A program made the position numbers and the translations under genes. From the NCBI GenBank assembly GCA_028688325.1, contig JAQTYI010000002.1, positions 161,284 to 225,283 on the forward strand: 64,000 nucleotides of DNA. Reading direction: 5' to 3'. This document shows positions 1-64,000 of this stretch, one piece after another. Numbering within the stretch: the stretch's first letter is position 1; the number at the start of each line of letters is the position of its first letter. The notes beneath the pieces are model-generated. The model did no database searches. It was not told the origin of the DNA and worked only from the letters and a program-made list of their open reading frames with translations. This stretch comes from Candidatus Portnoybacteria bacterium (lineage in GTDB: Bacteria; Patescibacteriota; Minisyncoccia; Portnoybacterales; GWB1-42-6).

Positions 1-447
1 CCATCTATTAATTGTTTCTTTAACCGCTGGCTGACCGCGCGGACCGCGTCGGCCCGCGGCAAAACATATTTAACGATAATTTTTCGCAAATCTCTGTATT
101 TTTCAAAACCGTGAACTTGGATTTCCAAGCCAACCCCGAATTCTTCAGCCAGCATTAAGCCAAGCAAAGATAGATAATACTGGTCTTGCGCCGTTATCGC
201 CTTGATTGCTCCTTTGTTAAGCAATATTTTGGCTGTTTTATAAATATTAAAAAACTGCGTTATTTTGTTGCCGCCGCCAGAGCCGTAAACCTTTACTTTT
301 TCCGATAATTCGATCTTTTCTTTTTTTACACTTGGCACTATGATCGTATATTCTTCAACTAAATTACCATAGTCAATAGCTCTCCGCGCTAAAGCGGAAT
401 TTTTGTCCAGAATCGAAGCGTCCAACCCCAAAGATAATATTTTCATA
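1..447 (-). CDS. Glycosyltransferase (GT4-like N-terminal domain), partial; C-terminus lies beyond the window edge
   Basis: Minus-strand reading frame begins at ATG (445-447) and runs to the window edge; translation MKILSLGLDASILDKNSALARRAIDYGNLVEEYTIIVPSVKKEKIELSEKVKVYGSGGG... resembles the N-terminal Rossmann half of GT4/GT1-family glycosyltransferases. Starts immediately after the stop of the radical SAM gene, so likely same operon. Not in the ORF track because it is truncated. Confidence 0.55.
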
Positions 448-1899
448 CTATTGACTGACAAATTTCTTGGCTAATTTATATTCTACGGGCCAAGCAAAAA
501 ATTTTAATTTCCAGCGCAGCTGGCAGATAAGAATAAATCCCAGCTTCAACAGCTTTTGCGCCTTGACGGAAGAACCCAGCGCCGATTTTATGCCGTGCGC
601 GCCAAAGCGCACGAAGGCCTCCGTCGATTCCACAAAATCCTTATCTTCTTTTTTCACCCAGGGAAAATTTTCCACGGACAAATAATTAATTTCGTTACGC
701 GACAATTCCGCCCATTCTTCCAGCGATTGCGGTTCTTTCCAGCCGCTGGCCACGCATTCATCATACAATTCCGAACCGGGATAAGGCCGGAACGCCTGCG
801 GGCCAAGTATCTGGATCTTGGGGCTCAATTTTATCAGTTTATCGATCAAATTCAAGGTCTCCATCATTTCCGAGCGCGCCTCGCCGGGCAACCCGATCAT
901 AAATGAGTATTGCGGAATTATGCCGTGACGCAAAGCGGCTTTGGCGGAAATTATCACATCTTCCGGATTTATGTCTTTTTTCATTTTTTTGAGCAGCCGC
1001 GGGCAGCCCGACTCGGCGCCGAAAGACAAAAGATAGCAGCCGCTTTTCTTCAGCTTGGCCATAAAATCATCGTCTATCATTCCCTCGCGAATATAGTTGG
1101 CGCGCACGGTCGTCTCCCAAGGAATTACCAAATCGTTTTTTATCATACCATCTATAATGGCTCTGGCGCGCGCCATATCCACAAAAAAATTTTCGTCCCA
1201 AAAACGCAGGGGCTTGCCGGCAAAATACGGCTTGCTTTTGATTATACGCAAGTCCTCCAGCACTTGCTGGGCGGTTCTTGGCCGCCAGGAATTTTTCAAA
1301 ATTGCGTTGATGCAAAAGGAACAGCGGTGCGGACAGCCCCGCGAGGTGAGTGAAGGGATCAAAGTCAGCCGCTCCAAAATTTCCCGCGGTACCAATTCCC
1401 AATCAAACAGCGGCATTTGGGCGGGGTCGTGAAGCGCGCGGGCCTTATTTGAAAATATCCGGCCCCTCTCTTTATAAACCGCGCCGGCCACTTCGCTGAT
1501 TTTTTTTCCGCTGGCAATTTCCAAGATCGTCTCTTCCCCCTCGCCCACCGCCACAATGTCTATCAGGCCGCTTTTTATGGTCTGTTCCGGAAAAAAAGTC
1601 GGATGCGGCCCACCCCAGATTATTTTGCACTCCGGATTAAGCTCCCTGATTATTTTGGATATCTCCAATGCCTGGCCGACCTGCATAGTCATCACCGAAA
1701 AAGCCGCCGCGCCGCTCTTGGGAACTTCCGTTTTTAAGCGCTCCAAAAAATTCGGCTGTCTGGCTCCGTCCAGTATTTCCATGGGCACGCCCTTGCTTTT
1801 CAAATACGAAGCCATGCTTAACAGTCCGACCGACAATGAAGTGTCGTAAACGGCTTTGGCGATATTGAAGGGCGGATTGATTAATAGAATCTTGTTCAT
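448..1899 (-). CDS. B12-binding domain radical SAM protein (class B radical SAM, probable methyltransferase-type)
   Basis: 483 aa; N-terminal cobalamin-binding-like Rossmann region followed by canonical CxxxCxxC radical SAM motif (SRGCPHRCSFCIN). Confidence 0.85.
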   Translation of the reverse strand: MNKILLINPPFNIAKAVYDTSLSVGLLSMASYLKSKGVPMEILDGARQPNFLERLKTEVPKSGAAAFSVMTMQVGQALEISKIIRELNPECKIIWGGPHPTFFPEQTIKSGLIDIVAVGEGEETILEIASGKKISEVAGAVYKERGRIFSNKARALHDPAQMPLFDWELVPREILERLTLIPSLTSRGCPHRCSFCINAILKNSWRPRTAQQVLEDLRIIKSKPYFAGKPLRFWDENFFVDMARARAIIDGMIKNDLVIPWETTVRANYIREGMIDDDFMAKLKKSGCYLLSFGAESGCPRLLKKMKKDINPEDVIISAKAALRHGIIPQYSFMIGLPGEARSEMMETLNLIDKLIKLSPKIQILGPQAFRPYPGSELYDECVASGWKEPQSLEEWAELSRNEINYLSVENFPWVKKEDKDFVESTEAFVRFGAHGIKSALGSSVKAQKLLKLGFILICQLRWKLKFFAWPVEYKLAKKFVSQ

Positions 1900-2009
1900 A
1901 ATTTCTAATTATTCTAATTTTTAATTGACCTAATCAAATTCCAATGTCTAATTTCTAACCTCCGCCATTGGGCATTGATTAGAAATTGGGTTAATTAGGA
2001 ATTAGAAAT
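1900..2009. repeat. AT-rich imperfect palindromic word-repeat intergenic element (ttctaatt/aattagaa words; copy 1 of a family, see also 19737-19850)
   Basis: Sequence ttctaattattctaatttttaattgacctaat...ccaatgtctaat...attagaaattgggttaattaggaattagaaatt; closely homologous to 19737-19850 over about 110 bp; arms are inverted repeats of each other. Confidence 0.7.
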
Positions 2010-3191
2010 TTAAATACTCTTTATCACCTCCACCGTTTCTGCCACCAACTTTTTCCATTTAAATTTTTCCAGCGTCTTTTTGCCATTTTGGATGAATTTT
2101 TCCCGCAAGGCCTCGTCGTTCAAAAGCGTTTTGACGGCCGTTATCCAAGCTTTTTGGTCGTTATATGGCACGAGCAACCCGTTTTCCCCGCTTTGAACGA
2201 CTTCCGCGTTGCCGCCGATGGATGTAGCGATAACCGGCAAACCGACGGCCATGGCGTTGAGCACAGAATGGGGCAAGCCCTCATAGTTGGTATTTAAAAC
2301 GAATATCGTGGAGCGGCTGAAAATCTTATGGCTCTCCGGCTCGCTCACCCGGCCGCGAAATTTAACATTTTGCTCGATGCTCAATTTCCGCGCCTGCTCT
2401 TTCAAGGATTCCATTTCGGGCCCGTCGCCCAGCACCTCAAAAATGATATCGGGAATCTCTTTTTTCAGCTCAGCGACGACATCAAGCATCACCCCTACGC
2501 CTTTCCAAGGCATGAGGCGCCCCGCAAAGACCAAAGTTGGCGCCATCGGCCTGGTCTTTTGCGGCAGCTCGCCGAAAAAATCCACCGCGTTATAGATAAC
2601 GCGGATATTTTTTTCCGCCGCGCCGATCGCTTTGGCGATACCGGCGATGAAATTGCTTACCGCAATGACCCTGTCGGCGCCGGCCAGTATCTTCGCCCGC
2701 CGTTTTTTCATTTTCTCTATCCGGCGGCCGTATTTTTTATTCTGGAAATCGACAATATAATCTTTGATCCAACCGCACGCCGAGGCCGTCTCCCAAGCGC
2801 TGTCGCCGGCAAAGCGGATGATGTATTTTTTGCCGGTAAGTTTTTTTATCAGATAAGCGAAATAACCCACACTGTAAGTATCGGTGGCATAAATAATATC
2901 GCACCGGCCGGACAGGCGCCACATCCGCCAAAAATACGAGATCTTGGAGCAAGGCGATTGCCTGCTTATCCGCCAAACCATGCCTTCACGCTTTTCCTGT
3001 TCGCTCAAAGCCGTGTCCGAATAAGTGATGACTTTAATGTCCATACCGGCCTTTTTCAGGGCTCCGGGCAATTCCGTCAGCAAAGTGGCCGGGCCACCCA
3101 GGTCCGGAGGATAAATGCCAGTGGCGATCAAAATTTTTACCTGTCCGTTATGTTTGCCGGTCATAAACCATTTCTTTCGGCTTGAAAACAA
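2010..3191 (-). CDS. Glycosyltransferase family 4 (GT1/GT4 superfamily)
   Basis: 393 aa; typical GT4 architecture with C-terminal EX7E-like region (NTNYEGLPHSVLNAMAVGLPVIATSIGGNAEVV). True start may be the internal Met (MTGKHNGQVKILIATG...). Confidence 0.85.
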   Translation of the reverse strand: MFSSRKKWFMTGKHNGQVKILIATGIYPPDLGGPATLLTELPGALKKAGMDIKVITYSDTALSEQEKREGMVWRISRQSPCSKISYFWRMWRLSGRCDIIYATDTYSVGYFAYLIKKLTGKKYIIRFAGDSAWETASACGWIKDYIVDFQNKKYGRRIEKMKKRRAKILAGADRVIAVSNFIAGIAKAIGAAEKNIRVIYNAVDFFGELPQKTRPMAPTLVFAGRLMPWKGVGVMLDVVAELKKEIPDIIFEVLGDGPEMESLKEQARKLSIEQNVKFRGRVSEPESHKIFSRSTIFVLNTNYEGLPHSVLNAMAVGLPVIATSIGGNAEVVQSGENGLLVPYNDQKAWITAVKTLLNDEALREKFIQNGKKTLEKFKWKKLVAETVEVIKSI

Positions 3192-3582
3192 AAGCCCCGT
3201 AGGCGATGAAATTCCATATCGCTATCAGCGCGGCCGCGAAAACTTGCGCCAACAGATACCAAATGCCGAAAATATCCACCAAAAGGTACATCAGGCCCGT
3301 ATTGGCCGTTAAGCTTATCAAAGCGACCAAGAGATAAACGGCCATCTGTTTTTTCATCATTCCCCGGCTCTTGTCCTGAAAGGTCCATAATTTCTGCAGA
3401 AAAAAACTGACGAAAAAGGCCACGACAAAAGACGCGGCGGCCGAAAACAGATACCAGACCCCCAACCAGTCGGTAAAAACAAAAAGCAGCGCCAAGTTAA
3501 CGCCGGTGGCGGTGCCGCCGGCGATCAGATATCTTAATATTTTTTTTCTTTTGGCCAGTTGTTCCTTCAAAAAATCCATCAT
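3148..3582 (-). CDS. GtrA-family membrane protein (polysaccharide synthesis/translocation accessory)
   Basis: 144 aa, 4 predicted TM helices; N-terminal motif LRYLIAGGTATGVNLALLFVFTDWLG characteristic of GtrA-like proteins. Overlaps the downstream GT by 44 nt. Confidence 0.7.
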   Translation of the reverse strand: MMDFLKEQLAKRKKILRYLIAGGTATGVNLALLFVFTDWLGVWYLFSAAASFVVAFFVSFFLQKLWTFQDKSRGMMKKQMAVYLLVALISLTANTGLMYLLVDIFGIWYLLAQVFAAALIAIWNFIAYGAFVFKPKEMVYDRQT

Positions 3583-4739
3583 AAAGTTAACTGTGTGAAT
3601 GTTTCTTTCATCTGCGCGGCGATTTTATTCCAGCTGTATTGTTCCTGAACCAGCACTCTGCCGTTGATGATGAGCTTGGAATGCAAGGCGTGGTCGGCCA
3701 GCAATAGATTTATTTTTTCCGCTATGCTTTGGGAGTCCGAAACCTCGCAAAAAAGACCGGTTGGCGCTTGCCCCGAGTTTACCGAGGGATCGCGTAAAAA
3801 ATCCGGTATGCCGCCGACTTTTGTGCCGATTATCGGCACGCCCGCGGCCATGGCTTCCAAAAAAACATTGCCCAGCCCCTCGGCCAGCGACGGCCGGACA
3901 AATACATCGGCAATCGCCAAAAATTGCGGCACTTTATCGTGGGGCACATCGCCTAAAAATAATACCCTGTCGTTTAATCCCGAATTTTTAACCCGCGCCT
4001 TTAATTCCCGTTCCAGCGAACCGCTTCCCAAAATCAACAATTTAACCTCGGCCGGCAAATGCGACATCGCTTTGATCAGGTCGGCAATGCCATTTTTTTC
4101 CACCAGGCGCGAAACCGTGACAATAACTTTTTCTTGAATGGTTATACCCAGGCGCGATCTTAATTCCTGCTTGTTGCCGCCCGGCGTCTGAAATTTATTT
4201 ATATCCACGCCGTTCGGTACGATGGCTATTTGGCTTTTGGCGCCGTGCGCCAGCGCGAATTCCTTGAGATACCGGCTGATAGCCGTGATGAGATCGGCGC
4301 TAACGAACATTTTTTTATAATACGGCCCGAGCCATAAAGCGCGGGAAGCGATATGTTCGGGAGTGTCTCCTTCCTGCAAGGTTAAAACATACGGCACGCT
4401 CTTTAACTTATTTTTAAAAAATAGCGCGGCCAAACCGCCAAAAGACGCCATGATGGCCCAAGCGATATCGTACGGCTCCTGCCGGTGCAATTTTTCGGCC
4501 AGCGCCGCTCCGCGCCAAGGCAATAAAAATTTATCCAGTTTTCCCCAACCCCAACCCGCGCGATAGACATTAATTTTGCCCACTTTCTCCTGCTTGGGCA
4601 AATTCCTTTTTATCCGCGCGCAGATGAGGTCAAAAACAAAATCGCCGCCGAGCCGATCGGTAATTTCTTTAACCGCTATCTCAGCGCCCCCTATTAAAGG
4701 CAGATAAGCAGTGGAAAATATTAAAATTCTCTTTATCAT
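3579..4739 (-). CDS. Glycosyltransferase family 4
   Basis: 386 aa; GT4 Rossmann folds, C-terminal EAMAAGVPIIGTKVGGIPDFL motif; 4-nt overlap with the GtrA gene. Confidence 0.85.
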   Translation of the reverse strand: MIKRILIFSTAYLPLIGGAEIAVKEITDRLGGDFVFDLICARIKRNLPKQEKVGKINVYRAGWGWGKLDKFLLPWRGAALAEKLHRQEPYDIAWAIMASFGGLAALFFKNKLKSVPYVLTLQEGDTPEHIASRALWLGPYYKKMFVSADLITAISRYLKEFALAHGAKSQIAIVPNGVDINKFQTPGGNKQELRSRLGITIQEKVIVTVSRLVEKNGIADLIKAMSHLPAEVKLLILGSGSLERELKARVKNSGLNDRVLFLGDVPHDKVPQFLAIADVFVRPSLAEGLGNVFLEAMAAGVPIIGTKVGGIPDFLRDPSVNSGQAPTGLFCEVSDSQSIAEKINLLLADHALHSKLIINGRVLVQEQYSWNKIAAQMKETFTQLTL

Positions 4740-4913
4740 AAAGATAATTATAATTTTGATTCTCGCCCGCCGATTAGCAAAAGACCGGCAACAGAAAACC
4801 CAGCACTCTCTCGTTGCCTTTTATTTATCTGATTATCGCACAAATAGGACAAAATATCAAATAAAAAACAGGCCTGTAAAGAGCCCATTTTTTGCCATTT
4901 TTTAATAAAATTT

Positions 4914-6728
4914 TTACTCCAAACCTATCTCTTTTTTGTATTCCGCGAGCCACTCCAGCAAATTTATCGTCGGCTCCCAGCCCAAAAGCTCTTTGGCCAA
5001 GGAATTATCCGCTAATGTTTCTTTGGGCTCGATCCTGGGTGAAATATTTATTCTTGGTCCGCCGATGATTCCGGCTATTTGATTGACGCTATGATTGCTT
5101 CCCCGGCCGATATTTATCACTTCGCCCTTGCCGACATTGGAGCTGTTGGCCGCCAAGATATTGGCGCGCACCACATCGGCAACGCCGGTAAAATCGCGCT
5201 TCTGCTCGCCGTCGCCCACTATGGTCATCGGCTTTCCCGCCAAGCGCTGCCTGACAAATATTCCCAATACCAAAGTATAAGCCCCTTCCAAGGGCTGGCG
5301 CCGGCCGTAAACATTGAAATAACGCAAGGCGACCGTCGGCAGGCCGTAGAGCTCGGAAAATAGCCGGCAATATTGTTCGCCCATATGCTTTTGCATGGCG
5401 TAAGGGCTCATGGGATTGGTCGGCATATCTTCGCGCAAAGGCATTTTTTCCTGGTCGCCGTAAGCGGAAGAAGAAGCGGAGTAGATGACTTTTTTCACTT
5501 TTGCGTCACGGCTGGCGACCAAAACATTCAAAGTGCCGTTTAAATTGACATCATTGGAGCCGACCGGATCCTGGATCGACGGCTGCACGCGGGGCCTCGC
5601 CGCCAAATGAAAAACATAATCCACGCCTTCAAACAGCGGCTTGATGGCATTTAGATTCCTGATGTCCTCTTGATAAAGCTTGGCTCCGGGATTCAGATAT
5701 TCGCGCTTGCCGGCTGAAAGATCATCTATCACAATAACCTCATTGCCCCGACTGACCAGTTCGTCAACCAGATGAGAGCCGATAAAACCCGCGCCGCCCG
5801 TCACCAGGCATTTGGCCGATCTCTTTTTTTGAGACGGAACGGGAAACAGCGAGCGATTCAAAGCGTCGTTAAATACCTCCTCTCCATAAACTCCGGACAG
5901 CAAGTCCAGGTCTTTTTTGCTCGAAATCAGCAAATCAATATTCTTATTTTTAACGCTTTCCAAAACATCTTTTCCCAGAGAGTCGCCGACCATCTCTTCG
6001 TAGAATTTATGAAAAGCCGCAAAATCCTTGATAAAACAGTGGCCGCCCGCCCCCCGGCCGCTTTTGTGGATCGGGTCCAGATGCGTCCGGCCGATGCGCC
6101 AATCAGCCGCCATCGCGTCCCTGACCACTTCCCAGCGAGCGCCGGATTTGGCGACAAGATCAAAAAACATATTTATAAAAACCACTTTAAAATAGAACCA
6201 GTTATTGCCGCCATATTTTATTAGCTCCGCTTCGCGTGAAGAACACACCAAAGAATACGGGGCATAAGGCAAAACTTTCATCGCTTCTTGAGCTGCCCGG
6301 CGAAAATCGGAATTATCTATCGGCAGACCGATAATGTTGCGTTGGGGATTGGCGGAGTCATGGGCAGCTGTGGCTTCAGTTAAAAATTCGGGCGAATGCA
6401 GAACAAAAATACCGGGATTTTCCTCCTGGATCTTTTCGGTAGCACCGGGCAGAACGGTCGACTTGATGACCGCGATCTTTCCCCGCCCGATCTTCTTTAT
6501 CACTTGCCGCAAAATAGCATCGTCAAAACCCCGAGGAGTGGTGGGCGTGGGCACGGCGATAAAAACAATATCGCACTCGCTTATGCCGTGACCATTCCGG
6601 ACATAAGGCTCTTCCAGAGCGTAACGGACAATATCAAAACCGCGCCGTTCGAAATCGTCGGCGTAGCTTTTACCTATCCATCCCTGGCCGATAAACCCTA
6701 TTTTTTTGTTCAAATTTTGCCCGTTCAT
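4914..6728 (-). CDS. Fusion protein: truncated UDP-glucose/GDP-mannose dehydrogenase-like N-terminal + central domain fused to NAD-dependent sugar epimerase/dehydratase (SDR)
   Basis: 604 aa. Residues 1-~290 carry GxGxxG (IGFIGQGWIGKS) and the catalytic-Cys motif GGHCFIKD of nucleotide-sugar dehydrogenases but lack the C-terminal UDP-binding domain. Residues ~300-604 are an extended SDR ([17 protein letters not shown]; YAMQK catalytic YxxxK) as in UDP-glucose/glucuronate 4-epimerases. Confidence 0.8.
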   Translation of the reverse strand: MNGQNLNKKIGFIGQGWIGKSYADDFERRGFDIVRYALEEPYVRNGHGISECDIVFIAVPTPTTPRGFDDAILRQVIKKIGRGKIAVIKSTVLPGATEKIQEENPGIFVLHSPEFLTEATAAHDSANPQRNIIGLPIDNSDFRRAAQEAMKVLPYAPYSLVCSSREAELIKYGGNNWFYFKVVFINMFFDLVAKSGARWEVVRDAMAADWRIGRTHLDPIHKSGRGAGGHCFIKDFAAFHKFYEEMVGDSLGKDVLESVKNKNIDLLISSKKDLDLLSGVYGEEVFNDALNRSLFPVPSQKKRSAKCLVTGGAGFIGSHLVDELVSRGNEVIVIDDLSAGKREYLNPGAKLYQEDIRNLNAIKPLFEGVDYVFHLAARPRVQPSIQDPVGSNDVNLNGTLNVLVASRDAKVKKVIYSASSSAYGDQEKMPLREDMPTNPMSPYAMQKHMGEQYCRLFSELYGLPTVALRYFNVYGRRQPLEGAYTLVLGIFVRQRLAGKPMTIVGDGEQKRDFTGVADVVRANILAANSSNVGKGEVINIGRGSNHSVNQIAGIIGGPRINISPRIEPKETLADNSLAKELLGWEPTINLLEWLAEYKKEIGLE

Positions 6729-6895
6729 CGCCGTAGAAATTATTATGCCGCAAAAAAGTTATTACTGATTTATTATCCTATATATAAATTGTCGAAAAGT
6801 CAATTAGGAAGACAAAAAAACCGCTGTTCTGCGCGGCTTACTATTTATCTTGCAAGAACTGGCTTTTTGACGCTTTTTACCCTAAAATATCGATA

Positions 6896-7100
6896 TGCGT
6901 AAAATCCTCTATATCATCACTCAATCGGAGCCGGGACGGCGCGTCGCCCCGCTAAAGCGGGACTCCCTAAAACCCCTCGGTTTTAGTATTTCCGCCAAGG
7001 GGGCGCTTCGCTCCCCCGCCACCCCCTCTGCGCGTCGCCAAAACAACTGATATCGCTTCACTCATATGAAAAAAATCATCTATATCATCACTCAATCGGA
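6896..7100 (+). other. Duplicated gene start (imperfect ~32-bp direct repeat) separated by a GC-rich ~130-bp insert; first copy gives a 25-codon truncated ORF
   Basis: atgcgtaaaatcctctatatcatcactcaatcggagc (6896-6932) vs atgaaaaaaatcatctatatcatcactcaatcggagc (7066-7102): MRKILYIITQSE / MKKIIYIITQSE. Intervening 6934-7065 is GC-rich (cgggacggcgcgtcgccccgctaaagcggg...gcgcgtcgccaaaac) unlike its surroundings. Confidence 0.6.
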
Positions 7101-8229
7101 GCTCGGCGGCGCGCAGGAAAATGTGCTTGATTTGGCCGCGGGACTGAGGGAAAAATACGATGTTTTGGTGGCGGCCGGGCCGGACGGCGGCGGCAAGCTT
7201 TTTAAGCAACTGGCCGACAATAAGATCAGCTTCCAGGAACTCAAGTGGCTCCGCCGCAGCGCGGCCAATCCATTTGCCGACATCGCGGGGCTGGTTGAAA
7301 TTTTCTCACTCTTGCTCAAGGAGCGCCCCGATGTTATCCATCTGCACAGCTCCAAAGCGGGCTTTTTGGGCTCGCTGGCCGGCAAGCTCGCCGGCGTCAA
7401 AGTTGTTTATACTGTCCATGGCGCGGTTTTTGAAGCGTCCTTTTCCGGGCTCGCCAGAAAATTTTTCCTGTATCTGGAAAAATTCAGCGCCCCGTTTAAA
7501 GATAAAATCATCTGCGTTTCTGCCAACGATAAAAAGCTTTGGCTAAAATACAATGCCGCTCCGGAAACCAAGTTGGCGATAGTTTACAACGGCATCGACC
7601 TTAAAACGGCTTTTTTACCCAAAGCAGAGGCGAAAGAATATCTGGCCAGCCAAAGCGCCAACTTTTTTGAAGCACTGCGCGGCTCAAACGAAAAATTAAG
7701 AATCGTCGGCACGGTTGCCAATTTCTTTCCGGAGAAGGGGTTGCCTTATCTTATCGAAGCAGCCGATGTCCTTATCAATAAAAAACAAATAAAAAATATT
7801 ATTTTTGCGATAATGGGCGAAGGGCCCCAGCGACTTCTGCTTAAAGAGATGCTGGAAGAGCGCGGATTAGCTGATAAGTTCATACTGCTTGGAACGGTTG
7901 CCAATCCTTTTAAATATTTAAAGGCCTTCGATGTTTTCACGCAACCGTCAACAAAAGAAGGATTGCCCTACGCCATTTTATGGGCCATGGCCGCGGAATT
8001 GCCGATTGTCGCCTCGCATGTCGGCGGCATTCCCGAAATGGTGAAAAACGGCGATAACGGCTTCTTGATTTTCCCGCGCGATACCGATACATTGGCCGAA
8101 AAGATCCTTGAGTTGCTGAGCAATCACGCGCTAAGCCAAAAATTCACCTTCAACTCCCGGCAAAAGATCAGGGAATTTTCCCTGGATAAAATGATAGCGG
8201 CCACGGAAAAGATATATCTGGAAAAATAA
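7066..8229 (+). CDS. Glycosyltransferase family 4
   Basis: 387 aa; GT4 motifs (EGLPYAILWAMAAELPIVASHVGGIPEMV). One of only three plus-strand genes in the window. Confidence 0.85.
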   Translation: MKKIIYIITQSELGGAQENVLDLAAGLREKYDVLVAAGPDGGGKLFKQLADNKISFQELKWLRRSAANPFADIAGLVEIFSLLLKERPDVIHLHSSKAGFLGSLAGKLAGVKVVYTVHGAVFEASFSGLARKFFLYLEKFSAPFKDKIICVSANDKKLWLKYNAAPETKLAIVYNGIDLKTAFLPKAEAKEYLASQSANFFEALRGSNEKLRIVGTVANFFPEKGLPYLIEAADVLINKKQIKNIIFAIMGEGPQRLLLKEMLEERGLADKFILLGTVANPFKYLKAFDVFTQPSTKEGLPYAILWAMAAELPIVASHVGGIPEMVKNGDNGFLIFPRDTDTLAEKILELLSNHALSQKFTFNSRQKIREFSLDKMIAATEKIYLEK

Positions 8230-8235
8230 CTGAAA

Positions 8236-8268
8236 CAAAAAACCACCTTACTCGAAGGTGTTTTTTTG
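8236..8268 (+). terminator. Rho-independent terminator after the plus-strand GT gene
   Basis: caccttactcgaaggtg hairpin followed by ttttttt, 7 nt after the stop codon. Confidence 0.65.
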
Positions 8269-8344
8269 TTTAATTCCCGAACCTCAATTTCAAATTTCCA
8301 ATAAAATCCCAAATCTCAATTATCAATTATCAATTATCAAAAAA
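8265..8344. repeat. AT-rich word-repeat intergenic element (caattatcaat words)
   Basis: ccaataaaatcccaaatctcaattatcaattatcaattatcaa; shares words with 10958-11118, 13189-13297 and 20380-20573. Confidence 0.55.
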
Positions 8345-8716
8345 TTATTTCGACTTATTGATAATCGAGGAAAAGATAAAAACAAGCTCTTGGCGTTCTT
8401 TCCATAGGGTCCGGCAATCTTGCTGATTTAATGGACAAGCTTTAGCTATCATTCTTAACCAATGCATTGTTTCTTTGGCCTCTTTCCGAGAAATCGCAAG
8501 CTTATGTTTGAAATCTTTTTTAGATTCGCCGGCATCCGCTTCCGTATAGTTTGCGCCGATACTCGTCCCCGATCTGACTATTTGGCCGATCAAAGGCCTC
8601 GTTACTTCGTCTTTTTTTATTAATCGGGCAAATTCAATAATATTTTCACCCAATAAAGCGGTTCTTTCCAAAAGGTCATATTTTTTGTTATTGGAAATTG
8701 GGATTTTATTTGACAT
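8345..8716 (-). CDS. Four-helix-bundle protein (23S rRNA intervening-sequence protein family)
   Basis: 123 aa; family motifs SGTSIGANYTEADAGESKKDFKHKLAISRKEAKETMHWLRM. Confidence 0.8.
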   Translation of the reverse strand: MSNKIPISNNKKYDLLERTALLGENIIEFARLIKKDEVTRPLIGQIVRSGTSIGANYTEADAGESKKDFKHKLAISRKEAKETMHWLRMIAKACPLNQQDCRTLWKERQELVFIFSSIINKSK

Positions 8717-8738
8717 TAAGATTTAGTCATTGGTCATT

Positions 8739-11057
8739 TCAGAGCCCCAGCCCCTTGATAAACTGCTCGCTTTGACTCTGATAGCTCGGATTAATTTGGA
8801 TCGCCTGCAGGGCCAGTTCCTTGGCTTTCTGCTTATCGCCCATTTGGGCGTAAACCGCCGCCAAACTGGCGTAAGGAGCCGCGTCGCCGGATGCCAATTT
8901 TATCCATTCCTGGTGAAGCGCGATGATGCGCGGCCAATCGCTGGTGCGCTTATAAGCACTGATCAGTTGCTTAATCTCCGTCAGCCCATATGCCCGGCCC
9001 AGCTCCTTGGCTTTTTTAATTTCCGCCTCGCCCAAATCTTTTTGACCGACGCCAATGGCAATCACGCCGTAATTCCAATGCGATAAAGACACTCTGTCGT
9101 TCAACTCCACCGCACGCTTGAATTGCGCCAAAGCATCGGCTGGCCGGCCCTGGTACATCTTTATTTGGCCGGTATAAAAATAAAGCTCTTGCCGAGTGGG
9201 ACTTAATTCCAAAGCTTTTTGCAACAGCGCATCGGCTTGCGCTAAATAATCGTTATCCGACGCGGCCGACGACAAATAAACGCTAGTCAGCATCATCATA
9301 AACCGCACATTCAGCGGTTCCTGCCCCAGGGCCCCGTTCATGCCGTCGATCGCCAATTTTGTAAACTTCTTCTTGACATCCGCCGGAATGTTGCTGTTCT
9401 GCGATAATTGCAAAGCCGCATCCTGGACGCGCATAGCGATTTCCGGCAAACCGTATGTGCCGATATCAAAAGACGCCTTAAATTGCGCCAGCGATTCATC
9501 CGCCTTGCCTTGCTGTAAAGTTTGCAAAGCGCCTATGCCTTCCATACTGGCCAGGCCCGGCTTTATGTTCACGAAATAAAGCGCGAACGCCAGAATCAGA
9601 ACCGTCGTAACTTTAAAAAAGAAATTCGGTCTTACCGGCTGAATATTAAGATTTTCCGCAGAAGGTTTCACGCTTAAAAAAACAATGAAAGCCATTATGG
9701 AATAAAACATCAGAAGCGTCACCTGCGTGTCGAACACAAAAACATTCTGAATGCCATAGGTCAACAAAACCACCGAAAAAATGGCCGCGGTAAAATAAGT
9801 TATTTTCCCTTGCCGCCAAGCCGACCATAAATACCAGAAAGCTAAAAAGATCACCGCCAAATAAGCCGCCATTCCCAGCAGGCCCGTGTTGACCAAAATA
9901 TCCAAATAAGCGTTATGCGAACGATCAAACCACGACTCCACCGGATAAAGATCGGGGTTATAAAATTGGTTAAAAACGACATAATAATTTTCCGGCCCCC
10001 AGCCAAAAAGCGGTTTTCCCAAAAAGCCCCGCCAACTCATTTGCCACGCCATTAAGCGCGTTTGGGCGGTTGTTTCGGCCAAGTTGATATGGGTAATCCG
10101 GCTCAAAGTCGGGCTATTTTGAACAAAAGCGGAATCACGGCTTAGAAAAATAAAACCGCCGACCAAGAACAGACCGATAAAAACCGCCAGAAGGTATCTT
10201 TTTAATCTTTCCGGCCGCGCAAAAGGCAGGATCGCCAGGTCTTTTTGGCGAGCAAAGATAAAAAATATAAACAGGCCCAGAACCCCGGCTCCAAAAGCCA
10301 CCAACGCGCCTCTGGTCTGGGTTTCATACATAACAAACAGATTTACCACTATCGCCAAACCGTAGAAAAGACGCCAGCCGGTTGATCTTTTTTCCAGCAT
10401 CAGCCAGAGGGCGAATAAAGCGTTAAAAAGCATATAGCCGGCCAAAAAAGAAGCGTTGCCGATGGTACCATCCAAACGCGCGCCGCCGCTGGAAGTAAAA
10501 ATGCCAGCCAGCTGTCCCAAGCCGTAAAACGCTTCTATAACGCTGGCTAAAATCGAAAAATCGAAAAATTTGTGCCAGTCCTTCTGGGTTTTGAAAATAT
10601 TAGCCGCCACGAATAAAAATCCCAGATAATGCAAGAGCGATATTACGCCGGCCATGCGCTCGTAGTTTGACCAGAAGCTGTGATATGTGTTCACTCCGAA
10701 AATCGAGCTCAATATCATCACCACAAAATATGCCGTCAGTGCTTTAAAAAGCCAGGATGAGCGGGGTCGGTAGTCGGGATTTTTTAATGCCAAAAACAGA
10801 TATAACGCGAGAATGATTTCCACAATTATTTGGAAAGACGCTTGTTTGGGGAAAATATACGGGAAAATAAAACTTCCGCCGATAAGCAAGGGCATAAAAA
10901 GACAAGCGAAAAGACCGGCTTTGATGGTTGAAACGAGCCAATTTGACTGATAGCTTTTAACCGATTTTGACATAATTTTATAAATTTCTAATTGATTACA
11001 CAAAATCCCAATGCCCAAAACCAAAACCCAAATAAAATCACGAATCTCAAATCTCAA
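8739..11057 (-). CDS. O-antigen ligase family (Wzy_C/PglL/WaaL-like) polytopic membrane protein with C-terminal TPR-repeat domain
   Basis: 772 aa; about 12 TM helices; Wzy_C signatures TQTRGALVAFGAG, FGWGPENY, DRSHNAYLDILVNTGLLG; C-terminal ~270 aa TPR-like repeats. Confidence 0.75.
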   Translation of the reverse strand: MRFEIRDFIWVLVLGIGILCNQLEIYKIMSKSVKSYQSNWLVSTIKAGLFACLFMPLLIGGSFIFPYIFPKQASFQIIVEIILALYLFLALKNPDYRPRSSWLFKALTAYFVVMILSSIFGVNTYHSFWSNYERMAGVISLLHYLGFLFVAANIFKTQKDWHKFFDFSILASVIEAFYGLGQLAGIFTSSGGARLDGTIGNASFLAGYMLFNALFALWLMLEKRSTGWRLFYGLAIVVNLFVMYETQTRGALVAFGAGVLGLFIFFIFARQKDLAILPFARPERLKRYLLAVFIGLFLVGGFIFLSRDSAFVQNSPTLSRITHINLAETTAQTRLMAWQMSWRGFLGKPLFGWGPENYYVVFNQFYNPDLYPVESWFDRSHNAYLDILVNTGLLGMAAYLAVIFLAFWYLWSAWRQGKITYFTAAIFSVVLLTYGIQNVFVFDTQVTLLMFYSIMAFIVFLSVKPSAENLNIQPVRPNFFFKVTTVLILAFALYFVNIKPGLASMEGIGALQTLQQGKADESLAQFKASFDIGTYGLPEIAMRVQDAALQLSQNSNIPADVKKKFTKLAIDGMNGALGQEPLNVRFMMMLTSVYLSSAASDNDYLAQADALLQKALELSPTRQELYFYTGQIKMYQGRPADALAQFKRAVELNDRVSLSHWNYGVIAIGVGQKDLGEAEIKKAKELGRAYGLTEIKQLISAYKRTSDWPRIIALHQEWIKLASGDAAPYASLAAVYAQMGDKQKAKELALQAIQINPSYQSQSEQFIKGLGL

Positions 11058-11118
11058 ATTATTAAAGATTTGGGGTTGGGATTTTATTGGAAATTTGTCA
11101 TTGGGATTTGCTTGAAAA
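10958..11118. repeat. AT-rich palindromic intergenic element (aaatcccaa / ttgggattt words)
   Basis: aaaatcccaatgcccaaaaccaaaacccaaataaaatc ... gatttggggttgggattttattggaaatttgtcattgggattt: inverted arms. Confidence 0.55.
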
Positions 11119-13188
11119 TTATTTTATCTGTTCCCAATACCGCCTAACTTCCTCACCCATTTTACCATCAATCTTTTGCGCTTGTGAAATGATTTCCTGC
11201 GCTTTGGCCTGTTGCCCCGATAAAGAATAGCCGGCCGCCAAGACCAGATAGGCGTCTTTTTTATTCGGCCTCAGCTCTTTAGCTCGGTTGCCCAAGTCAA
11301 TGGCCATGCTCATCCGGCCACGGTCTTGGGTCGAAAAATAAAGATCCAACCAGGCCAGCGCAAGATAATTCCCGGCTTGGTCGGGCGAGCGCTCAATCCC
11401 TTTTGCCAGCGCCGCGGCGGCGATATTATAAAAGTCCTCATTTTGCGCCAAAGCCGGGTTTTGATTGATTTTATCAATATAGTCCAAAGAGGCCTGATAT
11501 GCAATCTCGGCGGAACCGAATGCGCCCAGATCAAGCGCATCTTTCAGCAGAGGCGCCTCAAGGGCGGCATTTTCCGCGGGCAATGACAATATCTGGTTGG
11601 CCCGGTAGGCGGCCAGGAGAGGTTTGAAATTAAAAGAGTAAACGGCCGTTAGCAAATAGCCGACAACCAATAGCAAAATAATTTTTTTAAAAACACTCCA
11701 CTCGCCGCCGCGAGAAATCTCCCGCCGGCAAGGAAATATCACGCAGTCGGACTGCGTGATATTGACGATAAATGCCAGAACGAAAAACAGCATTAGATAA
11801 GAAACAAAGGAATCAAAAATAAAAAAATTCTGGACCAGATACGCGGCCAGGAGAGACAAAAAAATGACAGAAAATAAAAACGCCTTTTTTTTATTTTCTG
11901 TCATCCCGGACTCGATCCGGGATCCAGGAGCATGGATTCCGGCTTTCGCCGGAATGACAACCCTAATTAATTCATAGCTTACTATAATAAAAATACCCAA
12001 ATACGCCAACAATCCCAGCCAACCCGTTGCCACGCCGTAATCAAAAATAAAATTGTGTGCGCGGTCAGTTGCGTAGGCCTCAAATTCCGCCAGGCGCGGC
12101 GATAGATATCGGCCCGTGGCCGCCTCGAAATTTTCCGGACCAAAACCCAAAATCGGCTTGGTTTGCCAGGCCCGCCAAGCGCCTTGCCAAAGAAGCAAGC
12201 GGCTTTGGGTCGTGGCATCGCTCAGGGAAAAATGGGTTAAGCGATACAGAGTTGAATTATTTTTTACCAGGTCGTTGCCGCGGAAAAGAAACAAAGAAAT
12301 AATCAAAACAAAAATAATGGCCAAAAACACCCAGCTTGTTTTTTTTGTCATCCCGAATTTATTTTGGGATTTCCTGTCACTGGATCCTGAAACAAGTTTA
12401 GGACGACAAACTTCTTGATTAAATAAAAAAATAATTATCCCCGCCGCCAGCCCCAGCCACGCGCCGCGCGTGCCGGACAATAATAAGCTTATGGTTAATA
12501 GCAAAGAACTAATAGCAAAAAACCATTTTCGCCACCCGGCCGACGCAAAAAATAAATAACCGGCTAAAAAAAGATTAAGCAAGGCATAGCCGGCAAAAAA
12601 GCCCGCGTTGCCGATAAGACCAAAGACCCGGCCATTTGCCGGCAAAAGAATACCCCAGCCCCCCAGGCGCTGAATAAGGGCTGTGAGGGCGATAAATACG
12701 GCCACTGCCACTGAAATTCCCGCTAATTTAACCCAATCTTGCTGCCCCTTAAAAACGGCGGATAACATTAAAAACCAAGCAACAAAATGCGCTAAACCCC
12801 AAACTCCGCCTCCCCGCTCCAAACTACCCCAAAAACTATTGTAAAAATCTAAGCCAAAAATGGCAGAGAGAAGGTTGATGGCGAAAAAAACCAATACCGC
12901 GCCCGCAACGCTGGTAAACCAACTTGTGTAGCGGGCAGGCCTGGATTCCGGCTCTCCGCTCACGCTTCGGCCGAAATGACAAAATGTTTTGGGATATTTT
13001 AGCGCCAGATAAAGATAGAGCGCCGCGGCGATCTCCACCAAAATCCTGAACGCGAAAACTTTTGGCGCGGTATAAGGAAAAATAAAAGAAGCGCTGGCAA
13101 AAAGCGGCGCGGCCAGGCAAGCAGCCAGTAAAATTTTTATCAACCCGAAAATTTTATTATCTGTCTTAGAAAAATCTGAAATTTTCAA
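11119..13188 (-). CDS. O-antigen ligase family (Wzy_C/PglL-like) membrane protein with C-terminal TPR domain; paralog of 8739-11057 carrying three in-frame palindromic-element insertions
   Basis: 689 aa; SGTRGAWLGLAAG, GFGPENF, DRAHNFIFDYGVATGWLG motifs; TPR-like tail. Three extra peptide segments relative to the paralog coincide with palindromic-element copies at 11899-11960, 12346-12392 and 12938-12983. Confidence 0.75.
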   Translation of the reverse strand: MKISDFSKTDNKIFGLIKILLAACLAAPLFASASFIFPYTAPKVFAFRILVEIAAALYLYLALKYPKTFCHFGRSVSGEPESRPARYTSWFTSVAGAVLVFFAINLLSAIFGLDFYNSFWGSLERGGGVWGLAHFVAWFLMLSAVFKGQQDWVKLAGISVAVAVFIALTALIQRLGGWGILLPANGRVFGLIGNAGFFAGYALLNLFLAGYLFFASAGWRKWFFAISSLLLTISLLLSGTRGAWLGLAAGIIIFLFNQEVCRPKLVSGSSDRKSQNKFGMTKKTSWVFLAIIFVLIISLFLFRGNDLVKNNSTLYRLTHFSLSDATTQSRLLLWQGAWRAWQTKPILGFGPENFEAATGRYLSPRLAEFEAYATDRAHNFIFDYGVATGWLGLLAYLGIFIIVSYELIRVVIPAKAGIHAPGSRIESGMTENKKKAFLFSVIFLSLLAAYLVQNFFIFDSFVSYLMLFFVLAFIVNITQSDCVIFPCRREISRGGEWSVFKKIILLLVVGYLLTAVYSFNFKPLLAAYRANQILSLPAENAALEAPLLKDALDLGAFGSAEIAYQASLDYIDKINQNPALAQNEDFYNIAAAALAKGIERSPDQAGNYLALAWLDLYFSTQDRGRMSMAIDLGNRAKELRPNKKDAYLVLAAGYSLSGQQAKAQEIISQAQKIDGKMGEEVRRYWEQIK
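11899..11960. mobile_element. Miniature palindromic element (TGTCATCCCGG...CCGGAATGACAA family) inserted in-frame in a CDS
   Basis: tgtcatcccggactcgatccgggatccaggagcatggattccggctttcgccggaatgacaa; translated in the host ORF as VIPAKAGIHAPGSRIESGMTE; absent from the paralog. Confidence 0.7.
12346..12392. mobile_element. Degenerate copy of the TGTCATCCCG element, in-frame in the CDS
   Basis: ttgtcatcccgaatttattttgggatttcctgtcactggatcctga; host translation ...SGSSDRKSQNKFGMTKKT... Confidence 0.5.
12938..12983. mobile_element. Partial copy (right half) of the palindromic element, in-frame in the CDS
   Basis: ctggattccggctctccgctcacgcttcggccgaaatgacaaaa; host translation CHFGRSVSGEPESRP. Confidence 0.5.
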
Positions 13189-13297
13189 TTTTCAATGATC
13201 AATTATCAATGAATTTTCAATGATTAAATTTTCAATTGATAATTTGAAAATTGGTGATTGATTGAAAATTGTAAATTGATAATTGAAAATTACTTTA
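13189..13297. repeat. AT-rich ~110-bp imperfect palindrome built of ttttcaat / caattatcaat words, centred on caattg
   Basis: aattttcaatgatcaattatcaatgaattttcaatgattaaattttcaattgataatttgaaaattggtgattgattgaaaattgtaaattgataattgaaaatt; left and right arms are reverse complements with a few mismatches. Confidence 0.7.
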
Positions 13298-13990
13298 TTA
13301 CTGCTTCGCTTCCAACTCCGCCAAGTCCGCTTTGGCGGCCGCGTTATCGGGCAATAGACGCACCAACTCCTTGTACCACTGGATAGCTTTATTCGTTTGG
13401 TTCGTATCCCGGAAATAACCGGCCAGCGGACCGATCAGATTGGCATTATCGGGAAATTTTTGCAAGGCCTCCAGCATCGTGGTTTCATACATCGCTTCTT
13501 GCCCGGGCAAACGATAGCGGTAGATATCCGCCATCATTAAATAAAAATTAATATCGTTCGGTTCATTGGCAATAGCTATCTTTATCATTTCCAGCCCTTT
13601 TTGCGGCTGGTTCAAAAAATTAGCGTAGAGATCCGCCAAATTGACGAACGGCGGCGAACTTTTAGGCCGAAGCTGCGCCGCATATTGCCAAACATCCCGC
13701 GCGCCTTCATAATCGCCCACACCTTTTTTCAATATCCCCAAAAAAAGCCAACCGGTAAAATCCTCCTGATCGGCCCGCAAGCGGACCAAAGCTTTATTAA
13801 AATTTTCCTGATAGATTCGCGCTTCTCCAGCGGAGAGATTTTTATCTTTTATTTCAAAAATTAATAATTTTTCCGGAGTCAAAACAGCTTCTTTTTTAAA
13901 AATATATCCTTGTTGATAGGCGAAAAAAACGCCGGCAGATAAAACTAATGCGGTCATGACGCCACAAATAATATAATATTTTTTAGACAT
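13298..13990 (-). CDS. Membrane-anchored TPR-repeat protein
   Basis: ORF-track frame 13298-14125; the first 45 codons overlap a palindromic-element copy, so the likely start is the internal Met (MSKKYYIICGVMTALVLSAGVFFAY...) at 13990. One N-terminal TM helix, then TPR-like repeats. Confidence 0.55.
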   Translation of the reverse strand: MSKKYYIICGVMTALVLSAGVFFAYQQGYIFKKEAVLTPEKLLIFEIKDKNLSAGEARIYQENFNKALVRLRADQEDFTGWLFLGILKKGVGDYEGARDVWQYAAQLRPKSSPPFVNLADLYANFLNQPQKGLEMIKIAIANEPNDINFYLMMADIYRYRLPGQEAMYETTMLEALQKFPDNANLIGPLAGYFRDTNQTNKAIQWYKELVRLLPDNAAAKADLAELEAKQ

Positions 13991-14009
13991 AATAAAAATT
14001 ATGCCATAC

Positions 14010-14072
14010 CGGATTAAATCCGGCATCCAGGCCCTAAATTCTGGATCCCGCGGCAAGCCCGGGATGACAAAA
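14010..14072. mobile_element. Palindromic element copy (TGTCATCCCGGGCTTGCC... family), reverse orientation
   Basis: gccggattaaatccggcatccaggccctaaattctggatcccgcggcaagcccgggatgacaaaaa. Confidence 0.6.
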
Positions 14073-14209
14073 AATGAATAATTACTTAACGGTATTCTAT
14101 CAAATTTTTCCCAAAAAGAAAACACCCAAAGCCCGAAGGCAAAGGGTGTTCTCTTTTTTCCCGCGGCTAAGTCACAAGCAAAGCCGAAGGAATTTTCTCA
14201 TTTAAGAGA

Positions 14210-17200
14210 TTATTTGCTCAAGGTTTGAGCCGTCAGGTTGGAAGAAGGCAAACCTGAAACCAGGTAGCCGTTCGTCCAATCAGTTATAGACGAACCAACC
14301 GGCGTCGTATCATGGCTGGCGCTTGAAACATCAGACCAGATGAAGTCGTCGCTGGCGTCCAACTCAGCATTGTCAAAGGTCACCATACCAGCGCTCATAG
14401 ATGTCGGAGCTGCGGCATCACCCATCAAGTAGGTGGTAACCGAAGCGCCCGAACCGGCACCGGCAATAGTTCCTCGCAACGCAAAGGTGCGAGAAGTGCC
14501 GGCGGAAACGGTTCTGGTAGTGGTCGCTGTGCCCCAAGTCGCGGCCGCAGCATAGGTATAGATGTCAATGACACCGCCCATGTCCGCGTAGAACTGAGTG
14601 TTCGTGGTCGTCGCGTTTAGGGTGACTTGAGCCGACTCTGTTATATCCACCAAGGTAATATCCTTAATGGACAAATGTGCGCCGAGAACCGATTGGCTGG
14701 TAGTCGCGATCGTGAAGGTGAACTTGACCAAGTCAATGTCGCCCTTGGCATCAGCGGACACTTTGAATCTATACAAATCCATAGTGCCGTTAGTCAAAGT
14801 GTTGGTGTCCAACGCGACCGTGGAAACGGTCGGGACTGACTTGTAGATGTAAGCCGAGGTCTGCGCCGTGGTCGAGCTGTAGTTAGCAATTGACGCACCC
14901 GATGACTGGCCAGTACCCATGTTATATGTGGTGCTGGTTGAGCCATAGTAGTCAATCGCAATCTGATGGCCCGCATCCGCCACGGTGTTCGTGGTGAGGA
15001 TAGGCGCGATATCGGCCTTAATGGTAACGATCTTGTCAACATTCGGTGCAAGGACCAACGCCGGCGACAGAGTAAAGGTGGTTGACGCATTGTTGGTCAA
15101 GCCAACCGCATCGCCCGTGCCTAGCGTACCGCTAGCCAATAATGTCGCTCCGTCGTAGATATAAACTTTAGACAAATCGTTCGCTGAAGAGCTGGCATTT
15201 GTCAAAGCCAACATGACTTTAGTCACATTTATCTGTTCGGCGGTGGCCTTAAACTTCAACACGGTCATGGTATTGCCCGTGGTGTTACCCGCGATCAACT
15301 TGCCAGTCGGGGTTGAAGAATCCAGAACCACGCTGTATTGGCCGCCAGCCGCGATGGTCATCGCTTGGCCCGCCTGCGCCACGGTCACACCAGTGGCCGT
15401 AATGGTCAAAGTGGTGGAAACGCCGGTCGCTGTAATGGTCGGAGAGGCCTTCAAGCCCCAAGCATGGGTGCTGGTTGAGCCGGTCGTCGCGTTGCCCGCG
15501 ATATTGCCTTTCAGAGCGAGGGTCTTGGAAGTTCCCTTCGGAATTATCACGCCGGCGCTGTCCAAGGTAATAGTCGTCTGATTAGCCGCGTCGGCTGTGC
15601 CAGCCAAAGTGGTCACATTGCTACCGGTGTTTAGAGCGGTCGTGCCATCCCACAATTGCAAAGTGGAGATGTCGGTCGCTACGCCAGCCGCGCCGATGGT
15701 GTCTTGAACTTCAACCACAGTCACTTTGACATCTTCGCCGGAGGCGGTGGCGTCAAAGAGTAAATTGGCAAAAGTGTAGCCAACAATGCCGCGGATAACT
15801 TCTTGGGCCACCGGGGTGCCGGAAACCGAAACCACTAACGAGCCGCCCTTGACAGTCATGGTGTTGCCAGTAACTTGGGTGGCCGGAGTGGCGGTAATGG
15901 AATTGCCGGTCGTGCCGCCGGTGATGCTGGTAATCTTGTCACCCGGGGTATTGAAGCCCACCGCGATGGTGCCATCGTTGGTCAGCGTGGTCGCTAAATT
16001 ACCCTTGACAAGAACCTGGGTCGTGCCAACCGGGAAAGTAACAGTGCCGGTAAAGGTGGCTTTTGACTCGCCCGCGCTGGCATAAGCTGCATCAACCGGA
16101 CCAGCTAAAATAGTACCGTCGGCTTTAGTCAGGGTCATGTTGGTAATATTGCCAACACCCAAAGAAGAAGTGGCGATTTTCAAGATCATGCTCGCCACAT
16201 TGATTGGTTCGCCCGCGACAACAAAGTCGAAGGAGCCCAACAAAACGCCGGTCGCGCCTTTGGTAATGTTGGCGGCCGGAGCGCCGGTTGAACTCTTGTC
16301 AATGCGCAGAGAGCCGGTGCCGACGGTGATGTCATTGGCATTGAAGACCGGGTTGCCAGCCGTATTCCACGGGTATGTGGTGTTGGCATCCGGAGTCAAA
16401 TAATAACCATAGACATTACCCTTGATAACCACATCTGTCGTGCGATAAATATCGAACGAGATGGTTCTGGCTGAACCGCTCAAGATATTACCTTTGACGG
16501 TAAATTCTTTGGACAAACCCTTGGCAATAGTAATGCCAGCGGTGCCAAAAGAAGCGGTGAAATACTTACCGTCGGAAGAAACCGTTGTGGCATAGTTGGT
16601 CGTGCCATCAGAAACCACAACGCTCCCTAAGTCCGAAGACGCGGCCGAGCCGGACTGGTTAAACCGGATAGAGGTTATAGTCAGGTCTTCAATTGAACCA
16701 GCCGTGAATTTGACGCCGGAGAAATTGAAGTCGTTCGTGCCGACTTCCTTATTAGTGGAAGTGGCTGCATTCAACGAACCGGAAGCGACAGTGTAGCTGC
16801 CGATGCTCAAGGTTTCGTTGATGGTTTGGCTGTTGCCGGTTATCGGCAACACGCCGCTAACAGTAGCGGTGGTTTCCACCGAGACCAAAGCCAAATTAGC
16901 GGTCTGTCCGGCCGCGCTCTGCGAGGTGGACGGCATGTTGGCCGCTAAAGTGTAATACTTGGTAGTATTGGCCGGAATGGTAAAGGACTCCCGAACGGTG
17001 ATCTGGTGATCAGCATTCAAGGTTTGATTTAAGCCGATCTGAAGATTGGTCGTGTTATCAATCAAAGCGACTGAAGACAAGGCCGTATCAGCCGCTAAAC
17101 CGGTCCGCTGCGCTTTGATAGCCGTGACCGTAACATCGGTCGCGCCGGCCGTTAAAGCAAATTTTGTGAACGGAACGCGGGCCGCCTTCAAAGGCGCAAT

Positions 17201-17779
17201 ACCGGCCGCCGGAGTGTCAGAAGCCAAAGAAACCGTTACGGTTCCGGCCACACCCGGGGTGACAGTGGTTGAAGGAGAAGCAGAAGTTCCGCCAGTGATA
17301 TCAGCACCTGGGGTGTAGACATCGCGGTCAGTGGTATTTATCTGGTAAACAGAATCCCAATCATAACCGGCGGCGGTGAACGCTTCGGCGGTCATGTTGA
17401 CCCACTGTTTCGAACCGTTATCGCTGTTTGGAACCGGAACCAGGGAATAAACTTTAGGATCGCCGACGGCTCTCACTAAAGTAGAAGTCGTGAACTGGTC
17501 CATTTGCGCTTGAGTCACGGTCTTTATTCTGCTCCAGCTCAAGTGTTGATAACTGTTGAAAACGGACGGGCTCAAGACCAATCTTTTGAAGTTCTTGGCA
17601 CCCATGTATTTCACAATATAAACATCAAGAGTATTGGCAACTCTGATGGTGTCGCCTTCAAGAATGCCGGCAACAGCAGCGGAAGCAGCCAAAGGAGCCA
17701 AGGCCGCAACGCCAGACAACCACAAGATAGTGGTCACGCTGGTTGAAACGGAAATGACTTTTTTGAATGTTTTACTCAT
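14210..17779 (-). CDS. Large secreted Thr/Ser/Gly/Ala-rich repeat protein (candidate S-layer/surface adhesin-like protein)
   Basis: 1189 aa; N-terminal signal peptide (MSKTFKKVISVSTSVTTILWLSGVAALAPLAASAA); remainder low-complexity beta-rich repeated modules dominated by T, S, G, A, V; no enzymatic motifs. Confidence 0.7.
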   Translation of the reverse strand: MSKTFKKVISVSTSVTTILWLSGVAALAPLAASAAVAGILEGDTIRVANTLDVYIVKYMGAKNFKRLVLSPSVFNSYQHLSWSRIKTVTQAQMDQFTTSTLVRAVGDPKVYSLVPVPNSDNGSKQWVNMTAEAFTAAGYDWDSVYQINTTDRDVYTPGADITGGTSASPSTTVTPGVAGTVTVSLASDTPAAGIAPLKAARVPFTKFALTAGATDVTVTAIKAQRTGLAADTALSSVALIDNTTNLQIGLNQTLNADHQITVRESFTIPANTTKYYTLAANMPSTSQSAAGQTANLALVSVETTATVSGVLPITGNSQTINETLSIGSYTVASGSLNAATSTNKEVGTNDFNFSGVKFTAGSIEDLTITSIRFNQSGSAASSDLGSVVVSDGTTNYATTVSSDGKYFTASFGTAGITIAKGLSKEFTVKGNILSGSARTISFDIYRTTDVVIKGNVYGYYLTPDANTTYPWNTAGNPVFNANDITVGTGSLRIDKSSTGAPAANITKGATGVLLGSFDFVVAGEPINVASMILKIATSSLGVGNITNMTLTKADGTILAGPVDAAYASAGESKATFTGTVTFPVGTTQVLVKGNLATTLTNDGTIAVGFNTPGDKITSITGGTTGNSITATPATQVTGNTMTVKGGSLVVSVSGTPVAQEVIRGIVGYTFANLLFDATASGEDVKVTVVEVQDTIGAAGVATDISTLQLWDGTTALNTGSNVTTLAGTADAANQTTITLDSAGVIIPKGTSKTLALKGNIAGNATTGSTSTHAWGLKASPTITATGVSTTLTITATGVTVAQAGQAMTIAAGGQYSVVLDSSTPTGKLIAGNTTGNTMTVLKFKATAEQINVTKVMLALTNASSSANDLSKVYIYDGATLLASGTLGTGDAVGLTNNASTTFTLSPALVLAPNVDKIVTIKADIAPILTTNTVADAGHQIAIDYYGSTSTTYNMGTGQSSGASIANYSSTTAQTSAYIYKSVPTVSTVALDTNTLTNGTMDLYRFKVSADAKGDIDLVKFTFTIATTSQSVLGAHLSIKDITLVDITESAQVTLNATTTNTQFYADMGGVIDIYTYAAAATWGTATTTRTVSAGTSRTFALRGTIAGAGSGASVTTYLMGDAAAPTSMSAGMVTFDNAELDASDDFIWSDVSSASHDTTPVGSSITDWTNGYLVSGLPSSNLTAQTLSK

Positions 17780-18590
17780 TTTTAATTTCGTATTTGATCC
17801 GCCAATTAAATTTCTTTAATTGACAAGATCTATTTTCAATTCGTTCGGTTATTTTTTTCCTTGCGAGAATTCCGATGGCTTGCGCCTTGGAATTGCACCC
17901 CCGCGCTTTTTCTCGTATCACCGAATAAGCGATATGATTTTTCTGCTCCGCGTTAATATCCGCGTAGCAGATCCGCGTTTTAAGGCGCGGCATAAAGCGA
18001 GGTGTCCTCGAGGTTTAATCTGCCACCCCCCTTTTTATTCATTCCGCTACGTCCCGTAAACAAGACATTCGCGCAATGGGGGCCAAGTAATAAATAACCT
18101 CTGAATTGATTTTTTAATGATTTTTTGTTTTTTTTGTTTCAAAAAGCCACTCGGAAACGAAACTCAAAACATCTGAGGAATTTCAACCTCAAATGCTTGA
18201 CGACCTGCAGTTCCCTTCCGTGCCCCAAACCGGGCCTAATCCCGTTAGAAATTATTGAATAATCTTCTTAGCTCTTTAGCTTGCGCTTATTTATACGGAT
18301 AAGCCAGGTGCCGCCAAGCGATTACGCGATAATTTCTAACGGGACAAATCCCTTGTTTAAGACAAAAAATGGTCTTTTTTTCTATATAACGATTATATAA
18401 AATAACTACCCTTATAGTCAACCCCATTGGAAATTCATCCAAATATAGCTTTTATTCCGAATATAAGCCGGCGGCGGCTTCGCTTTTTCCGCTTATAATG
18501 CCGCAATTTTGGCTGAATTTCCAATGGAGCAGATCAGAACGACCTGCGGATAAACAATTCTTTTTTTTCTCTAAATAAGCCGATTTTTGT
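17780..18590 (-). promoter_or_regulatory. Long non-coding leader/promoter region upstream of the large surface-protein gene, with internal inverted and direct repeats
   Basis: 810 bp without ORFs >60 aa; a 17-bp inverted repeat cccgttagaaattattg / cgataatttctaacggg (18240-18350) encloses ~70 nt; three copies of TCCGCGT in 17925-17975; candidate structured 5' UTR. Confidence 0.4.
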
Positions 18591-19640
18591 CTATTTGGCC
18601 GATTCGGTCGTGGTTGCCGTCCCTTTAACCTCCGGAGTGGCCGCATCTTGCGTCATTTTATCGGTGCCAAAATCAATGGATTTGGCTGCCTTAAGCAAAT
18701 CCAGCGCCCCTGCCAAGTCACCCTTCCCCAGAAGGCCTTTCGCCCCATTTAGCAAATCCAAACTTTGCTCAAACTGGTTTATCAGCACGGCTCTTATCGG
18801 CAAGTTATCGGCAAGTTTATCGGCAAGTTTATCGGCAAGTTTTTGTTCTTTTGCCGATATTTGCTTTCTGGTGTACTCAATTTCGGATATTAACTTTTCG
18901 GCTATCTCCCGCGTGGTCGTAACATTCTTGTCTGAAATATTCAAAATCATCATCTCCAATGCCGCAATATTCGTTTCGTCGGCCGCCTTGGTCGCATCGG
19001 CCAGTTTGGCGGTCAATCCCGGCTTAATATCGCCCGCCAAGTTTTCTTTGGCCGCGGCCAGTGTTTTGCCAATCTGGGAGGATTTATCGCTAACCATCTT
19101 AGCGGCAGCCAGAGCTCTTTGCGGTTCGGCCCTGGTTCCTTCTTTTACTATAACCAATTGGTTTTGCATGCTCTCGGCCACCTGAGACATTTTTTCCGCT
19201 TTTTGATCAGCCGAGTCGTTGCTATTGGCCACATCGGTCAATTCCTGCAAGCGCGCATCGGCCAGCTGGGTCTGCAGTTTTAAACGGCTGTCGCCCGATA
19301 AAGATGCCGAGACCCTGGCTCTTTCCACGGCTAATTTAACCGGATACAGAGGGCTTCCGGGCATGGCCTGCCCGGCGGCCCAAACCGATAGCGTGCCCCC
19401 GCCGACAACCACCATTGCCGCCACCGCCAAACTATGAGCCCAATTGAAAGACGACTGCTGAATATTGCCCCAAAAAGCGAAAAGCTCTCTTAAAACAAAC
19501 GCATCCCTGTTCAAAAGGTTCTTTTTTCTGTCCATTTCCAAACGGAAAGCCAGGCGTGCGCGGCAAGACAAAACCCACTCCTCGGTGGGCTTGATTTCTT
19601 TGAGCGCTTGAATTTTAGAAATGAGTTGTTTTTCGTCCAT
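18591..19640 (-). CDS. DUF5667-like membrane protein (putative anti-sigma/sigma-associated partner) with internal (KLAD)x3 tandem repeat
   Basis: 349 aa; N-terminal domain and single TM (NWAHSLAVAAMVVVGGGTLSVWAAG) followed by PGSPLYPVKLAVERARV, as in DUF5667 proteins downstream of ECF-like sigma factors; 12-bp tandem repeat aaacttgccgat x3.9 at 18795-18845. Confidence 0.55.
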   Translation of the reverse strand: MDEKQLISKIQALKEIKPTEEWVLSCRARLAFRLEMDRKKNLLNRDAFVLRELFAFWGNIQQSSFNWAHSLAVAAMVVVGGGTLSVWAAGQAMPGSPLYPVKLAVERARVSASLSGDSRLKLQTQLADARLQELTDVANSNDSADQKAEKMSQVAESMQNQLVIVKEGTRAEPQRALAAAKMVSDKSSQIGKTLAAAKENLAGDIKPGLTAKLADATKAADETNIAALEMMILNISDKNVTTTREIAEKLISEIEYTRKQISAKEQKLADKLADKLADNLPIRAVLINQFEQSLDLLNGAKGLLGKGDLAGALDLLKAAKSIDFGTDKMTQDAATPEVKGTATTTESAK

Positions 19641-19848
19641 TACTAAATAAGACGAAAAAACAGCAAAAGTATTACAGCTATCTTAGAATTCCCGTGTTTA
19701 TACCATAAAATCAACCCGACCGAGATGTAAAATGCAAATTTCTAATTGTTCTAATTTCTAATTGACCTAATTAATGGCCAATGTCTAATGTTTAAATTTT
19801 AGAAATTGGGATTTGATTAGAAATTAGGTTAATTAGGTAATTAGAAAT
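19641..19848. repeat. AT-rich palindromic word-repeat element (copy 2 of the ttctaatt/aattagaa family)
   Basis: aaatttctaattgttctaatttctaattgacctaattaatggccaatgtctaatgtttaaattttagaaattgggatttgattagaaattaggttaattaggtaattagaaattt; about 85% identical to 1900-2009. Confidence 0.7.
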
Positions 19849-20379
19849 TTATTTTAAAACTTCCTTTAAGCTGCTCAACGCCCTAGACAACAAAGTCCTA
19901 ACCGTTCCCTCCCTTTTATCCAATATCTGGGCTATTTCCTTTATCTCCAGCTCGTCCAGATAGCGCCAAATGATGACTTCGCGATAATCGTCGCTCAACC
20001 GGCTTAAGGCCGTTTTCACCGCATCCATATCCAACGACACGGCCGCCGCCTCGCCGGGCCCGTCTTTTTTATCGGCAATCGTTTTATCGACAATCTCATC
20101 CAGCGACAATGGCGAGCGGTCTTTTTGCCGATAAAAATCAGTTATCAAATTACGCGCCACTTGATAAAAGAAGGCACGCGGATTTTTTAACTGCCGGTTG
20201 CCGGTTGCCGGTTGCCGATTGCCGATATATTGCCACGATTTCAAAAACACCTCCGAGGTCAAATCCTGCGCCTGTTCTTGCGAGCCGACGCGAAAATAAA
20301 TATAGCGGTAAATTTTCCCGACATGCGCGTCATAAAGCTCCAAAAATTGTTGTTCATTGATTTGACTCTGATTGTCCAT
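19849..20379 (-). CDS. RNA polymerase sigma factor, sigma-70 family (ECF-like), containing a tandem heptamer repeat in the coding sequence
   Basis: 176 aa; region 2 (YRYIYFRVGSQEQAQDLTSEVFLKSW) and region 4 (DYREVIIWRYLDELEIKEIAQILDKREGTVRTLLSRAL). 7-bp units (ccggcaa/tcggcaa) x5 at 20196-20230 encode GNRQPATGNRQ. Confidence 0.85.
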   Translation of the reverse strand: MDNQSQINEQQFLELYDAHVGKIYRYIYFRVGSQEQAQDLTSEVFLKSWQYIGNRQPATGNRQLKNPRAFFYQVARNLITDFYRQKDRSPLSLDEIVDKTIADKKDGPGEAAAVSLDMDAVKTALSRLSDDYREVIIWRYLDELEIKEIAQILDKREGTVRTLLSRALSSLKEVLK

Positions 20380-20573
20380 GTTTCCAAAATTTGCTGCAAA
20401 TTAGCTTAAATAAAGTTTTCAATTTTCAATGCTCAATTTTTCACCCTTCGGGTGACCACCCGTAGGGTGGCAATCAATTATCAAATTTTCATTGAACATT
20501 GGTAATTGAAAATTCATTGATAATTGGAAATTGATAATTTTTAATCTATATAGTTATGCAAAAATAGTGGTTG
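20380..20573. repeat. AT-rich word-repeat element containing two short GC hairpins
   Basis: ttttcaattttcaatgctcaatttttcacccttcgggtgaccacccgtagggtggcaatcaattatcaaattttcattgaacattggtaattgaaaattcattgataattggaaattgataattt; hairpins cacccttcgggtg and ccacccgtagggtgg; may also act as the GalU terminator. Confidence 0.6.
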
Positions 20574-21443
20574 TTATAGCCATAGTTTCTTCATAAACTT
20601 ACCCAAATCCTTTTTCAACTCCGGCCGGTCCATCGCGTAAATCAGATTGGCTTTCAAATAATTCAACGGGTCTCCGGTCGTCAACCATTGGCCGCCTTTG
20701 ACCGGCTTAGCCATAAAAACCCCGCCTTGTTTGACATAAGCCCTGATAGCGTCCACGATCCAAAGCTCGTTGTTTTTTCCCAAAGCGGTTTTCTTTAAAA
20801 TATTGACGATATCCTGATTCAAAATCATCCGCCCGAAATCCGCCAAACACGAAGGCGCCTGGCCCAGAGGCGGTTTTTCAACGATATCTTCTATTTGCAT
20901 CGTGCCCTTTTTCAGCTTTATTATACCGTATCGGGAGACCTCGCTGGCAGCCACTTTCTGGACGCCGATCATCAGATTGCCGTATTTGCCGTAATCGTCA
21001 ATCATTTGTTTTGTGAAAGAAACCTTTGATTTGACCAAGTCGTCGCCCCAGGCGAATATGAACGGCTCATTATCCACCAGGGTAGCGGCGGACAAAACCG
21101 GCGTGCCGTTGCCATAAGGCCCTTTTTGGCGCACATAGATAAAATTCGCCAATTCGGATATCTTTTTTACCCGCTCGCGCAAGGTTTCTTTACCTGCTTT
21201 TTTCAATTCATCCATTAACGCCCAGTTATGGTCAAAGTGGTCTTCTAACGGCTTTTTATCCCATTTTGTGACCAAAATTATATCTTCGATACCCGCGGCT
21301 ACCAGTTCTTCAATAACAAGCTGAATTATGGGCTTATCCACGATGGGCAGCATTTCCTTTGGCATGGCCTTGGTTGCCGGCAAAAGCCGGGTTCCGGAAC
21401 CCGCCACCGCCACGATCGCTTTTTTAATCAGCTTCTTTTTCAT
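20574..21443 (-). CDS. galU: UTP--glucose-1-phosphate uridylyltransferase
   Basis: 289 aa; nucleotidyltransferase N-terminus AIVAVAGSGTRLLPATKAMPKEMLPIVDKPIIQLVIEE typical of GalU. Confidence 0.9.
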   Translation of the reverse strand: MKKKLIKKAIVAVAGSGTRLLPATKAMPKEMLPIVDKPIIQLVIEELVAAGIEDIILVTKWDKKPLEDHFDHNWALMDELKKAGKETLRERVKKISELANFIYVRQKGPYGNGTPVLSAATLVDNEPFIFAWGDDLVKSKVSFTKQMIDDYGKYGNLMIGVQKVAASEVSRYGIIKLKKGTMQIEDIVEKPPLGQAPSCLADFGRMILNQDIVNILKKTALGKNNELWIVDAIRAYVKQGGVFMAKPVKGGQWLTTGDPLNYLKANLIYAMDRPELKKDLGKFMKKLWL

Positions 21444-21475
21444 ATTTTTTATCGGAAATCTTATTGCCGATAAGC

Positions 21476-22126
21476 TTATTTCACGGAATACTCAGTGGCC
21501 TTTTTTTCTCCGCTCTTTTTTATCAAGCCGGCTCTGGCCATACCAGCAAGCTCGTTGCGCAATGTGCGTTCGGATATGTCATTTTTAAAAAGGGGAGACA
21601 AATCAGATATTTTTAGAGGAGCGTTTTTGTCCAGCGCCGCGAGTATCTTTGACCGGCGGCCGCTTGAATTTACTTGAGCGGAAGCGGCTGGCTTTTGAGA
21701 AGAACGCCTTTCGGGCGCTTTAATATTGTGCGACACAATATTATTTCTTTTTCCCGGCTCCCCGGCGGCGCCCCGTTCGCCCGCTTTCAACCTAAAAACA
21801 ACCTCCTGCTGCAATTTATGGTATTCAAAATCGAGTATCGTCCAATTTATCGGCTTGACCCAGTTTTGCGCTTTGGCTATCTCAAAATATATTTTCAGGC
21901 GGTCGATGTTTTTCTCAATCGGGATGAAAATTCCTTGCGCCAAATCACCCGCTATCCGGTTGCCAAGCTCGCGCAACTGGCCGGACAGAACTTCTCTTTG
22001 AGGAAAACCGTCTGTTATCCGATAAATCGCTAAACTTAAATTCAGAGCCCTCCGTGAAAATTCACGGCTCTTCATAAGTATTATTTTATTATGTCTATGA
22101 TAACCCTCAAGGGCATCTCGGGTCAA
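21476..22126 (-). CDS. Divergent four-helix-bundle-like N-terminal domain fused to a C-terminal winged-helix-like domain; function unknown
   Basis: 216 aa; N-terminus ALNLSLAIYRITDGFPQREVLSGQLRELGNRIAGDLAQG follows the four-helix-bundle pattern (FP..E...L.sQlrRa..si..NIAEG) in diverged form; C-terminal 70 aa (ILAALDKNAPLKISDLSPLF...LIKKSGEKKATEYSV) look like a wHTH. Start may be the internal MKSREF. Confidence 0.45.
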   Translation of the reverse strand: MTRDALEGYHRHNKIILMKSREFSRRALNLSLAIYRITDGFPQREVLSGQLRELGNRIAGDLAQGIFIPIEKNIDRLKIYFEIAKAQNWVKPINWTILDFEYHKLQQEVVFRLKAGERGAAGEPGKRNNIVSHNIKAPERRSSQKPAASAQVNSSGRRSKILAALDKNAPLKISDLSPLFKNDISERTLRNELAGMARAGLIKKSGEKKATEYSVK

Positions 22127-22355
22127 TGAAAAACGAAAAAACGGCCCGCGGCGAGCAAGTCGTTTCTTCGTTTTGATGAAACAATTGATTCTTCGTATCG
22201 TTTTTTATAATATTCGGATATTCTCCCGATTTTAATCTTTTCCGCCAATCCCCGTTCTTTTTATTCCAAGATATTGTGCGACATTATATTTTATGCTTCG
22301 CCTTTATCGTTTGTGAAACAAAAAATAAAATTAACGGCATCGCCTGTCGTTAATT

Positions 22356-23306
22356 TTATTTTTTCAAACTTTTTCGCTTTACAATTTTACTGAAATATTC
22401 GATGGTCTTTGAAATCCCCTCTTCCAACTCAATCTTCGGTTGCCAACCGAGTTCTTGACGGGCCAAAGATATGTCGGGCTGGCGCTGCTTGGGATCGTCT
22501 TGCGGCAAGGGCTTGTAAGTAATCTTACTTTTGGAACCGGTTAGTTCAATGATTTTCTCCGCCAATTCTTTTATGGTGAATTCTTCGGGGTTACCTATAT
22601 TCACCGGCCCGGCAAACGCGTCCGGCGATTCCATCAGCAAAACCAACCCTCTTATCATATCTTCAATATAGCAAAAACTTCTGGTCTGGCCGCCATCGCC
22701 ATAGATTGTTATGTCTTGCTCCCGCAAGGCCTGCACGATGAAATTGGAAACCACCCGGCCGTCATCCGCTGCCATGCCCGGCCCGTAGGTATTAAAAATG
22801 CGCGCCACTTTTATTTTCACTCCTCGCTCCCGGCGATGGTCAAAAAACAGCGTTTCCGCGCACCGCTTCCCCTCATCATAGCAGCTGCGCGGACCGATGG
22901 GGTTTACATTGCCCCAATAGCTTTCCGGCTGCGGATGAATGACCGGGTCGCCGTAGACCTCGGAAGTTGACGCTTGCAAAATCCGGCAATCAAGTTTTTC
23001 AGCCAAATTCAAAGAGCTTAACGCGCCCAGGATATTGGTTTCAACGGTCTTGATGGGATTTTTCTGGTACCAGATCGGCGAAGCAGGACAGGCCAAATTG
23101 TAAATTCCGTTGACCTTAAAAAAATAGGGCTTCTCCACATCGCCCTTGACCAGCATGAATTTTTTATCGGCCGATAAATGCTTAATATTGCCTTTTGAGC
23201 CGCTGAAAAAATTATCAAAACAGATAACCTCGTCTCCTCTTTTCAGCAAATATTCGCACAAATTGGAACCGATAAATCCGGCCCCGCCAGTGACAAGTAT
23301 TTTCAT
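22356..23306 (-). CDS. uxs: UDP-glucuronate decarboxylase (UDP-xylose synthase), SDR family
   Basis: 316 aa; [39 protein letters not shown] (YxxxK), NTYGPGM: hallmark UXS/ArnA-decarboxylase-type motifs. Confidence 0.85.
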
Positions 23307-24052
23307 AAATTTATCATAATTTCCTTCATCAGCTCTTTTATTTTGTCCTCTCCCGCCAAACCGATGCCACCTTGTTTATCAACCAAAACCAATCCTAAAA
23401 CTTTGCCCTCTATATTGCCCAGCGCCGCGCCGTTGGCCAGAGACGAATCGGTAAAGGTAAATGATGTTCCGGGCGTCAATGTTTTGACAAAGCCAAGGTT
23501 TACGAATCTGGAAAAGTTGCCGCCGGCCTTAGATGCGCCCGCCAAAAAAACTTTCTCGCCGAGGCGCAAATTGCCGCTATCCCCGAAATCCACCACTGGT
23601 AAATTATTGGCGTCGATTTTAAGCAGGGCCAGGTTCTTGATTTTATCTTGCTTTATCAGCTGCGCTTCATATTGTTTGTCGCCGCGCACCACTAAAATCT
23701 TTGAGCCCTTGGGCGCGCTGAAATTGGCCGTGGCGATAAGCCCGTCGCCGGTCAGGATAAAACCGGAATTGGCTATGGGTTTGGCGCCTGCCAGCACCGC
23801 CACAGTGGCGTTGCCGACTTTATCAACGGCTTCCTGATAAGCGGTTCCCTGGGAAATATAAACTCTTTCGGTCTTGTTGATTATCGTTGTGGCGTCGCTC
23901 ACATTGTAAAGCCAAGCAACTTTGTTGAAAGGCGAAAAGTTTGTTACCCACGGCAAAAACGCCCGGCTGAAAAAAACGCCGCCGGTTCCGCCGACCAAGA
24001 ACACTAAAAGCCAGAAGCCGATTATTTTTTTATAGTTGATTTTCTTAGGCAT
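23303..24052 (-). CDS. Membrane-anchored HtrA/DegP-like trypsin-fold protein lacking the catalytic triad and PDZ domains (pseudo-protease)
   Basis: 249 aa; N-terminal TM; aligns to the S1C protease domain ([15 protein letters not shown] ~ GSGFIIS.DGYILTNNHVV; [15 protein letters not shown] ~ DLALLKI; [22 protein letters not shown] ~ TDAAINPGNSGGPLvN), but H, D and S positions read F/N/A. Confidence 0.55.
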
Positions 24053-24093
24053 TGTATCTTATGTTTTCAAGCTGCTCGGGCGCGGTCTTTTGG

Positions 24094-24119
24094 CTGCTTT
24101 TCTGCTGACAGAAAAGCAG
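24094..24119 (-). terminator. Hairpin immediately downstream of clpB (putative terminator; no clear U-tract)
   Basis: ctgcttttct gctgac agaaaagcag; 10-bp perfect stem 12 nt past the clpB stop. Confidence 0.4.
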
Positions 24120-24130
24120 CAGATAAATAT

Positions 24131-26740
24131 TTACTTAATAACTATTCCCTTCTCATCCGCGTCAATCGCGACAGGAGCTTCCTCGCCGATCTCCCCGGCC
24201 AGAATCTTTTTGGCAATAGCATCCAAGATCACCTGCTGTATCAAGCGCTTCAAGGGGCGGGCGCCGTAGTTGGGATCATAACCCTTATCGGCCAGGAATT
24301 TCCTGGCGCGCCCGGAAACCTTTATTTTTATTTTCTTGGCCGCCAATCGTTTTTGCACCAGACCCAACTGCAAATCCACTATCTGCGCCAAATTCTCTTT
24401 AGTCAAGCTGTCAAACACGATTTTCTCATCCACGCGGTTCAAAAATTCCGGCTTGAAATTCTGGCGCAGCGATTCCAGCACTTTATTTTTCATCGCCTGC
24501 TGCTCGCGCTTAACCGGTTCATCGCCCGAAAAGCCGAGGGTGAAGCTTTTCACTATCTCGTTGCCGATATTTGAAGTCATTATAATAATGGTGTTTTTAA
24601 AATTCACCACCCGCCCCTTGCTGTCGGTCAGGCGGCCGTCGTCCAGAATTTGCAACATCATATTGAAAACTTCCGGATGCGCTTTTTCTATCTCGTCAAA
24701 AAGCACCACGCTGTAGGGGCGGCGGCGTATGGCTTCGGTCAGCTGCCCACCTTCTTCAAAGCCAACATATCCGGGCGGAGAGCCCACCATGCGCGAAACG
24801 GAATGGCGTTCCATATATTCGGACATATCTAAACGCACGATGGCATTTTCATCGTTGAACATAAATTCGGCCAAGGCCTTGGCCAACTCTGTTTTTCCAA
24901 CACCGGTAGGTCCCAAAAAAATGAAAGAACCGATGGGCCGCTTTTCTTCCGAGACCCCGGCCCGGGCGCGGCGCACCGCGTTGGCAATGGCGGCAATCGC
25001 CTCTTCCTGATCCACTATGCGCTTGTGCAATTCATCTTCCATGCGTGTGAGCTTTTGCATTTCTCCTTCCAGCATCTTCTGCACAGGAATACCCGTCCAG
25101 CGAGCCACGACACGCGCAATTTCCGATTCGCCTATTTCTTCCTTAAGAAGGGGTTTATCTTTTTGAAAATCAACCAGCTTTTTTTGAGTGGCCTTCATAA
25201 GTTTTTCCTGATCGGGTATCTTGCCGTATCTTATTTCCGCCACTTTTTCCAGATTTCCTTCGCGCGAAGCGATATCCGCCTCTTGTTTCAGCGCATCTAT
25301 TTTTTTCTTGGCTTCGCTTATTTTCACTATCAGTTCGTGTTCGTTCTTCCAGCGAAGCTCGGCCTCTTTGGATTTTTCCTTGAGGTCGGCCAGTTGTTTT
25401 TCCACCTGGCGGAGCTTGGAGCGCGCATCTTTTGATTTTTCCTTTTTTAATGCCTGCTTTTCTATCTCCAATTGAATAATTTTTCTTTTTTGCTGATCCA
25501 GCTCGGTAGGCATGCTGTCTATCTCCAAGCGCAAAGCACTGGCCGCCTCGTCTATAAGGTCGACGGCTTTATCCGGCAAAAATCTGTCGGAAATATAACG
25601 CGAACTCAAATTGGCTGCCGCGATTATTGCCCCGTCGGTGATGCGCACGCCGTGGTGCACTTCGTATTTTTCTTTCAAACCGCGCAAAATGGCGATAGTG
25701 TCTTTAATATTGGGTTCGGACACGAACACCTGCTGGAACCGGCGAGCCAGAGCCGGATCGCGCTCGATATATTTTTGGTATTCCTTCAACGAAGTGGCTC
25801 CGATGGCCCGCAATTCGCCCCGCGCCAGCGCCGGCTTTAGTAAATTAGAAGCATCGATCGCGCCTTCAGCCGCGCCCGCTCCAACCAGTGTGTGCAGCTC
25901 GTCGATGAATAAAATATATTTGCCGGCCGAGCGGTCGACTTCCTTGAGCACCGCTTTTATCCTGTCTTCAAATTCTCCGCGAAATTTCGTGCCAGCCACC
26001 AAGGCCCCCAAATCCATAGAGATAAGTTCCTTATTTTTCAAGGACTCCGGCACATCGCCGCTCACGATGCGCTGCGCCAAGCCCTCAACGATGGCGGTTT
26101 TTCCAACACCCGCTTCGCCGATAAGCACGGGGTTGTTCTTAGTGCGGCGGCTCAACACCTGCATCACGCGCCTGATTTCTTCGTCGCGGCCAATGACCGG
26201 ATCCAATTTTTCCTTGCGCGCCAAGTCCGTTAAATTGCGCGCGTATTTTTCCAGCACCTGATATTTACTTTCCGGCTCCACATCCGTTACTTTCTGGCCG
26301 CCCCGCACCGTATCCAAAATGGCCAGCACATTGCTTTTTTCAACATTAAAACTTTTAAAAAGCTCCCTGGAGCGGCTGGGAATATCCAAAACGGCCAAAA
26401 GCAAGTGTTCAACCGAAACATATTCGTCGCCCAATCCATGGGCTTCGCGGCTGGCCTGGTTAACGAGCCGCCCCAGCTCCGGGCTCAACATCACCTGGCC
26501 GAAAGGCACCTCGCCCAATATCCTGGGCAATTTAGTAATTTCTTTTTCCAATTCCGTTTCCAAAAATGATAGGCCGACTTCCAGTTTTTCCAGCAAGGTT
26601 TTAACTATCCCGCCTTCCTGCAAAATCAAAGCCAGCGCCAGATGCAGGATGTCTATCTGGGTTTGTCCGCGCTCACTGGCAAAATTATGCGCCTCGCGCA
26701 AGGCCTCCTGGGCTTTAATTGTGAATTTGTCTATTTGCAT
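24131..26740 (-). CDS. clpB: ATP-dependent chaperone ClpB (Clp/Hsp100 disaggregase)
   Basis: 869 aa; Clp N-domain repeats, two AAA+ modules ([15 protein letters not shown]; [15 protein letters not shown]), long coiled-coil M-domain between NBD1 and NBD2. Confidence 0.95.
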
Positions 26741-26829
26741 AATACCCTACGAATTTACCAATTTTTACAAATATTACTAATAGGAACTAATATTCGTAAA
26801 CTTAGTAAAAAATTCGTAATTTAGTAGGG
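26741..26829 (-). promoter_or_regulatory. clpB upstream region with repeated ATTCGTAA-type motifs (candidate stress-regulator operator)
   Basis: ccctacgaatttacc ... ctaatattcgtaaacttagtaaaaaattcgtaatttagtaggg; three TTCGTAA cores, two as a direct repeat attcgtaa(a/t)(c/t)ttagta spaced ~20 bp; outer inverted repeat ccctacgaattt / aaattcgta...taggg. Confidence 0.35.
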
Positions 26830-27216
26830 TTAATTTTTATTTTTCCGATAGTTTTCAATCGCCGCTCTCAATCCCTCAACCGCCAAACCAGCGCAATGCG
26901 TTTTAATCGGCGGCAAAGAACCGAGCGATTTTGCCACATCGGTATACTCAATTTTCAGCGCCTGCTCCAGCACCTTGCCCTTGGCCAGCTCCGTTATCAT
27001 GGAAGAAGTCGCGATGGCCGCCACACAGCCCAATGTTTCAAACTTAATGTCTTTGATAATTTCTTGTTTTTTTGAATTTTTGCCGACCTTAATATAGATA
27101 TTCATCATATCGCCGCAAACGGGATTCCCAACTTCGCCCACGCCGTCGGGATTTGGCATCTTACCCATATTACTGGGTTTTTGAAAATGCTTGATTACTT
27201 CTTTGGAATATAACAT
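26830..27216 (-). CDS. iscU: Fe-S cluster assembly scaffold protein, NifU/IscU N-terminal type
   Basis: 128 aa; three conserved Cys in GNPVCGDMMNIYIKV, FETLGCVAAIATSSM, PPIKTHCAGLAVEGL. Confidence 0.85.
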   Translation of the reverse strand: MLYSKEVIKHFQKPSNMGKMPNPDGVGEVGNPVCGDMMNIYIKVGKNSKKQEIIKDIKFETLGCVAAIATSSMITELAKGKVLEQALKIEYTDVAKSLGSLPPIKTHCAGLAVEGLRAAIENYRKNKN

Positions 27217-27252
27217 AGATTTTAATTTAAAATGACAATGTAAAATTCAAAA

Positions 27253-27435
27253 TTATTTTTTTGGCCGATAAGCGCAAACAACTATATCCACGGGCTCTAT
27301 GCCTCTAAAATAATCGCAGATAGAAACATTTTTAACCGCGCATTTATGTTTTTTTGTATTTTCCTTTTTATTCCAAGGACATTCATTCTGGTTCCAGAAA
27401 ATTTTCTTCGGATCAGTCGTCAAATCAATATCCAT
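27253..27435 (-). CDS. Small Cys-containing protein (60 aa) between the cysteine desulfurase and scaffold genes; function unknown
   Basis: 4 Cys (C19, C32, C39, C54); strong SD (AAAGGGGG) 5 nt upstream of the ATG; packed between nifS-like and iscU-like genes, so probably co-transcribed. Confidence 0.4.
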   Translation of the reverse strand: MDIDLTTDPKKIFWNQNECPWNKKENTKKHKCAVKNVSICDYFRGIEPVDIVVCAYRPKK

Positions 27436-27550
27436 ATTCGCCCCCTTTAATTTAAAAATTTTACACTTTTAACTGTCATTTTGATATTTACATTTTTTAA
27501 ATTTTTAATTTGGAAAAACAATATTTTTGCAAAATTAACCAAGTCATAAA

Positions 27551-28807
27551 CTAGCAACCAATACTCTTTAACAACTTACTCTTCCTATCATTTACTCCGC
27601 CGGTAATGCCGCGCAATCGGCCGATGACACCGGGCAAAACTTCAAGCACGCGGTCAATATCTTTTTCTTCCGTAAACCGACCAAGGGAAAATCTGATGGA
27701 ACTATGCGCTTCCAAGTGCTCCAGGCCCAGTGCCAGCAAAACATGCGATGGCTCAAGCGCCCGCGAAGCGCAGGCCGAACCGGTGGAAACGGCAATACCT
27801 TCCAGATCCAGCGCGATTAAAATCGCTTCGCCTTCCGCTTTGGCAAATCTGAAGTTGGCATTGTTGGGCAAACGATTCTCGCGTGAACCGTTTAAAACCG
27901 CGCCTTCAATTTTTAATACGCCGCCAATCAACTTGTCGCGCAATTGTTTGATTTTTTCGTTATCTTTTTGCCGCTCGCCGATCAGTTCAATGGCCGCGCC
28001 AAGGCCCACAATTCCCGGAGTGTTATGGGTGCCTGAGCGCATCTTAAATTCCTGCTCTCCCCCATGTAAATATTTGGTAAAGACCGAGCCCTGTTTAACA
28101 AACATCGCGCCGATTCCTTTGGGTCCGTAAAATTTATGGGCCGACAATGTCAAAAAGTCCACGCCCAGTTTTTGTACATTGCAGTCCAAATAATTAACCG
28201 CCTGCACAGCGTCGGTATGAAAATATATTTTATTTGCCCGATCTTTATTTAACTTTTTTAATAATTCGCCGATGGCGGCAATTGGTTGCACAGAACCGAT
28301 TTCATTGTTGGCATACATTACAGAGACCAAAACAGTGTTTGGTTTAATGGCTTCGGCCAGCTCCGCCGGATCCACGATACCTTCCCGGCTGACCGTTAAA
28401 AACGACGCCTCGGCCAAGCCCTCTTTAACCAAAAACTCTATGGAATCCGAAACGCTTTCATGTTCAATTTTAGTGGAAATAATATGAATTTTGCTCGCCT
28501 CGTCTTTGCCTTGGCGAAGCGGGCCGCCAACCGCTTGCGCCAGTTTTTTATTCAAACCGAAGCCCTTGATAATGGCGTTATTGCCCTCGGTCGCGCCGCC
28601 CGTAAAAATGACTTCTTTTTCTTCGCAGCCCAAAAAATTGGCCACTTGGTTTCGCGCCAAAATCACTCCTTGTTGCGCGTCCTGGCCGAATTGATGAAGC
28701 GAGGAAGCATTGCCAAATTTAACGCTAAAATACGGCTCCATGGCCTCAAAAACATTGGGGTCAACCGGCGTTGTGGCGGCATAATCAAGATAGATTTTTT
28801 TACTCAT
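27551..28807 (-). CDS. iscS: Cysteine desulfurase (NifS/IscS, class V aminotransferase)
   Basis: 418 aa; PLP-lysine motif SAHKFYGPKGIGAMFV; C-terminal active-site Cys loop (STGSACAS). Confidence 0.9.
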   Translation of the reverse strand: MSKKIYLDYAATTPVDPNVFEAMEPYFSVKFGNASSLHQFGQDAQQGVILARNQVANFLGCEEKEVIFTGGATEGNNAIIKGFGLNKKLAQAVGGPLRQGKDEASKIHIISTKIEHESVSDSIEFLVKEGLAEASFLTVSREGIVDPAELAEAIKPNTVLVSVMYANNEIGSVQPIAAIGELLKKLNKDRANKIYFHTDAVQAVNYLDCNVQKLGVDFLTLSAHKFYGPKGIGAMFVKQGSVFTKYLHGGEQEFKMRSGTHNTPGIVGLGAAIELIGERQKDNEKIKQLRDKLIGGVLKIEGAVLNGSRENRLPNNANFRFAKAEGEAILIALDLEGIAVSTGSACASRALEPSHVLLALGLEHLEAHSSIRFSLGRFTEEKDIDRVLEVLPGVIGRLRGITGGVNDRKSKLLKSIGC

Positions 28808-28947
28808 AGTATAATTTTAACACCTTACATTTTAACGCAAAATCGCTTGTCAGTCAATTTAAATAATGTTAGAATGTCTTTATTAAACTTAAATTAAAAA
28901 TTTAAAGGTCGAGCTTAACAATAAAGTTAAATTATATCTATATATCT

Positions 28948-29466
28948 ATGAAAAAACTAATCATCAAATTTGTCTCTTTATTCGTTGCTTTGTCGTTTTT
29001 GGCCATGCCGGTCCTGGCAGCCGAAACAACAGGCGCCAACAAAACCCCAAAACCAACCACGGCTTCAACCGCAAAGGTAAGGGCCGAAAACGCCAAAATA
29101 GAAAGGGAGACAAAAAAAGCAGCCCTTAAGGCCTATAATAATGCCTTAAACGCCGCCCGCAAAACTTATACCGAGGCGATAAAAACAGCCAATCAAAATT
29201 ATAACAGCGCGGTAAGAACAATTAATGAGGCCTATAAAACAACGGTTAAAAGCGCGCAAACAACATTAAAAGACGCGACAAAAGCCGCTAAAGAAAAAAA
29301 TGATGCGGCAGCCAGAAAGACCGCTAACCAGGCCTACAAAGACGCGATCGGCGCGGCCCAACAAAAAAGAAAAGATGCCCTGAAATCAGCCATTGAAACA
29401 ATGAAGAACGCCAAAAAAACCGCCTTGGAGGCATTCAATAACGCCAAAAACAGCTTGAAAAAATAA
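28948..29466 (+). CDS. Secreted Ala/Lys-rich helical-repeat protein
   Basis: 172 aa; signal peptide MKKLIIKFVSLFVALSFLAMPVLAAE; body of ~11-residue amphipathic repeats (AxKxYNxAxxxA...). One of three plus-strand genes. Confidence 0.55.
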   Translation: MKKLIIKFVSLFVALSFLAMPVLAAETTGANKTPKPTTASTAKVRAENAKIERETKKAALKAYNNALNAARKTYTEAIKTANQNYNSAVRTINEAYKTTVKSAQTTLKDATKAAKEKNDAAARKTANQAYKDAIGAAQQKRKDALKSAIETMKNAKKTALEAFNNAKNSLKK

Positions 29467-29477
29467 ATTCCCTTTAT

Positions 29478-29546
29478 AAAAATCACCCCGCAAAATGCCC
29501 GCTTCGCTTTCGCGAAGGCGAGGCGAGCGGGGTGATTTTTATAAAG
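29478..29546. terminator. Long bidirectional hairpin between convergent genes
   Basis: tttataaaaatcaccccgc ... gcggggtgatttttataaa: 19-bp perfect stem flanking a GC-rich loop (gcttcgctttcgcgaaggcgagg); A/T runs on both sides. Confidence 0.65.
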
Positions 29547-29557
29547 CGGAAGATTGC

Positions 29558-31327
29558 TCAATTTTTCCGGCCTGACAGACGATAAATTTCCACCGGAATC
29601 TCTTTTCCCTTAACATTAACTTTGTCCAAATATGGGCAATTAAATTTATCCGCCACTTTATCGCGGGTAAACCGGCTCACAATAATGTTTGTACCATATT
29701 CTTTATTTAATCCCTCAAGGCGGGCCGCCAGATTAACATTATCGCCGATCACCGTATAGTTGAAACGGGTTGACGATCCCATATTTCCCACCAGCATCTG
29801 GCCGGAATTTATTCCAATGCCGATATTAAGATCCGGCAAACCGCGGCGCAGCCAATCGCCCTTTAAAACAGTTAACCGCTCAATCATTTTTAGCGCCGCG
29901 TCGCAGGCCAAAAAAGCGTGGTCGGGAATCTCGCGCGGCGCTCCCCAAAAAGCCATGATGGCGTCCCCGATGAATTTATCCAGCACGCCGCCCGACTTTA
30001 AAATTATTTCGGTCATGGCGGTAAAATATTCGTTCAACAAGGACACCATTATTTCCGGATCAGTTTTTTCCGACAAAGAAGTAAAGCCACGAATATCGGA
30101 AAAAAGAACCGTCATCTCCTTTTTTTGGCCGCCCAGCTTCAGTTTGGCCGGATCCTGAATAATTTGTTCTATAACGCCGGGTTCAAGATAAAACTGGAAG
30201 CTTTTACGCAAATAATCCTTTTCCCGGCTTTCGGCCAAATAGTTAAAAACCAAAACAACCATCAAAGAAGCGAAAAAAGCCAGCGTCGGATGCGTTAAAT
30301 TAAAAATTATTCCCCGCTCAAAAAATAATAAAGCCGCACCCAGATAAATCAGCCAAAAAAATAAACCGGCCGCCAGCGCCACCCAGATTTTTTTAAAAAA
30401 ATAAAAGCTTAACGCGTTAAAAAGACACAGCGCAAAAATAACCGGCCAAACCCCGGCCGCGCCAATTTCACGAAGATAGCGCCGGTTTAAAATCGTATCC
30501 AGGGCGTTGGCATGAATTTCAATGCCGGCCATGGCCCTGCCCAAAGAGAAAGGCGTCATTTGCGCGTCATGCAAATCCGCGCTGGTCGCGCCCACTAACA
30601 CAATTTTATCTTTCAAGGCCTCGGCCGGAGTTTGGCCGGAAAAAATATCAACGAAGGAAACTGTTTTAAAAGAACCAGGCAGGCCGACATAATTTATCCT
30701 CAAAGATTGGCCGGCCCCGGCAATAACTTCGGACGCCTTGGGTCCGCCGGCCAGCTCGCTCAAAGACAAAGACAGGGCCGGAATTTGCCTGCCGCTAAAA
30801 TTTATAAAAACAGGCAAACGCCGCACCAGGCCGTCATCATCGGACAAAACATTAACATGCGCTTGCTTGGCGGCATTGTCTAAAAAAACTTTTAACGGCT
30901 CAATTAAGTTGGCGGCCGCTGCCGGCTGATTTTTTTTAATTTCCAACGGCTGGCCCTCCAACGGTAAAACCACTTTAAGGCGCCTCAAAGCATTGCTGAA
31001 GCTCTGATCGTCCGGCGCGCCAAATTTTGACGGTTCGCTGAAAATGACATCGTAGCCGACCGCCTTGGGAGCGGCTAAAGCCAAATTATTTAAAAACTGG
31101 GCGTGCACCGCGCGCGGCCATGGCCACTGCCCGATAGCAGCCAAACTTTTATCATCAATAGCCGCCAGTAAAATTTCGCCGGATGGCTGGCGCTTCAAAA
31201 AAAGCTTATCATTGAGCTTAGCCTGCCAGGTGCCAAAAATTCCTAGCCAAAAAGCAACGCCAAAAAATAAAGCGACAAACAAGCTTAAAAAAACGCTGAT
31301 TAAAAATCTTTTGAGCCGAGGCGTCAT
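29558..31327 (-). CDS. CHASE2 sensor domain-containing class III adenylate/guanylate cyclase
   Basis: 589 aa; N-terminal TM + periplasmic CHASE2-like region + TM bundle; C-terminal cyclase homology domain (LFSDIRGFTSLSE...DKFIGDAIMAFWGAP...IGINSGQMLVGNMG). Confidence 0.85.
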   Translation of the reverse strand: MTPRLKRFLISVFLSLFVALFFGVAFWLGIFGTWQAKLNDKLFLKRQPSGEILLAAIDDKSLAAIGQWPWPRAVHAQFLNNLALAAPKAVGYDVIFSEPSKFGAPDDQSFSNALRRLKVVLPLEGQPLEIKKNQPAAAANLIEPLKVFLDNAAKQAHVNVLSDDDGLVRRLPVFINFSGRQIPALSLSLSELAGGPKASEVIAGAGQSLRINYVGLPGSFKTVSFVDIFSGQTPAEALKDKIVLVGATSADLHDAQMTPFSLGRAMAGIEIHANALDTILNRRYLREIGAAGVWPVIFALCLFNALSFYFFKKIWVALAAGLFFWLIYLGAALLFFERGIIFNLTHPTLAFFASLMVVLVFNYLAESREKDYLRKSFQFYLEPGVIEQIIQDPAKLKLGGQKKEMTVLFSDIRGFTSLSEKTDPEIMVSLLNEYFTAMTEIILKSGGVLDKFIGDAIMAFWGAPREIPDHAFLACDAALKMIERLTVLKGDWLRRGLPDLNIGIGINSGQMLVGNMGSSTRFNYTVIGDNVNLAARLEGLNKEYGTNIIVSRFTRDKVADKFNCPYLDKVNVKGKEIPVEIYRLSGRKN

Positions 31328-32553
31328 TTTGGCTTGTAAACATTAAAGGCCTTTGGCAAAACAACTTTTTGTCCTTCACAATCAACGGAGATATCATAGA
31401 CCTCCGGCGCGATATCCGCGCCCAATGTTCCCTCCAAAACAGCGACGCTGACTAATTTCATATTCTGCAAGGCGCGAGAACCTAAAAACGCCTGGCAACC
31501 TGAAGAAAAACCGGCGCCATTAATGGTTAAACGGGCATATTGATAACCATTACCCGGCGCGGCGACCGGCGACACGCCGATTATAGCTAATCTTTGTTTA
31601 ATGTCCAACGAAGAAACCGGAGCGGGTTTTGGCGCCCTGGTTGGCTTGTTTGAAACGACAGGACTAACGCTGGCTGACGGCGCGGCCGAAGTTGAAACAG
31701 ACGGCTGTGCGTCAGCCGATTTATTTTTTAACAGGTCTTTTTTTAAAGTTGTTTTAATATTCAGCAAAACAACCGCCGGCAGAATTTCTTTAAGCTGACT
31801 CCGGGAAATGCTGTTGCCAAAATTTGCCAGCGCTCCGTCAATTTTTTTATCATTCTTTAAATTTTCCTGATACCATGGTTGCTGCAAGTCCTGCGGAGCA
31901 ATGGTTTGCGGCGCCAATGGTTTTTGCGCGGAAGGCAAATCAGCGCTGTCTATCTGGACAAAATTGCCCGCCTCAATGTCCGTTTGGCCGCCGGGCAAGG
32001 CCTGGCCGGTCTGGCTATCGATCGCCGCCACCGAAATCTTGCTGTCTAAAACGCTCACTTTTGTCTGATTATTGAGCCGGGAGACATTAAACACCGTCCC
32101 CCTCACCACCGCCACCGTGTTTGAGGTCCTAACTTCATATTCATTGGCAACATCCAACAAACGCTGCACGCGCGACCATAAATTGCCGCTGTTTAAATAA
32201 AGCTTAATTTTAATATTTTGCTTCAAGGACTGGTAATCGTTCAGATCAACCGAAGTGGCGCCGTTCAAGCGCGCCACGCTGCCGCTGGAAAAAATAATAT
32301 TGGCCTGGCCGTCAGCCAAGGTCTCCACCTTGGCGCCTTTGGCGATTTCCTGGCTGGCCGGCGCGGTTAAAACCTTTTCTTGCCCCTCCATGGTTATTTT
32401 GGCCTGGCCTTGGATTACTTCCACCACCACGCTGTCGTTGGCCAAAACCTCCAATGCGCCAAACGACAAATTTTTATTGTTCAAAAAAAGGGCTGCTCCG
32501 GCTACCGATAAAATCAGAATCGCGATACCGGCTAATAAAATTATTTTTTTCAT
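31324..32553 (-). CDS. FecR-domain secreted protein (partner of the CHASE2 cyclase), C-terminal Ig-like domain
   Basis: 409 aa; signal/TM anchor; FecR-like beta-sandwich (NTVAVVRGTVFNVS); 4-nt overlap with the cyclase gene. Confidence 0.6.
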   Translation of the reverse strand: MKKIILLAGIAILILSVAGAALFLNNKNLSFGALEVLANDSVVVEVIQGQAKITMEGQEKVLTAPASQEIAKGAKVETLADGQANIIFSSGSVARLNGATSVDLNDYQSLKQNIKIKLYLNSGNLWSRVQRLLDVANEYEVRTSNTVAVVRGTVFNVSRLNNQTKVSVLDSKISVAAIDSQTGQALPGGQTDIEAGNFVQIDSADLPSAQKPLAPQTIAPQDLQQPWYQENLKNDKKIDGALANFGNSISRSQLKEILPAVVLLNIKTTLKKDLLKNKSADAQPSVSTSAAPSASVSPVVSNKPTRAPKPAPVSSLDIKQRLAIIGVSPVAAPGNGYQYARLTINGAGFSSGCQAFLGSRALQNMKLVSVAVLEGTLGADIAPEVYDISVDCEGQKVVLPKAFNVYKPK

Positions 32554-32588
32554 ATCAAAAATTTATTATTAAATTATAATCCAAATTA

Positions 32589-33311
32589 TTAAATAAACTT
32601 GCTTATCAACAAAATAAATCCCACGCCAAGCAGCATCATAAAACCGTTTTTCCAATTATGCTCTTTGTGGGTAAGGGGCACCAGGTCCGAAGCGCTGATA
32701 TAAATAAAAGCTCCGGCCGCGCCCGCCAGCAGCAGGCCCAGAGTTTGGCCGGCCAGCTGAGCTGTAAAAAAATACGCCAGCATAGCGCCAAGCGGCGTGG
32801 CCAACGCCACAAGCCAAGAAAAAAATAACGCCTTGCTTTGGGAAAAACGCCCGCCCAGCAATAGAACATAAAGGCAGCTGCCTTCGGAAATTTTATGGAA
32901 GACGATCGCCAAAGAAGCCAAAAGGCCGACATTAAAACCGGCCTGGAACGCGATGCCGATTGTTAGCCCGTCAATTAACGAATGGAAGCCGATGCCAAAA
33001 AGTCCCATGTGTCCAAGCGAGTGTGTTTCGCAACCCTCTTCGTAGCAGGCATGAATTATTATCACCTGTTCTATCAGATAGAAAAAAATTATCGCGCCCA
33101 GCGCCCCGTACGGCCAAAGCGCCGTTGTTTGCGCGGCTTCGGGCAGCAAATGCAAAAAAGCGTTGGCCATTAAAACTCCCACCGCAAAACTCACAAATAA
33201 AACCAAGCTTTTTTTAGCCCGAGCGCCAAAAAAATAAACCAGATAAACGCCGCCCATAGCCGCCAAACCGGCGACGAAACTGTAGATTAAAATACTTAAA
33301 AAAATATTCAT
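32589..33311 (-). CDS. ZIP-family metal cation transporter (ZupT-like)
   Basis: 240 aa, 8 TM; His-rich ZIP motifs (HSLIDGLTIGIAFQAG; HKISEG; HNWKNG). Confidence 0.8.
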   Translation of the reverse strand: MNIFLSILIYSFVAGLAAMGGVYLVYFFGARAKKSLVLFVSFAVGVLMANAFLHLLPEAAQTTALWPYGALGAIIFFYLIEQVIIIHACYEEGCETHSLGHMGLFGIGFHSLIDGLTIGIAFQAGFNVGLLASLAIVFHKISEGSCLYVLLLGGRFSQSKALFFSWLVALATPLGAMLAYFFTAQLAGQTLGLLLAGAAGAFIYISASDLVPLTHKEHNWKNGFMMLLGVGFILLISKFI

Positions 33312-34171
33312 AATCCTTGTTTTTCGACCAATATCGCCGCGCCGAGCGCCCCGCCGAATTGACCGAGTTCACTCAATAAAATTTGCGTTTTTTTGGCAGC
33401 CGGCGAAACAACGAATTTGTCAACGCCTTCTTCAATGCCCGGCCAAAGCATTCCGGCGGTCGCGCTTATTCCCCCATTTATGATTATGGCTTCGGGATCA
33501 AAAATATTGATGATATTGGCGATGCCTACCCCCAAATTTTTGCCCAGATGAGTAAAAGCCGCCTCCGCTTTTTTGTCGCCGCCGCGCCGCCTTTGTTCCG
33601 CTTCGGCCGAACCGACGCCCAAAATATTTTTAATGAATTTATTGGCGCCCAATTCCTCCCAGCCGGTATATTTTTCCATATCCATTATCATATGCCCCGC
33701 TTCGCCGGCCGCGCCGTGTGAACCGGCCACAATCTGCCCGTTTATCATAAAAGCTCCGCCGATACCCGAACCCAGCGTCAGATAAAAAACATTCTTCATA
33801 TTTTTAGCCAAACCGGCTTCTTTCTCCGCCAGTAAAAAACAATGCGCATCGTGCTCGATTTTTAGCCGATGACCGCGGAACCTTCCTTCCAGCAATTCCT
33901 TGACGGGCTGGCCGTTCAAATATTTGATATTGGGGCTGTTCAGCATTATTTTACGCTCCAAGTCCATAGCCCCGGCCAAACCAAAACCCACGCCGCCGAT
34001 TTCCTCGTGGCCGAGTCCGGCAATGAGCTCTGTATGCATTTTTATCAGCGCCAGCAATAAATTTTCCAGATCGCCCGGCAAGTCGCGAACGCCGCTTTTT
34101 ATTATCTGGCGATCCCTGGCCAGCACGGCTTTGATGCTGGACGCACCGATGTCGAAACCGATGTAATACAT
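33308..34171 (-). CDS. ROK-family sugar kinase (glucokinase-like)
   Basis: 287 aa; MYYIGFDIGASSIKAV (ATPase N-motif), GSGIGGAFMINGQIVAG..GEAGHM typical of ROK kinases. Confidence 0.8.
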   Translation of the reverse strand: MYYIGFDIGASSIKAVLARDRQIIKSGVRDLPGDLENLLLALIKMHTELIAGLGHEEIGGVGFGLAGAMDLERKIMLNSPNIKYLNGQPVKELLEGRFRGHRLKIEHDAHCFLLAEKEAGLAKNMKNVFYLTLGSGIGGAFMINGQIVAGSHGAAGEAGHMIMDMEKYTGWEELGANKFIKNILGVGSAEAEQRRRGGDKKAEAAFTHLGKNLGVGIANIINIFDPEAIIINGGISATAGMLWPGIEEGVDKFVVSPAAKKTQILLSELGQFGGALGAAILVEKQGL

Positions 34172-34300
34172 AAAAATGTCTAAATCCTAATGTCTAATGA
34201 CAAATGGAAATCTTAATGCCAAACGCAAAATTTAGAGGCATTGGTCATTTCATTAAACATTAGTCATTGGAGCTTTGGCATTAATAATAAAATTATTCGA
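34172..34300. repeat. AT-rich palindromic word-repeat element (aatgtctaatg / cattagtcatt words)
   Basis: atgtctaaatcctaatgtctaatgacaaatggaaatcttaatgccaaa ... tttagaggcattggtcatttcattaaacattagtcattggagctttggcattaa; arms inverted; shares the ccaatgtctaat word with the elements at 1900 and 19737. Confidence 0.6.
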
Positions 34301-35275
34301 TTAATAATTTATCAGCTCCTTAACTCTGTCCCAATATTCCGGGTGCCCCTGCTGCTTTAAATAATACCACCATTCCGCTCCCCAAAAATAGTACTCCGAA
34401 AATCCCGTCTGGCGAGCATAATCGATCGTCGCGTTAAATTCGGGCAAGGGCATAAGATTTAGCTGCTCGGAAACGGGAATTTCATAAATTTGCTTATGCG
34501 TCCATGGCTCGCCTTGCAATTCGATGACCATAAACGGCTTTTGCCGGCCCACGAACAAGCGCGCCAATCTTTCTTTGACACGGAAAAAGCTCGGTGGGAT
34601 CGGATATTTGTAAGAACCCAAATACTGATTCCAAACCCAGCGATACATTGTTGTGCCGAAAATATCGGCCCGGCCGGCGGCCGGCACCCAAATACTGAGT
34701 TCACCGCTATCCGTGATAACTATGGGCCGGGCGTCTAGTTTTTTGACTAACGCTATTTCCTTATCCAGAAATTGCGCATCCGATTTGGGGCATTCGCCAA
34801 AAGGCAAAAACGGCTCGTTTTCCACTTGCCAAGCAGCAATAGACGAATTACCTTTATACCGATTAACCGTGGCTTCAATATATTTTAAAAGCATATTTTG
34901 CCTGTTATTGGCGGCCCAATCGGGAATATGGCATTCGGGCCAGCGCGGCAGCTTAGATCCCACGGCCATAATTATCCGCACCTTGCGCTTTTGGGCCTCT
35001 GCGACCTGCCAATCAAGTTTGGAATAATCGAATTTTCCCTCTTGCGGCTCAACTTCGGTCCAATGCGCCACCAGCCGAATTTTTCTGACCTTTAGATCGT
35101 CCAAAATTTCCGTAAAGGCCTTTTGCCAATCAAGCCCGAGTTTTATCGCAAAATCGTCATCGAAAGTCGCGGCCCAAACGATTTTCCTGTTTGGGTCAGC
35201 GGTCTGCCGACCCAAAAATGCCAAGCCCGCGGTCGACAGCAGAACAATTATTAAAAATATGTAGCGTTTTTTCAT
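34301..35275 (-). CDS. Secreted glycoside hydrolase, clan GH-A-like (GH5/GH113-type TIM barrel)
   Basis: 324 aa; signal peptide; WQVENEP (acid/base NEP motif of clan GH-A) and later conserved E/W-rich strands. Family assignment uncertain. Confidence 0.45.
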   Translation of the reverse strand: MKKRYIFLIIVLLSTAGLAFLGRQTADPNRKIVWAATFDDDFAIKLGLDWQKAFTEILDDLKVRKIRLVAHWTEVEPQEGKFDYSKLDWQVAEAQKRKVRIIMAVGSKLPRWPECHIPDWAANNRQNMLLKYIEATVNRYKGNSSIAAWQVENEPFLPFGECPKSDAQFLDKEIALVKKLDARPIVITDSGELSIWVPAAGRADIFGTTMYRWVWNQYLGSYKYPIPPSFFRVKERLARLFVGRQKPFMVIELQGEPWTHKQIYEIPVSEQLNLMPLPEFNATIDYARQTGFSEYYFWGAEWWYYLKQQGHPEYWDRVKELINY

Positions 35276-35402
35276 ACCAGGCAGTGAAAATTCGATTGAA
35301 TAAATTTATTTTTTACCAAGCCAAGCAATAATTATTAAAAAGGATTACTCGTAAAAATGATACCATCGGACTGAAATACCCCATCGAATTTCTACTGCCT
35401 GG

Positions 35403-36302
35403 TTATAAAGCTATCAAAGCCAAGCCCAAACAGATGAAAAATATCGCTGCGATCTTTTGCGCGATAATCGCCCCGTTCAGCTTTTCGCGCAAAATATTGG
35501 GGAATTTACTGGAAAGCAAGATCGTCAGAAAAAATAAAAATGCGTATTCCGAACCCTGCAAAGCGTTAACCAGAGAAACATTGCCTTTGGCGATAGCCAA
35601 GCTGATGAAAAAAGAACCCAGCCCCGCCACAATCTTGCTGCCCAGCATCAGAAAATCAACGCCGGCCGAAGCCTCGCGCGCCGAGCCGAAAATCGTCTTG
35701 CGCCAAGCAGGATTGAGCAAAATGACCAGCGCCGCCAGAACCAGCCCCATACGCGACCAAACAAAACCAGTGATAAAATCCTGGTAAATAAAAAGATGTT
35801 TCAGCATCACGAAATACGCCGCGTGCAAAATTATGGTCAGAGCAAAAAACCACCAGCCCTTGAGGCGCTCCCGAAAACCATCTTTGCCCTTTTCAAGAGA
35901 GATCAAAAAACCGCCCAGCGTTAAGACAAGAAAAGCCGCTAACTGCATCTTTCCCAATTCTTCTCCCAAAAATAAATACGAAAAAAATAAAACGAATATC
36001 GGCGTGAGCCCGCCGAAAAATGACGCTGTGCGCGAGGCCTCGTTGATATCCAAAGCATGATAAAAAGACCATAACGAGCCGAAAAAGACCAGACCAGTCA
36101 ATAAATCAAAAGCTATCCAGCCCCAACCCGGCCAATGCAGGCCGAAAGGCGCCAATATAAAAGTTATAATACTGAAGAGGCACACCCAAAAAGTGAAGAC
36201 CAGGGGTTTGGTGGTAGCGCGCTGGCGCAGCAAGAATTTATTGCTGACGGTAGTCAGAGAGTACAGAAAATAACCGAGTACGGCAAAAATTATCCAAGTC
36301 AT
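35403..36302 (-). CDS. DMT-superfamily (EamA-like) permease
   Basis: 299 aa, ~10 TM helices in two EamA-like halves. Confidence 0.6.
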   Translation of the reverse strand: MTWIIFAVLGYFLYSLTTVSNKFLLRQRATTKPLVFTFWVCLFSIITFILAPFGLHWPGWGWIAFDLLTGLVFFGSLWSFYHALDINEASRTASFFGGLTPIFVLFFSYLFLGEELGKMQLAAFLVLTLGGFLISLEKGKDGFRERLKGWWFFALTIILHAAYFVMLKHLFIYQDFITGFVWSRMGLVLAALVILLNPAWRKTIFGSAREASAGVDFLMLGSKIVAGLGSFFISLAIAKGNVSLVNALQGSEYAFLFFLTILLSSKFPNILREKLNGAIIAQKIAAIFFICLGLALIAL

Positions 36303-37495
36303 ATGATCAATTTATTTTCTTTACATATTTTAGCATATTCCAGGGCGCTGGGCCGAACCTTGCGTTCCAGATTTTTATAATCTATCTCCACCAACCCAAA
36401 CCGCGGCCAAAAACCCTTGTCCCACTCGAAATTATCCAGCAGCGACCAATAAAAATATCCGCGCACATCCGCGCCGCCGTCCATCGCTTTTTTCATTGCT
36501 TTAATGTATTCTTTGATGAAATTACCCCGCCTGTCATCTTTGGCGTCGGCGATGCCATTTTCCAGAACATAAAGAGGTTTTTCGTAACGGCCGGCATCTT
36601 TTAAAACTTCACTAAATCCTTTCGCATCTATAGGCCAGCCCATATCCGAATATTCCTTGGCCTCCCCATCTGATTTATAGTAATTGATGCCGATAAAATC
36701 CTGGTGTTGCCTGATGGAATTTAAAAAGAAAAAATTGTAGACATAATTTTTGATACCCGCGCCAAAACCGGTAAAATGCATCATATTTTGCGCCACGCCG
36801 ATTTGCGCGGCCGGATGCATTTTTTTCATGGATCCGTAAACGGCGATATGCGCTCGCGACAAGTGATGGTTGGCGCACAAATATTTGATCAACGATTTTT
36901 TTCCCGGCGGCCAGATGCCTTTAAAATAACTATGGCCCGCGTAAACATTGGTTTCATTCAAGGTTATCCAAAACTTCACTTCGCCGCCCAGCGTTTCAGC
37001 CATTTTATCTGCGTAGCGCGCAAAATATCCGATGGTTTTTTTATTTTTCCAACCGCCAATATCGCGAATCCATAGCGGCAAGGTCCAATGCCACAGCGTC
37101 ACAAACGGCTCCATTCCCTTCTCGCGCAAGGATTTTATAACTTCTCGATAATGCTCAATTTCTTTTTCATCAAATTTCCCCTCTTCCGGCTCGATGCGGC
37201 TCCATTCAATGGAAAAACGGTGGGCGTTATGGCCCAGCGATTTGGCAATATCAAAATCTTCGTTGAAACGATTGTAATGATCGCAGGCCCCGCCCGAAAT
37301 ATAATTTTCTTCCTGCAAGGGATTGGGATAGCTTTTCAAAATAAAATCCGGCCAGGCCTTTTGACTGGCGTTTCGCGCGAGGCGCTCTGCGTTTTTCTTT
37401 TCCCACTCGCTCCAATCATTGATATTGCCGCCCTCAACCTGATGGGAGCTCGTCGCCGCACCCCATAAAAATCTTTTGGGAAATTTCAGTTCCAT
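36299..37495 (-). CDS. Glycoside hydrolase family 1 (beta-glucosidase/beta-galactosidase)
   Basis: 398 aa; GH1 acid/base TLNETN and nucleophile VLENGIA (I/TENG) motifs, plus FLWGAATSSHQVEG N-terminal signature. Confidence 0.85.
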   Translation of the reverse strand: MELKFPKRFLWGAATSSHQVEGGNINDWSEWEKKNAERLARNASQKAWPDFILKSYPNPLQEENYISGGACDHYNRFNEDFDIAKSLGHNAHRFSIEWSRIEPEEGKFDEKEIEHYREVIKSLREKGMEPFVTLWHWTLPLWIRDIGGWKNKKTIGYFARYADKMAETLGGEVKFWITLNETNVYAGHSYFKGIWPPGKKSLIKYLCANHHLSRAHIAVYGSMKKMHPAAQIGVAQNMMHFTGFGAGIKNYVYNFFFLNSIRQHQDFIGINYYKSDGEAKEYSDMGWPIDAKGFSEVLKDAGRYEKPLYVLENGIADAKDDRRGNFIKEYIKAMKKAMDGGADVRGYFYWSLLDNFEWDKGFWPRFGLVEIDYKNLERKVRPSALEYAKICKENKLII

Positions 37496-37512
37496 ATATT
37501 TACATTATACCA

Positions 37513-38559
37513 TTATTCCATTAAAGCCACCTGTCCGTCGGTTTGCAAATACACTTGCTTTTCTTCAAAATTAAATTGTTTCGTAGTGCCGTTAATTTTT
37601 AAGATAACGGCCAAGCCCCGCCTAACCGTTTCGCTGAAATACTGGTCAAAAACGAAATTGCCGAGCGAATAATATATTTTCTTGCTCTGATATTCTTCCG
37701 CGTTCTGAATTACATGAGGATGCGAACCAATGACCAAATCCGCGCCCGCGTCGATAAATTCATGCGCCAAGTTTTTTATGGCGCTATTGGCCTCACCGTC
37801 ATATTCTGTTCCCCAATGCGTGTATACTATAACGACATTCGCCCGTACTTTAATTTTTTTTATTTCTTCAACTGTTGCCGCCTGTTCGCTCGCCGTGTTG
37901 CCGATAAATTGATTATAATTTACAAAAGCAATTTTTACGCCTTTTATGTTTTTTACGACACTTTTTATATTTGGCAAAACCGAACTCGGTCCGGCGGGCT
38001 CGCCAAAATACTCCACGCCTGCGCCGCTTAGATATTGCTTGGTCGCGTCCAGTCCCGCTTGGTTAAAATTTAAAATATGGTTATTGCCCAAGCTAACCAG
38101 CCGGATGTTATTATTGAATAAAGCGATAGCTAAACTTCGGTCAAAAGTAAAAATATAATTGTTGGGGTTGCCCGGCAAGCTGCTAATGCTGACGGACCGG
38201 TTATCGGTTATTGGGCCTTCTAAATTTGCGACAACAAGGTCGTGGCCGGCCAGTAGATCGGTTATCTTGGCAAAAATAAAATCATTGCCGTTCTTTGCGG
38301 CCGCCTGCCGGATAGAACGGTCGAACATCAAATCTCCCAAAAATAGAAGCTTTATTTCTTCGGCCGAAGCCGCGGACGGCTCAGCCGACGGACCGGCCGG
38401 AGCCCCAATGGCCACCGGCTTGTCTTCTTTAAAATAAAAAAAAGCCGCGCCAAGCTGCGGCCTTAATATCAATATAGCGCCGGCTGCCGCGATAAACAGC
38501 CCGCAAATAAATATCCGTAAAAACTTTATATCGCCGAATAAAATTTTTATCCTATCCAT
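37513..38559 (-). CDS. CapA-family metallophosphoesterase (poly-gamma-glutamate synthesis/capsule-associated family)
   Basis: 348 aa; TM anchor; GDLMFDRSIRQ, VVANLEGPITD, VYTHWGTEY, VIGSHPHVIQ: calcineurin-like/CapA motifs. Confidence 0.8.
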   Translation of the reverse strand: MDRIKILFGDIKFLRIFICGLFIAAAGAILILRPQLGAAFFYFKEDKPVAIGAPAGPSAEPSAASAEEIKLLFLGDLMFDRSIRQAAAKNGNDFIFAKITDLLAGHDLVVANLEGPITDNRSVSISSLPGNPNNYIFTFDRSLAIALFNNNIRLVSLGNNHILNFNQAGLDATKQYLSGAGVEYFGEPAGPSSVLPNIKSVVKNIKGVKIAFVNYNQFIGNTASEQAATVEEIKKIKVRANVVIVYTHWGTEYDGEANSAIKNLAHEFIDAGADLVIGSHPHVIQNAEEYQSKKIYYSLGNFVFDQYFSETVRRGLAVILKINGTTKQFNFEEKQVYLQTDGQVALME

Positions 38560-38562
38560 TTT

Positions 38563-38961
38563 TTATTCGCTTGTCCGGCCGTCAAATTCCGGCGAGTCGG
38601 TTTCTGCCTTCGCCTTGGTGGCGCGGACAACGCCGTCTTTATGATGGGCCGGAGAATAGATAGTATAAAGTTTCAGGTCATCGGTCTCGGAAACATTGAT
38701 GACATTATGCTGGGCGCCCGCCGGAACAACAATGGCCGAGCCGTCCGCCAAGTCGTATTCGTTGCCGTCGATAATGCATTTGCCCTGACCCTTCTCAAAC
38801 CTAAAAAATTGGTCGTTATCAGTATGAACTTCCATGCCTATTTCCTCTTTGGGCTTTAGACACATCAGCACCAGCTGGCTGTGCTTGCCAGTATATAAGA
38901 CCTGGCGGAAATTGGCATTTCCCAAGGCCGCTTTTTCAATATTGTCAAAAAATCCGTGCAT
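38563..38961 (-). CDS. Cupin-domain protein
   Basis: 132 aa; cupin beta-barrel with metal-site His residues (MEVHTDNDQFFRFEKGQGK...PAGAQHNV). Confidence 0.55.
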   Translation of the reverse strand: MHGFFDNIEKAALGNANFRQVLYTGKHSQLVLMCLKPKEEIGMEVHTDNDQFFRFEKGQGKCIIDGNEYDLADGSAIVVPAGAQHNVINVSETDDLKLYTIYSPAHHKDGVVRATKAKAETDSPEFDGRTSE

Positions 38962-38989
38962 AGGTTTTTATTATTATATTATTAGTACT

Positions 38990-39027
38990 TTGTCATCCCG
39001 GGCTTGACCCGGGATCCAGGCCCTCCC
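38990..39027. mobile_element. Palindromic element copy (left half)
   Basis: ttgtcatcccgggcttgacccgggatccaggccctcc. Confidence 0.6.
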
Positions 39028-39136
39028 CGCATTTGTTGTATGCCTTCGTGGAAACAGCAAACAAGCATTATCATCTTAATGATAACACTCTCTCTAAAAA
39101 AGATAAATCTGCAATTAAACCGGTCAAAAATAAAAC

Positions 39137-40588
39137 CTATTTTCCCAGATCCAAAATTTCATCGATTTTAATCTGTTTAACAAAATCCGGCACATGGCTC
39201 ACCAATATCATCACGCCTTCGTATTTATCCAGCGCCTGGGCAATCATGGGTAAATGGCGGAAGTTAATATGGTTTGTCGGTTCGTCCAAAATTAACAAGC
39301 CCGGCTCTTGCAAAACAAGCTGGGCAAAAGCCACCAAACCCTTTTGCCCTTCAGATAAGCTTCCCACTTTTGATTTCATCAATTCGCTGTTTATCAAAAA
39401 ACCGGCGGCCGGTGAACGCAGATCGTGGTCGTTGTCGCCCTTCATAACGGAAGAAAGCGACTCATAAACCGTATGCTCGAAATTAAGCGTGGAAAAATCC
39501 TGGCGGTAGTAGCCGATGGAAGTACCGGGCGCGATCTCGATTCCCTTGGCCGTTCCCCGCGCCAGCGATTCCAAAAAAGTGCTTTTGCCGATGCCGTTTG
39601 GCCCGGCCAGCAGCAGATGCTCTTTTTTTCTCATCGAAACGGCGCAGGGGCGCGTCACGAGCTTGTGGTTTTTAAAAGCCGTATACGAAGATATTTTGAC
39701 TATCTCGCCCGACAAGTTCGGCTGGCTCGGAATGACAAAAGGCCGGATAGTTTTATCTTCCCGACGGACATCCACTTTTTCTTCCTCCAGTTCCTCGGCT
39801 TTGTCGCGCATGCGTTTGGCCAAAAGACGCATCCGGCCTCCCTTGTTGGCAAAAAAATTGGCCTTGTCCTTGTTTTCCTGGATTTCTTTGGCCAGTTGCG
39901 CGTTTTTCATCTCTTCTTTTTCTATCCGAACGGCGATCTGGCTCACCGCGTCAAAATAGTCGCCCACATATTGCTCTATCTTATGAGTGAAAACATCCAG
40001 ATACAAAACCCCGCCGGTGAAAGAATTCAAAAAATCGGCGTCATGGGAAATAACGATGCAGGTTTTTTTGTAATCTATCAAAAACCGCGTCAGATGCGCG
40101 ATGCCTTCTTTATCCAAATTGTTGGTCGGCTCATCCAGCAACAGCAGATCCGGGTCTTGGATAAGCGCCGAGGCCAAAAGCAACCGCGCTTGCTGGCCAC
40201 CTGAAAATGATTTGACCGCCTTATCCAGCGGCGCGTGGAGATTCACCACTTTCAAAATTTCCTCTATCCGCAGATCCAGATCATATTTTTTTTCCTTGAA
40301 ACATTCGGCAAAAAATTCCCGCACGGTCAGTTTCATCTGGTCGCGCGCGATAACTTGGCGCGCCAGAGCCACCGCCGGTTTCTGCTCCATATTTATCTGG
40401 CCGCCCTCCGGTTTCTCTTCACCGGTTATTAGATGGAAAAGCGTGCTTTTACCCGAGCCGTTTTGCCCCATCAAGGTAAGCTTCGCTCCGCGCCGCACCG
40501 AAAAAACGACTTCATCCAATATGGGTTTTTGCGGGCCGTAGCCGAAAGACACCTTGTCGAATCTTAATAGCATTCCGTTTTGCGCCAT
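39137..40588 (-). CDS. ABC-F family ATPase (two tandem ABC domains, no TMD)
   Basis: 483 aa; two Walker A (GQNGSGKST; GPNGIGKST), two signature/Walker B (LSGGQQARL...LLLDEPTN; LSEGQKGLV...LILDEPTN) sets with an inter-domain linker. Confidence 0.8.
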   Translation of the reverse strand: MAQNGMLLRFDKVSFGYGPQKPILDEVVFSVRRGAKLTLMGQNGSGKSTLFHLITGEEKPEGGQINMEQKPAVALARQVIARDQMKLTVREFFAECFKEKKYDLDLRIEEILKVVNLHAPLDKAVKSFSGGQQARLLLASALIQDPDLLLLDEPTNNLDKEGIAHLTRFLIDYKKTCIVISHDADFLNSFTGGVLYLDVFTHKIEQYVGDYFDAVSQIAVRIEKEEMKNAQLAKEIQENKDKANFFANKGGRMRLLAKRMRDKAEELEEEKVDVRREDKTIRPFVIPSQPNLSGEIVKISSYTAFKNHKLVTRPCAVSMRKKEHLLLAGPNGIGKSTFLESLARGTAKGIEIAPGTSIGYYRQDFSTLNFEHTVYESLSSVMKGDNDHDLRSPAAGFLINSELMKSKVGSLSEGQKGLVAFAQLVLQEPGLLILDEPTNHINFRHLPMIAQALDKYEGVMILVSHVPDFVKQIKIDEILDLGK

Positions 40589-40683
40589 AAATATAAAAAT
40601 AAGAGCCCTGGACGGACTCTGTAAACCGATAATTCACTCTACCCTATTTTACGGAAAATAGCTAATCCCGTGCTTATTCCCCG

Positions 40684-41235
40684 CTATTTTGCCTTATATA
40701 TTCCCGCGTGGCCAGGAATTATCCAGTCGGCCGACTCTAAAACAATCTTCCTGCTCTCTTTTAATTTTTCCTTATCCGAAGCATAAATATCTTCCTCGGG
40801 AAGATCCTTTTCCCAAAAAACATCCCCGCAAACAGCGACAACGCCGTCAGCCGTTTTGACTAAAAAAGTTAAGGCATCATAACTGTGCCCCGGCGTTTTT
40901 ATTATTCTGATATTCTCGCTGAATTGCTCCTGATAGTCCCGAACGGTATTTCTATCCCATAACCCATAATATTCCAAGGTTTTTGCTTCCGGAAACATCC
41001 CGATATTTCTGTAATGGTCAATGTGGGAATGGGTTAAAAAAACGGCGGTTATATCACTAATACTCAATCCCCCTTCTTTCAATTTATCAACCAGCATTTT
41101 TTGGTTTTCCAAAACACCCGGGTCAACGACAATCTTATTATCCCCGTCTTTTATCAACGAAATCGTCGCGCAGATTTTTTCTTCCCCCGAGTCCGCTGAT
41201 GTATAACCCTCTATTAAAACTTTGACCTCAACCAT
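40684..41235 (-). CDS. MBL-fold metallo-hydrolase
   Basis: 183 aa; HSHIDH (HxHxDH) and TPGHS motifs. Confidence 0.75.
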   Translation of the reverse strand: MVEVKVLIEGYTSADSGEEKICATISLIKDGDNKIVVDPGVLENQKMLVDKLKEGGLSISDITAVFLTHSHIDHYRNIGMFPEAKTLEYYGLWDRNTVRDYQEQFSENIRIIKTPGHSYDALTFLVKTADGVVAVCGDVFWEKDLPEEDIYASDKEKLKESRKIVLESADWIIPGHAGIYKAK

Positions 41236-41316
41236 AAAATTTAATTATACCTGATAACTTTTTTATTTTCCTCGAAATGAAGAGCTTTTTTAATACTCAA
41301 ATATTTTTTACTAAAA

Positions 41317-41955
41317 TTATCCTTTTACAAAGGGCACAAAAACGAAACCCGGATACTCAATTTTTTTAAATTCATTACCGTTGATTTTGGTTTCTTCAAT
41401 AAGCGAGTCCCGGCCGGGATAGATCATTTTTCCGCCCACTTTCAATTGCGCCCGCCACGCGGCCGGCACTTCATCCAGTGACGCGGCGGCAATGATTTTG
41501 TCTATGCTTTCCTGCTGGGCCAGGTCCGCCACGCCCAAAGAAGCATCGCCGCATTCGGAAACAATGCGCCCGGCCAGCGCCGGATATTTTTTTATGTTCT
41601 CCCCGCTGAATTCGCAAAGTTCCGGCAAAATTTCGGCGGTGTAAACCTTGCCGGCCGCTCCCGCAAGATGCGCCAGAAGCGTCGCCTGCCAACCAGAGCC
41701 GGAGCCCACATCAAAAATAATGTCCCCTTCCTGCGCGCCCAAATGCTCAAGCATAAATGCCACGGTTGAGGGCTGCGAGATGGTTTGGCCAAAACCGATG
41801 GGCAAGGGCTCGTCAAAATAGGCCGCATTTTTCATTTCTTCCGGCACAAAATCACGCCGGTCAACTGCTTCAAATGCGGCAATAACCCCGGCGGACTTTA
41901 AAGCTCCTTCGTTTTTTAAAAAATCCGTCAATTCTTTTTTTTGCTTCATTTTCAT
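41317..41955 (-). CDS. pcm: Protein-L-isoaspartate O-methyltransferase
   Basis: 212 aa; SAM-binding DVGSGSGWQATLLAHLAG; QTISQPSTVAFMLE upstream motif typical of PCMT. Confidence 0.85.
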   Translation of the reverse strand: MKMKQKKELTDFLKNEGALKSAGVIAAFEAVDRRDFVPEEMKNAAYFDEPLPIGFGQTISQPSTVAFMLEHLGAQEGDIIFDVGSGSGWQATLLAHLAGAAGKVYTAEILPELCEFSGENIKKYPALAGRIVSECGDASLGVADLAQQESIDKIIAAASLDEVPAAWRAQLKVGGKMIYPGRDSLIEETKINGNEFKKIEYPGFVFVPFVKG

Positions 41956-42024
41956 TTTTCTGCTCCCAAGCTCTGCGCCTTCGGCGTTTTTATTATTCTG
42001 ACATTAATTTTATTTTTTATTTTG

Positions 42025-42095
42025 TTCCGAGACAGGGATTCGAACCCCGATTAACGGCTTCAAAGGCCGCTGTCCTACCATTAGACGATCTCGGA
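42025..42095 (-). tRNA. tRNA-Gln (anticodon TTG), no encoded CCA
   Basis: Minus-strand cloverleaf: acceptor uuccgag/cucggaa, T-arm cggggTTCGAATccctg, anticodon stem gcggc/gccgt with loop cTTTGaa. Ends +/-1 nt uncertain. Confidence 0.6.
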
Positions 42096-42110
42096 ATGTT
42101 TCACCGAATA

Positions 42111-42138
42111 TCCCGCCGAAGAGGCGGGAATGACAAGT
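42111..42138. mobile_element. Fragment of the palindromic element (right end)
   Basis: cccgccgaagaggcgggaatgacaag. Confidence 0.4.
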
Positions 42139-42176
42139 TTGGCATTTCTGTTTTTTACTCGTCCGCTCTGCCGTTT

Positions 42177-43088
42177 TTACGCCTTCAAATATCTGCGAAT
42201 CGCGATTAAGCTGGAAACGCCGCCCAAAACGATGCCGATGCCGAAAAGCAACAAAATAAATTGCCAAAAATTGGTTTGGTAGAAAAACAGCAGGTCCACT
42301 TCGGGCAAGAAGTTGGTAATCTTGGGCGAAATAAAATAAAGGATGGGGAAAATAACGATAATCGTCGTCATGGCCGAAGCAATGCCATACAGCACCCCCT
42401 CAACCACGAACGGCCCGCGAATAAACCAGTTGTCCGCGCCTACAAAGCGCATCACGGAAATCTCTTCGCGCCAAGTGTACATCGTCAAGCGCACGGTGTT
42501 GAAAGTAACCAACAGCGCCAGCAGCCCCAAAAACAACGAAATGACAAACCCGCCCATCTGAATGTTTCCGGTCAGGCGCGTTAAGCGGCCGATTATGTCT
42601 TTATTTTGTTTATAATTTATCTTATCGATTATTCCTTGGAATCTGTCCTGCGACAAATAATCGGAAATCGCTTCATATTGAGAGGCCTGATTGGCTTTGA
42701 TGTTCAAGCTCGCCTCCAGTGGATTTTGATCCAGCTCCTGCAAGCTCCGCAGTAAAACCTGGTTATTTTTATGCAGTTCCTGGAACCTTTTCAACGCTTC
42801 GCCTTGCGAAACATAGTCCACGCTTTTGACCTCCGGCAAAGCGACCAGTTCCTGGCGCACCGACAAAACTTTCGCCTCTTCCGTATCTTTGTTGAAATAT
42901 ACGCTCACATCCACCCGGTTTTGCAAATTCGCCACCACCGCCTGCGTCATAACATTAAAAAGCGTGAGTCCGGCGATAACAAAAAGCGCCAGAATCATCA
43001 CGGCCACCGTGGCGGCGCTCAGCCAGTAGTTTCTAACGAAACTCTGCCAGCCGGATTTAACGATGCGGAACAGGGTTGTTTTGAACAT
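42177..43088 (-). CDS. ftsX: Cell-division ABC transporter permease FtsX
   Basis: 303 aa; N-terminal TM, large extracellular loop, three C-terminal TMs; immediately downstream of ftsE. Confidence 0.85.
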   Translation of the reverse strand: MFKTTLFRIVKSGWQSFVRNYWLSAATVAVMILALFVIAGLTLFNVMTQAVVANLQNRVDVSVYFNKDTEEAKVLSVRQELVALPEVKSVDYVSQGEALKRFQELHKNNQVLLRSLQELDQNPLEASLNIKANQASQYEAISDYLSQDRFQGIIDKINYKQNKDIIGRLTRLTGNIQMGGFVISLFLGLLALLVTFNTVRLTMYTWREEISVMRFVGADNWFIRGPFVVEGVLYGIASAMTTIIVIFPILYFISPKITNFLPEVDLLFFYQTNFWQFILLLFGIGIVLGGVSSLIAIRRYLKA

Positions 43089-43107
43089 AAAAATTAACTT
43101 TTGATTT

Positions 43108-43258
43108 CTCCGCCCATACGAAAAATTTTGTTATAAATTCGCGATGAGCCAAGCGTCTAAAATTGCCAGTGGGACGAGGGAGCGGAGCGAACCGAGTTGT
43201 CCGCGGCAATTTTAGCGAGGCGAATCCGAATTTATCAAAATTTTATCGTCGGGCGGCG
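43108..43258 (-). repeat. ~151-bp element, copy 1 (100% identical to 44050-44200), just upstream of ftsX; contains promoter-like hexamers and a 9-bp-stem hairpin
   Basis: tctccgcccatacgaaaaattttgttataaattcgcgatgagccaagcgtctaaaattgccagtgggacgagggagcggagcgaaccgagttgtccgcggcaattttagcgaggcgaatccgaatttatcaaaattttatcgtcgggcgg. In minus orientation it reads TTGATA-N18-TAAAAT then the aaaattgcc...ggcaatttt hairpin, ending ~20 nt before the ftsX ATG. Confidence 0.75.
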
Positions 43259-43270
43259 GTTTTTTCCGCC

Positions 43271-43298
43271 GCTTTTTTGCCGCCAAAAAAGCGGCAAA
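43271..43298. terminator. Perfect 12-bp-arm hairpin between ftsE and ftsX
   Basis: gccgcttttttg ccgc caaaaaagcggc. Confidence 0.5.
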
Positions 43299-43303
43299 TT
43301 TGA

Positions 43304-43335
43304 TTCTGGATCCCGGGTCAAGCCCGGGATGACAA
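43304..43335. mobile_element. Palindromic element copy (right half)
   Basis: tctggatcccgggtcaagcccgggatgacaattgg. Confidence 0.6.
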
Positions 43336-43349
43336 TTGGTGTTATTATT

Positions 43350-44027
43350 TTATAATATATACCGTCCATTCGCTTCATCCCTTATCACCCTTCCTTTATC
43401 CAAGGTTATCACGCGCCGGCCCAGGTTATTTATTATTTCGCGGTCGTGCGTGGCCAGAATTATCGTCGTGCCAAGCTCATTTATCTTTTGCAGCAAACGA
43501 ACGATATCCCAGGAATTGAGCAAATCCAGATTTCCCGTGGGCTCATCGGCTAAAATAACGGACGGACGATGAATGAGCGCGCGAGCAATGGCCACGCGTT
43601 GTTTTTCGCCGCCGGAAAGCTGATGCGGAAATTGATTTAATTTATCCACCAATCCCACCAGCTCCAAAAGCTGGGGCACATCCTGTTTTATCTCCTTGTC
43701 CGTGGCGCCAGCCACTTCCATGGCGAAAGCTACATTCTCATAAGCCGTCCTGTCCGAAAGCAAACGAAAATCCTGAAACACCATGCCGATCTTGCGGCGC
43801 AATTTCGGCATATCTTTTTCCTTCACCAAGTGGATATTCTGTTTATCTAAAAAAAGTTTGCCTTTGCTCGGCTTTTCTTCGCCGATAAGCAATTTAAGCA
43901 AGGTTGATTTACCCGCGCCAGACGGCCCGGCCAAAGAAACGAATTCTTTGGCTTTAATCGTCAAATCGATGTTATTTAACGCAGTGCAGCCGTCGTAAAT
44001 TTTGGAGATTTTTTGGAAAACTATCAT
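43350..44027 (-). CDS. ftsE: Cell-division ATP-binding protein FtsE
   Basis: 225 aa; Walker A GPSGAGKST, signature LSGGEKQRVAIARAL, Walker B ILADEPTGNLD. Confidence 0.9.
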   Translation of the reverse strand: MIVFQKISKIYDGCTALNNIDLTIKAKEFVSLAGPSGAGKSTLLKLLIGEEKPSKGKLFLDKQNIHLVKEKDMPKLRRKIGMVFQDFRLLSDRTAYENVAFAMEVAGATDKEIKQDVPQLLELVGLVDKLNQFPHQLSGGEKQRVAIARALIHRPSVILADEPTGNLDLLNSWDIVRLLQKINELGTTIILATHDREIINNLGRRVITLDKGRVIRDEANGRYIL

Positions 44028-44049
44028 GTATATCTAATTATACCTCATT

Positions 44050-44200
44050 TTCTCCGCCCATACGAAAAATTTTGTTATAAATTCGCGATGAGCCAAGCGT
44101 CTAAAATTGCCAGTGGGACGAGGGAGCGGAGCGAACCGAGTTGTCCGCGGCAATTTTAGCGAGGCGAATCCGAATTTATCAAAATTTTATCGTCGGGCGG
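44050..44200 (-). repeat. ~151-bp element, copy 2 (identical to 43108-43258), just upstream of ftsE
   Basis: Identical over the full length; ends ~22 nt before the ftsE ATG. Confidence 0.75.
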
Positions 44201-44210
44201 GAACTCTTTT

Positions 44211-44238
44211 GCTACTTTTCTGATTACAGAAAAGTAGA
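44211..44238 (-). terminator. Hairpin downstream of prfB sharing the core TTTTCTG-N6-CAGAAAAG with the clpB hairpin
   Basis: ctacttttctg attaca gaaaagtag. Confidence 0.4.
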
Positions 44239-44245
44239 TGAATAT

Positions 44246-45353
44246 TTATTTTAATCTAATCTCTGAATCTATAAATTCATCTAATTTCCCATCCAGCACT
44301 TCATCCGGCTCCTTTGATTCTACGCCCGTGCGCAGGTCTTTGACAAGTTTATAGGGATGCAAAACATAATTTCGTATCTGGCCGCCCCACTCCGCCGTGC
44401 CTTCCCCGCTTTGAATGCCCGAACGCAAGCCCGCAATTTCCTTCTCTTTCTTTTGGATTTCCAGCAGATACAGCTTACTCACCAGAATTTTCATCGCCTG
44501 CTCTTTGTTGGCGCTTTGCGAGCGCTCGCTTTGGGCCGCCACGGCAATGCCGGTGGGAATATGCGTTATGCGCACCGCGGTTTCCACCTTGTTCACATTC
44601 TGCCCACCCGGGCCCGAAGAGCGAAAAGTGTCTATTCGCAACTCTTCCGGTTTTATCTGCACATCGGCCGCGCCTTCCATTTCCGGCATCACCTCAACCA
44701 GCGCGAAAGAGGTATGGCGCAAATTGTTAGCGTTGAACGGCGATAAGCGCACCAGCCGGTGCACACCGCTCTCGTTTTTTAAAAATCCGTAGGCATACGG
44801 GGCGCGAAATTCCAGTGTGGCATTTTTTATGCCCGCTTCTTGGCCTTCGTGGATATGCAAAGTTTTGACATTGAACCCGGCGCGTTCGCCGTATCGCTGA
44901 TACATCCTTAGCAGCATCTGCGCCCAGTCCTGCGCTTCTGTTCCGCCCGCGCCACTATAAATAGACAATATCGCGTTGTTTCTGGCGTACGGAAAAGCGA
45001 AAAAAGTTTTTTTCTCTTCCTGCGCGACAATTTTTTCCAGATCCCCAAATTCTTTGGCCAGTTTTTTGGTTTTTGTTTCGTCTTCTTCGCCCTGATATTC
45101 CGCCACTTCCATTGCCAGCAATTGTGCGGCAGTTTCGATTTCTTCCCACTTGGCGTGATTTTCTTTAAGCTCCGCCAATTCCTGGCTTAACTTACCCGCC
45201 CGCTCGTGATCCTGCCAAAAATTGACATCTTCCATCTGCTTTTCTATTCCCGCAATCTTGTGTTTTTGCGCGACCAAGTCAAAGGCAGTCCTTGATCTTT
45301 TGGATCCGGTCGGTTAATGCCTCCAATTGTTTTTTGAAATTGATGGTTTCCAT
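44246..45353 (-). CDS. prfB: Peptide chain release factor 2, with programmed +1 ribosomal frameshift site
   Basis: Main frame 343 aa with the RF2-specific SPF motif and GGQ (SGPGGQNVNK). Upstream ORF0 METINFKKQLEALTDRIQKIKDCL ends in CTT TGA C (stop at 45279-45281), preceded by an AAGGA SD-like element; +1 shift joins it to ...DLVAQKHKIAGIEKQ... Confidence 0.85.
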
Positions 45354-45480
45354 AATTTTAAAAAATATGCCCTGAGCAAGTGAAGCGAGTCGAAGGGCTA
45401 TCTTCTGCTTCACCCCGTCAAATTTTACGCGGAGCCGATGGTCGGAATTGAACCGTGGCTGAAGTTTATCCCGCACCTTT

Positions 45481-45555
45481 TGGAGCCGAGGAGAGGATTT
45501 GAACCTCCAGCCTACGGTTTACGATACCGTTGCTCTACCGTTGAGCTACCTCGGC
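45481..45555 (-). tRNA. tRNA-Thr (anticodon CGT), CCA encoded
   Basis: GCCGAGGTAGCTCAACGGTAGAGCAACGGTATCGTAAACCGTAGGCTGGAGGTTCAAATCCTCTCCTCGGCTCCA on the minus strand; anticodon loop aTCGTaa. Confidence 0.85.
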
Positions 45556-45697
45556 ATCAAAAGGTGCGGGACGAGCGAAGCGTTTGCCTTATTACTGCTT
45601 GTCCCGTGGTCGCCGCAGGCGACTTTACGGGAAGCTACTCCGGCTCCGGCGGGGTAAAATATTGCCCATTTTTCTCCCTCACTTTATCATTTTTTAC

Positions 45698-45725
45698 AAA
45701 AAAAGAAAAGGGCCAAAGAGCCCCT
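45698..45725. terminator. Bidirectional terminator-like hairpin with flanking A/T runs
   Basis: aaaagggccaaagagcccctttttt. Confidence 0.5.
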
Positions 45726-45896
45726 TTTTTAACTATTCTTAAGCGGGCGAAGGGAGTCGACCTCGGCTCTCATCGCCCCGCAATTGCGGACTCCTCGGCC
45801 TGGCCACCGCCTCGCAATTTTATCTGTTGATAAAATTTCTCCGGCGTTCAATTCCCCGCGCGAGCCAAGCAGTTGGCTCGCGCCTATTTATATATC

Positions 45897-45970
45897 TGGA
45901 GCGGGTGAAGGGAATCGAACCCTCGTCTCAACCTTGGGAAGGTCGCGTTCTGCCATTGAACCACACCCGC
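45897..45970 (-). tRNA. tRNA-Gly (anticodon CCC), CCA encoded
   Basis: GCGGGTGTGGTTCAATGGCAGAACGCGACCTTCCCAAGGTTGAGACGAGGGTTCGATTCCCTTCACCCGCTCCA on the minus strand; near-identical in architecture to canonical bacterial tRNA-Gly(CCC). Confidence 0.85.
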
Positions 45971-46018
45971 AAAATTTAACAGGGTGAAAAACAAATATAA
46001 TGCAGGAAAAGACATCCT

Positions 46019-46060
46019 TTATAAATACTACAGTATACTAGTATACTGTAGTATTTATAA
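46019..46060. promoter_or_regulatory. 42-bp perfect AT-rich palindrome upstream of tRNA-Gly / downstream of ftsB
   Basis: ttataaatactacagtatactagtatactgtagtatttataa (centre actagt). Confidence 0.5.
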
Positions 46061-46075
46061 GCCCTGCGTGCATCT

Positions 46076-46486
46076 TCATCGTTTAAATAAAAATTTCCAC
46101 CATTTCACCGGATTATTGTTCTTGGCCGGTTCGCTGGGTTGCGGTGTTTGATTGGAATTATTTTGCTCAGCAGCACCCGGCTGGTCGGCTGAAACATCAG
46201 GCACAATGACTACACTCTCCCCTTCTTTTTTCAAATTCAGCTTGTCTTTGGCCTCTTTTTCCAAATACGCCTGGCTGTTAAAATAACTTAGCAATTGGTC
46301 CAGTTCCTGCCCCTTTTTATCCATCTTGTCTATCTCGGCTTTAAGCGCGCCAATTTCCTGGTCCATCTGGCGCCTTTTATAAAACGCTTTGACCAGAACT
46401 AAGCTCAGCCAAGTAAAAGCCAGCAGCAGCAAAAAAAGAAAGGCCCGGGAAGTGAGAAGTTTTTTTAGCTTGTTTTCTGGCATCAA
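46076..46486 (-). CDS. ftsB: Septum formation initiator family protein (FtsB/DivIC-like)
   Basis: 136 aa; N-terminal TM then coiled coil (MDQEIGALKAEIDKMDKKGQELDQLLSYFNSQAYLEKEAKDKLNLKKEGE), C-terminal Pro/Gln-rich tail. Confidence 0.65.
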   Translation of the reverse strand: MMPENKLKKLLTSRAFLFLLLLAFTWLSLVLVKAFYKRRQMDQEIGALKAEIDKMDKKGQELDQLLSYFNSQAYLEKEAKDKLNLKKEGESVVIVPDVSADQPGAAEQNNSNQTPQPSEPAKNNNPVKWWKFLFKR

Positions 46487-46695
46487 TTTGCTAAAATGAA
46501 TATATGGATTTCACGCGCCGCTCAAAAGGAGCCAAACTTTTCTTAATTATTGCCACGGCTATCGTGGTCTTCAGCATGCTCGCCTTCACCCTGGCGCCGC
46601 TGTTTTAAATAATAACAGAGCTGAACGATTTTTCAAATCCGCCATTGGGCGGTTTTTTTATTTCTCGCGCATACGAAAAATAACAATTAAATTTA

Positions 46696-46793
46696 TTGTC
46701 ATCCCGAACGCAGTGAGGGATCTCTCGCGTATGCGAGATTGTTGCGCGGGTCGCTTCGCTCCCGCGAGATCCCTCGTTTCACTCAGGATGACA
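46696..46793. mobile_element. Second palindromic element family (TTGTCATCC(C/T)GAACG.AGTGAGGGATC...GATCCCTCGTTTCACTCAGGATGACA), full copy
   Basis: ttgtcatcccgaacgcagtgagggatctctcgcgtatgcgagattgttgcgcgggtcgcttcgctcccgcgagatccctcgtttcactcaggatgacatt; perfect long terminal inverted repeats. Confidence 0.7.
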
Positions 46794-46808
46794 TTATTTT
46801 CAATAATG

Positions 46809-48605
46809 TCACTTTTTCAGCACCTTCAAAAACACTTCCTGCGGAATATTGACGCTTCCGCGGTCGCGCATTTTCTTTTTCCCTTTCTTCTGCTTATCCA
46901 ATAATTTATTTTTTCGCGTCACATCTCCGCCGTAAAGTTTGGCCGTAACATCTTTGCGCCGGGCGGCTAAGTCCTCGCGCGCCACGATCTTTCCGCCAAC
47001 CGCCGCCTGCAAGGCCACCGCAAACATCTGCGGCGGCAATATCTCTTTTAGCTTCTCAACGATAGCTCGGCCTTCGCCTGCGGCCTTGTGGCGCGGAATT
47101 ATGCGCGCGAACGCCTCAATGGGATCTTGCGCCACCAGAATATCCAAGCGCACCAAGTCATCCTTGCGCCAGCCCAAAAGCTCATAACCCATAGAAGCAT
47201 AGCCAGAAGTGGCGCTTTTTAATTTGTCATAAAAATCTACGATGATCTCCCGCAGCGGCGCCTCATAGGAAATCACCACGCGCTGCGCGCCAAGATACTG
47301 CGTGTCCAGATAAGCGCCACCGGTCGATTGCAACAACTTCATAATAACCCCCAGATATTCGCTGGGCCCGATTACTTCCAATTTGACCCAGGGCTCGCGA
47401 ATTTCGTCGATGACGCTGGGGTCGGGCAGCTTTTGCGGAGAATAAATAACAAGCTCCTCCCTGTTCTTTTTTTTCACCCGATAGACCACGCTGGGCGTTG
47501 TCACGATCAGATCCAGATTATATTCCCGGCGCAGGCGTTCGGAAACTATTTCCAAATGCAGCATGCCCAAAAATCCGCACTTAAATCCCCGTCCCAAAGC
47601 ATCGGAACTTTCTGGCTCAAAGACCAGTGCCGCGTCGCTCAGTTTCAGCTTGGACAGCGCGTCGCGAAGCTGGTTGTAATCCTGCGCCTCCTGCTTTTCC
47701 AGCACCGCCGGGTAAAAACTGGCAAAGACCATCGGCTTTGGTTCTTTGTATCCGGGCAGCTGTTCAACATCGAAAGAGCCGGTAACGGTCATTGTATCGC
47801 CAACGCGGCATAGCGCCACCTCTTTGAGGCCTGTGGCTATATATCCTATTTCGCCGGCGCGCAATTCCTCTGCCGCCTTTAACGCTGGCGTGAAAATGCC
47901 GACTTCTATCGCCTCAACTTTCGCACCGCTGGCCATAAACATTATTTTATCTCCGCGTTTGATCCGGCCGTCGACTATCCGGACATATGCTAAAACACCC
48001 TTATAAGCGTCGTAATTGGAATCAAAAACCAAGGCGCGAAAAGGCCTATCCGCATCGATCTTGGGCGGCGCCACTTTTTTTATCACCGTCTGCAGCAATT
48101 CTTCAACACCAACGCCTTCCTTGCCGGAAATTTTGTAAATTTGTGCGTTTTGGCCCAGCAGTTCTTTTATCTCGTCTTCCACCATCTCAACCCGCGCTCC
48201 CGGCAAATCAATTTTATTTATCGCCGGCACAATGGTTAAGCCCTGCTGCTGCGCCAGATACAGGTTTGCCAGGGTTTGCGCCTGCACACCCTTGGTCGCA
48301 TCCACCAGCAAAATAGCGCCTTCAACCGCGGCCAGAGAACGGGAAACCTCGTAAGAAAAATCCACATGCCCGGGAGTATCTATGAGATTGAGCATATAAT
48401 CCCGCCCTTCAAAGCGATAACTCATTCGCACCGGTTGGAGCTTGATGGTGATGCCGCGTTCCCGCTCCAGTTCCATGGTATCCAAAAATTGCTCCTTCAT
48501 CTTCCTTTTTTCGATGGTGCCGGTCAATTCCAAAAAACGGTCCGCCAAAGTGGATTTGCCATGGTCAATATGAGCTACGATGCAGAAGTTCCTGATGTTA
48601 TTCAT
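46809..48605 (-). CDS. lepA: Translation elongation factor 4 (LepA)
   Basis: 598 aa; N-terminus MNNIRNFCIVAHIDHGKSTLADRFLELTG, GTPase G-motifs, LepA-specific C-terminal domain. Confidence 0.95.
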   Translation of the reverse strand: MNNIRNFCIVAHIDHGKSTLADRFLELTGTIEKRKMKEQFLDTMELERERGITIKLQPVRMSYRFEGRDYMLNLIDTPGHVDFSYEVSRSLAAVEGAILLVDATKGVQAQTLANLYLAQQQGLTIVPAINKIDLPGARVEMVEDEIKELLGQNAQIYKISGKEGVGVEELLQTVIKKVAPPKIDADRPFRALVFDSNYDAYKGVLAYVRIVDGRIKRGDKIMFMASGAKVEAIEVGIFTPALKAAEELRAGEIGYIATGLKEVALCRVGDTMTVTGSFDVEQLPGYKEPKPMVFASFYPAVLEKQEAQDYNQLRDALSKLKLSDAALVFEPESSDALGRGFKCGFLGMLHLEIVSERLRREYNLDLIVTTPSVVYRVKKKNREELVIYSPQKLPDPSVIDEIREPWVKLEVIGPSEYLGVIMKLLQSTGGAYLDTQYLGAQRVVISYEAPLREIIVDFYDKLKSATSGYASMGYELLGWRKDDLVRLDILVAQDPIEAFARIIPRHKAAGEGRAIVEKLKEILPPQMFAVALQAAVGGKIVAREDLAARRKDVTAKLYGGDVTRKNKLLDKQKKGKKKMRDRGSVNIPQEVFLKVLKK

Positions 48606-48614
48606 TTTATTTCT

Positions 48615-48710
48615 TTACCCTGAGCTTGTCGAAGGGCTGATATTTTCCATTTTATCTTTACCCCGAGCGATTTATCCCGATAAGAATTGAGGGAAGTCGA
48701 GGGGCATAAA
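48615..48710. repeat. Third repeat family (CCCTGAGC..GTCGAAGGGC / GGGATAAATCGCTCGGG modules), intergenic copy
   Basis: ctttaccctgagcttgtcgaagggctg...cccgagcgatttatcccgataagaattgagggaagtcgagggg; reverse-complement match to 50790-50870 inside murJ; related module at 45340-45410. Confidence 0.55.
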
Positions 48711-48767
48711 CAAAAAATCGCCTTTTAGACGACTTTATTCTGGCACAGATCGGCTCTTTTTTCAACC

Positions 48768-49385
48768 TTAAATCAGGCCATCGAATTTATCATAAAAATC
48801 CCTGGCCGCTTGGACGATTTTTTCATCGCCCCGCATTTTCGCGACGAAAAGATTAACCTGGTCGATAAAATCAAAATCAAATCCGCCATCCACTAGAACC
48901 AGCGCGCGGGTCTTGTCGCTGGGCCTTTCAATAAAATATTTTTGCAAAAATCCGTGCCAGCGAACAATGTCTTTTTCGGGCAGGCCGAATTTCTTTTCTC
49001 CTTCCAAAACGCCGTCAAAAAATCCCGCCAATTCAGTCCAGCCACTGAACCGGTCATACAGCAATTCGTCCTGTAAAAATTTCAAAGAAACGCTCAAAAC
49101 ATGATGCGGCTCGATATAGAAAGGATGGTCTTTAAGCAAGCGATAAAAATTTCCCCACCTTTCATCCAGCAAAGAATGGAAATGCGCACCCGCGAAAAAA
49201 GAGTCCTCTTTGGCTATTTCTTCGATGCTCTTGCCGTCCTGATGGGTTTTCTCTCTGTCCAAGTTATCGTAATACCGGATATCGGGAAAACTTGTGCCGA
49301 CAAAAAATTCCTTCCGGTCTTTGCCGGAAAAATATTTGTCAAAAACTTTATTGGCCAAAACAATATGAGTGATGGGAGCGGCCAT
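48768..49385 (-). CDS. Hypothetical protein (possible metal-dependent hydrolase)
   Basis: 205 aa; no signal peptide; His-rich segments (ITHIVLANKVF; FFAGAHFHSLLDE) loosely resemble the N-terminal domain of the 1217-aa protein at 59476-63129; no confident family. Confidence 0.35.
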   Translation of the reverse strand: MAAPITHIVLANKVFDKYFSGKDRKEFFVGTSFPDIRYYDNLDREKTHQDGKSIEEIAKEDSFFAGAHFHSLLDERWGNFYRLLKDHPFYIEPHHVLSVSLKFLQDELLYDRFSGWTELAGFFDGVLEGEKKFGLPEKDIVRWHGFLQKYFIERPSDKTRALVLVDGGFDFDFIDQVNLFVAKMRGDEKIVQAARDFYDKFDGLI

Positions 49386-49388
49386 AAT

Positions 49389-51128
49389 TTAATCCTGGAT
49401 TATTTCTTTATCGGACGCCACTTGCTTGAACGGCAAGCGATTCTTCATGGCTTGCCAGAAAATCTGCATCTCGGGCGAGCGCAACAAGAGTCCCGCCAGA
49501 AAATAAATTATCAAGCCGGCTATCCCGGCAATGAACCCCTGCGCCAACAGCCCCAAAAGGGTGCGGGTATCAACAAATTTATCCATGAACAACAAAACCC
49601 GCCAGGCAACGACTCCCGTCAAAATAGACGCCGACAATATTTTTACTCCGCTGGCAAAAATTTCACCAAACAGCAAGCTGCTTACGCCGCTTTTTCCCGA
49701 ATCAGCGGGAAAGGCCCGGCCGGTTTTTCGCTCCAAAGACAGCCACAACAATACCATATTCAAAATGCCACCGAGCGCATAACCCAACGCTAACCCCGCC
49801 ACGCCCAACGAGAAAGAAAAATACCACGCCAAACCGATGCGCACGAAAGAGCTTAAAAATCCCAGCCAGAAAGGCGTCTTGGTGTCTTCCAGCGCAAAAA
49901 ATCCCCGCACCAGCAGCAAATTCAGCGCTTCGGCAAAAAGCCCGACGACTAAAAACTCCAGAGTGTTGATGGCCGAAATCGTGTTGGCCCAACTGAATCG
50001 GCCCGTACCTAAAATAACGCGGACAATTTGCGCGCGCAAAACGATGAATAACGCGCTGGCCGGAATTATCAAAAAAAGTATCTGCCGAAAAGTGCTGGAA
50101 AGTGTTTTGGCAAAAGCATTCTTATCCCCCGCCTTGGCGTCTCCGGCTAGCGCCGGAAAAGCCGCCATAGCGAGCGATCCAGCCAAGATTCCCAGGGGAA
50201 AGCTGTAAATATTGTAAGACAGGTCGAATATCGCCAAACTTCCGGCCGCCAGAGTTGAAGCCAAAATCGTTATCGCCAAAAAATTTATCTGCGCCACCGC
50301 CAAAGTCAAAATGCGCGGCACGGTCAATTTAGCCATACGCCTGGCCGCGCTGTCGGCCCAGTTGAATATCGGCCGGTATTTATAGCCCAAAGACAAAATT
50401 GACGGGATTTGAATCGCCATGTGCAAAAACGCTCCCAAAACAACGCCCCAAGCCAGGCCGTAGATGCCAAAACGCGGCACCAAAAATAGAATGCCGAAAA
50501 TTATGCCCAGATTATAAAATATGGGCGTCAAAGAAAATATCAGAAATTTTTTCACGCCCTGCAAGATTCCACCCCAAATGGAACTGGCGCCCAGCAATAT
50601 GGGGCTTAAAAACATTACTCGCGTCAGCGCAACCGTCAAATTCATTTTATCCGTGCCAAATCCCGGCGTGATAAGTTTTACAAAAAACGGCGCGAAGATA
50701 AAAAACACGGCGGCCACGACCATGAGGCCCAGGCCCAGAATATTCAAAACATTATTCACAAAATCCCAAACTTCCCGGCGGTTTTTAGACCCCTCGACTT
50801 CCCTCGCCTCAGCTCGGGATAAATCGCTCGGGGAATAATTATTATTGCCTAAGCTTGTCGAAGGCCTGTTCCACAACCCGATGAACACCGGAATAAACCC
50901 CGCCGAAAGCGCGCCCAGAACCAGCAAGTTATAAACCGTGTCGGGAATGCGGAAAGCCGCGTAATAAACATCCAGGGTATCGCCGGCGCCAAATTGCCCG
51001 GCCAGGAGCCGATCGCGCAACAAACCCAAAAAACGGCTGGCCAGAGAAGCCAGCGCCAAAACCAAAGCCGCGCTCGTTATGCTGCGCGATTGGCCGTTGA
51101 AAATTTTATCGGTCAAGAATTTAAACAT
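49389..51128 (-). CDS. murJ: Lipid II flippase MurJ (MviN family), carrying an in-frame repeat-element insertion
   Basis: 579 aa; MurJ N-terminus (SAALVLALASLASRFLGLLRDRLLAGQFGAGDTLDVYYAAFRIPD), ~14 TM. Segment ...RPSTSLGNNNYSPSDLSRAEAREVEGSKN... (50790-50870) is the translated third-family repeat. Confidence 0.85.
   Translation of the reverse strand: MFKFLTDKIFNGQSRSITSAALVLALASLASRFLGLLRDRLLAGQFGAGDTLDVYYAAFRIPDTVYNLLVLGALSAGFIPVFIGLWNRPSTSLGNNNYSPSDLSRAEAREVEGSKNRREVWDFVNNVLNILGLGLMVVAAVFFIFAPFFVKLITPGFGTDKMNLTVALTRVMFLSPILLGASSIWGGILQGVKKFLIFSLTPIFYNLGIIFGILFLVPRFGIYGLAWGVVLGAFLHMAIQIPSILSLGYKYRPIFNWADSAARRMAKLTVPRILTLAVAQINFLAITILASTLAAGSLAIFDLSYNIYSFPLGILAGSLAMAAFPALAGDAKAGDKNAFAKTLSSTFRQILFLIIPASALFIVLRAQIVRVILGTGRFSWANTISAINTLEFLVVGLFAEALNLLLVRGFFALEDTKTPFWLGFLSSFVRIGLAWYFSFSLGVAGLALGYALGGILNMVLLWLSLERKTGRAFPADSGKSGVSSLLFGEIFASGVKILSASILTGVVAWRVLLFMDKFVDTRTLLGLLAQGFIAGIAGLIIYFLAGLLLRSPEMQIFWQAMKNRLPFKQVASDKEIIQD
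50790..50870. mobile_element. Third-family repeat copy inserted in-frame in murJ
   Basis: cccctcgacttccctcgcctcagctcgggataaatcgctcggggaataattattattgcctaagcttgtcgaaggcctg; reverse complement of the 48615-48710 module. Confidence 0.6.
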
Positions 51129-51147
51129 CCTAATATTTTAACTCAAC

Positions 51148-51211
51148 TTGTCATCCTGAACGAAGTGAGGGATCTTTTATTTTTAGATTCTTCGCTTCGC
51201 TCAGAATGACA
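51148..51211. mobile_element. Second-family palindromic element, short copy
   Basis: ttgtcatcctgaacgaagtgagggatcttttatttttagattcttcgcttcgctcagaatgacaaa. Confidence 0.65.
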
Positions 51212-51275
51212 AACTATGTTCACTTACTCACACCTCAACCCTCTCATTTTATCACCAAATCCGCAAAAGATAAAA

Positions 51276-51306
51276 AAACGGGGCTTCGCATCGCGAAGCC
51301 CCAAAA
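51276..51306 (-). terminator. GC-rich rho-independent terminator downstream of the 51338-52057 gene
   Basis: Minus strand reads ggggcttcgcgatgcgaagcccc + ttttttt (10-bp stem). Confidence 0.65.
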
Positions 51307-51337
51307 GGGTACAAGAAAAAAGATACAAGAGTAAAAC

Positions 51338-52057
51338 TCAGGAAACCGCCTGGCGAGAACGCAAATTGTCGCTCGCATCGCCGGGACCGTTCCAACCGAC
51401 CCCGAACCCGGCGCCGCCCCAGTCGGCGCTCGGCACATGGCCATCGCCATAGCGCGAACCCGTGCACAGCGTCCAGTTGATGATATCCAGATGCTTGCCG
51501 GTTTCCTTGAAGAACTTGGGCTCATAGACAAGCCGCTCTTCCAGGGTGATGCCGGGGATGTTTTTTTGCTTAAGGTCGTTGGCGGAGAGATTTTTCAGCT
51601 CCTCGTCGGCTTCAACACGGTCGCGAACCCAAACGGCATAGGCGCCGTTTTTGGCCGAGCGGTCGGAGGTGACGATTTTATCCAGATCTTCGTCTGTATA
51701 TTTCCAACTCGGAAACAGCTGCGCGCACTTGTCGTAGAGACGCTGAGCGGTCATACCTGGGATCAGGATGAGCAGGCGGTCAAAGCCGGCTCGCTTGGCC
51801 GGAATGACCAAATCGGTGAAATCCGCCTCTATGCCGAAGACATCGCGGTAGAATGCTTGCCAGTCGGCGAGCAGGTCGAGGTACGGATTTGCGGCCGAAA
51901 ATATTTTCCGCACTTGCGCCGTTAGTTTTCCTTTGTTGCCGACCCAGCTTTCAGCCGTTTCAAAAGTCATGCCAGTTGGCACCCCCTGCACCAGAGCCGA
52001 AATGATATCCTTCATCTGGCCCGGTGTCATCGTTCGGACAGTCCGATTATTTTTCAT
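51338..52057 (-). CDS. Hypothetical protein encoded in a compositionally atypical (GC-rich) segment; probably horizontally acquired
   Basis: 239 aa; strong RBS (AAGGGAGG) before the ATG; GC visibly higher than neighbours (all six frames open: 51244-51531, 51216-51452 etc. are shadow ORFs); no recognisable domain. Confidence 0.5.
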   Translation of the reverse strand: MKNNRTVRTMTPGQMKDIISALVQGVPTGMTFETAESWVGNKGKLTAQVRKIFSAANPYLDLLADWQAFYRDVFGIEADFTDLVIPAKRAGFDRLLILIPGMTAQRLYDKCAQLFPSWKYTDEDLDKIVTSDRSAKNGAYAVWVRDRVEADEELKNLSANDLKQKNIPGITLEERLVYEPKFFKETGKHLDIINWTLCTGSRYGDGHVPSADWGGAGFGVGWNGPGDASDNLRSRQAVS

Positions 52058-52236
52058 CAGCAGTTCCTCCCTTTCTTGTTGTTAAGGAGCCATCTTTGGC
52101 TCTATTTGGCGCGTTATTGCGCCTTAAAAGCTGTATTATTAGTATACCACCACTCTCTTTATCTGTCAATAGTCAGCGGCAATGTCCACACACCGACATA
52201 AACCCAATAAACAAACAGGAATGTTAGTGGTATATA

Positions 52237-52902
52237 AGCGATAGCATAAATACCCACAACATTTGTATCATTCAAAATACCCGTGATTAACTGTTCTGCT
52301 TTATAAGATTGGTAAAATGCTTTTTCAAATGCAATTCATTGTCTATTTTTTCTATGATCCCGTATCTGACATAGGGCTTGATCTGAAAAAATTCCACCAA
52401 AAAATATATTTCGTCGATACAGTCAAACGGATGAATAAAAATACTTTTTTGAAATTCAAAAAATCCCAATTTTTTCAATTTGCTTCTCAAAGCATCCCTG
52501 GCCGGCTTTTGCCTCTCAGGGATATCAAAAAGGACTATTCGCCATTTTCCATCCCAACGCATAAATTTTATGCGCATTTTTTCCATATCATACCGTAAAA
52601 CTTTTTGCTTGCCCTTTTCCGTTAAAATCAAAGAGAATGTTCCGTCATTATTATTTTTTATGCTAACCAGCTTAGAATGATAAAGTTCTCTTATTTCTTC
52701 TTTGATTTTCTGATCATCGATATCCCTCCAGCCGCCTTTTAATTTTCCCAAAATTTTAAAATATCTTCCGGGACAACGATTCAATGCTAAAGCCGCTCCA
52801 GCCGTCAATAACAATAATATCTTTTTTTTATTTTGCGTTAAATTGCTCATAAAAACATTGGATCAAATGTCGCGGGTATTTGAGCGATAGCATAAATACC
52901 CA
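52237..52902. mobile_element. Putative small cassette bounded by 20-bp direct repeats (agcgatagcataaataccca) carrying one gene
   Basis: Direct repeats at 52238-52257 and 52883-52902 flank the 52287-52850 ORF exactly; interior is much more AT-rich than the adjacent GC-rich gene. Confidence 0.5.
52287..52850 (-). CDS. Small secreted/membrane-anchored protein with a PaaX-C/Cas2-like fold segment
   Basis: 187 aa; N-terminal hydrophobic segment; core DGKWRIVLFDIPERQKPARDALRSKLKKLGFFEFQKSIFIHPFD resembles the W.G.W..v.yDiPe..r..Rd.Lr..L...GF..lQ.Sv motif of the PaaX central (Cas2-like) domain family. No CRISPR array present. Confidence 0.4.
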   Translation of the reverse strand: MSNLTQNKKKILLLLTAGAALALNRCPGRYFKILGKLKGGWRDIDDQKIKEEIRELYHSKLVSIKNNNDGTFSLILTEKGKQKVLRYDMEKMRIKFMRWDGKWRIVLFDIPERQKPARDALRSKLKKLGFFEFQKSIFIHPFDCIDEIYFLVEFFQIKPYVRYGIIEKIDNELHLKKHFTNLIKQNS

Positions 52903-52935
52903 AATAATTATTAAAAAATTAAAATGAGTTGTTTA

Positions 52936-55740
52936 TTACTTTCCGAACGCCACGCCGTAGAATTTATCGGTCTTCAACTCCCCGCTAAATTTTATCTGCC
53001 GGCCGGAAATCTGCAAATCAGCCGGATATTGCCAATTGATTTTATAATCGGCCGGCAGATTCAGGATGCTTTCCAGACCGCTTGCTATGCTGCCGGACTG
53101 CTTTTGCGCCAGCAAGCTGTAAGTAAAATTCTGTTCCGCCAAGCTGAGTTTGAATGGCAGCAAATATTGATACGATATTTCCACGCTTTCGCCCGGGCTC
53201 ACATATGCCCAGTTGCCAAAAACGGTTTTGCCAGATTCTTCAAAAATTTGCGTGCCGGAATTTTGGTCAGTTTGCATATTGCCTTCCTCTTTGGCCACAT
53301 CCGGGTCGACGGCGAATTTTTGCGCGGCATAATCAATGGGTGCGCTATTTATTTCCAAGGTCTGACCCTGCGCTGAAATAAGCTTTGAGCCCAGCGGAAC
53401 ATAAACCCGCAAATAATCCGCGTTCACCTTGTTATACCAGTCATACTGGCTTTTGCCGCCGTTGTGCGCACGGACGATTTTTACGGTATCGATTATCGAG
53501 CCGTCCGTCTGAATATCCGCAGTATGATAAATTTTCTGGTCGATAACTCTGTCGGTCTTAAAGCCGTTGATATTGGTGTTGATGACGCTCAAATAATCTT
53601 TCTCGGTGGATAATATCTCTCCGGCCCAACCCTGGTCAACAAAAGTTTTTTCCAAAGAAGGATCGGTAAAATAAAACATCGTATGCTTTTGTGCCAGCGA
53701 ATCAACAAGCACTTGCATTATCTCCTGCCCTTTTTGCGGCCAGATTTGCCATAATTTTTCCAGAAACAGCGGCGCAAAATCCGCCAGGATCTTTTTGGGC
53801 TGATTTTGCTGCTTGTCATAATCGACTTCCACCTTGTATTGCGTCAGGTCCAAAAAGTTATTCTGATCCAGGATAATATTGTATTGCGGTAAATTTATAG
53901 GCCCTGTCAGCGCTAAGAGCCGTTCCACCACCGTCGGCGTCAAAGAAATCACGCCATCAACGGTCTGGCCGCCCGCTTTTTCATAAAAACCCATTATTTT
54001 CCTGGTCGAGGTCGGGAAATCCGCGAACCAGTTGGCGTCATGAGTCGACCAAGCCGTGGAAATTTTCTGGATGGGACCGGGCGGCACGACTTTATCATAA
54101 AGCTGGCCATCCAAATTGAATATCCCGTCGATGAACAGGTTCTTCATCCGGCCTTCATCCAAATCCACCACGCCATATGTGCCGATAAATCCCCCCGTGG
54201 GCCGGGCCTCGGAATTGTTCTGAAAGACCAGTAAATATTTTTTGGCGTGTTCATGGCCCAGCACCTCCAAAAATACATTACTCCAATTTTTCAGCTGGCC
54301 AGCAACCTCAAGCAAGGGATGCATTTTTTCTTTGAGCGACGCGATCTGCGGCGCCACATCGGCTGGCAAATCATTAATGTTGACCTTGGCCAAGCTGCTT
54401 CCGGCCGCAGCCAGGGCAATTTGCGCTTTTTCAATCTCACTTTGAGCTTCCGCTATCTTTTGCGTGAGCGAGGGACCGCTCGCGGAAAAATAATCTCCCA
54501 GATTTTGCACCAAAAATATATCGGCTATCTTGGCGAAGCTCCGACCGGCTTTGGCGAAATTTTCCCCTGTATCAACCAGCGCCGCGCCCGACCCGACAAC
54601 CGAACCGCCGGGCAGCTTTTCCAGAACATAAATTATCCCTCGCCCCATTTTATTCAGCTCTTGGTCTGCCGCCAAAAAATTCTGATAGGCGGTTTCAAAA
54701 TCAACGCCGGCAGCGGAGAAATTCAAACTGGAAGCGGAGTCCTTGGCCGCCAGCATGGATTTATAGGCCTGCAAAGCCGAACTCAGGATATTTTCCTTGG
54801 CCAAAAGCCCGCGGCCCGCCAACGACATGCCAAATATTACCAAATATATTATGAATCCCGCGCTCAAAAATCCGGCGCCGCGCCGCGCCGCGCCCCCGGC
54901 CCATTCTTGCGGCTCTTTTCTTTTACCGCTCCAAAATTTCCGGCTGCCGGAAATTAACGGCGCGATCTTTGCTTTATTTTGTTTTTGCCGCCACCTGGCC
55001 AGAAAATCAGATTGTTCAATTCCGTTATCGCTTAAAATAAATTCCGCGCCATCTTCAACCATGATCTCTTCTTTTCCTCCCTTTAAATTAAAAGGGGGCG
55101 GGACGGGATTATCTGCAATTTCGATATTTGATCCCGCTATCGCCATATCCGGTTCGGCCAACAATTCTTCCAGAATATCCGGCTCTTGTTTCGCCCACAG
55201 ATATTGCTCAATGTCGGCGATTTCCGGCAAATCGGCCACCGGCTCAAAAATATTTTCCGGCGCTTTAATATTTTCGACGCCGGCGCGCCAGATGTGATTT
55301 TTCAATAAATTATTTATGGCCTCTATTTCTTCCATTTTCGCCACGATGTCGGCGCGCTCGGGATGAGAAATTTCCAGCGGCTCAAAAATCGCGGTTTTTC
55401 CTTGTCGAAAACGCTTGAAAAGCTCCATTGTCCCGGTCGGATGCTCAACGACGCTTTTTATTTCCAAAGCAGATTTCTTTTTCCGCCCGCGTTTTTGCCT
55501 GATTATTTCTTTTTTAACCGCCAAAAAAACACCCGGCCTGGCCATTCTTAAGTCAACCACGCGACCAACGGAATTGCCTCCCACGATCATTTTCAGCGGC
55601 GCAAAACCGGCCAAGTCCTGTTCGGCTTTTTCCATACCAAAATCGCCATGATTGTTTATTCTTTTATGCCTCATGGAAATATCATATTGCGGTTTCATTA
55701 TACCACGCCGGCAATGTCTCTCAATCCACAAACAGCGCAA
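52936..55740 (-). CDS. DUF4012-like large membrane-anchored extracytoplasmic protein
   Basis: 934 aa (N-terminus probably over-extended; internal starts MEKAEQ / MELFKRF); TM segment (GFLSAGFIIYLVIFGMSLAG); core YLLVFQNNSEARPTGGFIGTYGVVDLDEGRM typical of DUF4012. Confidence 0.55.
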   Translation of the reverse strand: MRCLWIERHCRRGIMKPQYDISMRHKRINNHGDFGMEKAEQDLAGFAPLKMIVGGNSVGRVVDLRMARPGVFLAVKKEIIRQKRGRKKKSALEIKSVVEHPTGTMELFKRFRQGKTAIFEPLEISHPERADIVAKMEEIEAINNLLKNHIWRAGVENIKAPENIFEPVADLPEIADIEQYLWAKQEPDILEELLAEPDMAIAGSNIEIADNPVPPPFNLKGGKEEIMVEDGAEFILSDNGIEQSDFLARWRQKQNKAKIAPLISGSRKFWSGKRKEPQEWAGGAARRGAGFLSAGFIIYLVIFGMSLAGRGLLAKENILSSALQAYKSMLAAKDSASSLNFSAAGVDFETAYQNFLAADQELNKMGRGIIYVLEKLPGGSVVGSGAALVDTGENFAKAGRSFAKIADIFLVQNLGDYFSASGPSLTQKIAEAQSEIEKAQIALAAAGSSLAKVNINDLPADVAPQIASLKEKMHPLLEVAGQLKNWSNVFLEVLGHEHAKKYLLVFQNNSEARPTGGFIGTYGVVDLDEGRMKNLFIDGIFNLDGQLYDKVVPPGPIQKISTAWSTHDANWFADFPTSTRKIMGFYEKAGGQTVDGVISLTPTVVERLLALTGPINLPQYNIILDQNNFLDLTQYKVEVDYDKQQNQPKKILADFAPLFLEKLWQIWPQKGQEIMQVLVDSLAQKHTMFYFTDPSLEKTFVDQGWAGEILSTEKDYLSVINTNINGFKTDRVIDQKIYHTADIQTDGSIIDTVKIVRAHNGGKSQYDWYNKVNADYLRVYVPLGSKLISAQGQTLEINSAPIDYAAQKFAVDPDVAKEEGNMQTDQNSGTQIFEESGKTVFGNWAYVSPGESVEISYQYLLPFKLSLAEQNFTYSLLAQKQSGSIASGLESILNLPADYKINWQYPADLQISGRQIKFSGELKTDKFYGVAFGK

Positions 55741-55796
55741 TAAAAAAGACGGGCGGAGAATTTAAATTCCCGTCCGTCGCGTAAAGAACCGCTTGT

Positions 55797-55952
55797 CAAT
55801 ATGCCTTATCATTTTGCTTCTTATTCCGCCGCCTATTCAGCAAGAGAATAAGAATGGAGGCCAAAATGGCCGCCAAGATCATCGAAAGCGCCACGAACCA
55901 AACCGTGAAATCACCGATTGAAATGTAGGTGTGAAATTCATTGCCTGACATT
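55797..55952 (-). CDS. Small membrane protein (51 aa), not in the ORF track
   Basis: MSGNEFHTYISIGDFTVWFVALSMILAAILASILILLLNRRRNKKQNDKAY; strong SD GGAGGTG 5 nt upstream of the ATG; one TM helix + basic tail. Confidence 0.45.
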
Positions 55953-55965
55953 TTTCACCTCCCGC

Positions 55966-56334
55966 TTACGCCCATTGCAAGTGCGCCGGCCTTCCAATGG
56001 ATCTTATGAAGCTCAACGACCCGTTTTTCCGGCGCGCGTTGAATCGGATCTCGCCGTCGCTGCTCAATGATTCCTTGATCTCCTCGAATGTTTTCAGTTC
56101 GCGCTTTCCATCCTTATCTGAAACCCTTCCTGCCGCCAAGATCTTTCTCTCCCAGCCCCGGCGCAAATTATGTACGAACACGACTACCAGCTCCTCCGCC
56201 AATTCTTTGCCTATCCGGCGAAGCTCCTTTTGTTCTTTTGGGCTGAACATTTTCTTTGCGTCTTCGGCAGCATTCGGGCTGACATGGACCCGATAAACGC
56301 CCTTATCGCGATTGCTCCAAATCTTGATAATCAT
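55966..56334 (-). CDS. Hypothetical protein
   Basis: 122 aa, no recognised motif. Confidence 0.35.
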   Translation of the reverse strand: MIIKIWSNRDKGVYRVHVSPNAAEDAKKMFSPKEQKELRRIGKELAEELVVVFVHNLRRGWERKILAAGRVSDKDGKRELKTFEEIKESLSSDGEIRFNARRKNGSLSFIRSIGRPAHLQWA

Positions 56335-56386
56335 CGCTTCCTTCCTCCTATTTCAAGAACTTCTTGTCCGATTTTTGATGATACCG

Positions 56387-57541
56387 CTACAAAGCCCGGC
56401 CGTCAATGTTCGAATAGACCCCGGCAGTTTCTTCCGCCATCTTGCGCCAAGAGTATTTTTTGATTCGCTCAAAGCCCTGCGCGATGAGTTTTTGGCGTAA
56501 ATTTTCGTCGGTTAAAACTTCGTTGATCTTTTGCGCTATATCGCTGGGATTTTGCGCATCAAAATAATGCGTGGTTTCTCCCAGAATTTCAGGCAGACAA
56601 GTGGCGCTCGACGAGACTACCGGCGCGCCATAAGCCATGGCCTCAAGCGGCGGCAAGCCAAACCCTTCGCAAAGCGACGGAAAAACATACGCTTTGGCGT
56701 TTTGATACAAGGCTTCAAGCTCTTTATCGGGCACGAAGCCGGCAAAAACAACCCCGCCGCCAAAACATATTCCATCGCTGTCGCAATTTTCTTGTTTCAG
56801 TTTTTTATAAAAATAATCCTCGCCGCCGACCAGAACCAGTTCTAGCTCTACATAATTTTTATTCCGTAATATTTTAAAAGCTTCGGCCAGGCGCAGCAAG
56901 TTTTTATGCGGATAGGCATTGCCCACATAAAGCAAGTAAGGTTTTTTAATCTTATATTTTTCTAAAACTCCCCTGCTATCGGCCGTTGGTCCTTTGCTAT
57001 TATCTAAAATCGGCACTCCCTCATAAATTACTCTCACTTTTTCTTCGGGCGCGCCAAACGACCTGATAATGTCATCTTTCACAAATTGCGAAACCGCGAT
57101 GATCTTTTCAGCCCGCGCCAAAACCAAAGAAATCACGATTTTATAGCCGATGCTTTTAAAAAAATATTTAAACCGCCCGAATAACGAGTTCTTGGCGGTT
57201 GGGAATTTCTGCAATATCAAGTCGTGGATCGTCACGACATACGGCTTAAAATAGAGCACCGGCGCGTTAAAATGCGTAAAATGCATCAAGTCAATTTTTT
57301 GGGCATAAATTTTAAAAGGAAAAAATAGCTGCTCGACCAACGAATACCAGCGATAGTCAGCCAACACTTTTTTAAAACGCTGGTTTTTCGGCTGCCATGC
57401 CTTAAAATCAGCCCGCTGCAAAAAAACCGTGTAATCGTTTTGATCATCGTTTTTTTCCAGTTCTTCTATCAATTTTTGCGCATATCGGCCGAGCCCCTTG
57501 GCTTTGGGGCCGAAAAACCGCGCGTCGATGCCGATTCTCAT
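56387..57541 (-). CDS. Glycosyltransferase family 4
   Basis: 384 aa; GT4 motifs (EGFGLPPLEAMAYGAPVVSSSATCLPEILG). Confidence 0.85.
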   Translation of the reverse strand: MRIGIDARFFGPKAKGLGRYAQKLIEELEKNDDQNDYTVFLQRADFKAWQPKNQRFKKVLADYRWYSLVEQLFFPFKIYAQKIDLMHFTHFNAPVLYFKPYVVTIHDLILQKFPTAKNSLFGRFKYFFKSIGYKIVISLVLARAEKIIAVSQFVKDDIIRSFGAPEEKVRVIYEGVPILDNSKGPTADSRGVLEKYKIKKPYLLYVGNAYPHKNLLRLAEAFKILRNKNYVELELVLVGGEDYFYKKLKQENCDSDGICFGGGVVFAGFVPDKELEALYQNAKAYVFPSLCEGFGLPPLEAMAYGAPVVSSSATCLPEILGETTHYFDAQNPSDIAQKINEVLTDENLRQKLIAQGFERIKKYSWRKMAEETAGVYSNIDGRAL

Positions 57542-57553
57542 GGCTTTTAACTG

Positions 57554-58708
57554 TTAGCTTTTAGTTAAAAATTCCAGCGTCTCCTTTGCGCATTTATCCC
57601 AAGAAAAATTTTTCACGCGCTCCAAGCCATTGGCAATCAAATCGTTCTTTAAATTATCATCCCGTAAAACCTCTTTCATCGCCCAGGCGATTTCATCATA
57701 ATTATACGGATCAACCATCAAAGCGCTATCGCCCACCACTTCCGGAAAAGACGAGGTATGCGAAGTGATGGTTGGCACGCCACAAGCCATCGCTTCAAGC
57801 GGCGGAAAGCCGAATCCCTCAAAAAAACTCGGGTAAACAAAAAGCGACGCCAGGTTGAAAAGCCGGGGTTTATCCTGCGGTTCCACAAACCCTAAGAATT
57901 TTATGTCTTTGGCATAAGGCGATTTTTTGGCCGCCGCGAAGATCTCATCGCAAAGCCACCCTTTGCTGCCCGCCAGAACCAAAGTCGGCACCAAATTCAC
58001 GCAGTCCGACTGCGTGAATTTGGTGCGAAAAATATTATAGGCCTCAATAAGCCCAACCAGATTTTTTCTCGGCTCGATGGTGCCAAAATATAAGATGAAA
58101 CTTTCGGGCAGGCCGTATTTTTGCGCTACGCCTCGGCAGTTTTCGTTCGTTATTTTTTTAAATTCCCGACCGATGCCGGAATAAATAACTTTGATCTTTT
58201 CTTCCGGCGCGCCATATAGATCTATCAGGTCATTTTTGGTGGAGCCGGAAACGGCGATTATTTTTTGCGCTTCACGCGTTCGCGCCCGGGGCGCCAGCGA
58301 AGCGTGCCAAAATCGTTTGCGCCAAGAGAAAAATTCCGGGAAATATTCAAATGACAGATCGTGAAAAGTAATAACTTTTTTGCAATCCTTGCTCACTGGC
58401 GCCAATAAAAAATGCGGCGCGAAAAATACATCGCAGCCGCCCAGCAATTTGTCTATTTTGGGCAATCTAAAGAATTTCGCCGCCGGATCAAAAACAAAAC
58501 GGTTGGGAAGGTGAAATTTTTTTAACTCCACATTGGGCAACTTCAGCCAATCATTATTCAGCTCCGCCTGATTAAAGGCATTATAAAAAAGCTTGAATTT
58601 GATGCTTTCATCCAAAGATAAAAGACGGGACAGAAGATTTATGGTATATTCTTCTATCCCGCTGCGCGTTCCTTTTGCCAAAACTCTTAGGTCTATCCCG
58701 ATTGTCAT
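57554..58708 (-). CDS. Glycosyltransferase family 4 (paralog of 56387-57541)
   Basis: 384 aa; [30 protein letters not shown]. Confidence 0.85.
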
Positions 58709-58718
58709 AAAGTAAACT

Positions 58719-59309
58719 CTATTCGCTAAAATATTCCTTCCCCGTTTTTACAAAAAATCCGAAGATCAAACCGATGAAAAATCCGATCGCGACATTCTGC
58801 CAAATATCGCCGGAATTAGCAATGATAACCGGCTCCCCGCCGATAACAGAAAAAGGCACACCCCGGCCGGAGGTTGAGCTCAGCAGATTTGCCTTATCGC
58901 CCGCCACGCCGATTATGGCATAGCTTGCGGTTTTGGCCTCATCAATGCTGCCCGCCGAGAAACGCACCTCTACTGTCGCCGGTGAAATCTTCACGGCCTG
59001 GAATCTCCGGCTCAGGCCGGCCAGATTTTGGGAACCAGGATCCAAACCGGCGTTTTTATAGATCGCCTGCGCCATTTCCGGCGTCTTAAACCACCCCGCA
59101 ACCGCGCTGCCGAATTCGTCCGATGCCTTAAGCGCATAATAGCTGTCATATTTGTAATCAACGGCATTTTGCGTCCCCGCGCGGGAAATGGTCAAAGACA
59201 GCGACACGCTGAATTTATTCCCGCCTTGCCAGGTAAAAATCCCGGCAGCCAAGGCGACCAGCGCCGCAAACACCAAAATCCACTTATATTCTTCAAAATG
59301 TTTTTTCAT
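58719..59309 (-). CDS. Bitopic membrane protein with Wzz/PCP-like topology (N- and C-terminal TM, periplasmic middle); hypothetical
   Basis: Likely start MKKHFEEYKWILVFAALVALAAGIF (59309), not the upstream Met of the ORF-track frame; C-terminal TM IGFFIGLIFGFFV. Confidence 0.4.
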   Translation of the reverse strand: MKKHFEEYKWILVFAALVALAAGIFTWQGGNKFSVSLSLTISRAGTQNAVDYKYDSYYALKASDEFGSAVAGWFKTPEMAQAIYKNAGLDPGSQNLAGLSRRFQAVKISPATVEVRFSAGSIDEAKTASYAIIGVAGDKANLLSSTSGRGVPFSVIGGEPVIIANSGDIWQNVAIGFFIGLIFGFFVKTGKEYFSE

Positions 59310-59475
59310 GACTCTATTTATAATTATAATAATAGACCCGCCCCATACCTGAATTATACACAAAACCGGCAAAAATCAAAGCCCGCCGGCATCGCGCCAA
59401 ACGGGCCTTGGTAGCAGATAAATAAAACACAAACATCCTTACATACTTGAGAATGTAAGGATGTTTGTGTTTTAT

Positions 59476-62400
59476 TTATTCCACTGTCACATTTTCTTGC
59501 GTTACTGTCGCGCCGTCTTTAATGTCCAAAATTGGCCCATTATAATATAAATAGCTAGTCGTGTCGCGGCTGTATCCGCCATACTTGAATTTAATAAATT
59601 TCAAAGTTGCCTGGCTGCCGCCGGCAAATATAATATTTCTCCATTCGCCCCTTGCAAGATTCGGCTCGCTGACCAGACCGTCGTTGTTGGTGTCACCGCC
59701 TGAAGAATCATCCTTAAAAGATGTAAAAATAATTAAGGTGGAAGACGACTGGCCGTCAGCTACCAAATTTCCGTCAATTTTCAAGGATGGATAAAGCGGG
59801 CAGGCCGCCTTAATCACTGCACCCGGCTCAATGGTCAAAGTGGAACTGGCGGTTACTGTTGGATATTGTGTCCCGATATCAGACCGCAGAATGTAGACAA
59901 TTTCTCGCTGCCAAGTCGTATTTTTTGATAAAACCGTGCGCTCGCTGACATTAACGCCGTTGAAAGAGTTGTTAATCAAATTGTTGCCGGAAAAAACCGG
60001 ATAGGCGCTTTCCAGCCAAACAGCGAATTGAAAACCGGAAATATCATTTGACTCGATCGCCGGCCGGTTTTGATTTTCAATCCTTATCGCCGTGCCGGTA
60101 TTTGCCGAGTTTCTGAAGGTATTGTTTTTAACGATTGGTGCAGACGAGCCAGTAAGATATAAAGCGGTGTCGTTATCCAAAAATTGGGAATCGGACAAAG
60201 TCAAATCGGAGCCGGTTAGCTCCAGGCCGCGGCCTTGAATATTGCGGAAAATGCAGTTATTAATATCTACTTTGGCGCCGTTAACCGCAACCGCCGGAAA
60301 ATTATTGTTGAACGGCGATCGGTACCCGCCGTATTCAAAAGTTACAAAAGACAGCTCGGAATTCAAGGAATCAGGTGCAAAATACAATCCCGTTCCCCAG
60401 TCGCCCGCTTGCGGCGCGACGCTGTTTGAGGTGAATAAAATCGGATTACCGCTCGTGCCTACGGCTTTTACGGCCCCCTTAACATATAAGGAATAAAGGG
60501 TCGCGCTTAATGGCTTTATTGTCGCGCCGGGCTCAATGGTTAAAGTGGCGCCCGCCGACACCATGGGAGATGCCTCATTGGAAGAATATAAAACATAAGG
60601 AGAACCCGCCTTGCCCCAAACGGTATTTTTGGAAATAATCGTATTGTCTCTTACCATGCTGCCGGCGGAAACATTTAGAGCATCGTTTTGGGCATTCGGA
60701 GTGCCGCCGGCAGCCGAAGTGCCCCAGGCCAAAATAAAATCGGAATAAACGCTATTATAATTTATCCTTTCCAAGGAATTGCCATTATCATTGGTGCTCC
60801 TCCAGCTATTTGAATAATTAACTCTGTCAACTATGCTGCCGGCGGCGTTTTTTAGAATTAAATCGTTGCTTAAATTAGTCAAAGATAATGAAGCGGCGCC
60901 ATTTAGAGTTAAGCGAAGATGAGCTTGATCGGACGATGGGATTGCATAATAAGCACCGTCGTAAATTGATGGCGTGGAAGTGCTTTCTGTTCTGTCCGCC
61001 AATAACGCAAAACCGCCAGAAGCAATGACCGTTGAAGAACCGTTATGAATCGTATCGGCGATGACAACATGTTCGCGGCCGTCGGAAACAAATTTCCAGT
61101 TAGCCAAATCTATCGCTATCGGGGAACGATTGTACAGCTCGACATATTCGTAATAGCTGTCCGACCCGGGATTGGGGTCATACATTATCTCGTTAAAAAT
61201 TATCGGTTTTATCGAAACCGGCGCCTGAATTTCTTGCCAAACGCTCGCTTGGCCGGCTGAGTCAACCGCCCGGGCGCGGAAATAATAAACGATATTGTCG
61301 AGATTTGACTGAAAAGATTTTGAAGTGGTGATTGTGGCCATGGCCCAGCTCTGCCAGGCACCCTGTTCGCCTATTTTATATTGCACATCATAATAGCCGA
61401 TATCCGTTGATGAACTGCTCCAGTTTACAGTAAAATCTATATTCATCAGATCATAGCCGGAAAGATCAATGGTTGCTTCCGGCGCAAAATCAATTCTCCA
61501 AGAATATTCGGTTGAAGTGGCGTTGCGGTTGCCGGCCGCGTCCGCGGCTCCAACCTTAAAAGCATGGCTGCCTTCGGCCAAATTGATATATTCTTGCGGC
61601 GAGGAACAATCGGTTGAGCTCGCGTTATCCAACTGGCAGGAAAAAGTTGAATCGCTTTCCGAGGAATTGAATTCAAAAATCGCCGTTGTTGTAGATGCTA
61701 TGCTTTCCGGCTTAACCGTAATCATTGTTTCCGGCGCCGTAGTATCCGGCGTTGAAGTTGCGGTTGAAGTGGCTGTCGGCGACGAAGATAGTGTTGACGA
61801 AAAATTGGACCCGCCGCCGGAAACAGCAACGGAAGGACTCGGATCCGGCATTTGCGCCCGGCTTGGAACCATTTCTTCGATGATCGCAGACGGAATTTCG
61901 CTGTCCTGAGGCGTTGTTTCTTCAATTATCCCCCCTTCTGCTTTTTCCTGCGCCGCAACAGCGCTTGGCGGCAATTGCGCCGCAGCTTTTTCTTCGGCCA
62001 CAATCGTGTTTAACGGCAAAGACGCGGCCGGCGGCAACGATTCCGGCAATACCGGCAATACTGAATTTTTCGGCGCCTCGCCATCCCCGCCAACAGGCGG
62101 GGCCGCGCTCGGCGCCGCATCCACTATAACCCCAGCATACAGCGGCCCGACCTTTGTCAATGACTGATTGGCTTTGTCTTTTAATTTTTGCCACCAGCTT
62201 TTATTATCATATTCCCGCTTGGTCTTTTCCGCTTCATCAAAAAATAATTTCACCGCCCCCGCGCCATAAGATACGGCTTTGGGAGCAAGAAGAGAAAAAT
62301 AGTCGGAGTGGACAGATATTGTATTTGATAAATCCATTAAGTAATGGGTATCACCAAATTTAGATTTTTTATATATTACTAAACAAATTCTATTATCTCC

Positions 62401-63129
62401 AATCTCCTTCTCTATGCATTCATAATTTACACCGTCTTTTATCTTTTCGACTTTTTTTAAACCCAATAAGTAATTTTCCCTAATTGTGTCTCTACTCAAA
62501 AAATTATTACTTGAATAACTCGCCAAATCATCAAAAGCCATATTAATATCACTAATCACTACAGGTACCACATTAAAATTTATGGACGAGCTAATTTTGT
62601 CAACCGCCCATTTTTCATAAGGATCTCCCTCCGGATGCGCGTCCAATCGCGTATGTGCCGGCACAGTTGCATCTTCCAATAAATGTACCACATGTCCAAG
62701 CGCGAAAAATGCTTCTTGGTTATTGCCTTTTACATAGCTATCAATCGCCTTCTGCCAGGTCTGGTTTCCCCCGCTGAGTATAAAAGACGATAACGCTTGG
62801 TAATTAGGGCTTTTCGCCCAATTCTTGGAGTTCATCATACTGCCAAGGCCCATATCGCTTTCCGGATTATAAAAATGATTCAGCCAGCGCGGCGCTAAAT
62901 CTTCTTTTATGCTCCCTTGTTTTAACCATTCTATTTCTTCATTGCTCAATTTGCGGTCAAAATTGGCATTATAAATTTTAGCTACATTATCCGTTAAAGA
63001 CGGGTGCGTAATATCATCATTATACGAAAAAGCTCGGTTGCAAAACGCAACCGAGCCGGCAAATATTGTCGTTAAAATTAATAGAGCTAAAACTTCCTTT
63101 TTATTCGAGACCATCACCCTTGATGTCAT
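59476..63129 (-). CDS. Giant secreted multidomain protein: N-terminal zinc-dependent phospholipase C-like domain, Pro-rich linker, FN3/Ig-like region, lamin-tail domain (LTD) and C-terminal right-handed beta-helix repeats
   Basis: 1217 aa; signal peptide; HVVHLLEDATVPAHTR (PLC-like Zn-site); IIFNEIMYDPNPGSDSYYEYVELYN (LTD signature); repeated NNxF/N-rich parallel beta-helix turns (NNTFRNSANTGTAIRIENQ, SGNNLINNSFNGVNV). Confidence 0.7.
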   Translation of the reverse strand: MTSRVMVSNKKEVLALLILTTIFAGSVAFCNRAFSYNDDITHPSLTDNVAKIYNANFDRKLSNEEIEWLKQGSIKEDLAPRWLNHFYNPESDMGLGSMMNSKNWAKSPNYQALSSFILSGGNQTWQKAIDSYVKGNNQEAFFALGHVVHLLEDATVPAHTRLDAHPEGDPYEKWAVDKISSSINFNVVPVVISDINMAFDDLASYSSNNFLSRDTIRENYLLGLKKVEKIKDGVNYECIEKEIGDNRICLVIYKKSKFGDTHYLMDLSNTISVHSDYFSLLAPKAVSYGAGAVKLFFDEAEKTKREYDNKSWWQKLKDKANQSLTKVGPLYAGVIVDAAPSAAPPVGGDGEAPKNSVLPVLPESLPPAASLPLNTIVAEEKAAAQLPPSAVAAQEKAEGGIIEETTPQDSEIPSAIIEEMVPSRAQMPDPSPSVAVSGGGSNFSSTLSSSPTATSTATSTPDTTAPETMITVKPESIASTTTAIFEFNSSESDSTFSCQLDNASSTDCSSPQEYINLAEGSHAFKVGAADAAGNRNATSTEYSWRIDFAPEATIDLSGYDLMNIDFTVNWSSSSTDIGYYDVQYKIGEQGAWQSWAMATITTSKSFQSNLDNIVYYFRARAVDSAGQASVWQEIQAPVSIKPIIFNEIMYDPNPGSDSYYEYVELYNRSPIAIDLANWKFVSDGREHVVIADTIHNGSSTVIASGGFALLADRTESTSTPSIYDGAYYAIPSSDQAHLRLTLNGAASLSLTNLSNDLILKNAAGSIVDRVNYSNSWRSTNDNGNSLERINYNSVYSDFILAWGTSAAGGTPNAQNDALNVSAGSMVRDNTIISKNTVWGKAGSPYVLYSSNEASPMVSAGATLTIEPGATIKPLSATLYSLYVKGAVKAVGTSGNPILFTSNSVAPQAGDWGTGLYFAPDSLNSELSFVTFEYGGYRSPFNNNFPAVAVNGAKVDINNCIFRNIQGRGLELTGSDLTLSDSQFLDNDTALYLTGSSAPIVKNNTFRNSANTGTAIRIENQNRPAIESNDISGFQFAVWLESAYPVFSGNNLINNSFNGVNVSERTVLSKNTTWQREIVYILRSDIGTQYPTVTASSTLTIEPGAVIKAACPLYPSLKIDGNLVADGQSSSTLIIFTSFKDDSSGGDTNNDGLVSEPNLARGEWRNIIFAGGSQATLKFIKFKYGGYSRDTTSYLYYNGPILDIKDGATVTQENVTVE

Positions 63130-63214
63130 CCCGGGCTTGACCCGGGATCCATGCTCTGGATTCCCGCTTTCGCTCGCCTCGCTGGAGCTTCGGCGAAGCG
63201 GGCGGGAATGACAA
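63124..63214. mobile_element. Palindromic element, longest copy (first family)
   Basis: tgtcatcccgggcttgacccgggatccatgctctggattcccgctttcgctcgcctcgctggagcttcggcgaagcgggcgggaatgacaaa. Confidence 0.7.
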
Positions 63215-63241
63215 ATTTAGTTTTTTTGGTATTCCTCACTT

Positions 63242-63760
63242 TTACAAACTATCCATCTTCCAGTCACCATTGGCATCTTTAATAAAATTTATTGGATAGT
63301 TGGTATTTTTATTATTTTCTTTGTCTGCAAAATAATATTGTGCTATTGATTCATACATATAACTCTTATTTAGTTTATCTAAATATAATTCGGATAAACT
63401 AACAAATTTTTCTTCTTTATACGCTTTTTCTATAGATAATTTATTCTCATTATATTTTTCACCATCCTTCGCCAACTGCTCCAACGCCACCTCTAAATTA
63501 TTCGTCCTCAATGCCTCGCGGAATTTAGCATAGGTTTGTTCGGGTGTGATGCGCGTAGGCACATCTGCGTATCTGATCTGCGGATACAGCTTATTTAACT
63601 CCTCCTGCGAATAGTCCCGCCAAGGGAACTTATCACTGGACAAGCCCGCCTGGATTTTCAACTGCTTGGTCGGCCACCAGGCCTTATAAAAATAAAAACC
63701 GCCTAAAAAAGCGGCCAACATCACCAAAATTACCACTGCCCATATTATCTTTTTGTTCAT
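63242..63760 (-). CDS. Hypothetical membrane-anchored protein
   Basis: 172 aa; N-terminal TM (IIWAVVILVMLAAFLGGFYFY); no known motif. Confidence 0.45.
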   Translation of the reverse strand: MNKKIIWAVVILVMLAAFLGGFYFYKAWWPTKQLKIQAGLSSDKFPWRDYSQEELNKLYPQIRYADVPTRITPEQTYAKFREALRTNNLEVALEQLAKDGEKYNENKLSIEKAYKEEKFVSLSELYLDKLNKSYMYESIAQYYFADKENNKNTNYPINFIKDANGDWKMDSL

Positions 63761-63911
63761 ATTCTTATTTTTATTTTTGTTATTTTTTTAAAAAATAAAC
63801 CACCCCTTAAAAATAAGGGCTGGTTATGATTGGATTCTGTTTTTAGTATAAAAAACCCTGCCCAAACCGTCAAACCGCCTAATGTGGATAACTTTCCGGC
63901 CCCAACATAAA

Positions 63912-63943
63912 CTATTCTCAAATTCTTAAGAATTTGAGAATAG
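63912..63943. promoter_or_regulatory. 32-bp perfect palindrome
   Basis: ctattctcaaattcttaagaatttgagaatag. Confidence 0.45.
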
Positions 63944-64000
63944 ATATATAAATATTGGTTGCAAAAAAATAGAACGGCTATATGTTCTTATGCTTCCTTG

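Follow-up and report, generated by a model that had tools for sequence, protein, structure and literature searches.

The window analysed here is a 64-kb stretch of DNA from a Patescibacteria (CPR, Parcubacteria-like) genome, and it holds 16 hairpin units at 10 sites (Table 1). They belong to a dispersed non-coding family. Copies, which may be full, half or degenerate, occur in both orientations, between genes and within ORFs, and the majority form inverted pairs with their tags outward (HH dimers). A previous sequence-only reading had described a dispersed family of at least nine full-length or half-length copies, and all ten sites that it listed do hold copies, although two boundaries move, i.e. 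the doublet given as 12346-12392 extends to 12408, and the one given as 14010-14072 lies at 14002-14069.

Table 1. Repeat units and associated features in the 64-kb window (CM, covariance model; SRM, Ssn-related motif)
Feature	Position	Strand	Description and setting	Basis
Wzy_C ORF	11119..13188	-	O-antigen-ligase-like, 689 aa; reads through U1-U5 in frame	
U1	11899..11926	+	TGTC, ATCCCGGA, CTCGA, TCCGGGAT, CCA; left half of HH doublet in Wzy_C ORF	CM 44.7 bits; SRM pattern match; DNA fold -8.4 kcal/mol
U2	11933..11959	-	TGTC, ATTCCGGC, GAAA, GCCGGAAT, CCA; right half of U1/U2 doublet	CM 43.6 bits; SRM match; NTS consensus from PMC11893778
U3	12346..12373	+	AT-shifted, degenerate, G-T pairs; left half of second intragenic doublet	CM 19.8 bits; fold
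U4	12381..12408	-	Tag TGTCGT, degenerate; right half of second intragenic doublet	CM 21.9 bits
U5	12942..12981	-	Single, enlarged loop; in frame in Wzy_C ORF (peptide FCHFGRSVSGEPESRP)	CM 19.0 bits
U6	14002..14029	+	Tag TGCC; left half of intergenic doublet; 11 nt upstream of likely ATG of TPR gene	CM 26.0 bits
U7	14042..14069	-	Right half of intergenic doublet U6/U7; 141 nt downstream of stop codon of ORF 14210-17779	CM 32.4 bits
U8	38991..39018	+	Single, exact 28-mer TGTCATCCCGGGCTTGACCCGGGATCCA; between ABC-F stop codon and cupin gene start	CM 44.6 bits; SRM match
U9	42108..42135	-	Single, degenerate, TGTCATTCCCGCC TCTTC GGCGGGATAT; between ftsX stop codon and tRNA-Gln	Weak CM 8.5 bits, E about 5; fold
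Strain-variable ftsE-ftsX spacer	43098..43348	-	U10, GC hairpin and 152-nt copy of ftsE-upstream region (D1)	
U10	43307..43334	-	Single, exact 28-mer; 16 nt past ftsE stop codon	CM 44.6 bits
U11	46697..46724	+	Subfamily 2, left half of doublet 16 nt past lepA stop codon; stem base ATCCC..GGGAT, G-A mismatches further in	CM 17.8 bits; fold
U12	46766..46793	-	Subfamily 2, right half of U11 doublet	CM 13.3 bits
U13	51149..51176	+	Subfamily 2, left half of doublet 21 nt upstream of murJ start codon	CM 14.6 bits
U14	51184..51211	-	Subfamily 2, contains GCGAAGC; right half of U13/U14 doublet	CM 18.9 bits
U15	63124..63151	+	28-mer with ATCCAT end; left half of doublet; ATGACA end overlaps ATG of ORF 59476-63129	CM 44.6 bits; SRM match
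U16	63157..63213	-	NTS-like TGTCATTCCCGC..GAAAGCGGGAATCCA; right of U15; loop insert is a ~30-nt GC-rich hairpin repeat (repeat-finder family D6)	Fold -14.7 kcal/mol

Units measure ~28 nt, are predicted to fold as hairpins in single-stranded DNA and share one layout: a 5' TGTC tag that stays unpaired, a stem of 8 bp opening with an A-T and then a T-A pair, a 4–5-nt loop and a CCA tail. DNA folds of the canonical units show all of these parts. One 28-mer, with 64% GC in a genome of 46% GC, is exact in three units, and a fourth (U15) deviates from it just in the context of the last base pair. Copies that are single or degenerate seem to be what is left of tag-outward pairs. Degeneration affects U3-U5, U9 and the tag of U6; U3-U5 and U9, together with the units of subfamily 2 (46697-46793 and 51149-51211), fit the canonical anatomy poorly and have low CM scores. 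Subfamily 2 had been read as a separate second family, but it has the tag and the ATC end of the main units as well as their A-T/T-A pairs at the base of the stem, and it is a subfamily of the main repeat. The internal core that all copies were said to share, CCCGGGCTTGACCCGGGATCC, is common to four units only (38991, 43307, 63124 and, with changes, 14042).

The motif TGTCATCCYG has 9 matches in the window against 0.09 expected by chance, a count that 0 of 100 shuffles reach, and the published SRM pattern has 6 matches against 0.14 expected. A CM trained on units from outside the window and then run on it recovers 12 units with E<0.01 plus three at weaker scores, with no copies additional to those already listed, while the sixteenth unit (63157-63213, with a 30-nt loop insert) was spotted by eye. 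The repeat finder picks up families D4, D8, D10, I5, I7, I8, I10, and I11. Some modules also recur outside the window. For example, the U4 module TCCTGAAACAAGTT(C/T)AGGACGACAA is found in composite elements of a relative (L065), and a doublet near-identical to U13/U14 lies in another Patescibacteria locus (L049, 2014-2072).

Five of the 16 units lie in one ORF, whereas 2% of NTS copies are intragenic in N. meningitidis (PMC11893778). Specifically, the predicted translation of the Wzy_C ORF carries repeat-derived peptides at three sites (VIPAKAGIHAPGSRIESGMT, RPKLVSGSSDRKSQNKFGMT, and FCHFGRSVSGEPESRP), in line with the earlier report of copies inside genes, and these sites are gaps in most homologues. 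The third insertion is also found in the homologue P0002 (VIPAKAGI...GMTENKK), and some copies must be old, because this homologue is only 57% identical. By description, the in-frame copies resemble Rickettsia palindromic elements, which likewise lie in frame in coding genes, add ~20–30 aa at tolerated places and are commonly dimers, although their host belongs to another phylum. Di Nocera et al. equated two of these, RPE-4 and RPE-6, with the REP families CGTC-4 and CGTC-1 (PMC3733652).

Stem pairing was tested in 241 distinct sequences, anchored on tag and tail only. At least five further stem pairs are present in 56% of them, compared with 1.1% of shuffled sequences; the anchored set contains at least 25 different stem sequences, and both-sided changes are seen at 6 of 8 stem pairs, in an alignment selected for pairing. 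Because the stems covary across genomes, it is structure rather than sequence that is conserved. Tag and tail, by comparison, are left unpaired and are conserved strand-specifically. At least 120 genome blocks carry the exact 28-mer, and the genes around it are unrelated; the blocks come from many phyla, namely Proteobacteria, Zixibacteria, Cloacimonadota, Ignavibacteria, Nitrospinales, and many Patescibacteria.

Repeats of this kind are already described. Di Nocera, De Gregorio and Rocco (2013) reported CGTC-tagged REPs, families CGTC-1 to CGTC-4, which share with the window units an unpaired terminal tag (TGTC is a frequent variant), an 8–9-bp stem with A-T pairs in first and second position, a loop of 4–5 nt and a 3-nt tail close to CCA (PMC3733652). 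As here, HH dimers prevail, often as heterodimers, and copies lie between co-oriented ORFs or, in some cases, within ORFs, without an associated transposase (PMC3733652). The hosts in that study are Proteobacteria, Chlorobi, Bacteroidetes, Spirochaetes, and Thermotogae, with no Patescibacteria among them, and subfamily 2, with its mismatched interior, falls outside the stem and loop lengths stated for CGTC REPs. NTS/Ssn-related motifs are the second close relative, and their degenerate published pattern fits several window units (PMC11893778); that paper has no mention of Patescibacteria or of the Candidate Phyla Radiation. U2 closely resembles the Neisseria NTS consensus CGTCATTCCCGCGMAVGCGGGAATCYRG: layout and GAAA loop agree, the first tag C is replaced by T, and one stem pair differs. 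U16 agrees with the consensus in both stem halves and the GAAA loop, except for the first tag base and the ~30-nt loop insert; the first tag base is the main difference for both. We conclude that the repeats are probably ~28-nt DNA hairpin units of the known cross-phylum CGTC/TGTC-tagged REP/NTS/Ssn-related-motif superfamily.

The repeats, which had been read as a MITE-like element, do not qualify as classic miniature transposons. An IS-derived MITE, i.e. a non-autonomous element with terminal inverted repeats (TIRs) TGTCATCC...GGATGACA moved in trans by a duplication-making DDE transposase, would account for ends that are mutual inverted copies around a gene-free interior, and 4-bp direct repeats (TTAT and AACT), the trace expected from a transposon, flank both subfamily-2 doublets of the window. 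However, the flanks of 110 tag-outward dimers match over 3 bp or more in 6 cases where 2.3 are expected, which is near control, and 12 of 14 subfamily-2 dimers have no 4-bp match, i.e. there is no general target-site duplication in either set. What appeared to be TIRs are the unpaired TGTC tags and stems of two inverted, self-contained units; identical units also occur singly, and the half-elements are entire hairpin units rather than truncated TIRs. The covarying stems argue in the same direction, as does the lack of any transposase recurring beside the repeat in 120 loci, and the gene found between such ends elsewhere codes for a GIY-YIG nuclease. In the window, the ORFs checked include no transposase, as previously stated, and the remainder were taken for housekeeping genes on visual inspection of their translations; no gene able to mobilise the repeats was seen among them. 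Bacterial MITEs such as Correia elements and Nezha are likewise short, dispersed and non-coding, with inverted ends and some copies in genes, but the window repeats have no regular target-site duplications and no known parent insertion sequence, and their ends are independent hairpin units. Taken together, we regard a MITE as highly improbable.

Another kind of mobility is that of REPIN/RAYT systems, whose IS200/IS605-like tyrosine transposase moves REP doublets. Pairing hairpin units that each carry a conserved unpaired tetranucleotide is a REPIN-like architecture (PMC3337134, PMC3116915), the units of GTAG REPs also stand in inverted doublets, and in both systems non-autonomous copies far exceed a single-copy gene between two units. 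The tag is nevertheless TGTC/CGTC instead of GTAG, and the TGTC family is paired with a GIY-YIG nuclease instead of a Y1 transposase. Di Nocera et al. saw no case of CGTC units bracketing a RAYT (PMC3733652), and a Y1 transposase is seen neither in the checked window ORFs nor, recurrently, in the 120 loci. It would be extremely surprising if a RAYT moved these repeats.

The positions of the copies relative to genes bear on whether the hairpins act chiefly in RNA, by terminating transcription, stabilising 3' ends or controlling the translation of flanking genes. Every intergenic copy lies between co-oriented genes, four copies (U9, U10, U11/U12, and U15/U16) lie 16–42 nt past a stop codon, four are 0–30 nt ahead of a start codon, and Di Nocera et al. 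argue for transcription of many REPs (PMC3733652). Against this, T runs do not follow any of the units and none is terminator-like, while true terminator-like hairpins occur nearby. Copies in both orientations and within ORFs, the strand-specific conservation of tag and tail, and a 28-mer that is identical across phyla despite unrelated neighbours are also at odds with an RNA-level function, and SsnA is inactive on RNA (PMC11893778). Such a function is therefore quite improbable as the main role, although the units may have local RNA-level side effects.

The known partner of the NTS/Ssn-related motif is Ssn, a GIY-YIG nuclease of ~95 aa that acts on single-stranded DNA only (PMC11893778). Ssn proteins bind the hairpin exclusively in single-stranded DNA, on the tagged strand, and cut just upstream of it; in Neisseria, this cutting restricts transformation by repeat-carrying DNA (PMC11893778). 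Repeats of the present family also accompany GIY-YIG genes in the other loci examined, where the repeat-gene-repeat bracketing is the ssnA arrangement (PMC11893778). Specifically, 35 of 70 metagenome loci have a (+) unit ≤120 nt upstream and a (-) unit ≤120 nt downstream of the GIY-YIG gene, compared with a background of 0.32 units per kb elsewhere in these loci. The exact 28-mer lies on both sides of the gene in one case (L094) and adjoins it in another (L067), and in other genomes, including CPR, a tag-outward pair encloses a single-domain GIY-YIG gene of 94–100 aa. We call these proteins Ssn-like by Pfam PF01541, size and flanking repeats. Named CPR carriers include Buchananbacteria, Taylorbacteria, Doudnabacteria, Berkelbacteria, and 'Patescibacteria group' records. 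In a 12-kb Taylorbacteria locus, three HH doublets are gene-less, one of them just upstream of an intact GIY-YIG copy, and the two-unit frame also surrounds a frameshifted copy. NTS/Ssn systems have an ssn gene next to repeats, whereas the 64-kb window has no Ssn-like gene (tblastn E>8; ORF checks). An Ssn-like gene is nonetheless present on a contig (L163) from a metagenome that also contains the window's strain.

Identical positions in relatives, the pattern that had been set against mobility, were not found. Repeat positions differ from those of a syntenic relative that has 80–93% aa identity, and U10 is absent from the same ftsE-ftsX spacer of a 99.6%-identical strain (L005). This strain difference is a replacement of the whole spacer with no clean insertion, and a composite 80% similar to the spacer lies in another genomic context (L059, 308-544). 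Support for the proposed recent activity is weak.

The repeats could instead be fossils of the same superfamily, whose partner nuclease was lost or never present, i.e. decaying relics with no present activity that were inherited or acquired by recombination or DNA uptake. The window without an Ssn-like gene, the degenerate units (U3-U5, U9, and the tag of U6) and the Wzy_C insertion shared with P0002 are compatible with this, and ~19% of genomes with >200 motifs have no ssn gene (PMC11893778). Three intact 28-mers and the near-intact U15, at 64% GC in a 46% GC genome, speak against decay, as do the site that varies between 99.6%-identical strains and the Ssn-like genes common in CPR, with one from the metagenome shared with the window's strain. 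We consider fossil repeats rather unlikely.

For a superfamily member with a partner nuclease, the window doublets may be gene-less counterparts of Ssn cassettes, and an Ssn-type nuclease encoded elsewhere in the genome may recognise their units. That Ssn moves the repeats is a hypothesis here, as it is in the source paper (PMC11893778); spread would occur without duplication, via single-stranded DNA or recombination.

The repeat family of this window is built from a four-part hairpin unit of ~28 nt, rather than from the long element with terminal inverted repeats described by the sequence-only reading. The motif TGTCATCCYG occurs 9 times, compared with 0.09 expected from dinucleotide-preserving shuffles, and a repeat finder groups them into direct and inverted families. 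Read site by site, the window holds 16 units (U1 to U16) at 10 sites, i.e. 6 dimers with their tags outward and 4 singletons. A covariance model trained on units from outside the window and run with filters off finds 12 units at E<0.01 and three more weakly, and adds no copy to those already listed. Both approaches uphold the sites of the sequence-only reading with small corrections to coordinates, while the "internal core" it assigned to all copies is found in four units only.

Each unit opens with an unpaired TGTC tag; an 8-bp stem follows, with A-T and T-A as its first two pairs and a loop of 4-5 nt, and a CCA tail closes the unit (e.g. TGTC-ATCCCGGG-CTTGA-CCCGGGAT-CCA). With DNA energy parameters, canonical units fold in this tag/stem/loop/tail form at -8 to -9 kcal/mol. 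TGTC opens 14 of the 16 units (U4 has TGTCGT and U6 TGCC), and the DNA folds leave the tag unpaired. Perfect 8-bp stems beginning AT...AT are found in U1, U2, U8, U10, and U15, and those of U3, U6, and U7 carry one mismatch or G-T pairs. Nine units have a 4-5-nt loop (GAAA, CTTGA, CTCGA, TTAAA, and others); the loop is enlarged or invaded in U5 and U16 and also falls outside this size in the four units of subfamily 2 (U11 to U14). CCA follows the stem in U1, U2, U4-U8, U10, U15, and U16. Subfamily 2, which the sequence-only reading listed as a second family, retains the tag, the stem base ATCC(C)...(G)GGAT, and the ATC end, with a mismatched, G-A-rich interior and a CTC, CTT, or CTA tail. Doublets are two inverted units with outward tags, and their two stems usually differ. 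In U16 (63157-63213), another GC-rich hairpin repeat is inserted in the loop. This repeat (GCTCGCCTCG...CGAAGCGGGC) is present at 28489-28524, 29493-29528, and 63168-63203, and since the third copy lies within the U16 loop, one repeat is nested in another.

Positions of hairpin units and AT-rich palindromic blocks in the window and in two fetched loci
Feature	Sequence	Position
Inverted doublet	window	11899-11959
Inverted doublet	window	12346-12408
Inverted doublet	window	14002-14069
Inverted doublet	window	46697-46793
Inverted doublet	window	51149-51211
Inverted doublet	window	63124-63213
Single unit	window	12942-12981
Single unit	window	38991-39018
Single unit	window	42108-42135
Single unit	window	43307-43334
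AT-rich palindromic blocks	window	1900-2015, 8280-8346, 8672-8731, 11035-11121, 13180-13300, 19725-19826, 20413-20560
AT-rich palindromic block	L005 (near-identical strain)	6383-6506
AT-rich palindromic block	L065 (syntenic relative)	2540-2640

This anatomy is that of a known family. CGTC-tagged REPs are defined by an unpaired CGTC tag, which is TGTC in many repeats (TGTC or CCTC variants are allowed), and have 8-9-bp stems, nearly always with complementary A-T residues at positions one and two, 4-5-nt loops, and unpaired 3-nt tails close to CCA; they occur mostly as HH dimers (tags outside), between co-oriented or convergent ORFs with some copies intragenic, and have no dedicated transposase and no flanking tyrosine transposase (Di Nocera et al., PMC3733652). 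The window units share the tag in its TGTC variant, the A-T stem start, and the CCA tail, and likewise are mostly HH dimers between co-oriented genes, with 5 units intragenic. In Neisseria, the dRS3 repeat has been extended to the 28-nt NTS (CGTCATTCCCGCGMAVGCGGGAATCYRG), and this in turn to a degenerate pattern, the Ssn-related motif or SRM (PMC11893778, 2025). The published SRM pattern, HGTCWYN(0-2)YYVSBRHN(0-5)WNVSBRGN(0-2)RNCYNB, has 6 matches in the window where 0.14 are expected and none of 100 shuffles gives more than 2; 5 of the 6 matches are U1, U2, U8, U10, and U15. The sixth (17238-17264) lies within a Thr/Gly-rich coding stretch and was rejected as a unit, being taken as chance. 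U2 (TGTCATTCCGGCGAAAGCCGGAATCCA) comes near the NTS consensus, with changes at the first tag base and one stem pair, and the stem halves of U16 agree with it except at the first tag base.

Nearly all genes of the window lie on the minus strand, and their proteins have homologues in Candidatus Portnoybacteria and other Parcubacteria, which places the window in a Patescibacteria (CPR) genome. Intergenic units always sit between co-oriented genes, 16-42 nt past a stop codon or 0-30 nt ahead of a start codon. A role primarily at the RNA level is nevertheless unlikely. Within 38000-52000 no unit is called terminator-like, whereas other hairpins there are, and intrinsic terminators were rejected because the units lack a T run. 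At gathering thresholds, Rfam finds three tRNAs only in the window; the ~800 bp at 17780-18590 lack a convincing ORF and have no Rfam hit even when E is relaxed to 1. The ATGACA/TTGTCA unit ends (63124-63131, 51149-51154, 42130-42136, and 43329-43356) supply an ATG, and the called start codon of ORF 59476-63129 falls inside U15. Unit ends also score as -35-like hexamers in a promoter scan (ATGACA-16-TATAAT, 11/12 matches, + strand, 43329-43356).

Many intergenic spacers are occupied by AT-rich palindromic blocks of the AATTGAAAATTGATAATT and AAATCCCAATGACAA types. Some contain TTGTCATTGGGATTT...AAATCCCAATGACAA, which resembles an AT-rich version of the TGTCAT hairpin units.

What is conserved in the unit is a single-strand hairpin whose unpaired ends are oriented, and units form pairs with their tags facing outward. 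The exact 28-mer of three window units is present in at least 120 genome blocks, and the sources among the matches listed include Alpha-, Beta-, Gamma-, and Deltaproteobacteria, Zixibacteria, Cloacimonadota, Ignavibacteria, Rhodothermales, Nitrospinales, and many Patescibacteria (CPR); three high-GC IMG/VR contigs carry it as well. Among 241 distinct sequences chosen by tag and tail only, 56% form at least 5 further stem pairs, compared with 1.1% when the interior is shuffled, and at least 25 different stem sequences are represented. As such, structure is conserved, and not sequence alone.

Five units fall inside ORF 11119-13188, a 689-aa Wzy_C (O-antigen-ligase-like) membrane protein, and all are read through in frame. 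The three repeat sites of this ORF align with gaps in most of 20 homologues, and other Wzy_C homologues carry repeat-derived peptides that differ from these, at the same loop positions or at others. These peptides, i.e. VIPAQAGIQ...GMTKKK, VILSEAKNL, FCHSERS, and LSFRGQ, represent the three reading frames of TGTCATYC.... A literature search for repeat-derived peptides found nothing. One insertion is also present in a homologue that is only 57% identical, which makes some of the copies old. In-frame ORF insertions absent from orthologues are also a feature of Rickettsia palindromic elements; the relatedness to RPE-4 and RPE-6 is drawn from the literature only, where both are counted as CGTC REP members (PMC3733652).

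A different palindromic repeat, CCCCGAGCGATTTATCCCGA...GAGGGAAGTCGAGGGG, is found in an intergenic region (48661-48710) and inside murJ (50784-50833), where it is read in frame (..SPSDLSRAEAREVEGS..). The murJ copy coincides with ~30 aa that have no counterpart in solved MurJ structures (query residues 88-117 vs chain residues 74-80).

Copies of the hairpin unit turn over without duplications. A strain 99.5-99.7% identical to the window, represented by three contigs, shows no differences at seven of the sites, and L001 and L006 do not differ from the window at the repeats. The only repeat-site difference is the ftsE-ftsX spacer in L005, which is replaced as a whole: in the window this spacer contains U10, a GC hairpin, and a 152-nt duplicate of sequence lying upstream of ftsE, and in L005 an AT-rich palindromic block takes the place of the U10-bearing sequence. 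A syntenic relative (prfB-ftsE-ftsX, 80-93% amino acid identity) lacks the window's copy after ftsX and has, upstream of both tRNA-Thr and prfB, composite TGTC elements that are missing there from the window. The sequence-only reading had set identical positions in orthologous loci of distant relatives against mobility; sites differ in the syntenic relative and one differs in L005, and positions are therefore not conserved.

The 152-nt sequence is a perfect direct duplicate (43105-43256 and 44049-44200), of which one copy precedes ftsE and the other precedes ftsX, and is an imperfect palindrome with a promoter-like TTGATA-18-TAAAAT. The 99.6%-identical strain has no ftsX-side copy. An 80%-similar composite of the 152-nt element, GC hairpin, and REP unit occurs in a different gene context in another fetched locus (L059, 308-544). 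Next to tRNA-Thr(CGT) (45481-45555), ACGGTTCAATTCCGACCATCGGCTCC at ~45400-45460 represents the 3' part of another tRNA-Thr that L065 has intact at the corresponding position (~268-335); it seems to be what is left of a tRNA gene that was replaced. The gene for release factor 2 (44246-45476) is divided between two frames, 45279-45476 and 44246-45277, which are joined at CTTTGAC, the usual programmed +1 frameshift site of prfB.

Fixed-length target-site duplications were sought in 110 tag-outward dimers and 14 subfamily-2 dimers, and flanking direct repeats are near the shuffled control in both sets; 4-bp flanking matches appear only at the window's two subfamily-2 doublets. Variable positions with no general flanking duplication indicate turnover without a transposon-type footprint. 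This makes it unlikely that the units are a MITE derived from an insertion sequence, the origin implied when the sequence-only reading called them a recently active MITE-like element. The absence of a transposase that it reported is borne out for the window ORFs checked by Pfam scan, and neither the window nor ~2.5 Mb of fetched loci yields a transposase-bearing IS with matching ends; the sole gene seen between such ends is a GIY-YIG nuclease. A REPIN mobilized by a RAYT is also unlikely: the tag is TGTC and not GTAG, no RAYT or tyrosine transposase is present in the window ORFs checked, and none is recurrent in the 120 loci carrying the 28-mer, beside which only housekeeping gene families recur.

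In many genomes, those of CPR among them, a gene for a GIY-YIG nuclease occupies the tag-outward frame of two units. The partner of the NTS/SRM repeats is Ssn, a small nuclease of this type (family cd10448). In Neisseria, the 94-aa SsnA, with GIY-YIG as its single domain, binds the hairpin exclusively on single-stranded DNA and exclusively on the tagged strand, cuts just upstream of it, and restricts transformation by repeat-carrying DNA; strand-specific binding and cleavage of single-stranded DNA only is known for Neisseria and Wolbachia homologues, and ssn is typically bracketed as repeat-gene-repeat (PMC11893778). The same bracketing is seen in other genomes here, with Ssn-like proteins recognized as GIY-YIG by Pfam PF01541. 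Two genome blocks bearing the 28-mer have a 94-100-aa GIY-YIG gene adjoining it, and in one locus (L094) the gene lies between two exact copies of the window 28-mer, tags outward. A metagenome scan queried with an alignment of the 94-100-aa proteins returned 80 loci, 70 of them with enough flanking sequence; in 35 of the 70 a (+) unit lies within 120 nt upstream of the gene and a (-) unit within 120 nt downstream, against a background of 0.32 units per kb elsewhere in these loci, and the tags are mostly TGTC.

Within CPR, a Candidatus Taylorbacteria locus (L216/L217) contains three gene-less tag-outward doublets in 12 kb and two Ssn-like genes 1 kb apart (4726-6285), one intact and one frameshifted. 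The frameshifted copy is exactly bracketed by two units in the frame of the gene-less doublets, one of which lies just upstream of the intact copy. Both genes sit in a type-IV-secretion-like cluster (PrgI, TraC-like, and TraG-like). Another locus with an Ssn-like gene, L163, comes from a JGI sample where the window's strain also occurs, and the named relatives of its protein are mostly CPR (Buchananbacteria, Taylorbacteria, Doudnabacteria, Berkelbacteria, and "Patescibacteria group" records, with one KSB1). This gene (2406-2690) and that of Buchananbacteria loci L212-L215 (6001-6294) occupy different slots in otherwise syntenic hydrogenase clusters, as would be expected if the cassette itself moves; the order is EamA-DUF6390-ssn in one cluster and EamA-ssn-DUF6390 in the other. 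Two long contigs with Ssn-like genes were rejected as CPR, being alphaproteobacterial.

Given that unit pairs bracket Ssn-like genes elsewhere, the window doublets have the geometry of a gene-less Ssn cassette. No Ssn-like single-domain GIY-YIG gene is present in the 64-kb window by Pfam scan and GIY-YIG motif search of ORFs. We favor, with some confidence, an account in which the units are Ssn-linked hairpins whose nuclease lies elsewhere in the genome. As reported for known systems, the hairpin on single-stranded DNA would be recognized by the nuclease and cut beside it. An Ssn-type enzyme would be encoded outside the window, the doublets would be gene-less counterparts of the nuclease cassette, and spread would proceed via single-stranded DNA or recombination. 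The main rival, that the units are relics in a Portnoybacteria genome without a partner nuclease, appears improbable next to this Ssn-linked account.

The repeat family and its partner nuclease have already been described, so the window adds scope and no new principle. What is new is Patescibacteria as host, for which a literature search found no paper linking this group with CGTC REPs or Ssn, together with the dense cluster of in-frame copies in one CPR envelope gene and the common frame shared by nuclease gene and empty doublets. In annotation, the units show up as small ORFs that are spurious and as false start codons, and CPR proteins seem to carry "insertions" because of them.

A bolder and rather doubtful reading is that the gene-less doublets are non-autonomous elements copied in trans by Ssn, which would make a GIY-YIG enzyme with single-stranded hairpin ends a class of mobile element. 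If true, doublets would be to Ssn cassettes as REPINs are to RAYTs. The class would be active in CPR bacteria and would pass from one phylum to another, accounting for the 28-mer that CPR, Proteobacteria, and others have in identical form, and CPR membrane proteins would regularly gain in-frame loop insertions from it.

Patescibacteria are ultrasmall and thought to depend on the uptake of foreign DNA, and the host range of the Ssn-related hairpin system now reaches them. Their small genomes tolerate repeats in frame within essential-looking envelope genes, as in Rickettsia. For the family as a whole, the common frame of gene and empty doublets, the lack of target duplications, and the identical 28-mer across phyla sharpen the question of how CGTC-type REPs multiply.

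What the first reader, a model, noticed from the sequence alone, without database searches (positions are those of the whole stretch)
43108..44200. Two 100% identical ~151-bp elements placed ~20 nt upstream of the ftsE and ftsX start codons
Seen in sequence: 43108-43258 and 44050-44200 are identical base-for-base. In the direction of transcription each provides TTGATA-N18-TAAAAT promoter-like hexamers followed by a stem-loop with 9-bp arms (aaaattgcc...ggcaatttt) enclosing a GC-rich 37-nt loop, and each ends just before the gene's RBS. A third partial occurrence of its 5' end (cgcatacgaaaaat) is at 46665-46690. Perfect identity suggests very recent duplication or gene conversion. Inference: a portable promoter plus structured-leader cassette that co-regulates the two cell-division genes, or a fresh MITE insertion pair.
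Basis: seen in the sequence. Interest (0 to 1): 0.55.

Follow-up and report, generated by a model that had tools for sequence, protein, structure and literature searches.

The report
Duplicated long-hairpin intergenic element at ftsE/ftsX
Two identical 152-base sequences sit in front of the cell-division genes ftsE and ftsX of a tiny uncultured bacterium (Candidatus Portnoybacteria); each is one long hairpin-forming intergenic repeat of a familiar bacterial kind, one copy inherited and the other recently duplicated, so the finding is real but fairly ordinary.

Summary
The repeat is real: window 43105-43256 equals 44049-44200 (152 nt, 100%). Genes are on the minus strand in the order prfB, copy 2, ftsE, copy 1, ftsX.

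The whole unit is one imperfect palindrome (147 nt, 56 pairs, z about -6 to -8 on either strand). No Rfam family matches.

The source is a Candidatus Portnoybacteria (CPR) genome. A strain about 99.6% identical has only the ftsE-upstream copy. A sister species has only the ftsE-ftsX copy; it is 88% identical although four-fold sites are 61% identical, and it shows two compensatory stem changes. More distant relatives have 11-14-nt spacers or unrelated palindromic elements at the same two sites.

A conserved 20-mer gave no hit in 185,579 species genomes and one known contig in JGI metagenomes. This is a low-copy, locus-bound element, not a dispersed MITE, and it has no target-site duplication.

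Perfect identity is what a within-species duplication would give (0.6 differences expected).

A transcript started there would lack the hairpin.

Best reading: an ERIC/Correia-like intergenic palindrome, locally duplicated and dispensable, with a possible RNA-hairpin or promoter side effect.

The parts
43105..43256 (-). Copy 1 of the 152-nt unit, between ftsE and ftsX. The hairpin proper is 43110-43256 (CCGCCCGACGA...TCGTATGGGCGG), followed by a 5-nt tail AGAAA (43105-43109).
   Evidence: Exact repeat. Whole-length hairpin of -64 to -69 kcal/mol, z -5.7 to -8. An orthologous copy in L005 is 88% identical.
44049..44200 (-). Copy 2 of the 152-nt unit, between prfB and ftsE. This is the younger, within-species duplicate.
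   Evidence: Identical to copy 1. Present with 2 loop substitutions in strain L001/L002. Absent from the 40-nt prfB-ftsE spacer of L005.
43209..43238 (-). Promoter-like TTGATA (43238-43233) - 18 nt - TAAAAT (43214-43209) inside copy 1. The same hexamers lie at 44182-44153 in copy 2. The -10 overlaps the 5' arm of the inner stem.
   Evidence: Consensus scan, 10 of 12. The 32-nt block that contains them is unchanged in L005.
43253..43295 (-). 43-nt GC/A-T hairpin 'leader' (GCCGCTTTTTTGGCGGCAAAAAAGCGGCGGAAAAAACCGCCGC) directly upstream of copy 1, overlapping it by 4 nt. It reads as an intrinsic terminator only on the + (antisense) strand.
   Evidence: 100% identical in L005. Terminator-like sites on the + strand.
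43308..43334 (-). Small hairpin of the dispersed TGTCATCCCGGGCTTGACCCGGGATCC family, just after the ftsE stop. It is specific to this genome's allele of the spacer.
   Evidence: Families D4 and D17 have six copies or more in the window. Absent from L001 and L005.
44037..44042 (-). Perfect TATAAT 9 nt upstream of the ftsE ATG, in the unique 21-nt spacer outside the element. Likely the ftsE proximal (leaderless-type) -10 box; the 3' end of the element occupies the -35 region.
   Evidence: In this window, -10-like hexamers cluster 6-13 nt upstream of start codons.
46660..46681 (-). Probable relic of the 3' end of the element (ATTTTTCGTATGCGCGAGAAAT) in the lepA-divIC spacer.
   Evidence: 24 of 27 aligned to the element's 3' end plus tail. 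The motif TTTTCGTATGSGCG matches exactly here, and only here besides the two copies; about 0.12 matches with up to 1 mismatch are expected by chance. It carries the GCGCG variant seen in L005.
43350..44027 (-). ftsE, bracketed by the two direct repeats. Its last 25 nt differ at 8 positions from strain L001.
   Evidence: TIGR02673 at 280 bits. Clustered differences.
42177..43088 (-). ftsX
   Evidence: FtsX models at E 4e-62. 100% identical to P0001, named FtsX of Candidatus Portnoybacteria.

Best explanation
The 152-nt unit is a low-copy, lineage-restricted intergenic palindromic element. It is a 147-nt imperfect hairpin plus a 5-nt tail, of the same general kind as ERIC, Correia or MITE-like repeats, in a Candidatus Portnoybacteria (CPR) genome.

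**History.** The copy between ftsE and ftsX is the older one, inherited together with a 43-nt hairpin leader from the ancestor shared with a sister species. The copy between prfB and ftsE is a within-species duplicate of the hairpin unit alone. It is so young that zero differences are expected. Shown: the anatomy, the presence/absence pattern and the conservation.

**Mechanism (inferred).**
- prfB, ftsE and ftsX are co-directional, and no sense-strand intrinsic terminator lies between them. The element is therefore probably transcribed through.
- It would then fold into a dsRNA hairpin of about 56 bp inside the mRNA.
- As reported for Correia elements, such a hairpin can be cut or bound by RNase III, or can stabilise the upstream cistron. 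This would uncouple expression of neighbouring cistrons.
- At the DNA level, its 3' end sits where the -35 of the ftsE proximal TATAAT would be, and it carries one internal sigma-70-like hexamer pair. It may therefore also modulate transcription initiation.
- It is not required for ftsEX expression. The same two spacers in relatives are empty or hold unrelated palindromic elements.
For: **Anatomy.**
- Exact repeat with sharp ends. The 5' boundary falls exactly at the base of the hairpin.
- The whole unit folds on both strands, z -5.7 and -5.1 and -8.
- No Rfam family matches.

**Relatives.**
- The source is Portnoybacteria.
- L001/L002 are colinear with the window at 99.5-99.7% identity. They keep copy 2 but carry a different 134-nt spacer in place of copy 1.
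- L005 (FtsX 91%) has the leader plus the element only between ftsE and ftsX.
- The L005 element is 88% identical and the 43-nt leader 100% identical, while 324 four-fold sites are 61% identical.
- Two compensatory pair changes against two disruptions in the stems.
- L013-L016 have a decayed leader plus 5' end in the prfB-ftsE spacer (nhmmer E 5e-8).
- L008 has 14- and 11-nt spacers.
- Every expanded spacer in relatives is strongly hairpin-forming but unrelated in sequence. Several belong to AT-rich families dispersed through the window.

**Copy number.** A conserved 20-mer finds 0 of 185,579 species genomes, 1 JGI contig (the same contig as L002) and 0 viral contigs.

**Age of copy 2.**
- Strain divergence of 0.3-0.5% predicts about 0.6 differences per 152 nt.
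- Of the two L001 loop changes, the one that can be polarised (C to T) is derived, because L005 shares the window's base; the other lies inside L005's 8-nt loop deletion.

**Independent assembly.** Contig L004 starts exactly 30 nt inside the repeat's 3' end and continues into ftsX.
Against: - No transcription data exist, so the RNA-level role is inference by analogy.
- No target-site duplication or cognate transposase was found, so the copying mechanism is unknown.
- The element is far better conserved than neutral sites, including in its loops and bulges. A purely selfish or neutral element at a fixed locus should not be, so some sequence-specific function or a later exchange between lineages is implied.
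- Only two species-level lineages carry it, so the covariation evidence rests on a single comparison.
- The rest of the 789-kb source genome could not be searched.
Confidence: 0.6

Rival explanations
1. One reading: the element is a portable promoter with a structured 5' leader that co-regulates ftsE and ftsX, and once also divIC.
For: - TTGATA-18-TAAAAT is present in both copies.
- It lies within a 32-nt block that is unchanged in L005.
- The element is over-conserved relative to four-fold sites.
- All occurrences, including the relic, lie upstream of cell-division genes.
Against: - The -10 lies in the stem, so the predicted leaders have no special structure (z about 0).
- Each site is empty or differently filled in close relatives.
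- The genome rarely uses leaders with SD motifs, and ftsE has its own TATAAT at -9.
- The three sites are simply neighbours within 3.6 kb, so local copying explains the association.
Confidence: 0.13
2. An ancient two-copy arrangement kept identical by gene conversion. Both spacers carried the element in the ancestor, different lineages lost one or the other, and in this genome the two copies were recently homogenised.
For: - L013-L016 carry a decayed leader plus 5' end in the prfB-ftsE spacer, so that spacer held the module in another lineage.
- Identity ending exactly at the ends of the element fits a conversion tract limited by homology.
- There is evidence of recombination in this spacer: 8 clustered differences at the ftsE 3' end.
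Against: - Copy 2 lacks the 43-nt leader that accompanies the element in L005, L013 and copy 1.
- The flanks of copy 2 and of the L013 relic are not alignable.
- Recency alone already explains zero differences.
Confidence: 0.15
3. A conventional MITE that was recently mobilised in trans by a transposase and inserted twice.
For: - Small, non-coding, with terminal inverted repeats of more than 20 nt.
- Presence/absence polymorphism.
- 100% identical copies.
Against: - No 2-10-bp target-site duplication at either copy or in L005.
- No further copy in the other 60 kb of the window or in about 300 kb of related loci.
- One hit in JGI metagenomes and none in the GTDB species genomes.
- Copy 1 is orthologous across species.
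Confidence: 0.08
4. An assembly artefact, such as a misjoin or artificial duplication at a repeat.
For: - The window's exact FtsE protein is not on record elsewhere.
- The 5' junction of copy 1 is seen only in this assembly.
Against: - Copy 2 in its context is reproduced in two independent assemblies, L001 (ENA) and L002 (JGI).
- The copy 1 to ftsX junction is reproduced in the Logan contig L004. That contig begins exactly 30 nt (k-1 for k = 31, from my knowledge of Logan) inside the repeat, as expected at a true branching repeat.
- The leader-to-element junction is reproduced in L005.
Confidence: 0.03

Closest known systems
ERIC (enterobacterial repetitive intergenic consensus, IRU) elements
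   Same: - Whole-length imperfect palindrome of about 130-150 nt.
- Sits in spacers between co-directional genes.
- Present or absent among close relatives.
- No target-site duplication known.
- Sequence better conserved than neutral DNA.

The ERIC features come from my own knowledge; ERIC is discussed among small repeats in PMC3184786 and PMC10969869.
   Different: - No sequence relationship was tested or is expected, given the different phylum.
- ERIC has tens to hundreds of dispersed copies per genome. This element has one or two, confined to one gene cluster.
Correia repeat enclosed elements (CREE / nemis) of Neisseria
   Same: - About 100-155 bp with long terminal inverted repeats that fold as a hairpin in mRNA.
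- Can create promoters at their ends with flanking sequence, and are bound or cut by RNase III, so they change expression of adjacent genes (PMC2649163).
- Here, an internal hexamer pair and a 3' end abutting the ftsE TATAAT give the same possibilities.
   Different: - CREE duplicate a TA target and occur in hundreds of copies.
- Here there is no duplication and a very low copy number.
- An IHF site and RNase III cleavage were not tested.
Prokaryotic MITEs in general
   Same: Size, lack of coding capacity, terminal inverted repeats and intergenic location match the definition in PMC11602168.
   Different: - The defining 2-10-bp target-site duplication is absent.
- Dispersal is not seen.
- No cognate transposase was identified.
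Dispersed palindromic families of the same genome (TGTCATCCCGGG... hairpins and AT-rich TTGAAAATTGATAATTG-type palindromes)
   Same: - They occupy the same kind of spacer, including the ftsE-ftsX spacer of relatives.
- They share the short motif TCGCCTCGC with two other palindromes in the window.
   Different: Those families have many diverged copies across the window. The 152-nt element has 48% G+C, is not dispersed, and is far better conserved.

Membership tests
MITE | Small (50-800 bp) non-coding unit | tested here: met
   152 nt. Only short spurious ORFs cross it. A search with the longest ORF peptide found nothing.
MITE | Terminal inverted repeats of at least 10-15 bp | tested here: met
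   The two arms align over about 55 nt with a few gaps. There are 56 predicted pairs.
MITE | Target-site duplication of 2-10 bp flanking each copy | tested here: not met
   The flanks are GAGTTC|...|ATGAGG for copy 2, AACCG|...|TCAAAA for copy 1 and AACCG|...|TTTAGA for L005. No direct repeat is present.
MITE | Multiple dispersed copies in a genome | tested here: not met
   Two copies plus one relic lie within 3.6 kb, and none in the rest of the 64-kb window. A near-identical strain's JGI metagenome yields a single hit. The remaining 725 kb of the source genome could not be searched.
MITE | Cognate autonomous IS or transposase with matching ends | not tested
   No other match to the element's ends in the window or in 34 loci. 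The window's ORFs were not screened for transposases.
Correia/CREE | TA target duplication, about 26-bp conserved TIR, IHF site, Neisseria-specific sequence | tested here: not met
   No TA duplication at either end. Sequence homology and an IHF site were not tested.
REP/REPIN-RAYT | Pairs of 20-40-nt REPs in high copy number, with a RAYT gene in the genome | tested here: not met
   This is a single long hairpin at low copy number. A RAYT gene was not looked for.
Curated structured RNA families (Rfam 15) | Match to a covariance model at its gathering score | tested here: not met
   The window contains only three tRNA matches. In E-value mode across copy 1 the best match is sroD at 23.8 bits, against a gathering score of 50.
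Sigma-70-type promoter | Two hexamers with 16-18-nt spacing; transcription initiation | tested here: inconclusive
   The hexamers match 10 of 12 positions with an 18-nt spacer. However, the 5-kb region has 16 such sites against 6.1 expected. Initiation cannot be tested with these tools.
Intrinsic terminator | G+C-rich hairpin followed directly by a U tract on the transcribed strand | tested here: not met
   On the gene strand the hairpin is followed by AGAAA. Terminator-like sites next to copy 1 are found only on the + (antisense) strand.

The most novel reading that the evidence does not exclude
The 43-nt leader plus the 147-nt hairpin is a functional cis-acting module under purifying selection, dedicated to the cell-division cluster (ftsE and ftsX, with a relic upstream of divIC) of a Portnoybacteria lineage. 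It could be a protein-binding DNA or RNA platform, or a processing site, that sets the FtsE:FtsX ratio. That would make it an undescribed structured regulatory element in CPR bacteria rather than a selfish repeat.
Probability: 0.12. Interest if true: 0.55.

Novelty: new member of a known kind. Interest (0 to 1): 0.3.

Why it matters
- CPR genomes are small and gene-dense, yet here the spacers of an otherwise tightly packed prfB-ftsE-ftsX cluster are repeatedly filled by long hairpin elements that turn over even between strains 99.6% identical.
- This element is unusual among them. It is not dispersed, and it is much better conserved than silent sites. That makes it a modest candidate for a real cis-acting structure in organisms whose gene regulation is almost unstudied.
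- Two perfect 152-bp direct repeats flanking ftsE are a substrate for recombinational deletion or amplification of a cell-division gene.
- Such repeats are also a typical trap for short-read assembly.

Tried and rejected
**Searches for more copies.**
- Rfam at gathering and E-value thresholds gave nothing.
- An exact FtsE look-up found no record. This probably reflects the window-specific C-terminus and the source record not being served.
- A 20-mer scan of the GTDB species genomes gave 0 hits. The same scan of JGI metagenomes returned only the already known contig.
- Two viral scans and a phage blastn gave 0 hits.
- The search for related loci with FtsX gave only 8 loci, none closer than 84% identity and none with the element.
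- I searched the protein database with the longest spurious ORF across the element, hoping to find other contigs where it had been miscalled as a gene.
- Literature searches for CPR/Patescibacteria MITEs or palindromic repeats found nothing relevant.

**Readings considered and rejected.**
- 6S RNA: the architecture is wrong and there is no Rfam hit.
- Integron attC: no core sites.
- DGR TR/VR pair: no reverse transcriptase, the sequence is non-coding, and the copies are identical.
- IS200/IS605-type ends: these do not form a whole-length palindrome.
- tRNA-derived element: ARAGORN finds nothing there.
- Small protein gene: substitutions against L005 show no 3-nt periodicity.

Full report
**1. 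The observation**

The window holds an exact 152-nt direct repeat, 43105-43256 and 44049-44200, spaced 944 nt. Identity stops at once on both sides. This is a slip, not an error of substance. A 58-nt probe with up to three mismatches finds only these two places, with none expected by chance.

The genes lie on the minus strand in this order:
- lepA (48605-46809)
- a DivIC-family gene (46486-46076)
- tRNA-Gly and tRNA-Thr
- prfB (45476/45277-44246, with the classical CTT TGA C frameshift site at 45285-45278)
- copy 2
- ftsE (44027-43350)
- a 261-nt spacer that ends with copy 1
- ftsX (43088-42177)
- tRNA-Gln

This order rests. FtsE, FtsX and RF2 are confirmed by NCBIfam models.

**2. Anatomy**

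That stem is only the apex.
- The unit from CCGCCCGACGA to TCGTATGGGCGG is one imperfect palindrome of 147 nt with 56 predicted pairs, followed by AGAAA.
- It folds at -64 to -69 kcal/mol. The z-scores are -5.7 on the gene strand, -5.1 on the other strand, and -8 for the unit alone.
- The 5' limit of the duplicated segment coincides exactly with the base of the hairpin.
- No Rfam family matches at gathering scores, or convincingly at relaxed E-values.
- TTGATA-N18-TAAAAT is present (10 of 12). However, TAAAAT is part of the 5' arm of the inner stem.
- An RNA starting about 7 nt downstream would lack that arm. The predicted 114-119-nt leaders, folded with the first 30 nt of coding sequence, fold no better than shuffled sequence (z +0.7 and -0.2). 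'Promoter followed by its own stem-loop' is therefore not a coherent design.

**3. Genomic habit of the host**

FtsX is 100% identical to a protein from a Candidatus Portnoybacteria MAG with a 789-kb contig.
- Only 4 of 43 long ORFs in the window have a Shine-Dalgarno motif at working distance.
- -10-like hexamers cluster 6-13 nt upstream of start codons. This suggests many leaderless or very short-leader mRNAs.
- ftsE has a perfect TATAAT at 44042-44037, 9 nt from its ATG. It lies in the unique spacer outside the element, and the element's 3' end occupies the -35 region.

**4. Relatives**

I fetched 34 related loci through FtsX homologues.

*(a) L001 (ENA) and L002 (JGI): the same species.*
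- They are colinear with the window at 99.5-99.7% identity over 11-15 kb.
- They carry copy 2 in the same context, with two substitutions in the apical loop.
- Their ftsE-ftsX spacer is a completely different 134-nt AT-rich palindrome.
- Homology breaks within the last 25 nt of ftsE (8 clustered differences) and resumes 9 nt before the ftsX ATG. In that stretch L001 resembles L005, and the window is the odd one out.

*(b) L005/L006: a sister species (FtsX 91%).*
- There are 40 nt and no element between prfB and ftsE.
- The ftsE-ftsX spacer carries the same 43-nt hairpin leader (43 of 43 identical), followed by the element at 88% identity with an 8-nt loop deletion.

*(c) L013-L016 (FtsX 86%).* They have a decayed leader plus the element's 5' end in the prfB-ftsE spacer (nhmmer E 5e-8).

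*(d) L007-L009 (FtsX 84%).* They have the compact form, with 14- and 11-nt spacers.

*(e) L010/L030, L031-L033 and L034.* They have unrelated long hairpins in one or both spacers.
- Every spacer of 95 nt or more except the 185-nt decayed one of L013 (z -2.0) folds with z between -3.5 and -9.5; short spacers do not.
- Several of these alternatives belong to AT-rich palindromic families with many diverged copies elsewhere in the window.

**5. Distribution**

The 20-mer ATAAATTCGGATTCGCCTCG, from the block conserved between species, gave these results:
- no match in one genome for each of 185,579 species
- one match in 241 million JGI metagenome records, the L002 contig itself
- no match in viral contigs or phage genomes

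That metagenome holds a strain 99.6% identical to the source, so the single hit suggests one copy per genome there, as far as that genome was assembled. L001 and L002 also assembled straight through the element. The family is therefore narrow and low-copy, unlike the truly dispersed families of the same genome.

**6. Age and constraint**

Between the window and L005, 324 four-fold degenerate sites of prfB, ftsE and ftsX are 61% identical. The element is 88% identical and the leader 100% identical. The spacer outside them cannot be aligned.

Six substitutions fall in stems. Four of them form two compensatory pairs (CG to GC at the terminal stem, AU to GC), and two break pairs. The hairpin is thus maintained.

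Sequence is also conserved beyond what structure alone would need. This means either functional constraint or an exchange between the lineages later than their split. With only two lineages I cannot separate the two.

Copy 2 is shared by the window and L001/L002 but not by L005. Strain divergence of 0.3-0.5% predicts about 0.6 differences in 152 nt, so zero differences between the two copies is unremarkable. Of the two L001 loop changes, the one that can be polarised (C to T) is derived, because L005 shares the window's base; the other lies inside L005's loop deletion. Perfect identity therefore needs no special mechanism. Gene conversion between two older copies remains possible because of the L013 relic.

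**7. The third site**

At 46660-46681 (minus strand), ATTTTTCGTATGCGCGAGAAAT aligns 24 of 27 with the element's 3' end plus tail. It carries the GCGCG variant of L005. The degenerate 14-mer occurs nowhere else in the window. It is probably a relic, but the statistics are marginal and the motif was chosen after the fact.

**8. Artefact check**

- Copy 2 in context is reproduced by two independent assemblies.
- The leader-to-element junction is reproduced in L005.
- The element-to-ftsX junction is reproduced in Logan contig L004. That contig starts exactly 30 nt inside the repeat. This is what a k = 31 de Bruijn graph gives at a branching repeat; the k value is from my own knowledge of Logan.
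- An artefact is unlikely.

**9. Mechanism**

*Shown:*
- It is a hairpin unit.
- One copy is inherited and one is recently copied.
- It is dispensable at each site.
- It sits in spacers that are hot spots for palindromic elements.

*Inferred:*
- The three genes are co-directional. No hairpin followed by a U tract exists on the gene strand; the terminator-like sites next to copy 1 are on the antisense strand.
- The element is therefore probably transcribed within a polycistronic RNA and forms a long dsRNA hairpin.
- By analogy with Correia elements (PMC2649163), this could be an RNase III target or a stabiliser that uncouples neighbouring cistrons.
- The element's end and its internal hexamers could also affect promoter strength.
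- How the unit was copied is unknown. There is no target-site duplication.

**10. Comparison and verdict**

It works like, and looks like, ERIC, Correia or MITE-type intergenic palindromes. It fails the MITE definition on target-site duplication and dispersal (definition from PMC11602168). It is best filed as a new, lineage-restricted member of the broad class of bacterial intergenic palindromic repeats. Interest is modest.

The one feature worth following up is its strong conservation relative to silent sites, together with its confinement to the cell-division cluster.

Noticed in passing
window 45278-45285 (minus strand), prfB 45476-44246: prfB is split into two frames at CCTTTGAC, the classical RF2 +1 programmed frameshift site (CUU UGA C). 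An AGGA lies a few bases upstream.
   Followed up: partly
window 11899-11932, 14002-14070, 38991-39024, 43303-43335, 63124-63157, 12341-12373, 46692-46724: A dispersed family of small hairpins, TGTCATCCCGGGCTTGACCCGGGATCC, often paired with a ...GGGAATGACAA partner and a G+C-rich core (GCGAAGCG / TCGCCTCGC). There are at least six copies in the 64-kb window. One was inserted at the ftsE stop and seems to have rewritten the last codons of ftsE.
   Followed up: partly
window 8280-8346, 8667-8739, 11002-11121, 13173-13303, 19730-19837, 20412-20558, 34170-34283, 1900-2007: AT-rich palindromic repeat families (TTGAAAATTGATAATTG and TTGGAAATTGGGATTT types) are scattered through spacers. Members of the same families fill the ftsE-ftsX spacer in relatives L001, L010 and L031.
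   Followed up: partly
whole window (43 long ORFs): Shine-Dalgarno motifs are almost absent (4 of 43). TATAAT-like hexamers are concentrated 6-13 nt upstream of start codons, for example GGTATAAT before the genes starting at 37495, 41235 and 44027. This suggests widespread leaderless transcription in this CPR genome.
   Followed up: partly
window 46019-46060: A perfect 42-nt palindrome (TTATAAATACTACAGTATACT / AGTATACTGTAGTATTTATAA) lies between the divIC-like gene and tRNA-Gly. It is conserved in L001/L002.
   Followed up: no
window about 46516-46620 (+ strand), with a terminator at 46639-46659: A 34-aa hydrophobic ORF sits on the opposite strand in the lepA-divIC spacer. It is called as a gene in L001 (3123-3227) and is followed by a clean intrinsic terminator (CCGCCATTGGGCGGTTTTTTT). 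The relic of the element abuts that terminator.
   Followed up: no
L005 3374-4130; L008 11153-11470; L009 5281-5646; L013 11245-11535; L026 1374-1655: In relatives, the region just downstream of ftsX holds free-standing GIY-YIG nuclease genes and a 23S-rRNA-IVS-type four-helix-bundle gene. These are absent from the window, where tRNA-Gln follows ftsX. The region is a variable hot spot.
   Followed up: no
window 43329-43356 (+ strand): This is the best promoter-like match of the region (ATGACA-16-TATAAT, 11 of 12). It points antisense into the 3' end of ftsE and is created by the end of the TGTCATCC hairpin.
   Followed up: no
window 29472-29546 and 59418-59479: Two other long hairpins: a 20-bp perfect stem with a 35-nt G+C-rich loop containing GCGAGGCGA, and 30-nt arms that are 97% complementary. 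They share the architecture of AT-rich stem and GC-rich core with the 152-nt element.
   Followed up: no
L026-L029, first 140-190 nt: Four independent assemblies of a relative (FtsX 87%) all break 140-190 nt upstream of ftsX. The break falls in a sequence related, in reverse orientation, to the long hairpin in the prfB-ftsE spacer of L031. This points to another repeat that fragments assemblies at this locus.
   Followed up: no

What the first reader, a model, noticed from the sequence alone, without database searches (positions are those of the whole stretch)
50790..50870. A different repeat family inserted in-frame in the essential flippase gene murJ, with a sister copy 2 kb away
Seen in sequence: the MurJ ORF contains a segment (protein ...RPSTSLGNNNYSPSDLSRAEAREVEGSKN...) whose DNA (cccctcgacttccctcgcctcagctcgggataaatcgctcgggg...cctaagcttgtcgaaggcctg) is the reverse complement of the intergenic module at 48615-48710. 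A related module precedes prfB (45340-45410). Inference: the insertion falls after the tenth-plus helix region of an otherwise canonical MurJ, so a repeat element is being exapted or tolerated in an essential membrane protein.
Basis: partly seen in the sequence, partly recalled or inferred. Interest (0 to 1): 0.55.

Follow-up and report, generated by a model that had tools for sequence, protein, structure and literature searches.

The report
In-frame hairpin repeat inside murJ
The lipid II flippase gene murJ of this Candidatus Portnoybacteria genome carries a 75-base in-frame insert made of a small hairpin repeat. The same repeat sits mostly inside protein-coding genes, many of them housekeeping genes, in many candidate-phyla-radiation (CPR) bacteria, much like the "selfish DNA in genes" known from Rickettsia.

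Summary
The repeat is real and is a lineage-specific insertion. murJ (49389-51128, minus strand) carries 75 extra in-frame bases (50790-50864, residues P89-G113) that are absent from its closest orthologs (76-83% identity).

The insert is composite:
- a degenerate 21-nt single hairpin ("A");
- a 14-nt AT-rich spacer;
- a 44-nt nested double hairpin ("B").

B recurs inverted at 48661-48704. A recurs in the same orientation at 48619-48639, so the murJ segment is not a simple reverse complement of the intergenic module. The insert lies in the TM2-TM3 loop, not after helix 10.

B is a sharply bounded unit found in over 100 unrelated loci:
- 67 of 94 distinct copies lie inside ORFs of at least 150 aa, such as GyrB, DnaX, MurC, MnmA, aminoacyl-tRNA synthetases and LepA;
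- the same DNA is read in at least four different frames;
- the only two base pairs free to vary in the search both covary.

B does not match the published Ssn-related-motif consensus. Hairpins of this architecture nevertheless sit directly upstream of small single-domain GIY-YIG genes in seven loci. This suggests an Ssn-like nuclease partner, which is not shown.

Verdict: a tolerated, translated passenger, and a new variant of known kinds (RPE-like, SRM-like).

The parts
49389..51128 (-). murJ ORF, 579 aa, host gene of the insert
   Evidence: ORF list. Matches MurJ structures at E 1e-38. Exact match to an NCBI Candidatus Portnoybacteria MurJ, P0001. AlphaFold2 model: pLDDT 80, pTM 0.78.
50790..50864 (-). 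75-nt (25-codon) in-frame insert, residues P89-G113, in the TM2-TM3 loop
   Evidence: Absent from P0002-P0007 and most other orthologs. pLDDT below 50 for residues 90-113, between helices 50-87 and 102-144. The PDB alignment breaks between query residues 87 and 118.
50790..50833 (-). Module B: 44-nt nested double hairpin YCCCGAGCGAYYYRTCCCGA-N8-GAGGGAAGTCGAGGGR, translated here as SPSDLSRAEAREVEG
   Evidence: Covariance model R1 scores 67.4 bits, E 2e-16, over 50786-50837. Exact 20-mer and 16-mer are shared with 48661-48704.
50834..50847 (-). AT-rich 14-nt spacer (CAATAATAATTATT on the coding strand; N N N Y), origin unknown
   Evidence: Sequence reading. No counterpart in the orthologs.
50848..50868 (+). 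Module A, a degenerate single hairpin (CCTAAGCTTGTCGAAGGCCTG), in the same orientation as the copy at 48619
   Evidence: 2 mismatches to 48619-48639, against 0.00 expected. Only 8.6 bits with R1 because the stem is mutated.
48661..48704 (+). Intergenic copy of module B, between ORF 48768..49385 and the lepA start at 48605
   Evidence: R1 scores 65.7 bits over 48657-48708. An independent metagenome contig, L115, covers it at 99.7% identity.
48618..48639 (+). Intergenic copy of module A (CCCTGAGCTTGTCGAAGGG), about 15 nt upstream of the lepA ATG
   Evidence: An A module follows the same upstream sequence (ATGGAAAATATCA) in relative L001, where it holds a nested insert of another repeat family.
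45370..45397 (+). A-type hairpin with a longer loop (CCCTGAG-CAAGTGAAGCGAGT-CGAAGGG), between a tRNA gene and prfB
   Evidence: R1 scores 19.9 bits, E 0.003.
3771..3788 (+). Minimal 18-nt hairpin of the same architecture (CCCCGAG-TTTAC-CGAGGG) inside a glycosyltransferase ORF; possible third in-frame copy
   Evidence: R1 scores 15.3 bits. It lies in ORF 3579..4739(-) as DPSVNSG. The paralog 7066..8229 is shorter at this point.

Best explanation
The murJ segment is a recent, lineage-specific, frame-preserving insertion. It is made of members of a family of small hairpin DNA repeats that is widespread in CPR (Patescibacteria).

**The repeat unit**
- The basic unit is a hairpin YCCC-GA-G...C-GA-GGGR: a C/G stem, a tandem G.A/A.G step and a closing pair.
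- Module A is one such hairpin.
- Module B is two of them nested, 44 nt long. With its conserved 4-nt 5' flank YYTR it measures 48 nt, which is 16 codons.

**Why it persists in genes**
- The unit is a multiple of three long.
- It is free of stop codons in five or six frames.
- It codes for hydrophilic, low-complexity peptides.
- It can therefore survive inside genes wherever it lands in a permissive surface loop.

**In murJ**
- It is translated as 25 extra, probably disordered residues in the TM2-TM3 loop. That loop is cytoplasmic by the established MurJ topology, which has its N-terminus inside the cell.
- It is a tolerated passenger.

**What is shown and what is inferred**
- Shown: it is an insertion; it belongs to this family; its copies are mostly genic and are read in several frames; the base pairs that could vary covary.
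- Inferred: it spreads as single-stranded DNA through a hairpin-specific enzyme acting in trans. The best candidate is a single-domain GIY-YIG nuclease of about 90 aa, of the Ssn type, whose genes carry hairpins of this architecture directly upstream.
For: **Insertion**
- The five closest orthologs (76-78% identity by BLASTP; 80-83% in the alignment) are 539-543 aa long against 579 and lack the segment.
- The repeat matches are far beyond chance.

**Family**
- An exact 19-mer scan found 15 loci in Paceibacteria, Saccharibacteria, Berkelbacteria and other CPR genomes.
- A second pattern found 100 metagenome loci, the cap of the tool.
- The unit has sharp ends, unrelated flanks and a variable loop.

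**Genic, in-frame copies**
- 67 of 94 distinct copies lie in ORFs of at least 150 aa.
- In most of the 30 host ORFs scanned, Pfam domains were found. In at least twelve the domain match runs across the unit: DnaX, a histidine kinase, MurC, TypA, transketolase, two MnmA, AlaRS, MYG1, a pyridine nucleotide-disulphide oxidoreductase, PheRS alpha and beta, and DUF72. In GyrB, ComEC and CTP synthase the unit lies between or at the edge of matched domains.
- Alignments to solved superoxide dismutase (SOD) and transketolase structures show a 14-residue gap exactly at the unit.
- At least four frames are used in Pfam-verified hosts. In the census all six have at least one genic copy: 35, 12, 10, 6, 3 and 1.
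- One gene occurs with 1, 2 or 3 tandem 48-nt units.

**Structure**
- The only two pairs free to vary both covary. The terminal pair is CG 49, UA 24, UG 11, other 2. The loop-closing pair is GC 68, CG 6, AU 4, GU 3, other 5. None of 500 shuffles reached the observed score.

**Permissive loop in MurJ**
- Residues 90-113 have low confidence in an otherwise confident model.
- MurJ of three other lineages carries different palindromic elements in the same loop.

**Nuclease lead**
- A hairpin of this architecture lies directly upstream of a small GIY-YIG gene of about 75-95 aa, on the same strand, in L033, L056 and L111. It lies 10-15 nt upstream in all four further loci reached by protein homology. 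A TATAAT-like box follows the hairpin in most of these loci.
- The published Ssn family consists of such single-domain GIY-YIG nucleases, which cut ssDNA next to dispersed hairpin repeats (PMC11893778).
Against: - Nearest-neighbour energies do not mark the fold as unusually stable. RNA z-scores are -1.5 and -1.0. DNA z-scores are about 0.
- The covariation could partly reflect subfamilies rather than independent events.
- No target-site duplication or empty site could be defined, because the murJ loop is too variable.
- The window holds no GIY-YIG gene, and its genome was not available for a full census.
- The unit does not match the published SRM consensus.
- No transposase family is among the 25 most frequent Pfam families in neighbours of non-genic copies.
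- No expression or peptide data were available, so translation of the insert is inferred from the intact frame alone.
- Copies at the same site in diverged MnmA and GyrB genes are more conserved than synonymous sites. This could mean the unit has a function of its own rather than being a passenger.
Confidence: 0.72

Rival explanations
1. The insert is an adaptive, protein-level extension of the MurJ loop, for example a docking or regulatory segment. The DNA repeat is only its vehicle (true exaptation).
For: - 35 of 67 genic copies use one frame, read as PSTSLxxxRDKSLG. This shows selection acting at the peptide level.
- The MurJ TM2-TM3 loop is extended in several lineages.
- Copies at the same site in MnmA and GyrB are retained across diverged lineages.
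Against: - murJ uses a minority frame (SPSDLSR..REVEG).
- The same DNA gives unrelated peptides in other hosts.
- The other MurJ lineages carry unrelated sequences in the loop.
- The five closest orthologs do without the segment.
- The segment is predicted to be disordered.
Confidence: 0.1
2. The unit is a cis-acting nucleic-acid signal with a host function. It could be a mark for an Ssn-like ssDNA nuclease that restricts or modulates incoming or replicating single-stranded DNA. It would then be kept in genes by selection rather than spreading selfishly.
For: - In same-site copies the unit is far more conserved than synonymous sites. In MnmA, codon identity at conserved residues is 11/12 to 12/12 within the unit against 35-42% elsewhere. 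In GyrB it is 11/14 against 50%.
- The tandem G.A steps are never repaired to Watson-Crick pairs.
- In Neisseria, NTS repeats together with SsnA modulate transformation (PMC11893778).
Against: - Independent insertion into the same permissive loop explains the same-site data equally well, and MurJ shows exactly such a hot spot.
- Copy number varies between related strains.
- Close orthologs lack the unit.
- No nuclease gene lies in the window.
Confidence: 0.15
3. The segment is not translated. It would be removed from the mRNA or bypassed by the ribosome, as with the 50-nt gap of T4 gene 60 or the mitochondrial 'byp' elements.
For: - The unit is about 50 nt long, can form a hairpin, and sits inside essential genes.
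Against: - Every genic copy keeps the host frame open and is a multiple of three long, with tandem periods of 48 or 51 nt.
- The one frame that holds a TAA in the ATTTAT variant has only one genic copy, and that copy is a variant of the unit without the stop.
- A spliced or bypassed element would be under no such constraint.
Confidence: 0.03
4. The resemblance arises locally, by gene conversion or duplication between murJ and the lepA upstream region, or is an assembly artefact. No mobile family would be involved.
For: - The two copies lie only 2 kb apart.
- The lepA upstream region shows tandem duplication of its flanks (D13).
Against: - More than 100 unrelated loci from independent assemblies carry the same unit.
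- The two window copies differ at 6 of the 8 loop positions.
- A and B have different relative orientations at the two loci.
- The intergenic copy is confirmed in an independent contig.
Confidence: 0.02

Closest known systems
Rickettsia palindromic elements (RPE; Ogata et al. 2000, as summarised in PMC10969869)
   Same: - Palindromic repeats inserted in frame into many unrelated genes, including essential ones.
- They are translated as extra peptide segments in positions compatible with the fold.
- They also occur between genes.
- No enzyme is known for them.
   Different: - RPEs are about 100-150 bp long and are confined to one genus of Alphaproteobacteria.
- This unit is 44-48 nt, a nested double hairpin with tandem G.A steps and a variable loop.
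- It is nearly identical across class-level CPR lineages.
- It is read in at least four frames and forms in-frame tandem arrays.
- There is no sequence similarity to RPEs. This last statement rests on my own knowledge and was not tested here.
Ssn-related motifs (NTS/SRM) and Ssn single-domain GIY-YIG ssDNA nucleases (Chenal et al. 2025, PMC11893778)
   Same: - Dispersed, directional hairpin repeats of 20-50 nt with a conserved 5' flank.
- They lie next to, and flank, a GIY-YIG-only gene of about 90 aa.
- The window also carries six canonical SRM matches, which belong to another repeat family.
   Different: - The B and A modules do not match the published SRM consensus.
- 71% of copies are inside genes, against 2% for NTS in N. 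meningitidis.
- CPR are not mentioned in the main text of that paper.
- Nuclease activity, and membership of the CPR protein in the cd10448 family, are untested. The best PDB hits are UPF0213 proteins at E 2e-7.
REP/REPIN elements with RAYT transposases, and BIMEs
   Same: - Short imperfect hairpins with a conserved 5' tetranucleotide.
- They occur singly, as inverted pairs and in clusters.
- They are thought to be moved as ssDNA by an enzyme acting in trans (PMC3116915 and PMC3337134, listed; otherwise my own knowledge).
   Different: - REPs are extragenic almost by definition.
- No Y1/RAYT family is among the 25 most frequent Pfam families in the neighbours.
- The associated gene here is a GIY-YIG gene.
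Mitochondrial hairpin elements: sponge repetitive hairpin-forming elements (PMC2800124, listed), and fungal GC clusters and double-hairpin elements (own knowledge)
   Same: - Small mobile hairpins.
- Some of them sit in frame in protein genes.
   Different: - They occur in organelle genomes and have unrelated sequences.
- No comparison was run.

Membership tests
RPE-type in-frame selfish palindromic DNA (a functional class, not a sequence family) | Repeat present in many copies, both inside unrelated ORFs and between genes | tested here: met
   More than 100 loci carry the unit. 67 of 94 distinct copies are in ORFs of at least 150 aa and 27 are not.
RPE-type in-frame selfish palindromic DNA (a functional class, not a sequence family) | Insertion preserves the host reading frame and is absent from orthologs | tested here: met
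   In murJ the insert is 75 nt and is absent from the 14 of 17 aligned orthologs that have a short loop. Solved SOD and transketolase relatives show a 14-residue gap at the unit. Pfam domain matches run across the unit.
RPE-type in-frame selfish palindromic DNA (a functional class, not a sequence family) | Insert lies in a position compatible with the protein fold | tested here: met
   In MurJ it lies in the TM2-TM3 loop, with pLDDT below 50 only in the insert. In SOD the gap falls within a short segment of the solved relative; that this is a beta-hairpin turn is my reading.
RPE-type in-frame selfish palindromic DNA (a functional class, not a sequence family) | Sequence homology to one of the described RPE families | not tested
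   No RPE sequences were at hand. Size, taxon and consensus differ, so homology is not claimed.
Ssn-related motif (SRM) with Ssn nuclease | Match to the published consensus HGTCWY N0-2 YYVSBRH N0-5 WNVSBRG N0-2 RNCYNB | tested here: not met
   There are no matches in modules B or A, or in the seven GIY-YIG loci examined. Six matches in the window belong to a different repeat family.
Ssn-related motif (SRM) with Ssn nuclease | Hairpin repeats flank a single-domain GIY-YIG gene of about 90 aa | tested here: met
   L033, L056 and L111 show this. So do all four further loci reached by protein homology. L133 has hairpins on both sides of the gene. This is not seen in the window itself.
Ssn-related motif (SRM) with Ssn nuclease | The GIY-YIG protein belongs to the Ssn clade (CDD cd10448) | not testable with these tools
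   Only Pfam GIY-YIG (PF01541) matches. No NCBIfam family matches. The best PDB hits are UPF0213 proteins at E 2e-7.
Ssn-related motif (SRM) with Ssn nuclease | Strand-specific ssDNA binding and cleavage next to the hairpin | not testable with these tools
   This needs biochemistry. Indirect hints only: the terminal pair tolerates T.G (11 copies) far more often than other mismatches (2 copies), and the 5' flank is conserved.
MITE (miniature inverted-repeat transposable element) | Terminal inverted repeats with target-site duplications, and a related autonomous IS | tested here: inconclusive
   The ends pair with each other. No duplication of flanks is seen at solo copies. No transposase is among the 25 most frequent neighbour families.
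Known RNA families (Rfam 15) | Score at or above a family's gathering threshold | tested here: not met
   Only tRNAs pass the threshold in the window. Nothing overlaps the repeats even at E up to 5.

The most novel reading that the evidence does not exclude
The CCCGAG...CGAGGG hairpins are the cognate single-stranded-DNA sites of a CPR-specific branch of Ssn-like GIY-YIG nucleases. The small cassette "hairpin, promoter, GIY-YIG", seen inserted at tmRNA 3' ends, would be the autonomous partner. Its hairpins have colonised the interior of essential genes across the radiation. They are kept there by constraint at the nucleotide level, not only by tolerance. Core CPR proteins would then carry nuclease recognition sites written into their coding sequence.
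Probability: 0.25. Interest if true: 0.8.

Novelty: new variant of a known kind. Interest (0 to 1): 0.62.

Why it matters
**For genome biology**
- In-frame "selfish DNA in genes" has so far been a curiosity known mainly from Rickettsia.
- Here a much smaller element does the same across a large part of the bacterial tree. It sits in GyrB, DnaX, aminoacyl-tRNA synthetases, MurC, MurJ and LepA.
- This affects how CPR proteins are aligned, modelled and placed in phylogenies, because 16-residue blocks of non-homologous origin lie in conserved cores.
- It offers a natural map of permissive loops in essential proteins.

**For the Ssn field**
- It gives a testable pairing of enzyme and substrate that differs from the published motif.
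- Its genomic lifestyle is opposite: mostly intragenic here, almost never intragenic for NTS.

**For murJ**
- The TM2-TM3 loop accepts at least four unrelated insertions of 25 or more residues.

Tried and rejected
**Searches that found nothing**
- Rfam, at gathering threshold and at E up to 5, found nothing at the repeats.
- Literature searches for the encoded peptides (PELVEG, LSLSKG, RDKSLG and others), and for CPR together with in-frame repeats, found nothing relevant.
- blastn of the consensus against the phage and plasmid collections gave no match.
- The viral contig scan gave one locus only.
- The window's own genome is not among the GTDB representative genomes, so no whole-genome census was possible.
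- MurJ protein P0001 is not on record in the contig index, so the insert itself has no independent assembly check. The intergenic copy does have one.
- No supplementary files are held for the Ssn paper.
- The second MurJ insert has no other copy in the window.

**Tests that gave no support**
- Thermodynamic folding gave no support for an unusually stable structure. The structure rests on covariation alone.
- A target-site duplication at the murJ insert could not be assessed, because the orthologous loop is not alignable at the DNA level.
- A transposase near non-genic copies was looked for through pooled Pfam scans of 94 neighbouring ORFs. No IS family was among the 25 most frequent.

**Readings rejected**
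- Protein-motif homology. The same DNA is read in several frames.
- Excision or ribosomal bypass. The frame and stop-codon constraints are respected.
- Local duplication only. The unit is distributed far too widely.
Full report
**1. What is in the window**

murJ is the 579-aa ORF on the minus strand, 49389-51128. It matches solved MurJ structures at E 1e-38. It is identical to an NCBI protein from a Candidatus Portnoybacteria MAG whose longest contig is 788,852 bp.

The finding's interval, 50790-50870, holds two repeat modules.
- **Module B** (50790-50833). With its flanks it forms a 50-nt inverted repeat with 48661-48710, 84% complementary. Its 20-mer and 16-mer arms occur exactly twice in the window, against 0.01 and 0.05 expected.
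- **Module A** (50848-50868). It matches 48619-48639 with two mismatches, against 0.00 expected. It lies in the same orientation at both loci.

The murJ segment is therefore not a plain reverse complement of the intergenic block, because the two modules are arranged differently. A third A-type copy lies before prfB at 45370-45397. The two B copies differ at 6 of the 8 loop positions. They are not recent copies of each other.

**2. It is an insertion, and where it sits**

The five closest orthologs are 76-78% identical by BLASTP, or 80-83% in the alignment. They are 539-543 aa long. Like most other relatives, they lack residues P89-G113. The DNA alignment shows 75 extra in-frame bases.

It is in fact after TM2.
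- The PDB alignment runs over query residues 24-87 and resumes at 118. These align to residues 10-73 and 81 onward of 7WAW.
- An AlphaFold2 model (pLDDT 80, pTM 0.78) is confident except at the termini, residues 90-113 and residues 477-480. The insert lies between helices 50-87 and 102-144.
- By the established MurJ topology, with the N-terminus inside the cell, this loop is cytoplasmic.

Other MurJ lineages carry different hairpin elements in this same loop.
- P0022 has CCTCTCCTCAACTGAGGAGAGG followed by an A-type hairpin, CCCTGAGCGAAGTCGAAGGG.
- P0048 has a GTCATCC...GGATC element.
- P0075 has a palindrome of about 100 nt that folds at -68.8 kcal/mol.

The loop is a repeatedly used permissive site.

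**3. What the repeat is**

An exact 19-mer from B found 15 loci in the one-genome-per-species collection. Fourteen are in Patescibacteria of several classes and one is in a MAG labelled Proteobacteria. A pattern built on the other half of the unit returned 100 metagenome loci, the cap of the tool.

The unit has sharp ends and unrelated flanks: YCCCGAGCGAYYYRTCCCGA-N8-GAGGGAAGTCGAGGGR. It is usually preceded by YYTR, which makes 48 nt.

It reads as two nested copies of one motif: a CCC/GGG stem, a tandem G.A/A.G step and a closing pair. Module A is a single copy of that motif. Covariance model R1, built from 86 distinct copies, recovers A-type hairpins as matches to the outer stem only.

The search pattern fixed most of the 3' half, so only two pairs were free to vary. 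Both covary.

| Pair | Counts |
|---|---|
| Terminal | CG 49, UA 24, UG 11, other 2 |
| Loop-closing | GC 68, CG 6, AU 4, GU 3, other 5 |

None of 500 shuffles reached the observed covariation.

Against this, nearest-neighbour energies do not exceed those of shuffled sequences. Part of the covariation may also reflect subfamilies. Rfam has no match.

**4. Most copies are inside genes and are read through**

- 67 of 94 distinct copies lie within ORFs of at least 150 aa.
- Pfam was run on 30 host ORFs. In at least twelve the domain match runs across the unit: DnaX, a histidine kinase, MurC, TypA, transketolase, MnmA (twice), AlaRS, MYG1, a pyridine nucleotide-disulphide oxidoreductase, PheRS alpha and beta, and DUF72. 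In LepA and a class I aminoacyl-tRNA synthetase the matched domain is split into two stretches. In GyrB, ComEC and CTP synthase the unit lies between or at the edge of matched domains.
- Against solved SOD and transketolase structures the unit appears as a clean 14-residue gap.

Frame use among the genic copies:

| Orientation | Peptide read | Copies |
|---|---|---|
| Antisense | PSTSLxxxRDKSLG | 35 |
| Sense (as in murJ) | PSDLSRxxxREVEG | 12 |
| Sense | PERLVPSxxEGSRG | 10 |
| Sense | PRATCPExxRGKSR | 6 |
| Antisense | PRLPSxxLGTSRSG | 3 |
| Antisense | SLDFP... | 1 |

- At least four of these frames are confirmed by Pfam domains in the host.
- The 44-mer is open in five or six frames in 83 of 94 copies.
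- The frame that holds a TAA in the ATTTAT variant has only one genic copy, and that copy is a variant without the stop.
- Tandem arrays have periods of 48 or 51 nt. One gene occurs with one, two or three units, giving 327, 343 and 359 aa.

Together these points argue for translation through the unit and against excision or bypass. They also argue that the conserved entity is DNA, not a peptide. The skew towards one frame still shows that peptide-level selection filters which insertions survive.

**5. Passenger or functional element**

Same-site copies are more conserved than their hosts.
- In GyrB of two lineages (78% aa identity), 11 of 14 codons at conserved residues are identical within the unit, against 258 of 518 elsewhere.
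- In MnmA of three lineages (47-51% aa identity), the values are 11/12 to 12/12 within the unit, against 35-42% elsewhere.

This fits any of three readings: repeated recent insertion into one permissive loop, as MurJ demonstrates; constraint at the nucleotide level; or homogenisation between copies. I cannot separate these.

**6. A candidate partner**

- Among Pfam families of ORFs neighbouring non-genic copies, GIY-YIG is one of the three most frequent. No transposase family appears among the 25 most frequent.
- In L033/L081/L109, L056 and L111/L117 the unit lies directly upstream of a GIY-YIG-only gene of about 75-95 aa, on the same strand.
- I retrieved homologs of that protein. Most of them sit on very short contigs.
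- All four independent loci examined have an R1-type hairpin 10-15 nt before the ATG. A TATAAT-like box follows the hairpin in most of the seven loci.
- Several cassettes follow smpB and the tmRNA 3' end. In L111 and L133 they are bracketed by repeats of that 3' end.

This architecture matches the recently described Ssn family. Those are single-domain GIY-YIG nucleases that bind dispersed hairpin repeats (NTS/SRM) and cut single-stranded DNA just upstream of them. Their genes are typically flanked by those repeats (PMC11893778).

- The published SRM consensus matches six sites of another repeat family in this window, against 0.3 expected.
- It matches none of the B or A modules, and none of the hairpins at the CPR GIY-YIG genes.
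- Whether the CPR protein belongs to the Ssn clade (cd10448) could not be tested. The best solved relatives are UPF0213 proteins at E 2e-7.
- The window encodes no such gene.

**7. Comparison and novelty**

In behaviour this is closest to Rickettsia palindromic elements, which are in-frame insertions in many genes (PMC10969869). In architecture and gene association it is closest to the Ssn/SRM system.

It differs from RPEs in size, structure, breadth across taxa and multi-frame use. It differs from NTS in sequence and in being 71% intragenic against 2%. I found no description of it in the searchable literature. The main text of the Ssn paper does not mention CPR or intragenic copies.

I rate it a new variant of known kinds.

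**8. Verdict on the finding**

- The in-frame insertion reading is right.
- The helix placement and the "reverse complement of the whole module" are wrong.
- "Tolerated" is better supported than "exapted".

Noticed in passing
window 11899-11927(+), 11932-11959(-), 17238-17264(-), 38991-39019(+), 43306-43334(-), 63124-63152(+): Six matches to the published Ssn-related-motif consensus (TGTCATCCCGGG...CCCGGGATCCAG family), against 0.3 expected from shuffles. The genome therefore also carries canonical SRM-type hairpins, distinct from the family in murJ.
   Followed up: partly
window 46696-46723(+), 46767-46793(-), 51148-51175(+): A third hairpin family, TTGTCATCCTGAACGAAGTGAGGGATCT. One copy lies 20 nt upstream of the murJ start codon. 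A relative of this family forms the in-frame insert in the MurJ loop of ortholog P0048 (L121).
   Followed up: partly
window 49680-49724 (-): A second lineage-specific in-frame insert in MurJ, GRAFPADSGKSGVSS. It is built on the hairpin TTTCCCGctgattCGGGAAA, is unique in the window, and includes a short stretch (477-480) with pLDDT below 50. Ortholog P0008 has a different insert at the same point.
   Followed up: partly
window 3771-3788 (+), inside ORF 3579..4739 (-): An 18-nt minimal hairpin, CCCCGAG-TTTAC-CGAGGG, read as DPSVNSG inside a GT4 glycosyltransferase. The paralog at 7066..8229 is about 6 residues shorter at this point.
   Followed up: partly
window 43105-43256 and 44049-44200: A perfect 152-nt direct repeat that flanks the 225-aa ORF 43350..44027 (-), next to an SRM hairpin. 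It may mark a small duplicated or mobile cassette.
   Followed up: no
window 45277-45355 (-): prfB appears to use the classical programmed +1 frameshift. A short upstream ORF ends in ...KDCL followed by a stop, with CTT TGA C in the DNA. The A-type hairpin lies about 18 nt upstream of the likely prfB ATG.
   Followed up: no
L001 8300-8480 (syntenic relative), compared with window 48600-48660: Upstream of lepA the relative keeps a remnant of an older lepA 5' end (MENNIRNFCIVAH), followed by another hairpin and a new start. Its A module carries a nested CGCTTCGCC...GGCGAGCG element, a family that also occurs in the window at 28493, 29497 and 63171. In the window, B and A sit in tandemly duplicated flanks.
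   Followed up: partly
L056 1277-1481 (-): The ribosomal protein L19 ORF runs without a stop through four tandem 51-nt units into a GIY-YIG ORF. L061 and L077 carry related arrays. L064 has two units 55 nt apart that are read in two different frames within one ORF.
   Followed up: partly
L111 and L133 (GIY-YIG cassettes): The small cassettes (hairpin, promoter, GIY-YIG) sit at the 3' end of the tmRNA gene. They are bracketed by direct repeats of that end (CCGCCCATCTCCAC, or ATCTCCAC plus a CCAC...GTGG hairpin), like an integrated mobile element that lacks an integrase.
   Followed up: partly
L122 4232-6052: A diversity-generating retroelement (bAvd plus reverse transcriptase) lies immediately upstream of murJ in the P0022 lineage.
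   Followed up: no
window 46019-46060 and 59418-59479: Two long AT-rich perfect or near-perfect palindromes in intergenic DNA: 21-nt arms with no spacer, and 30-nt arms at 97% complementarity.
   Followed up: no
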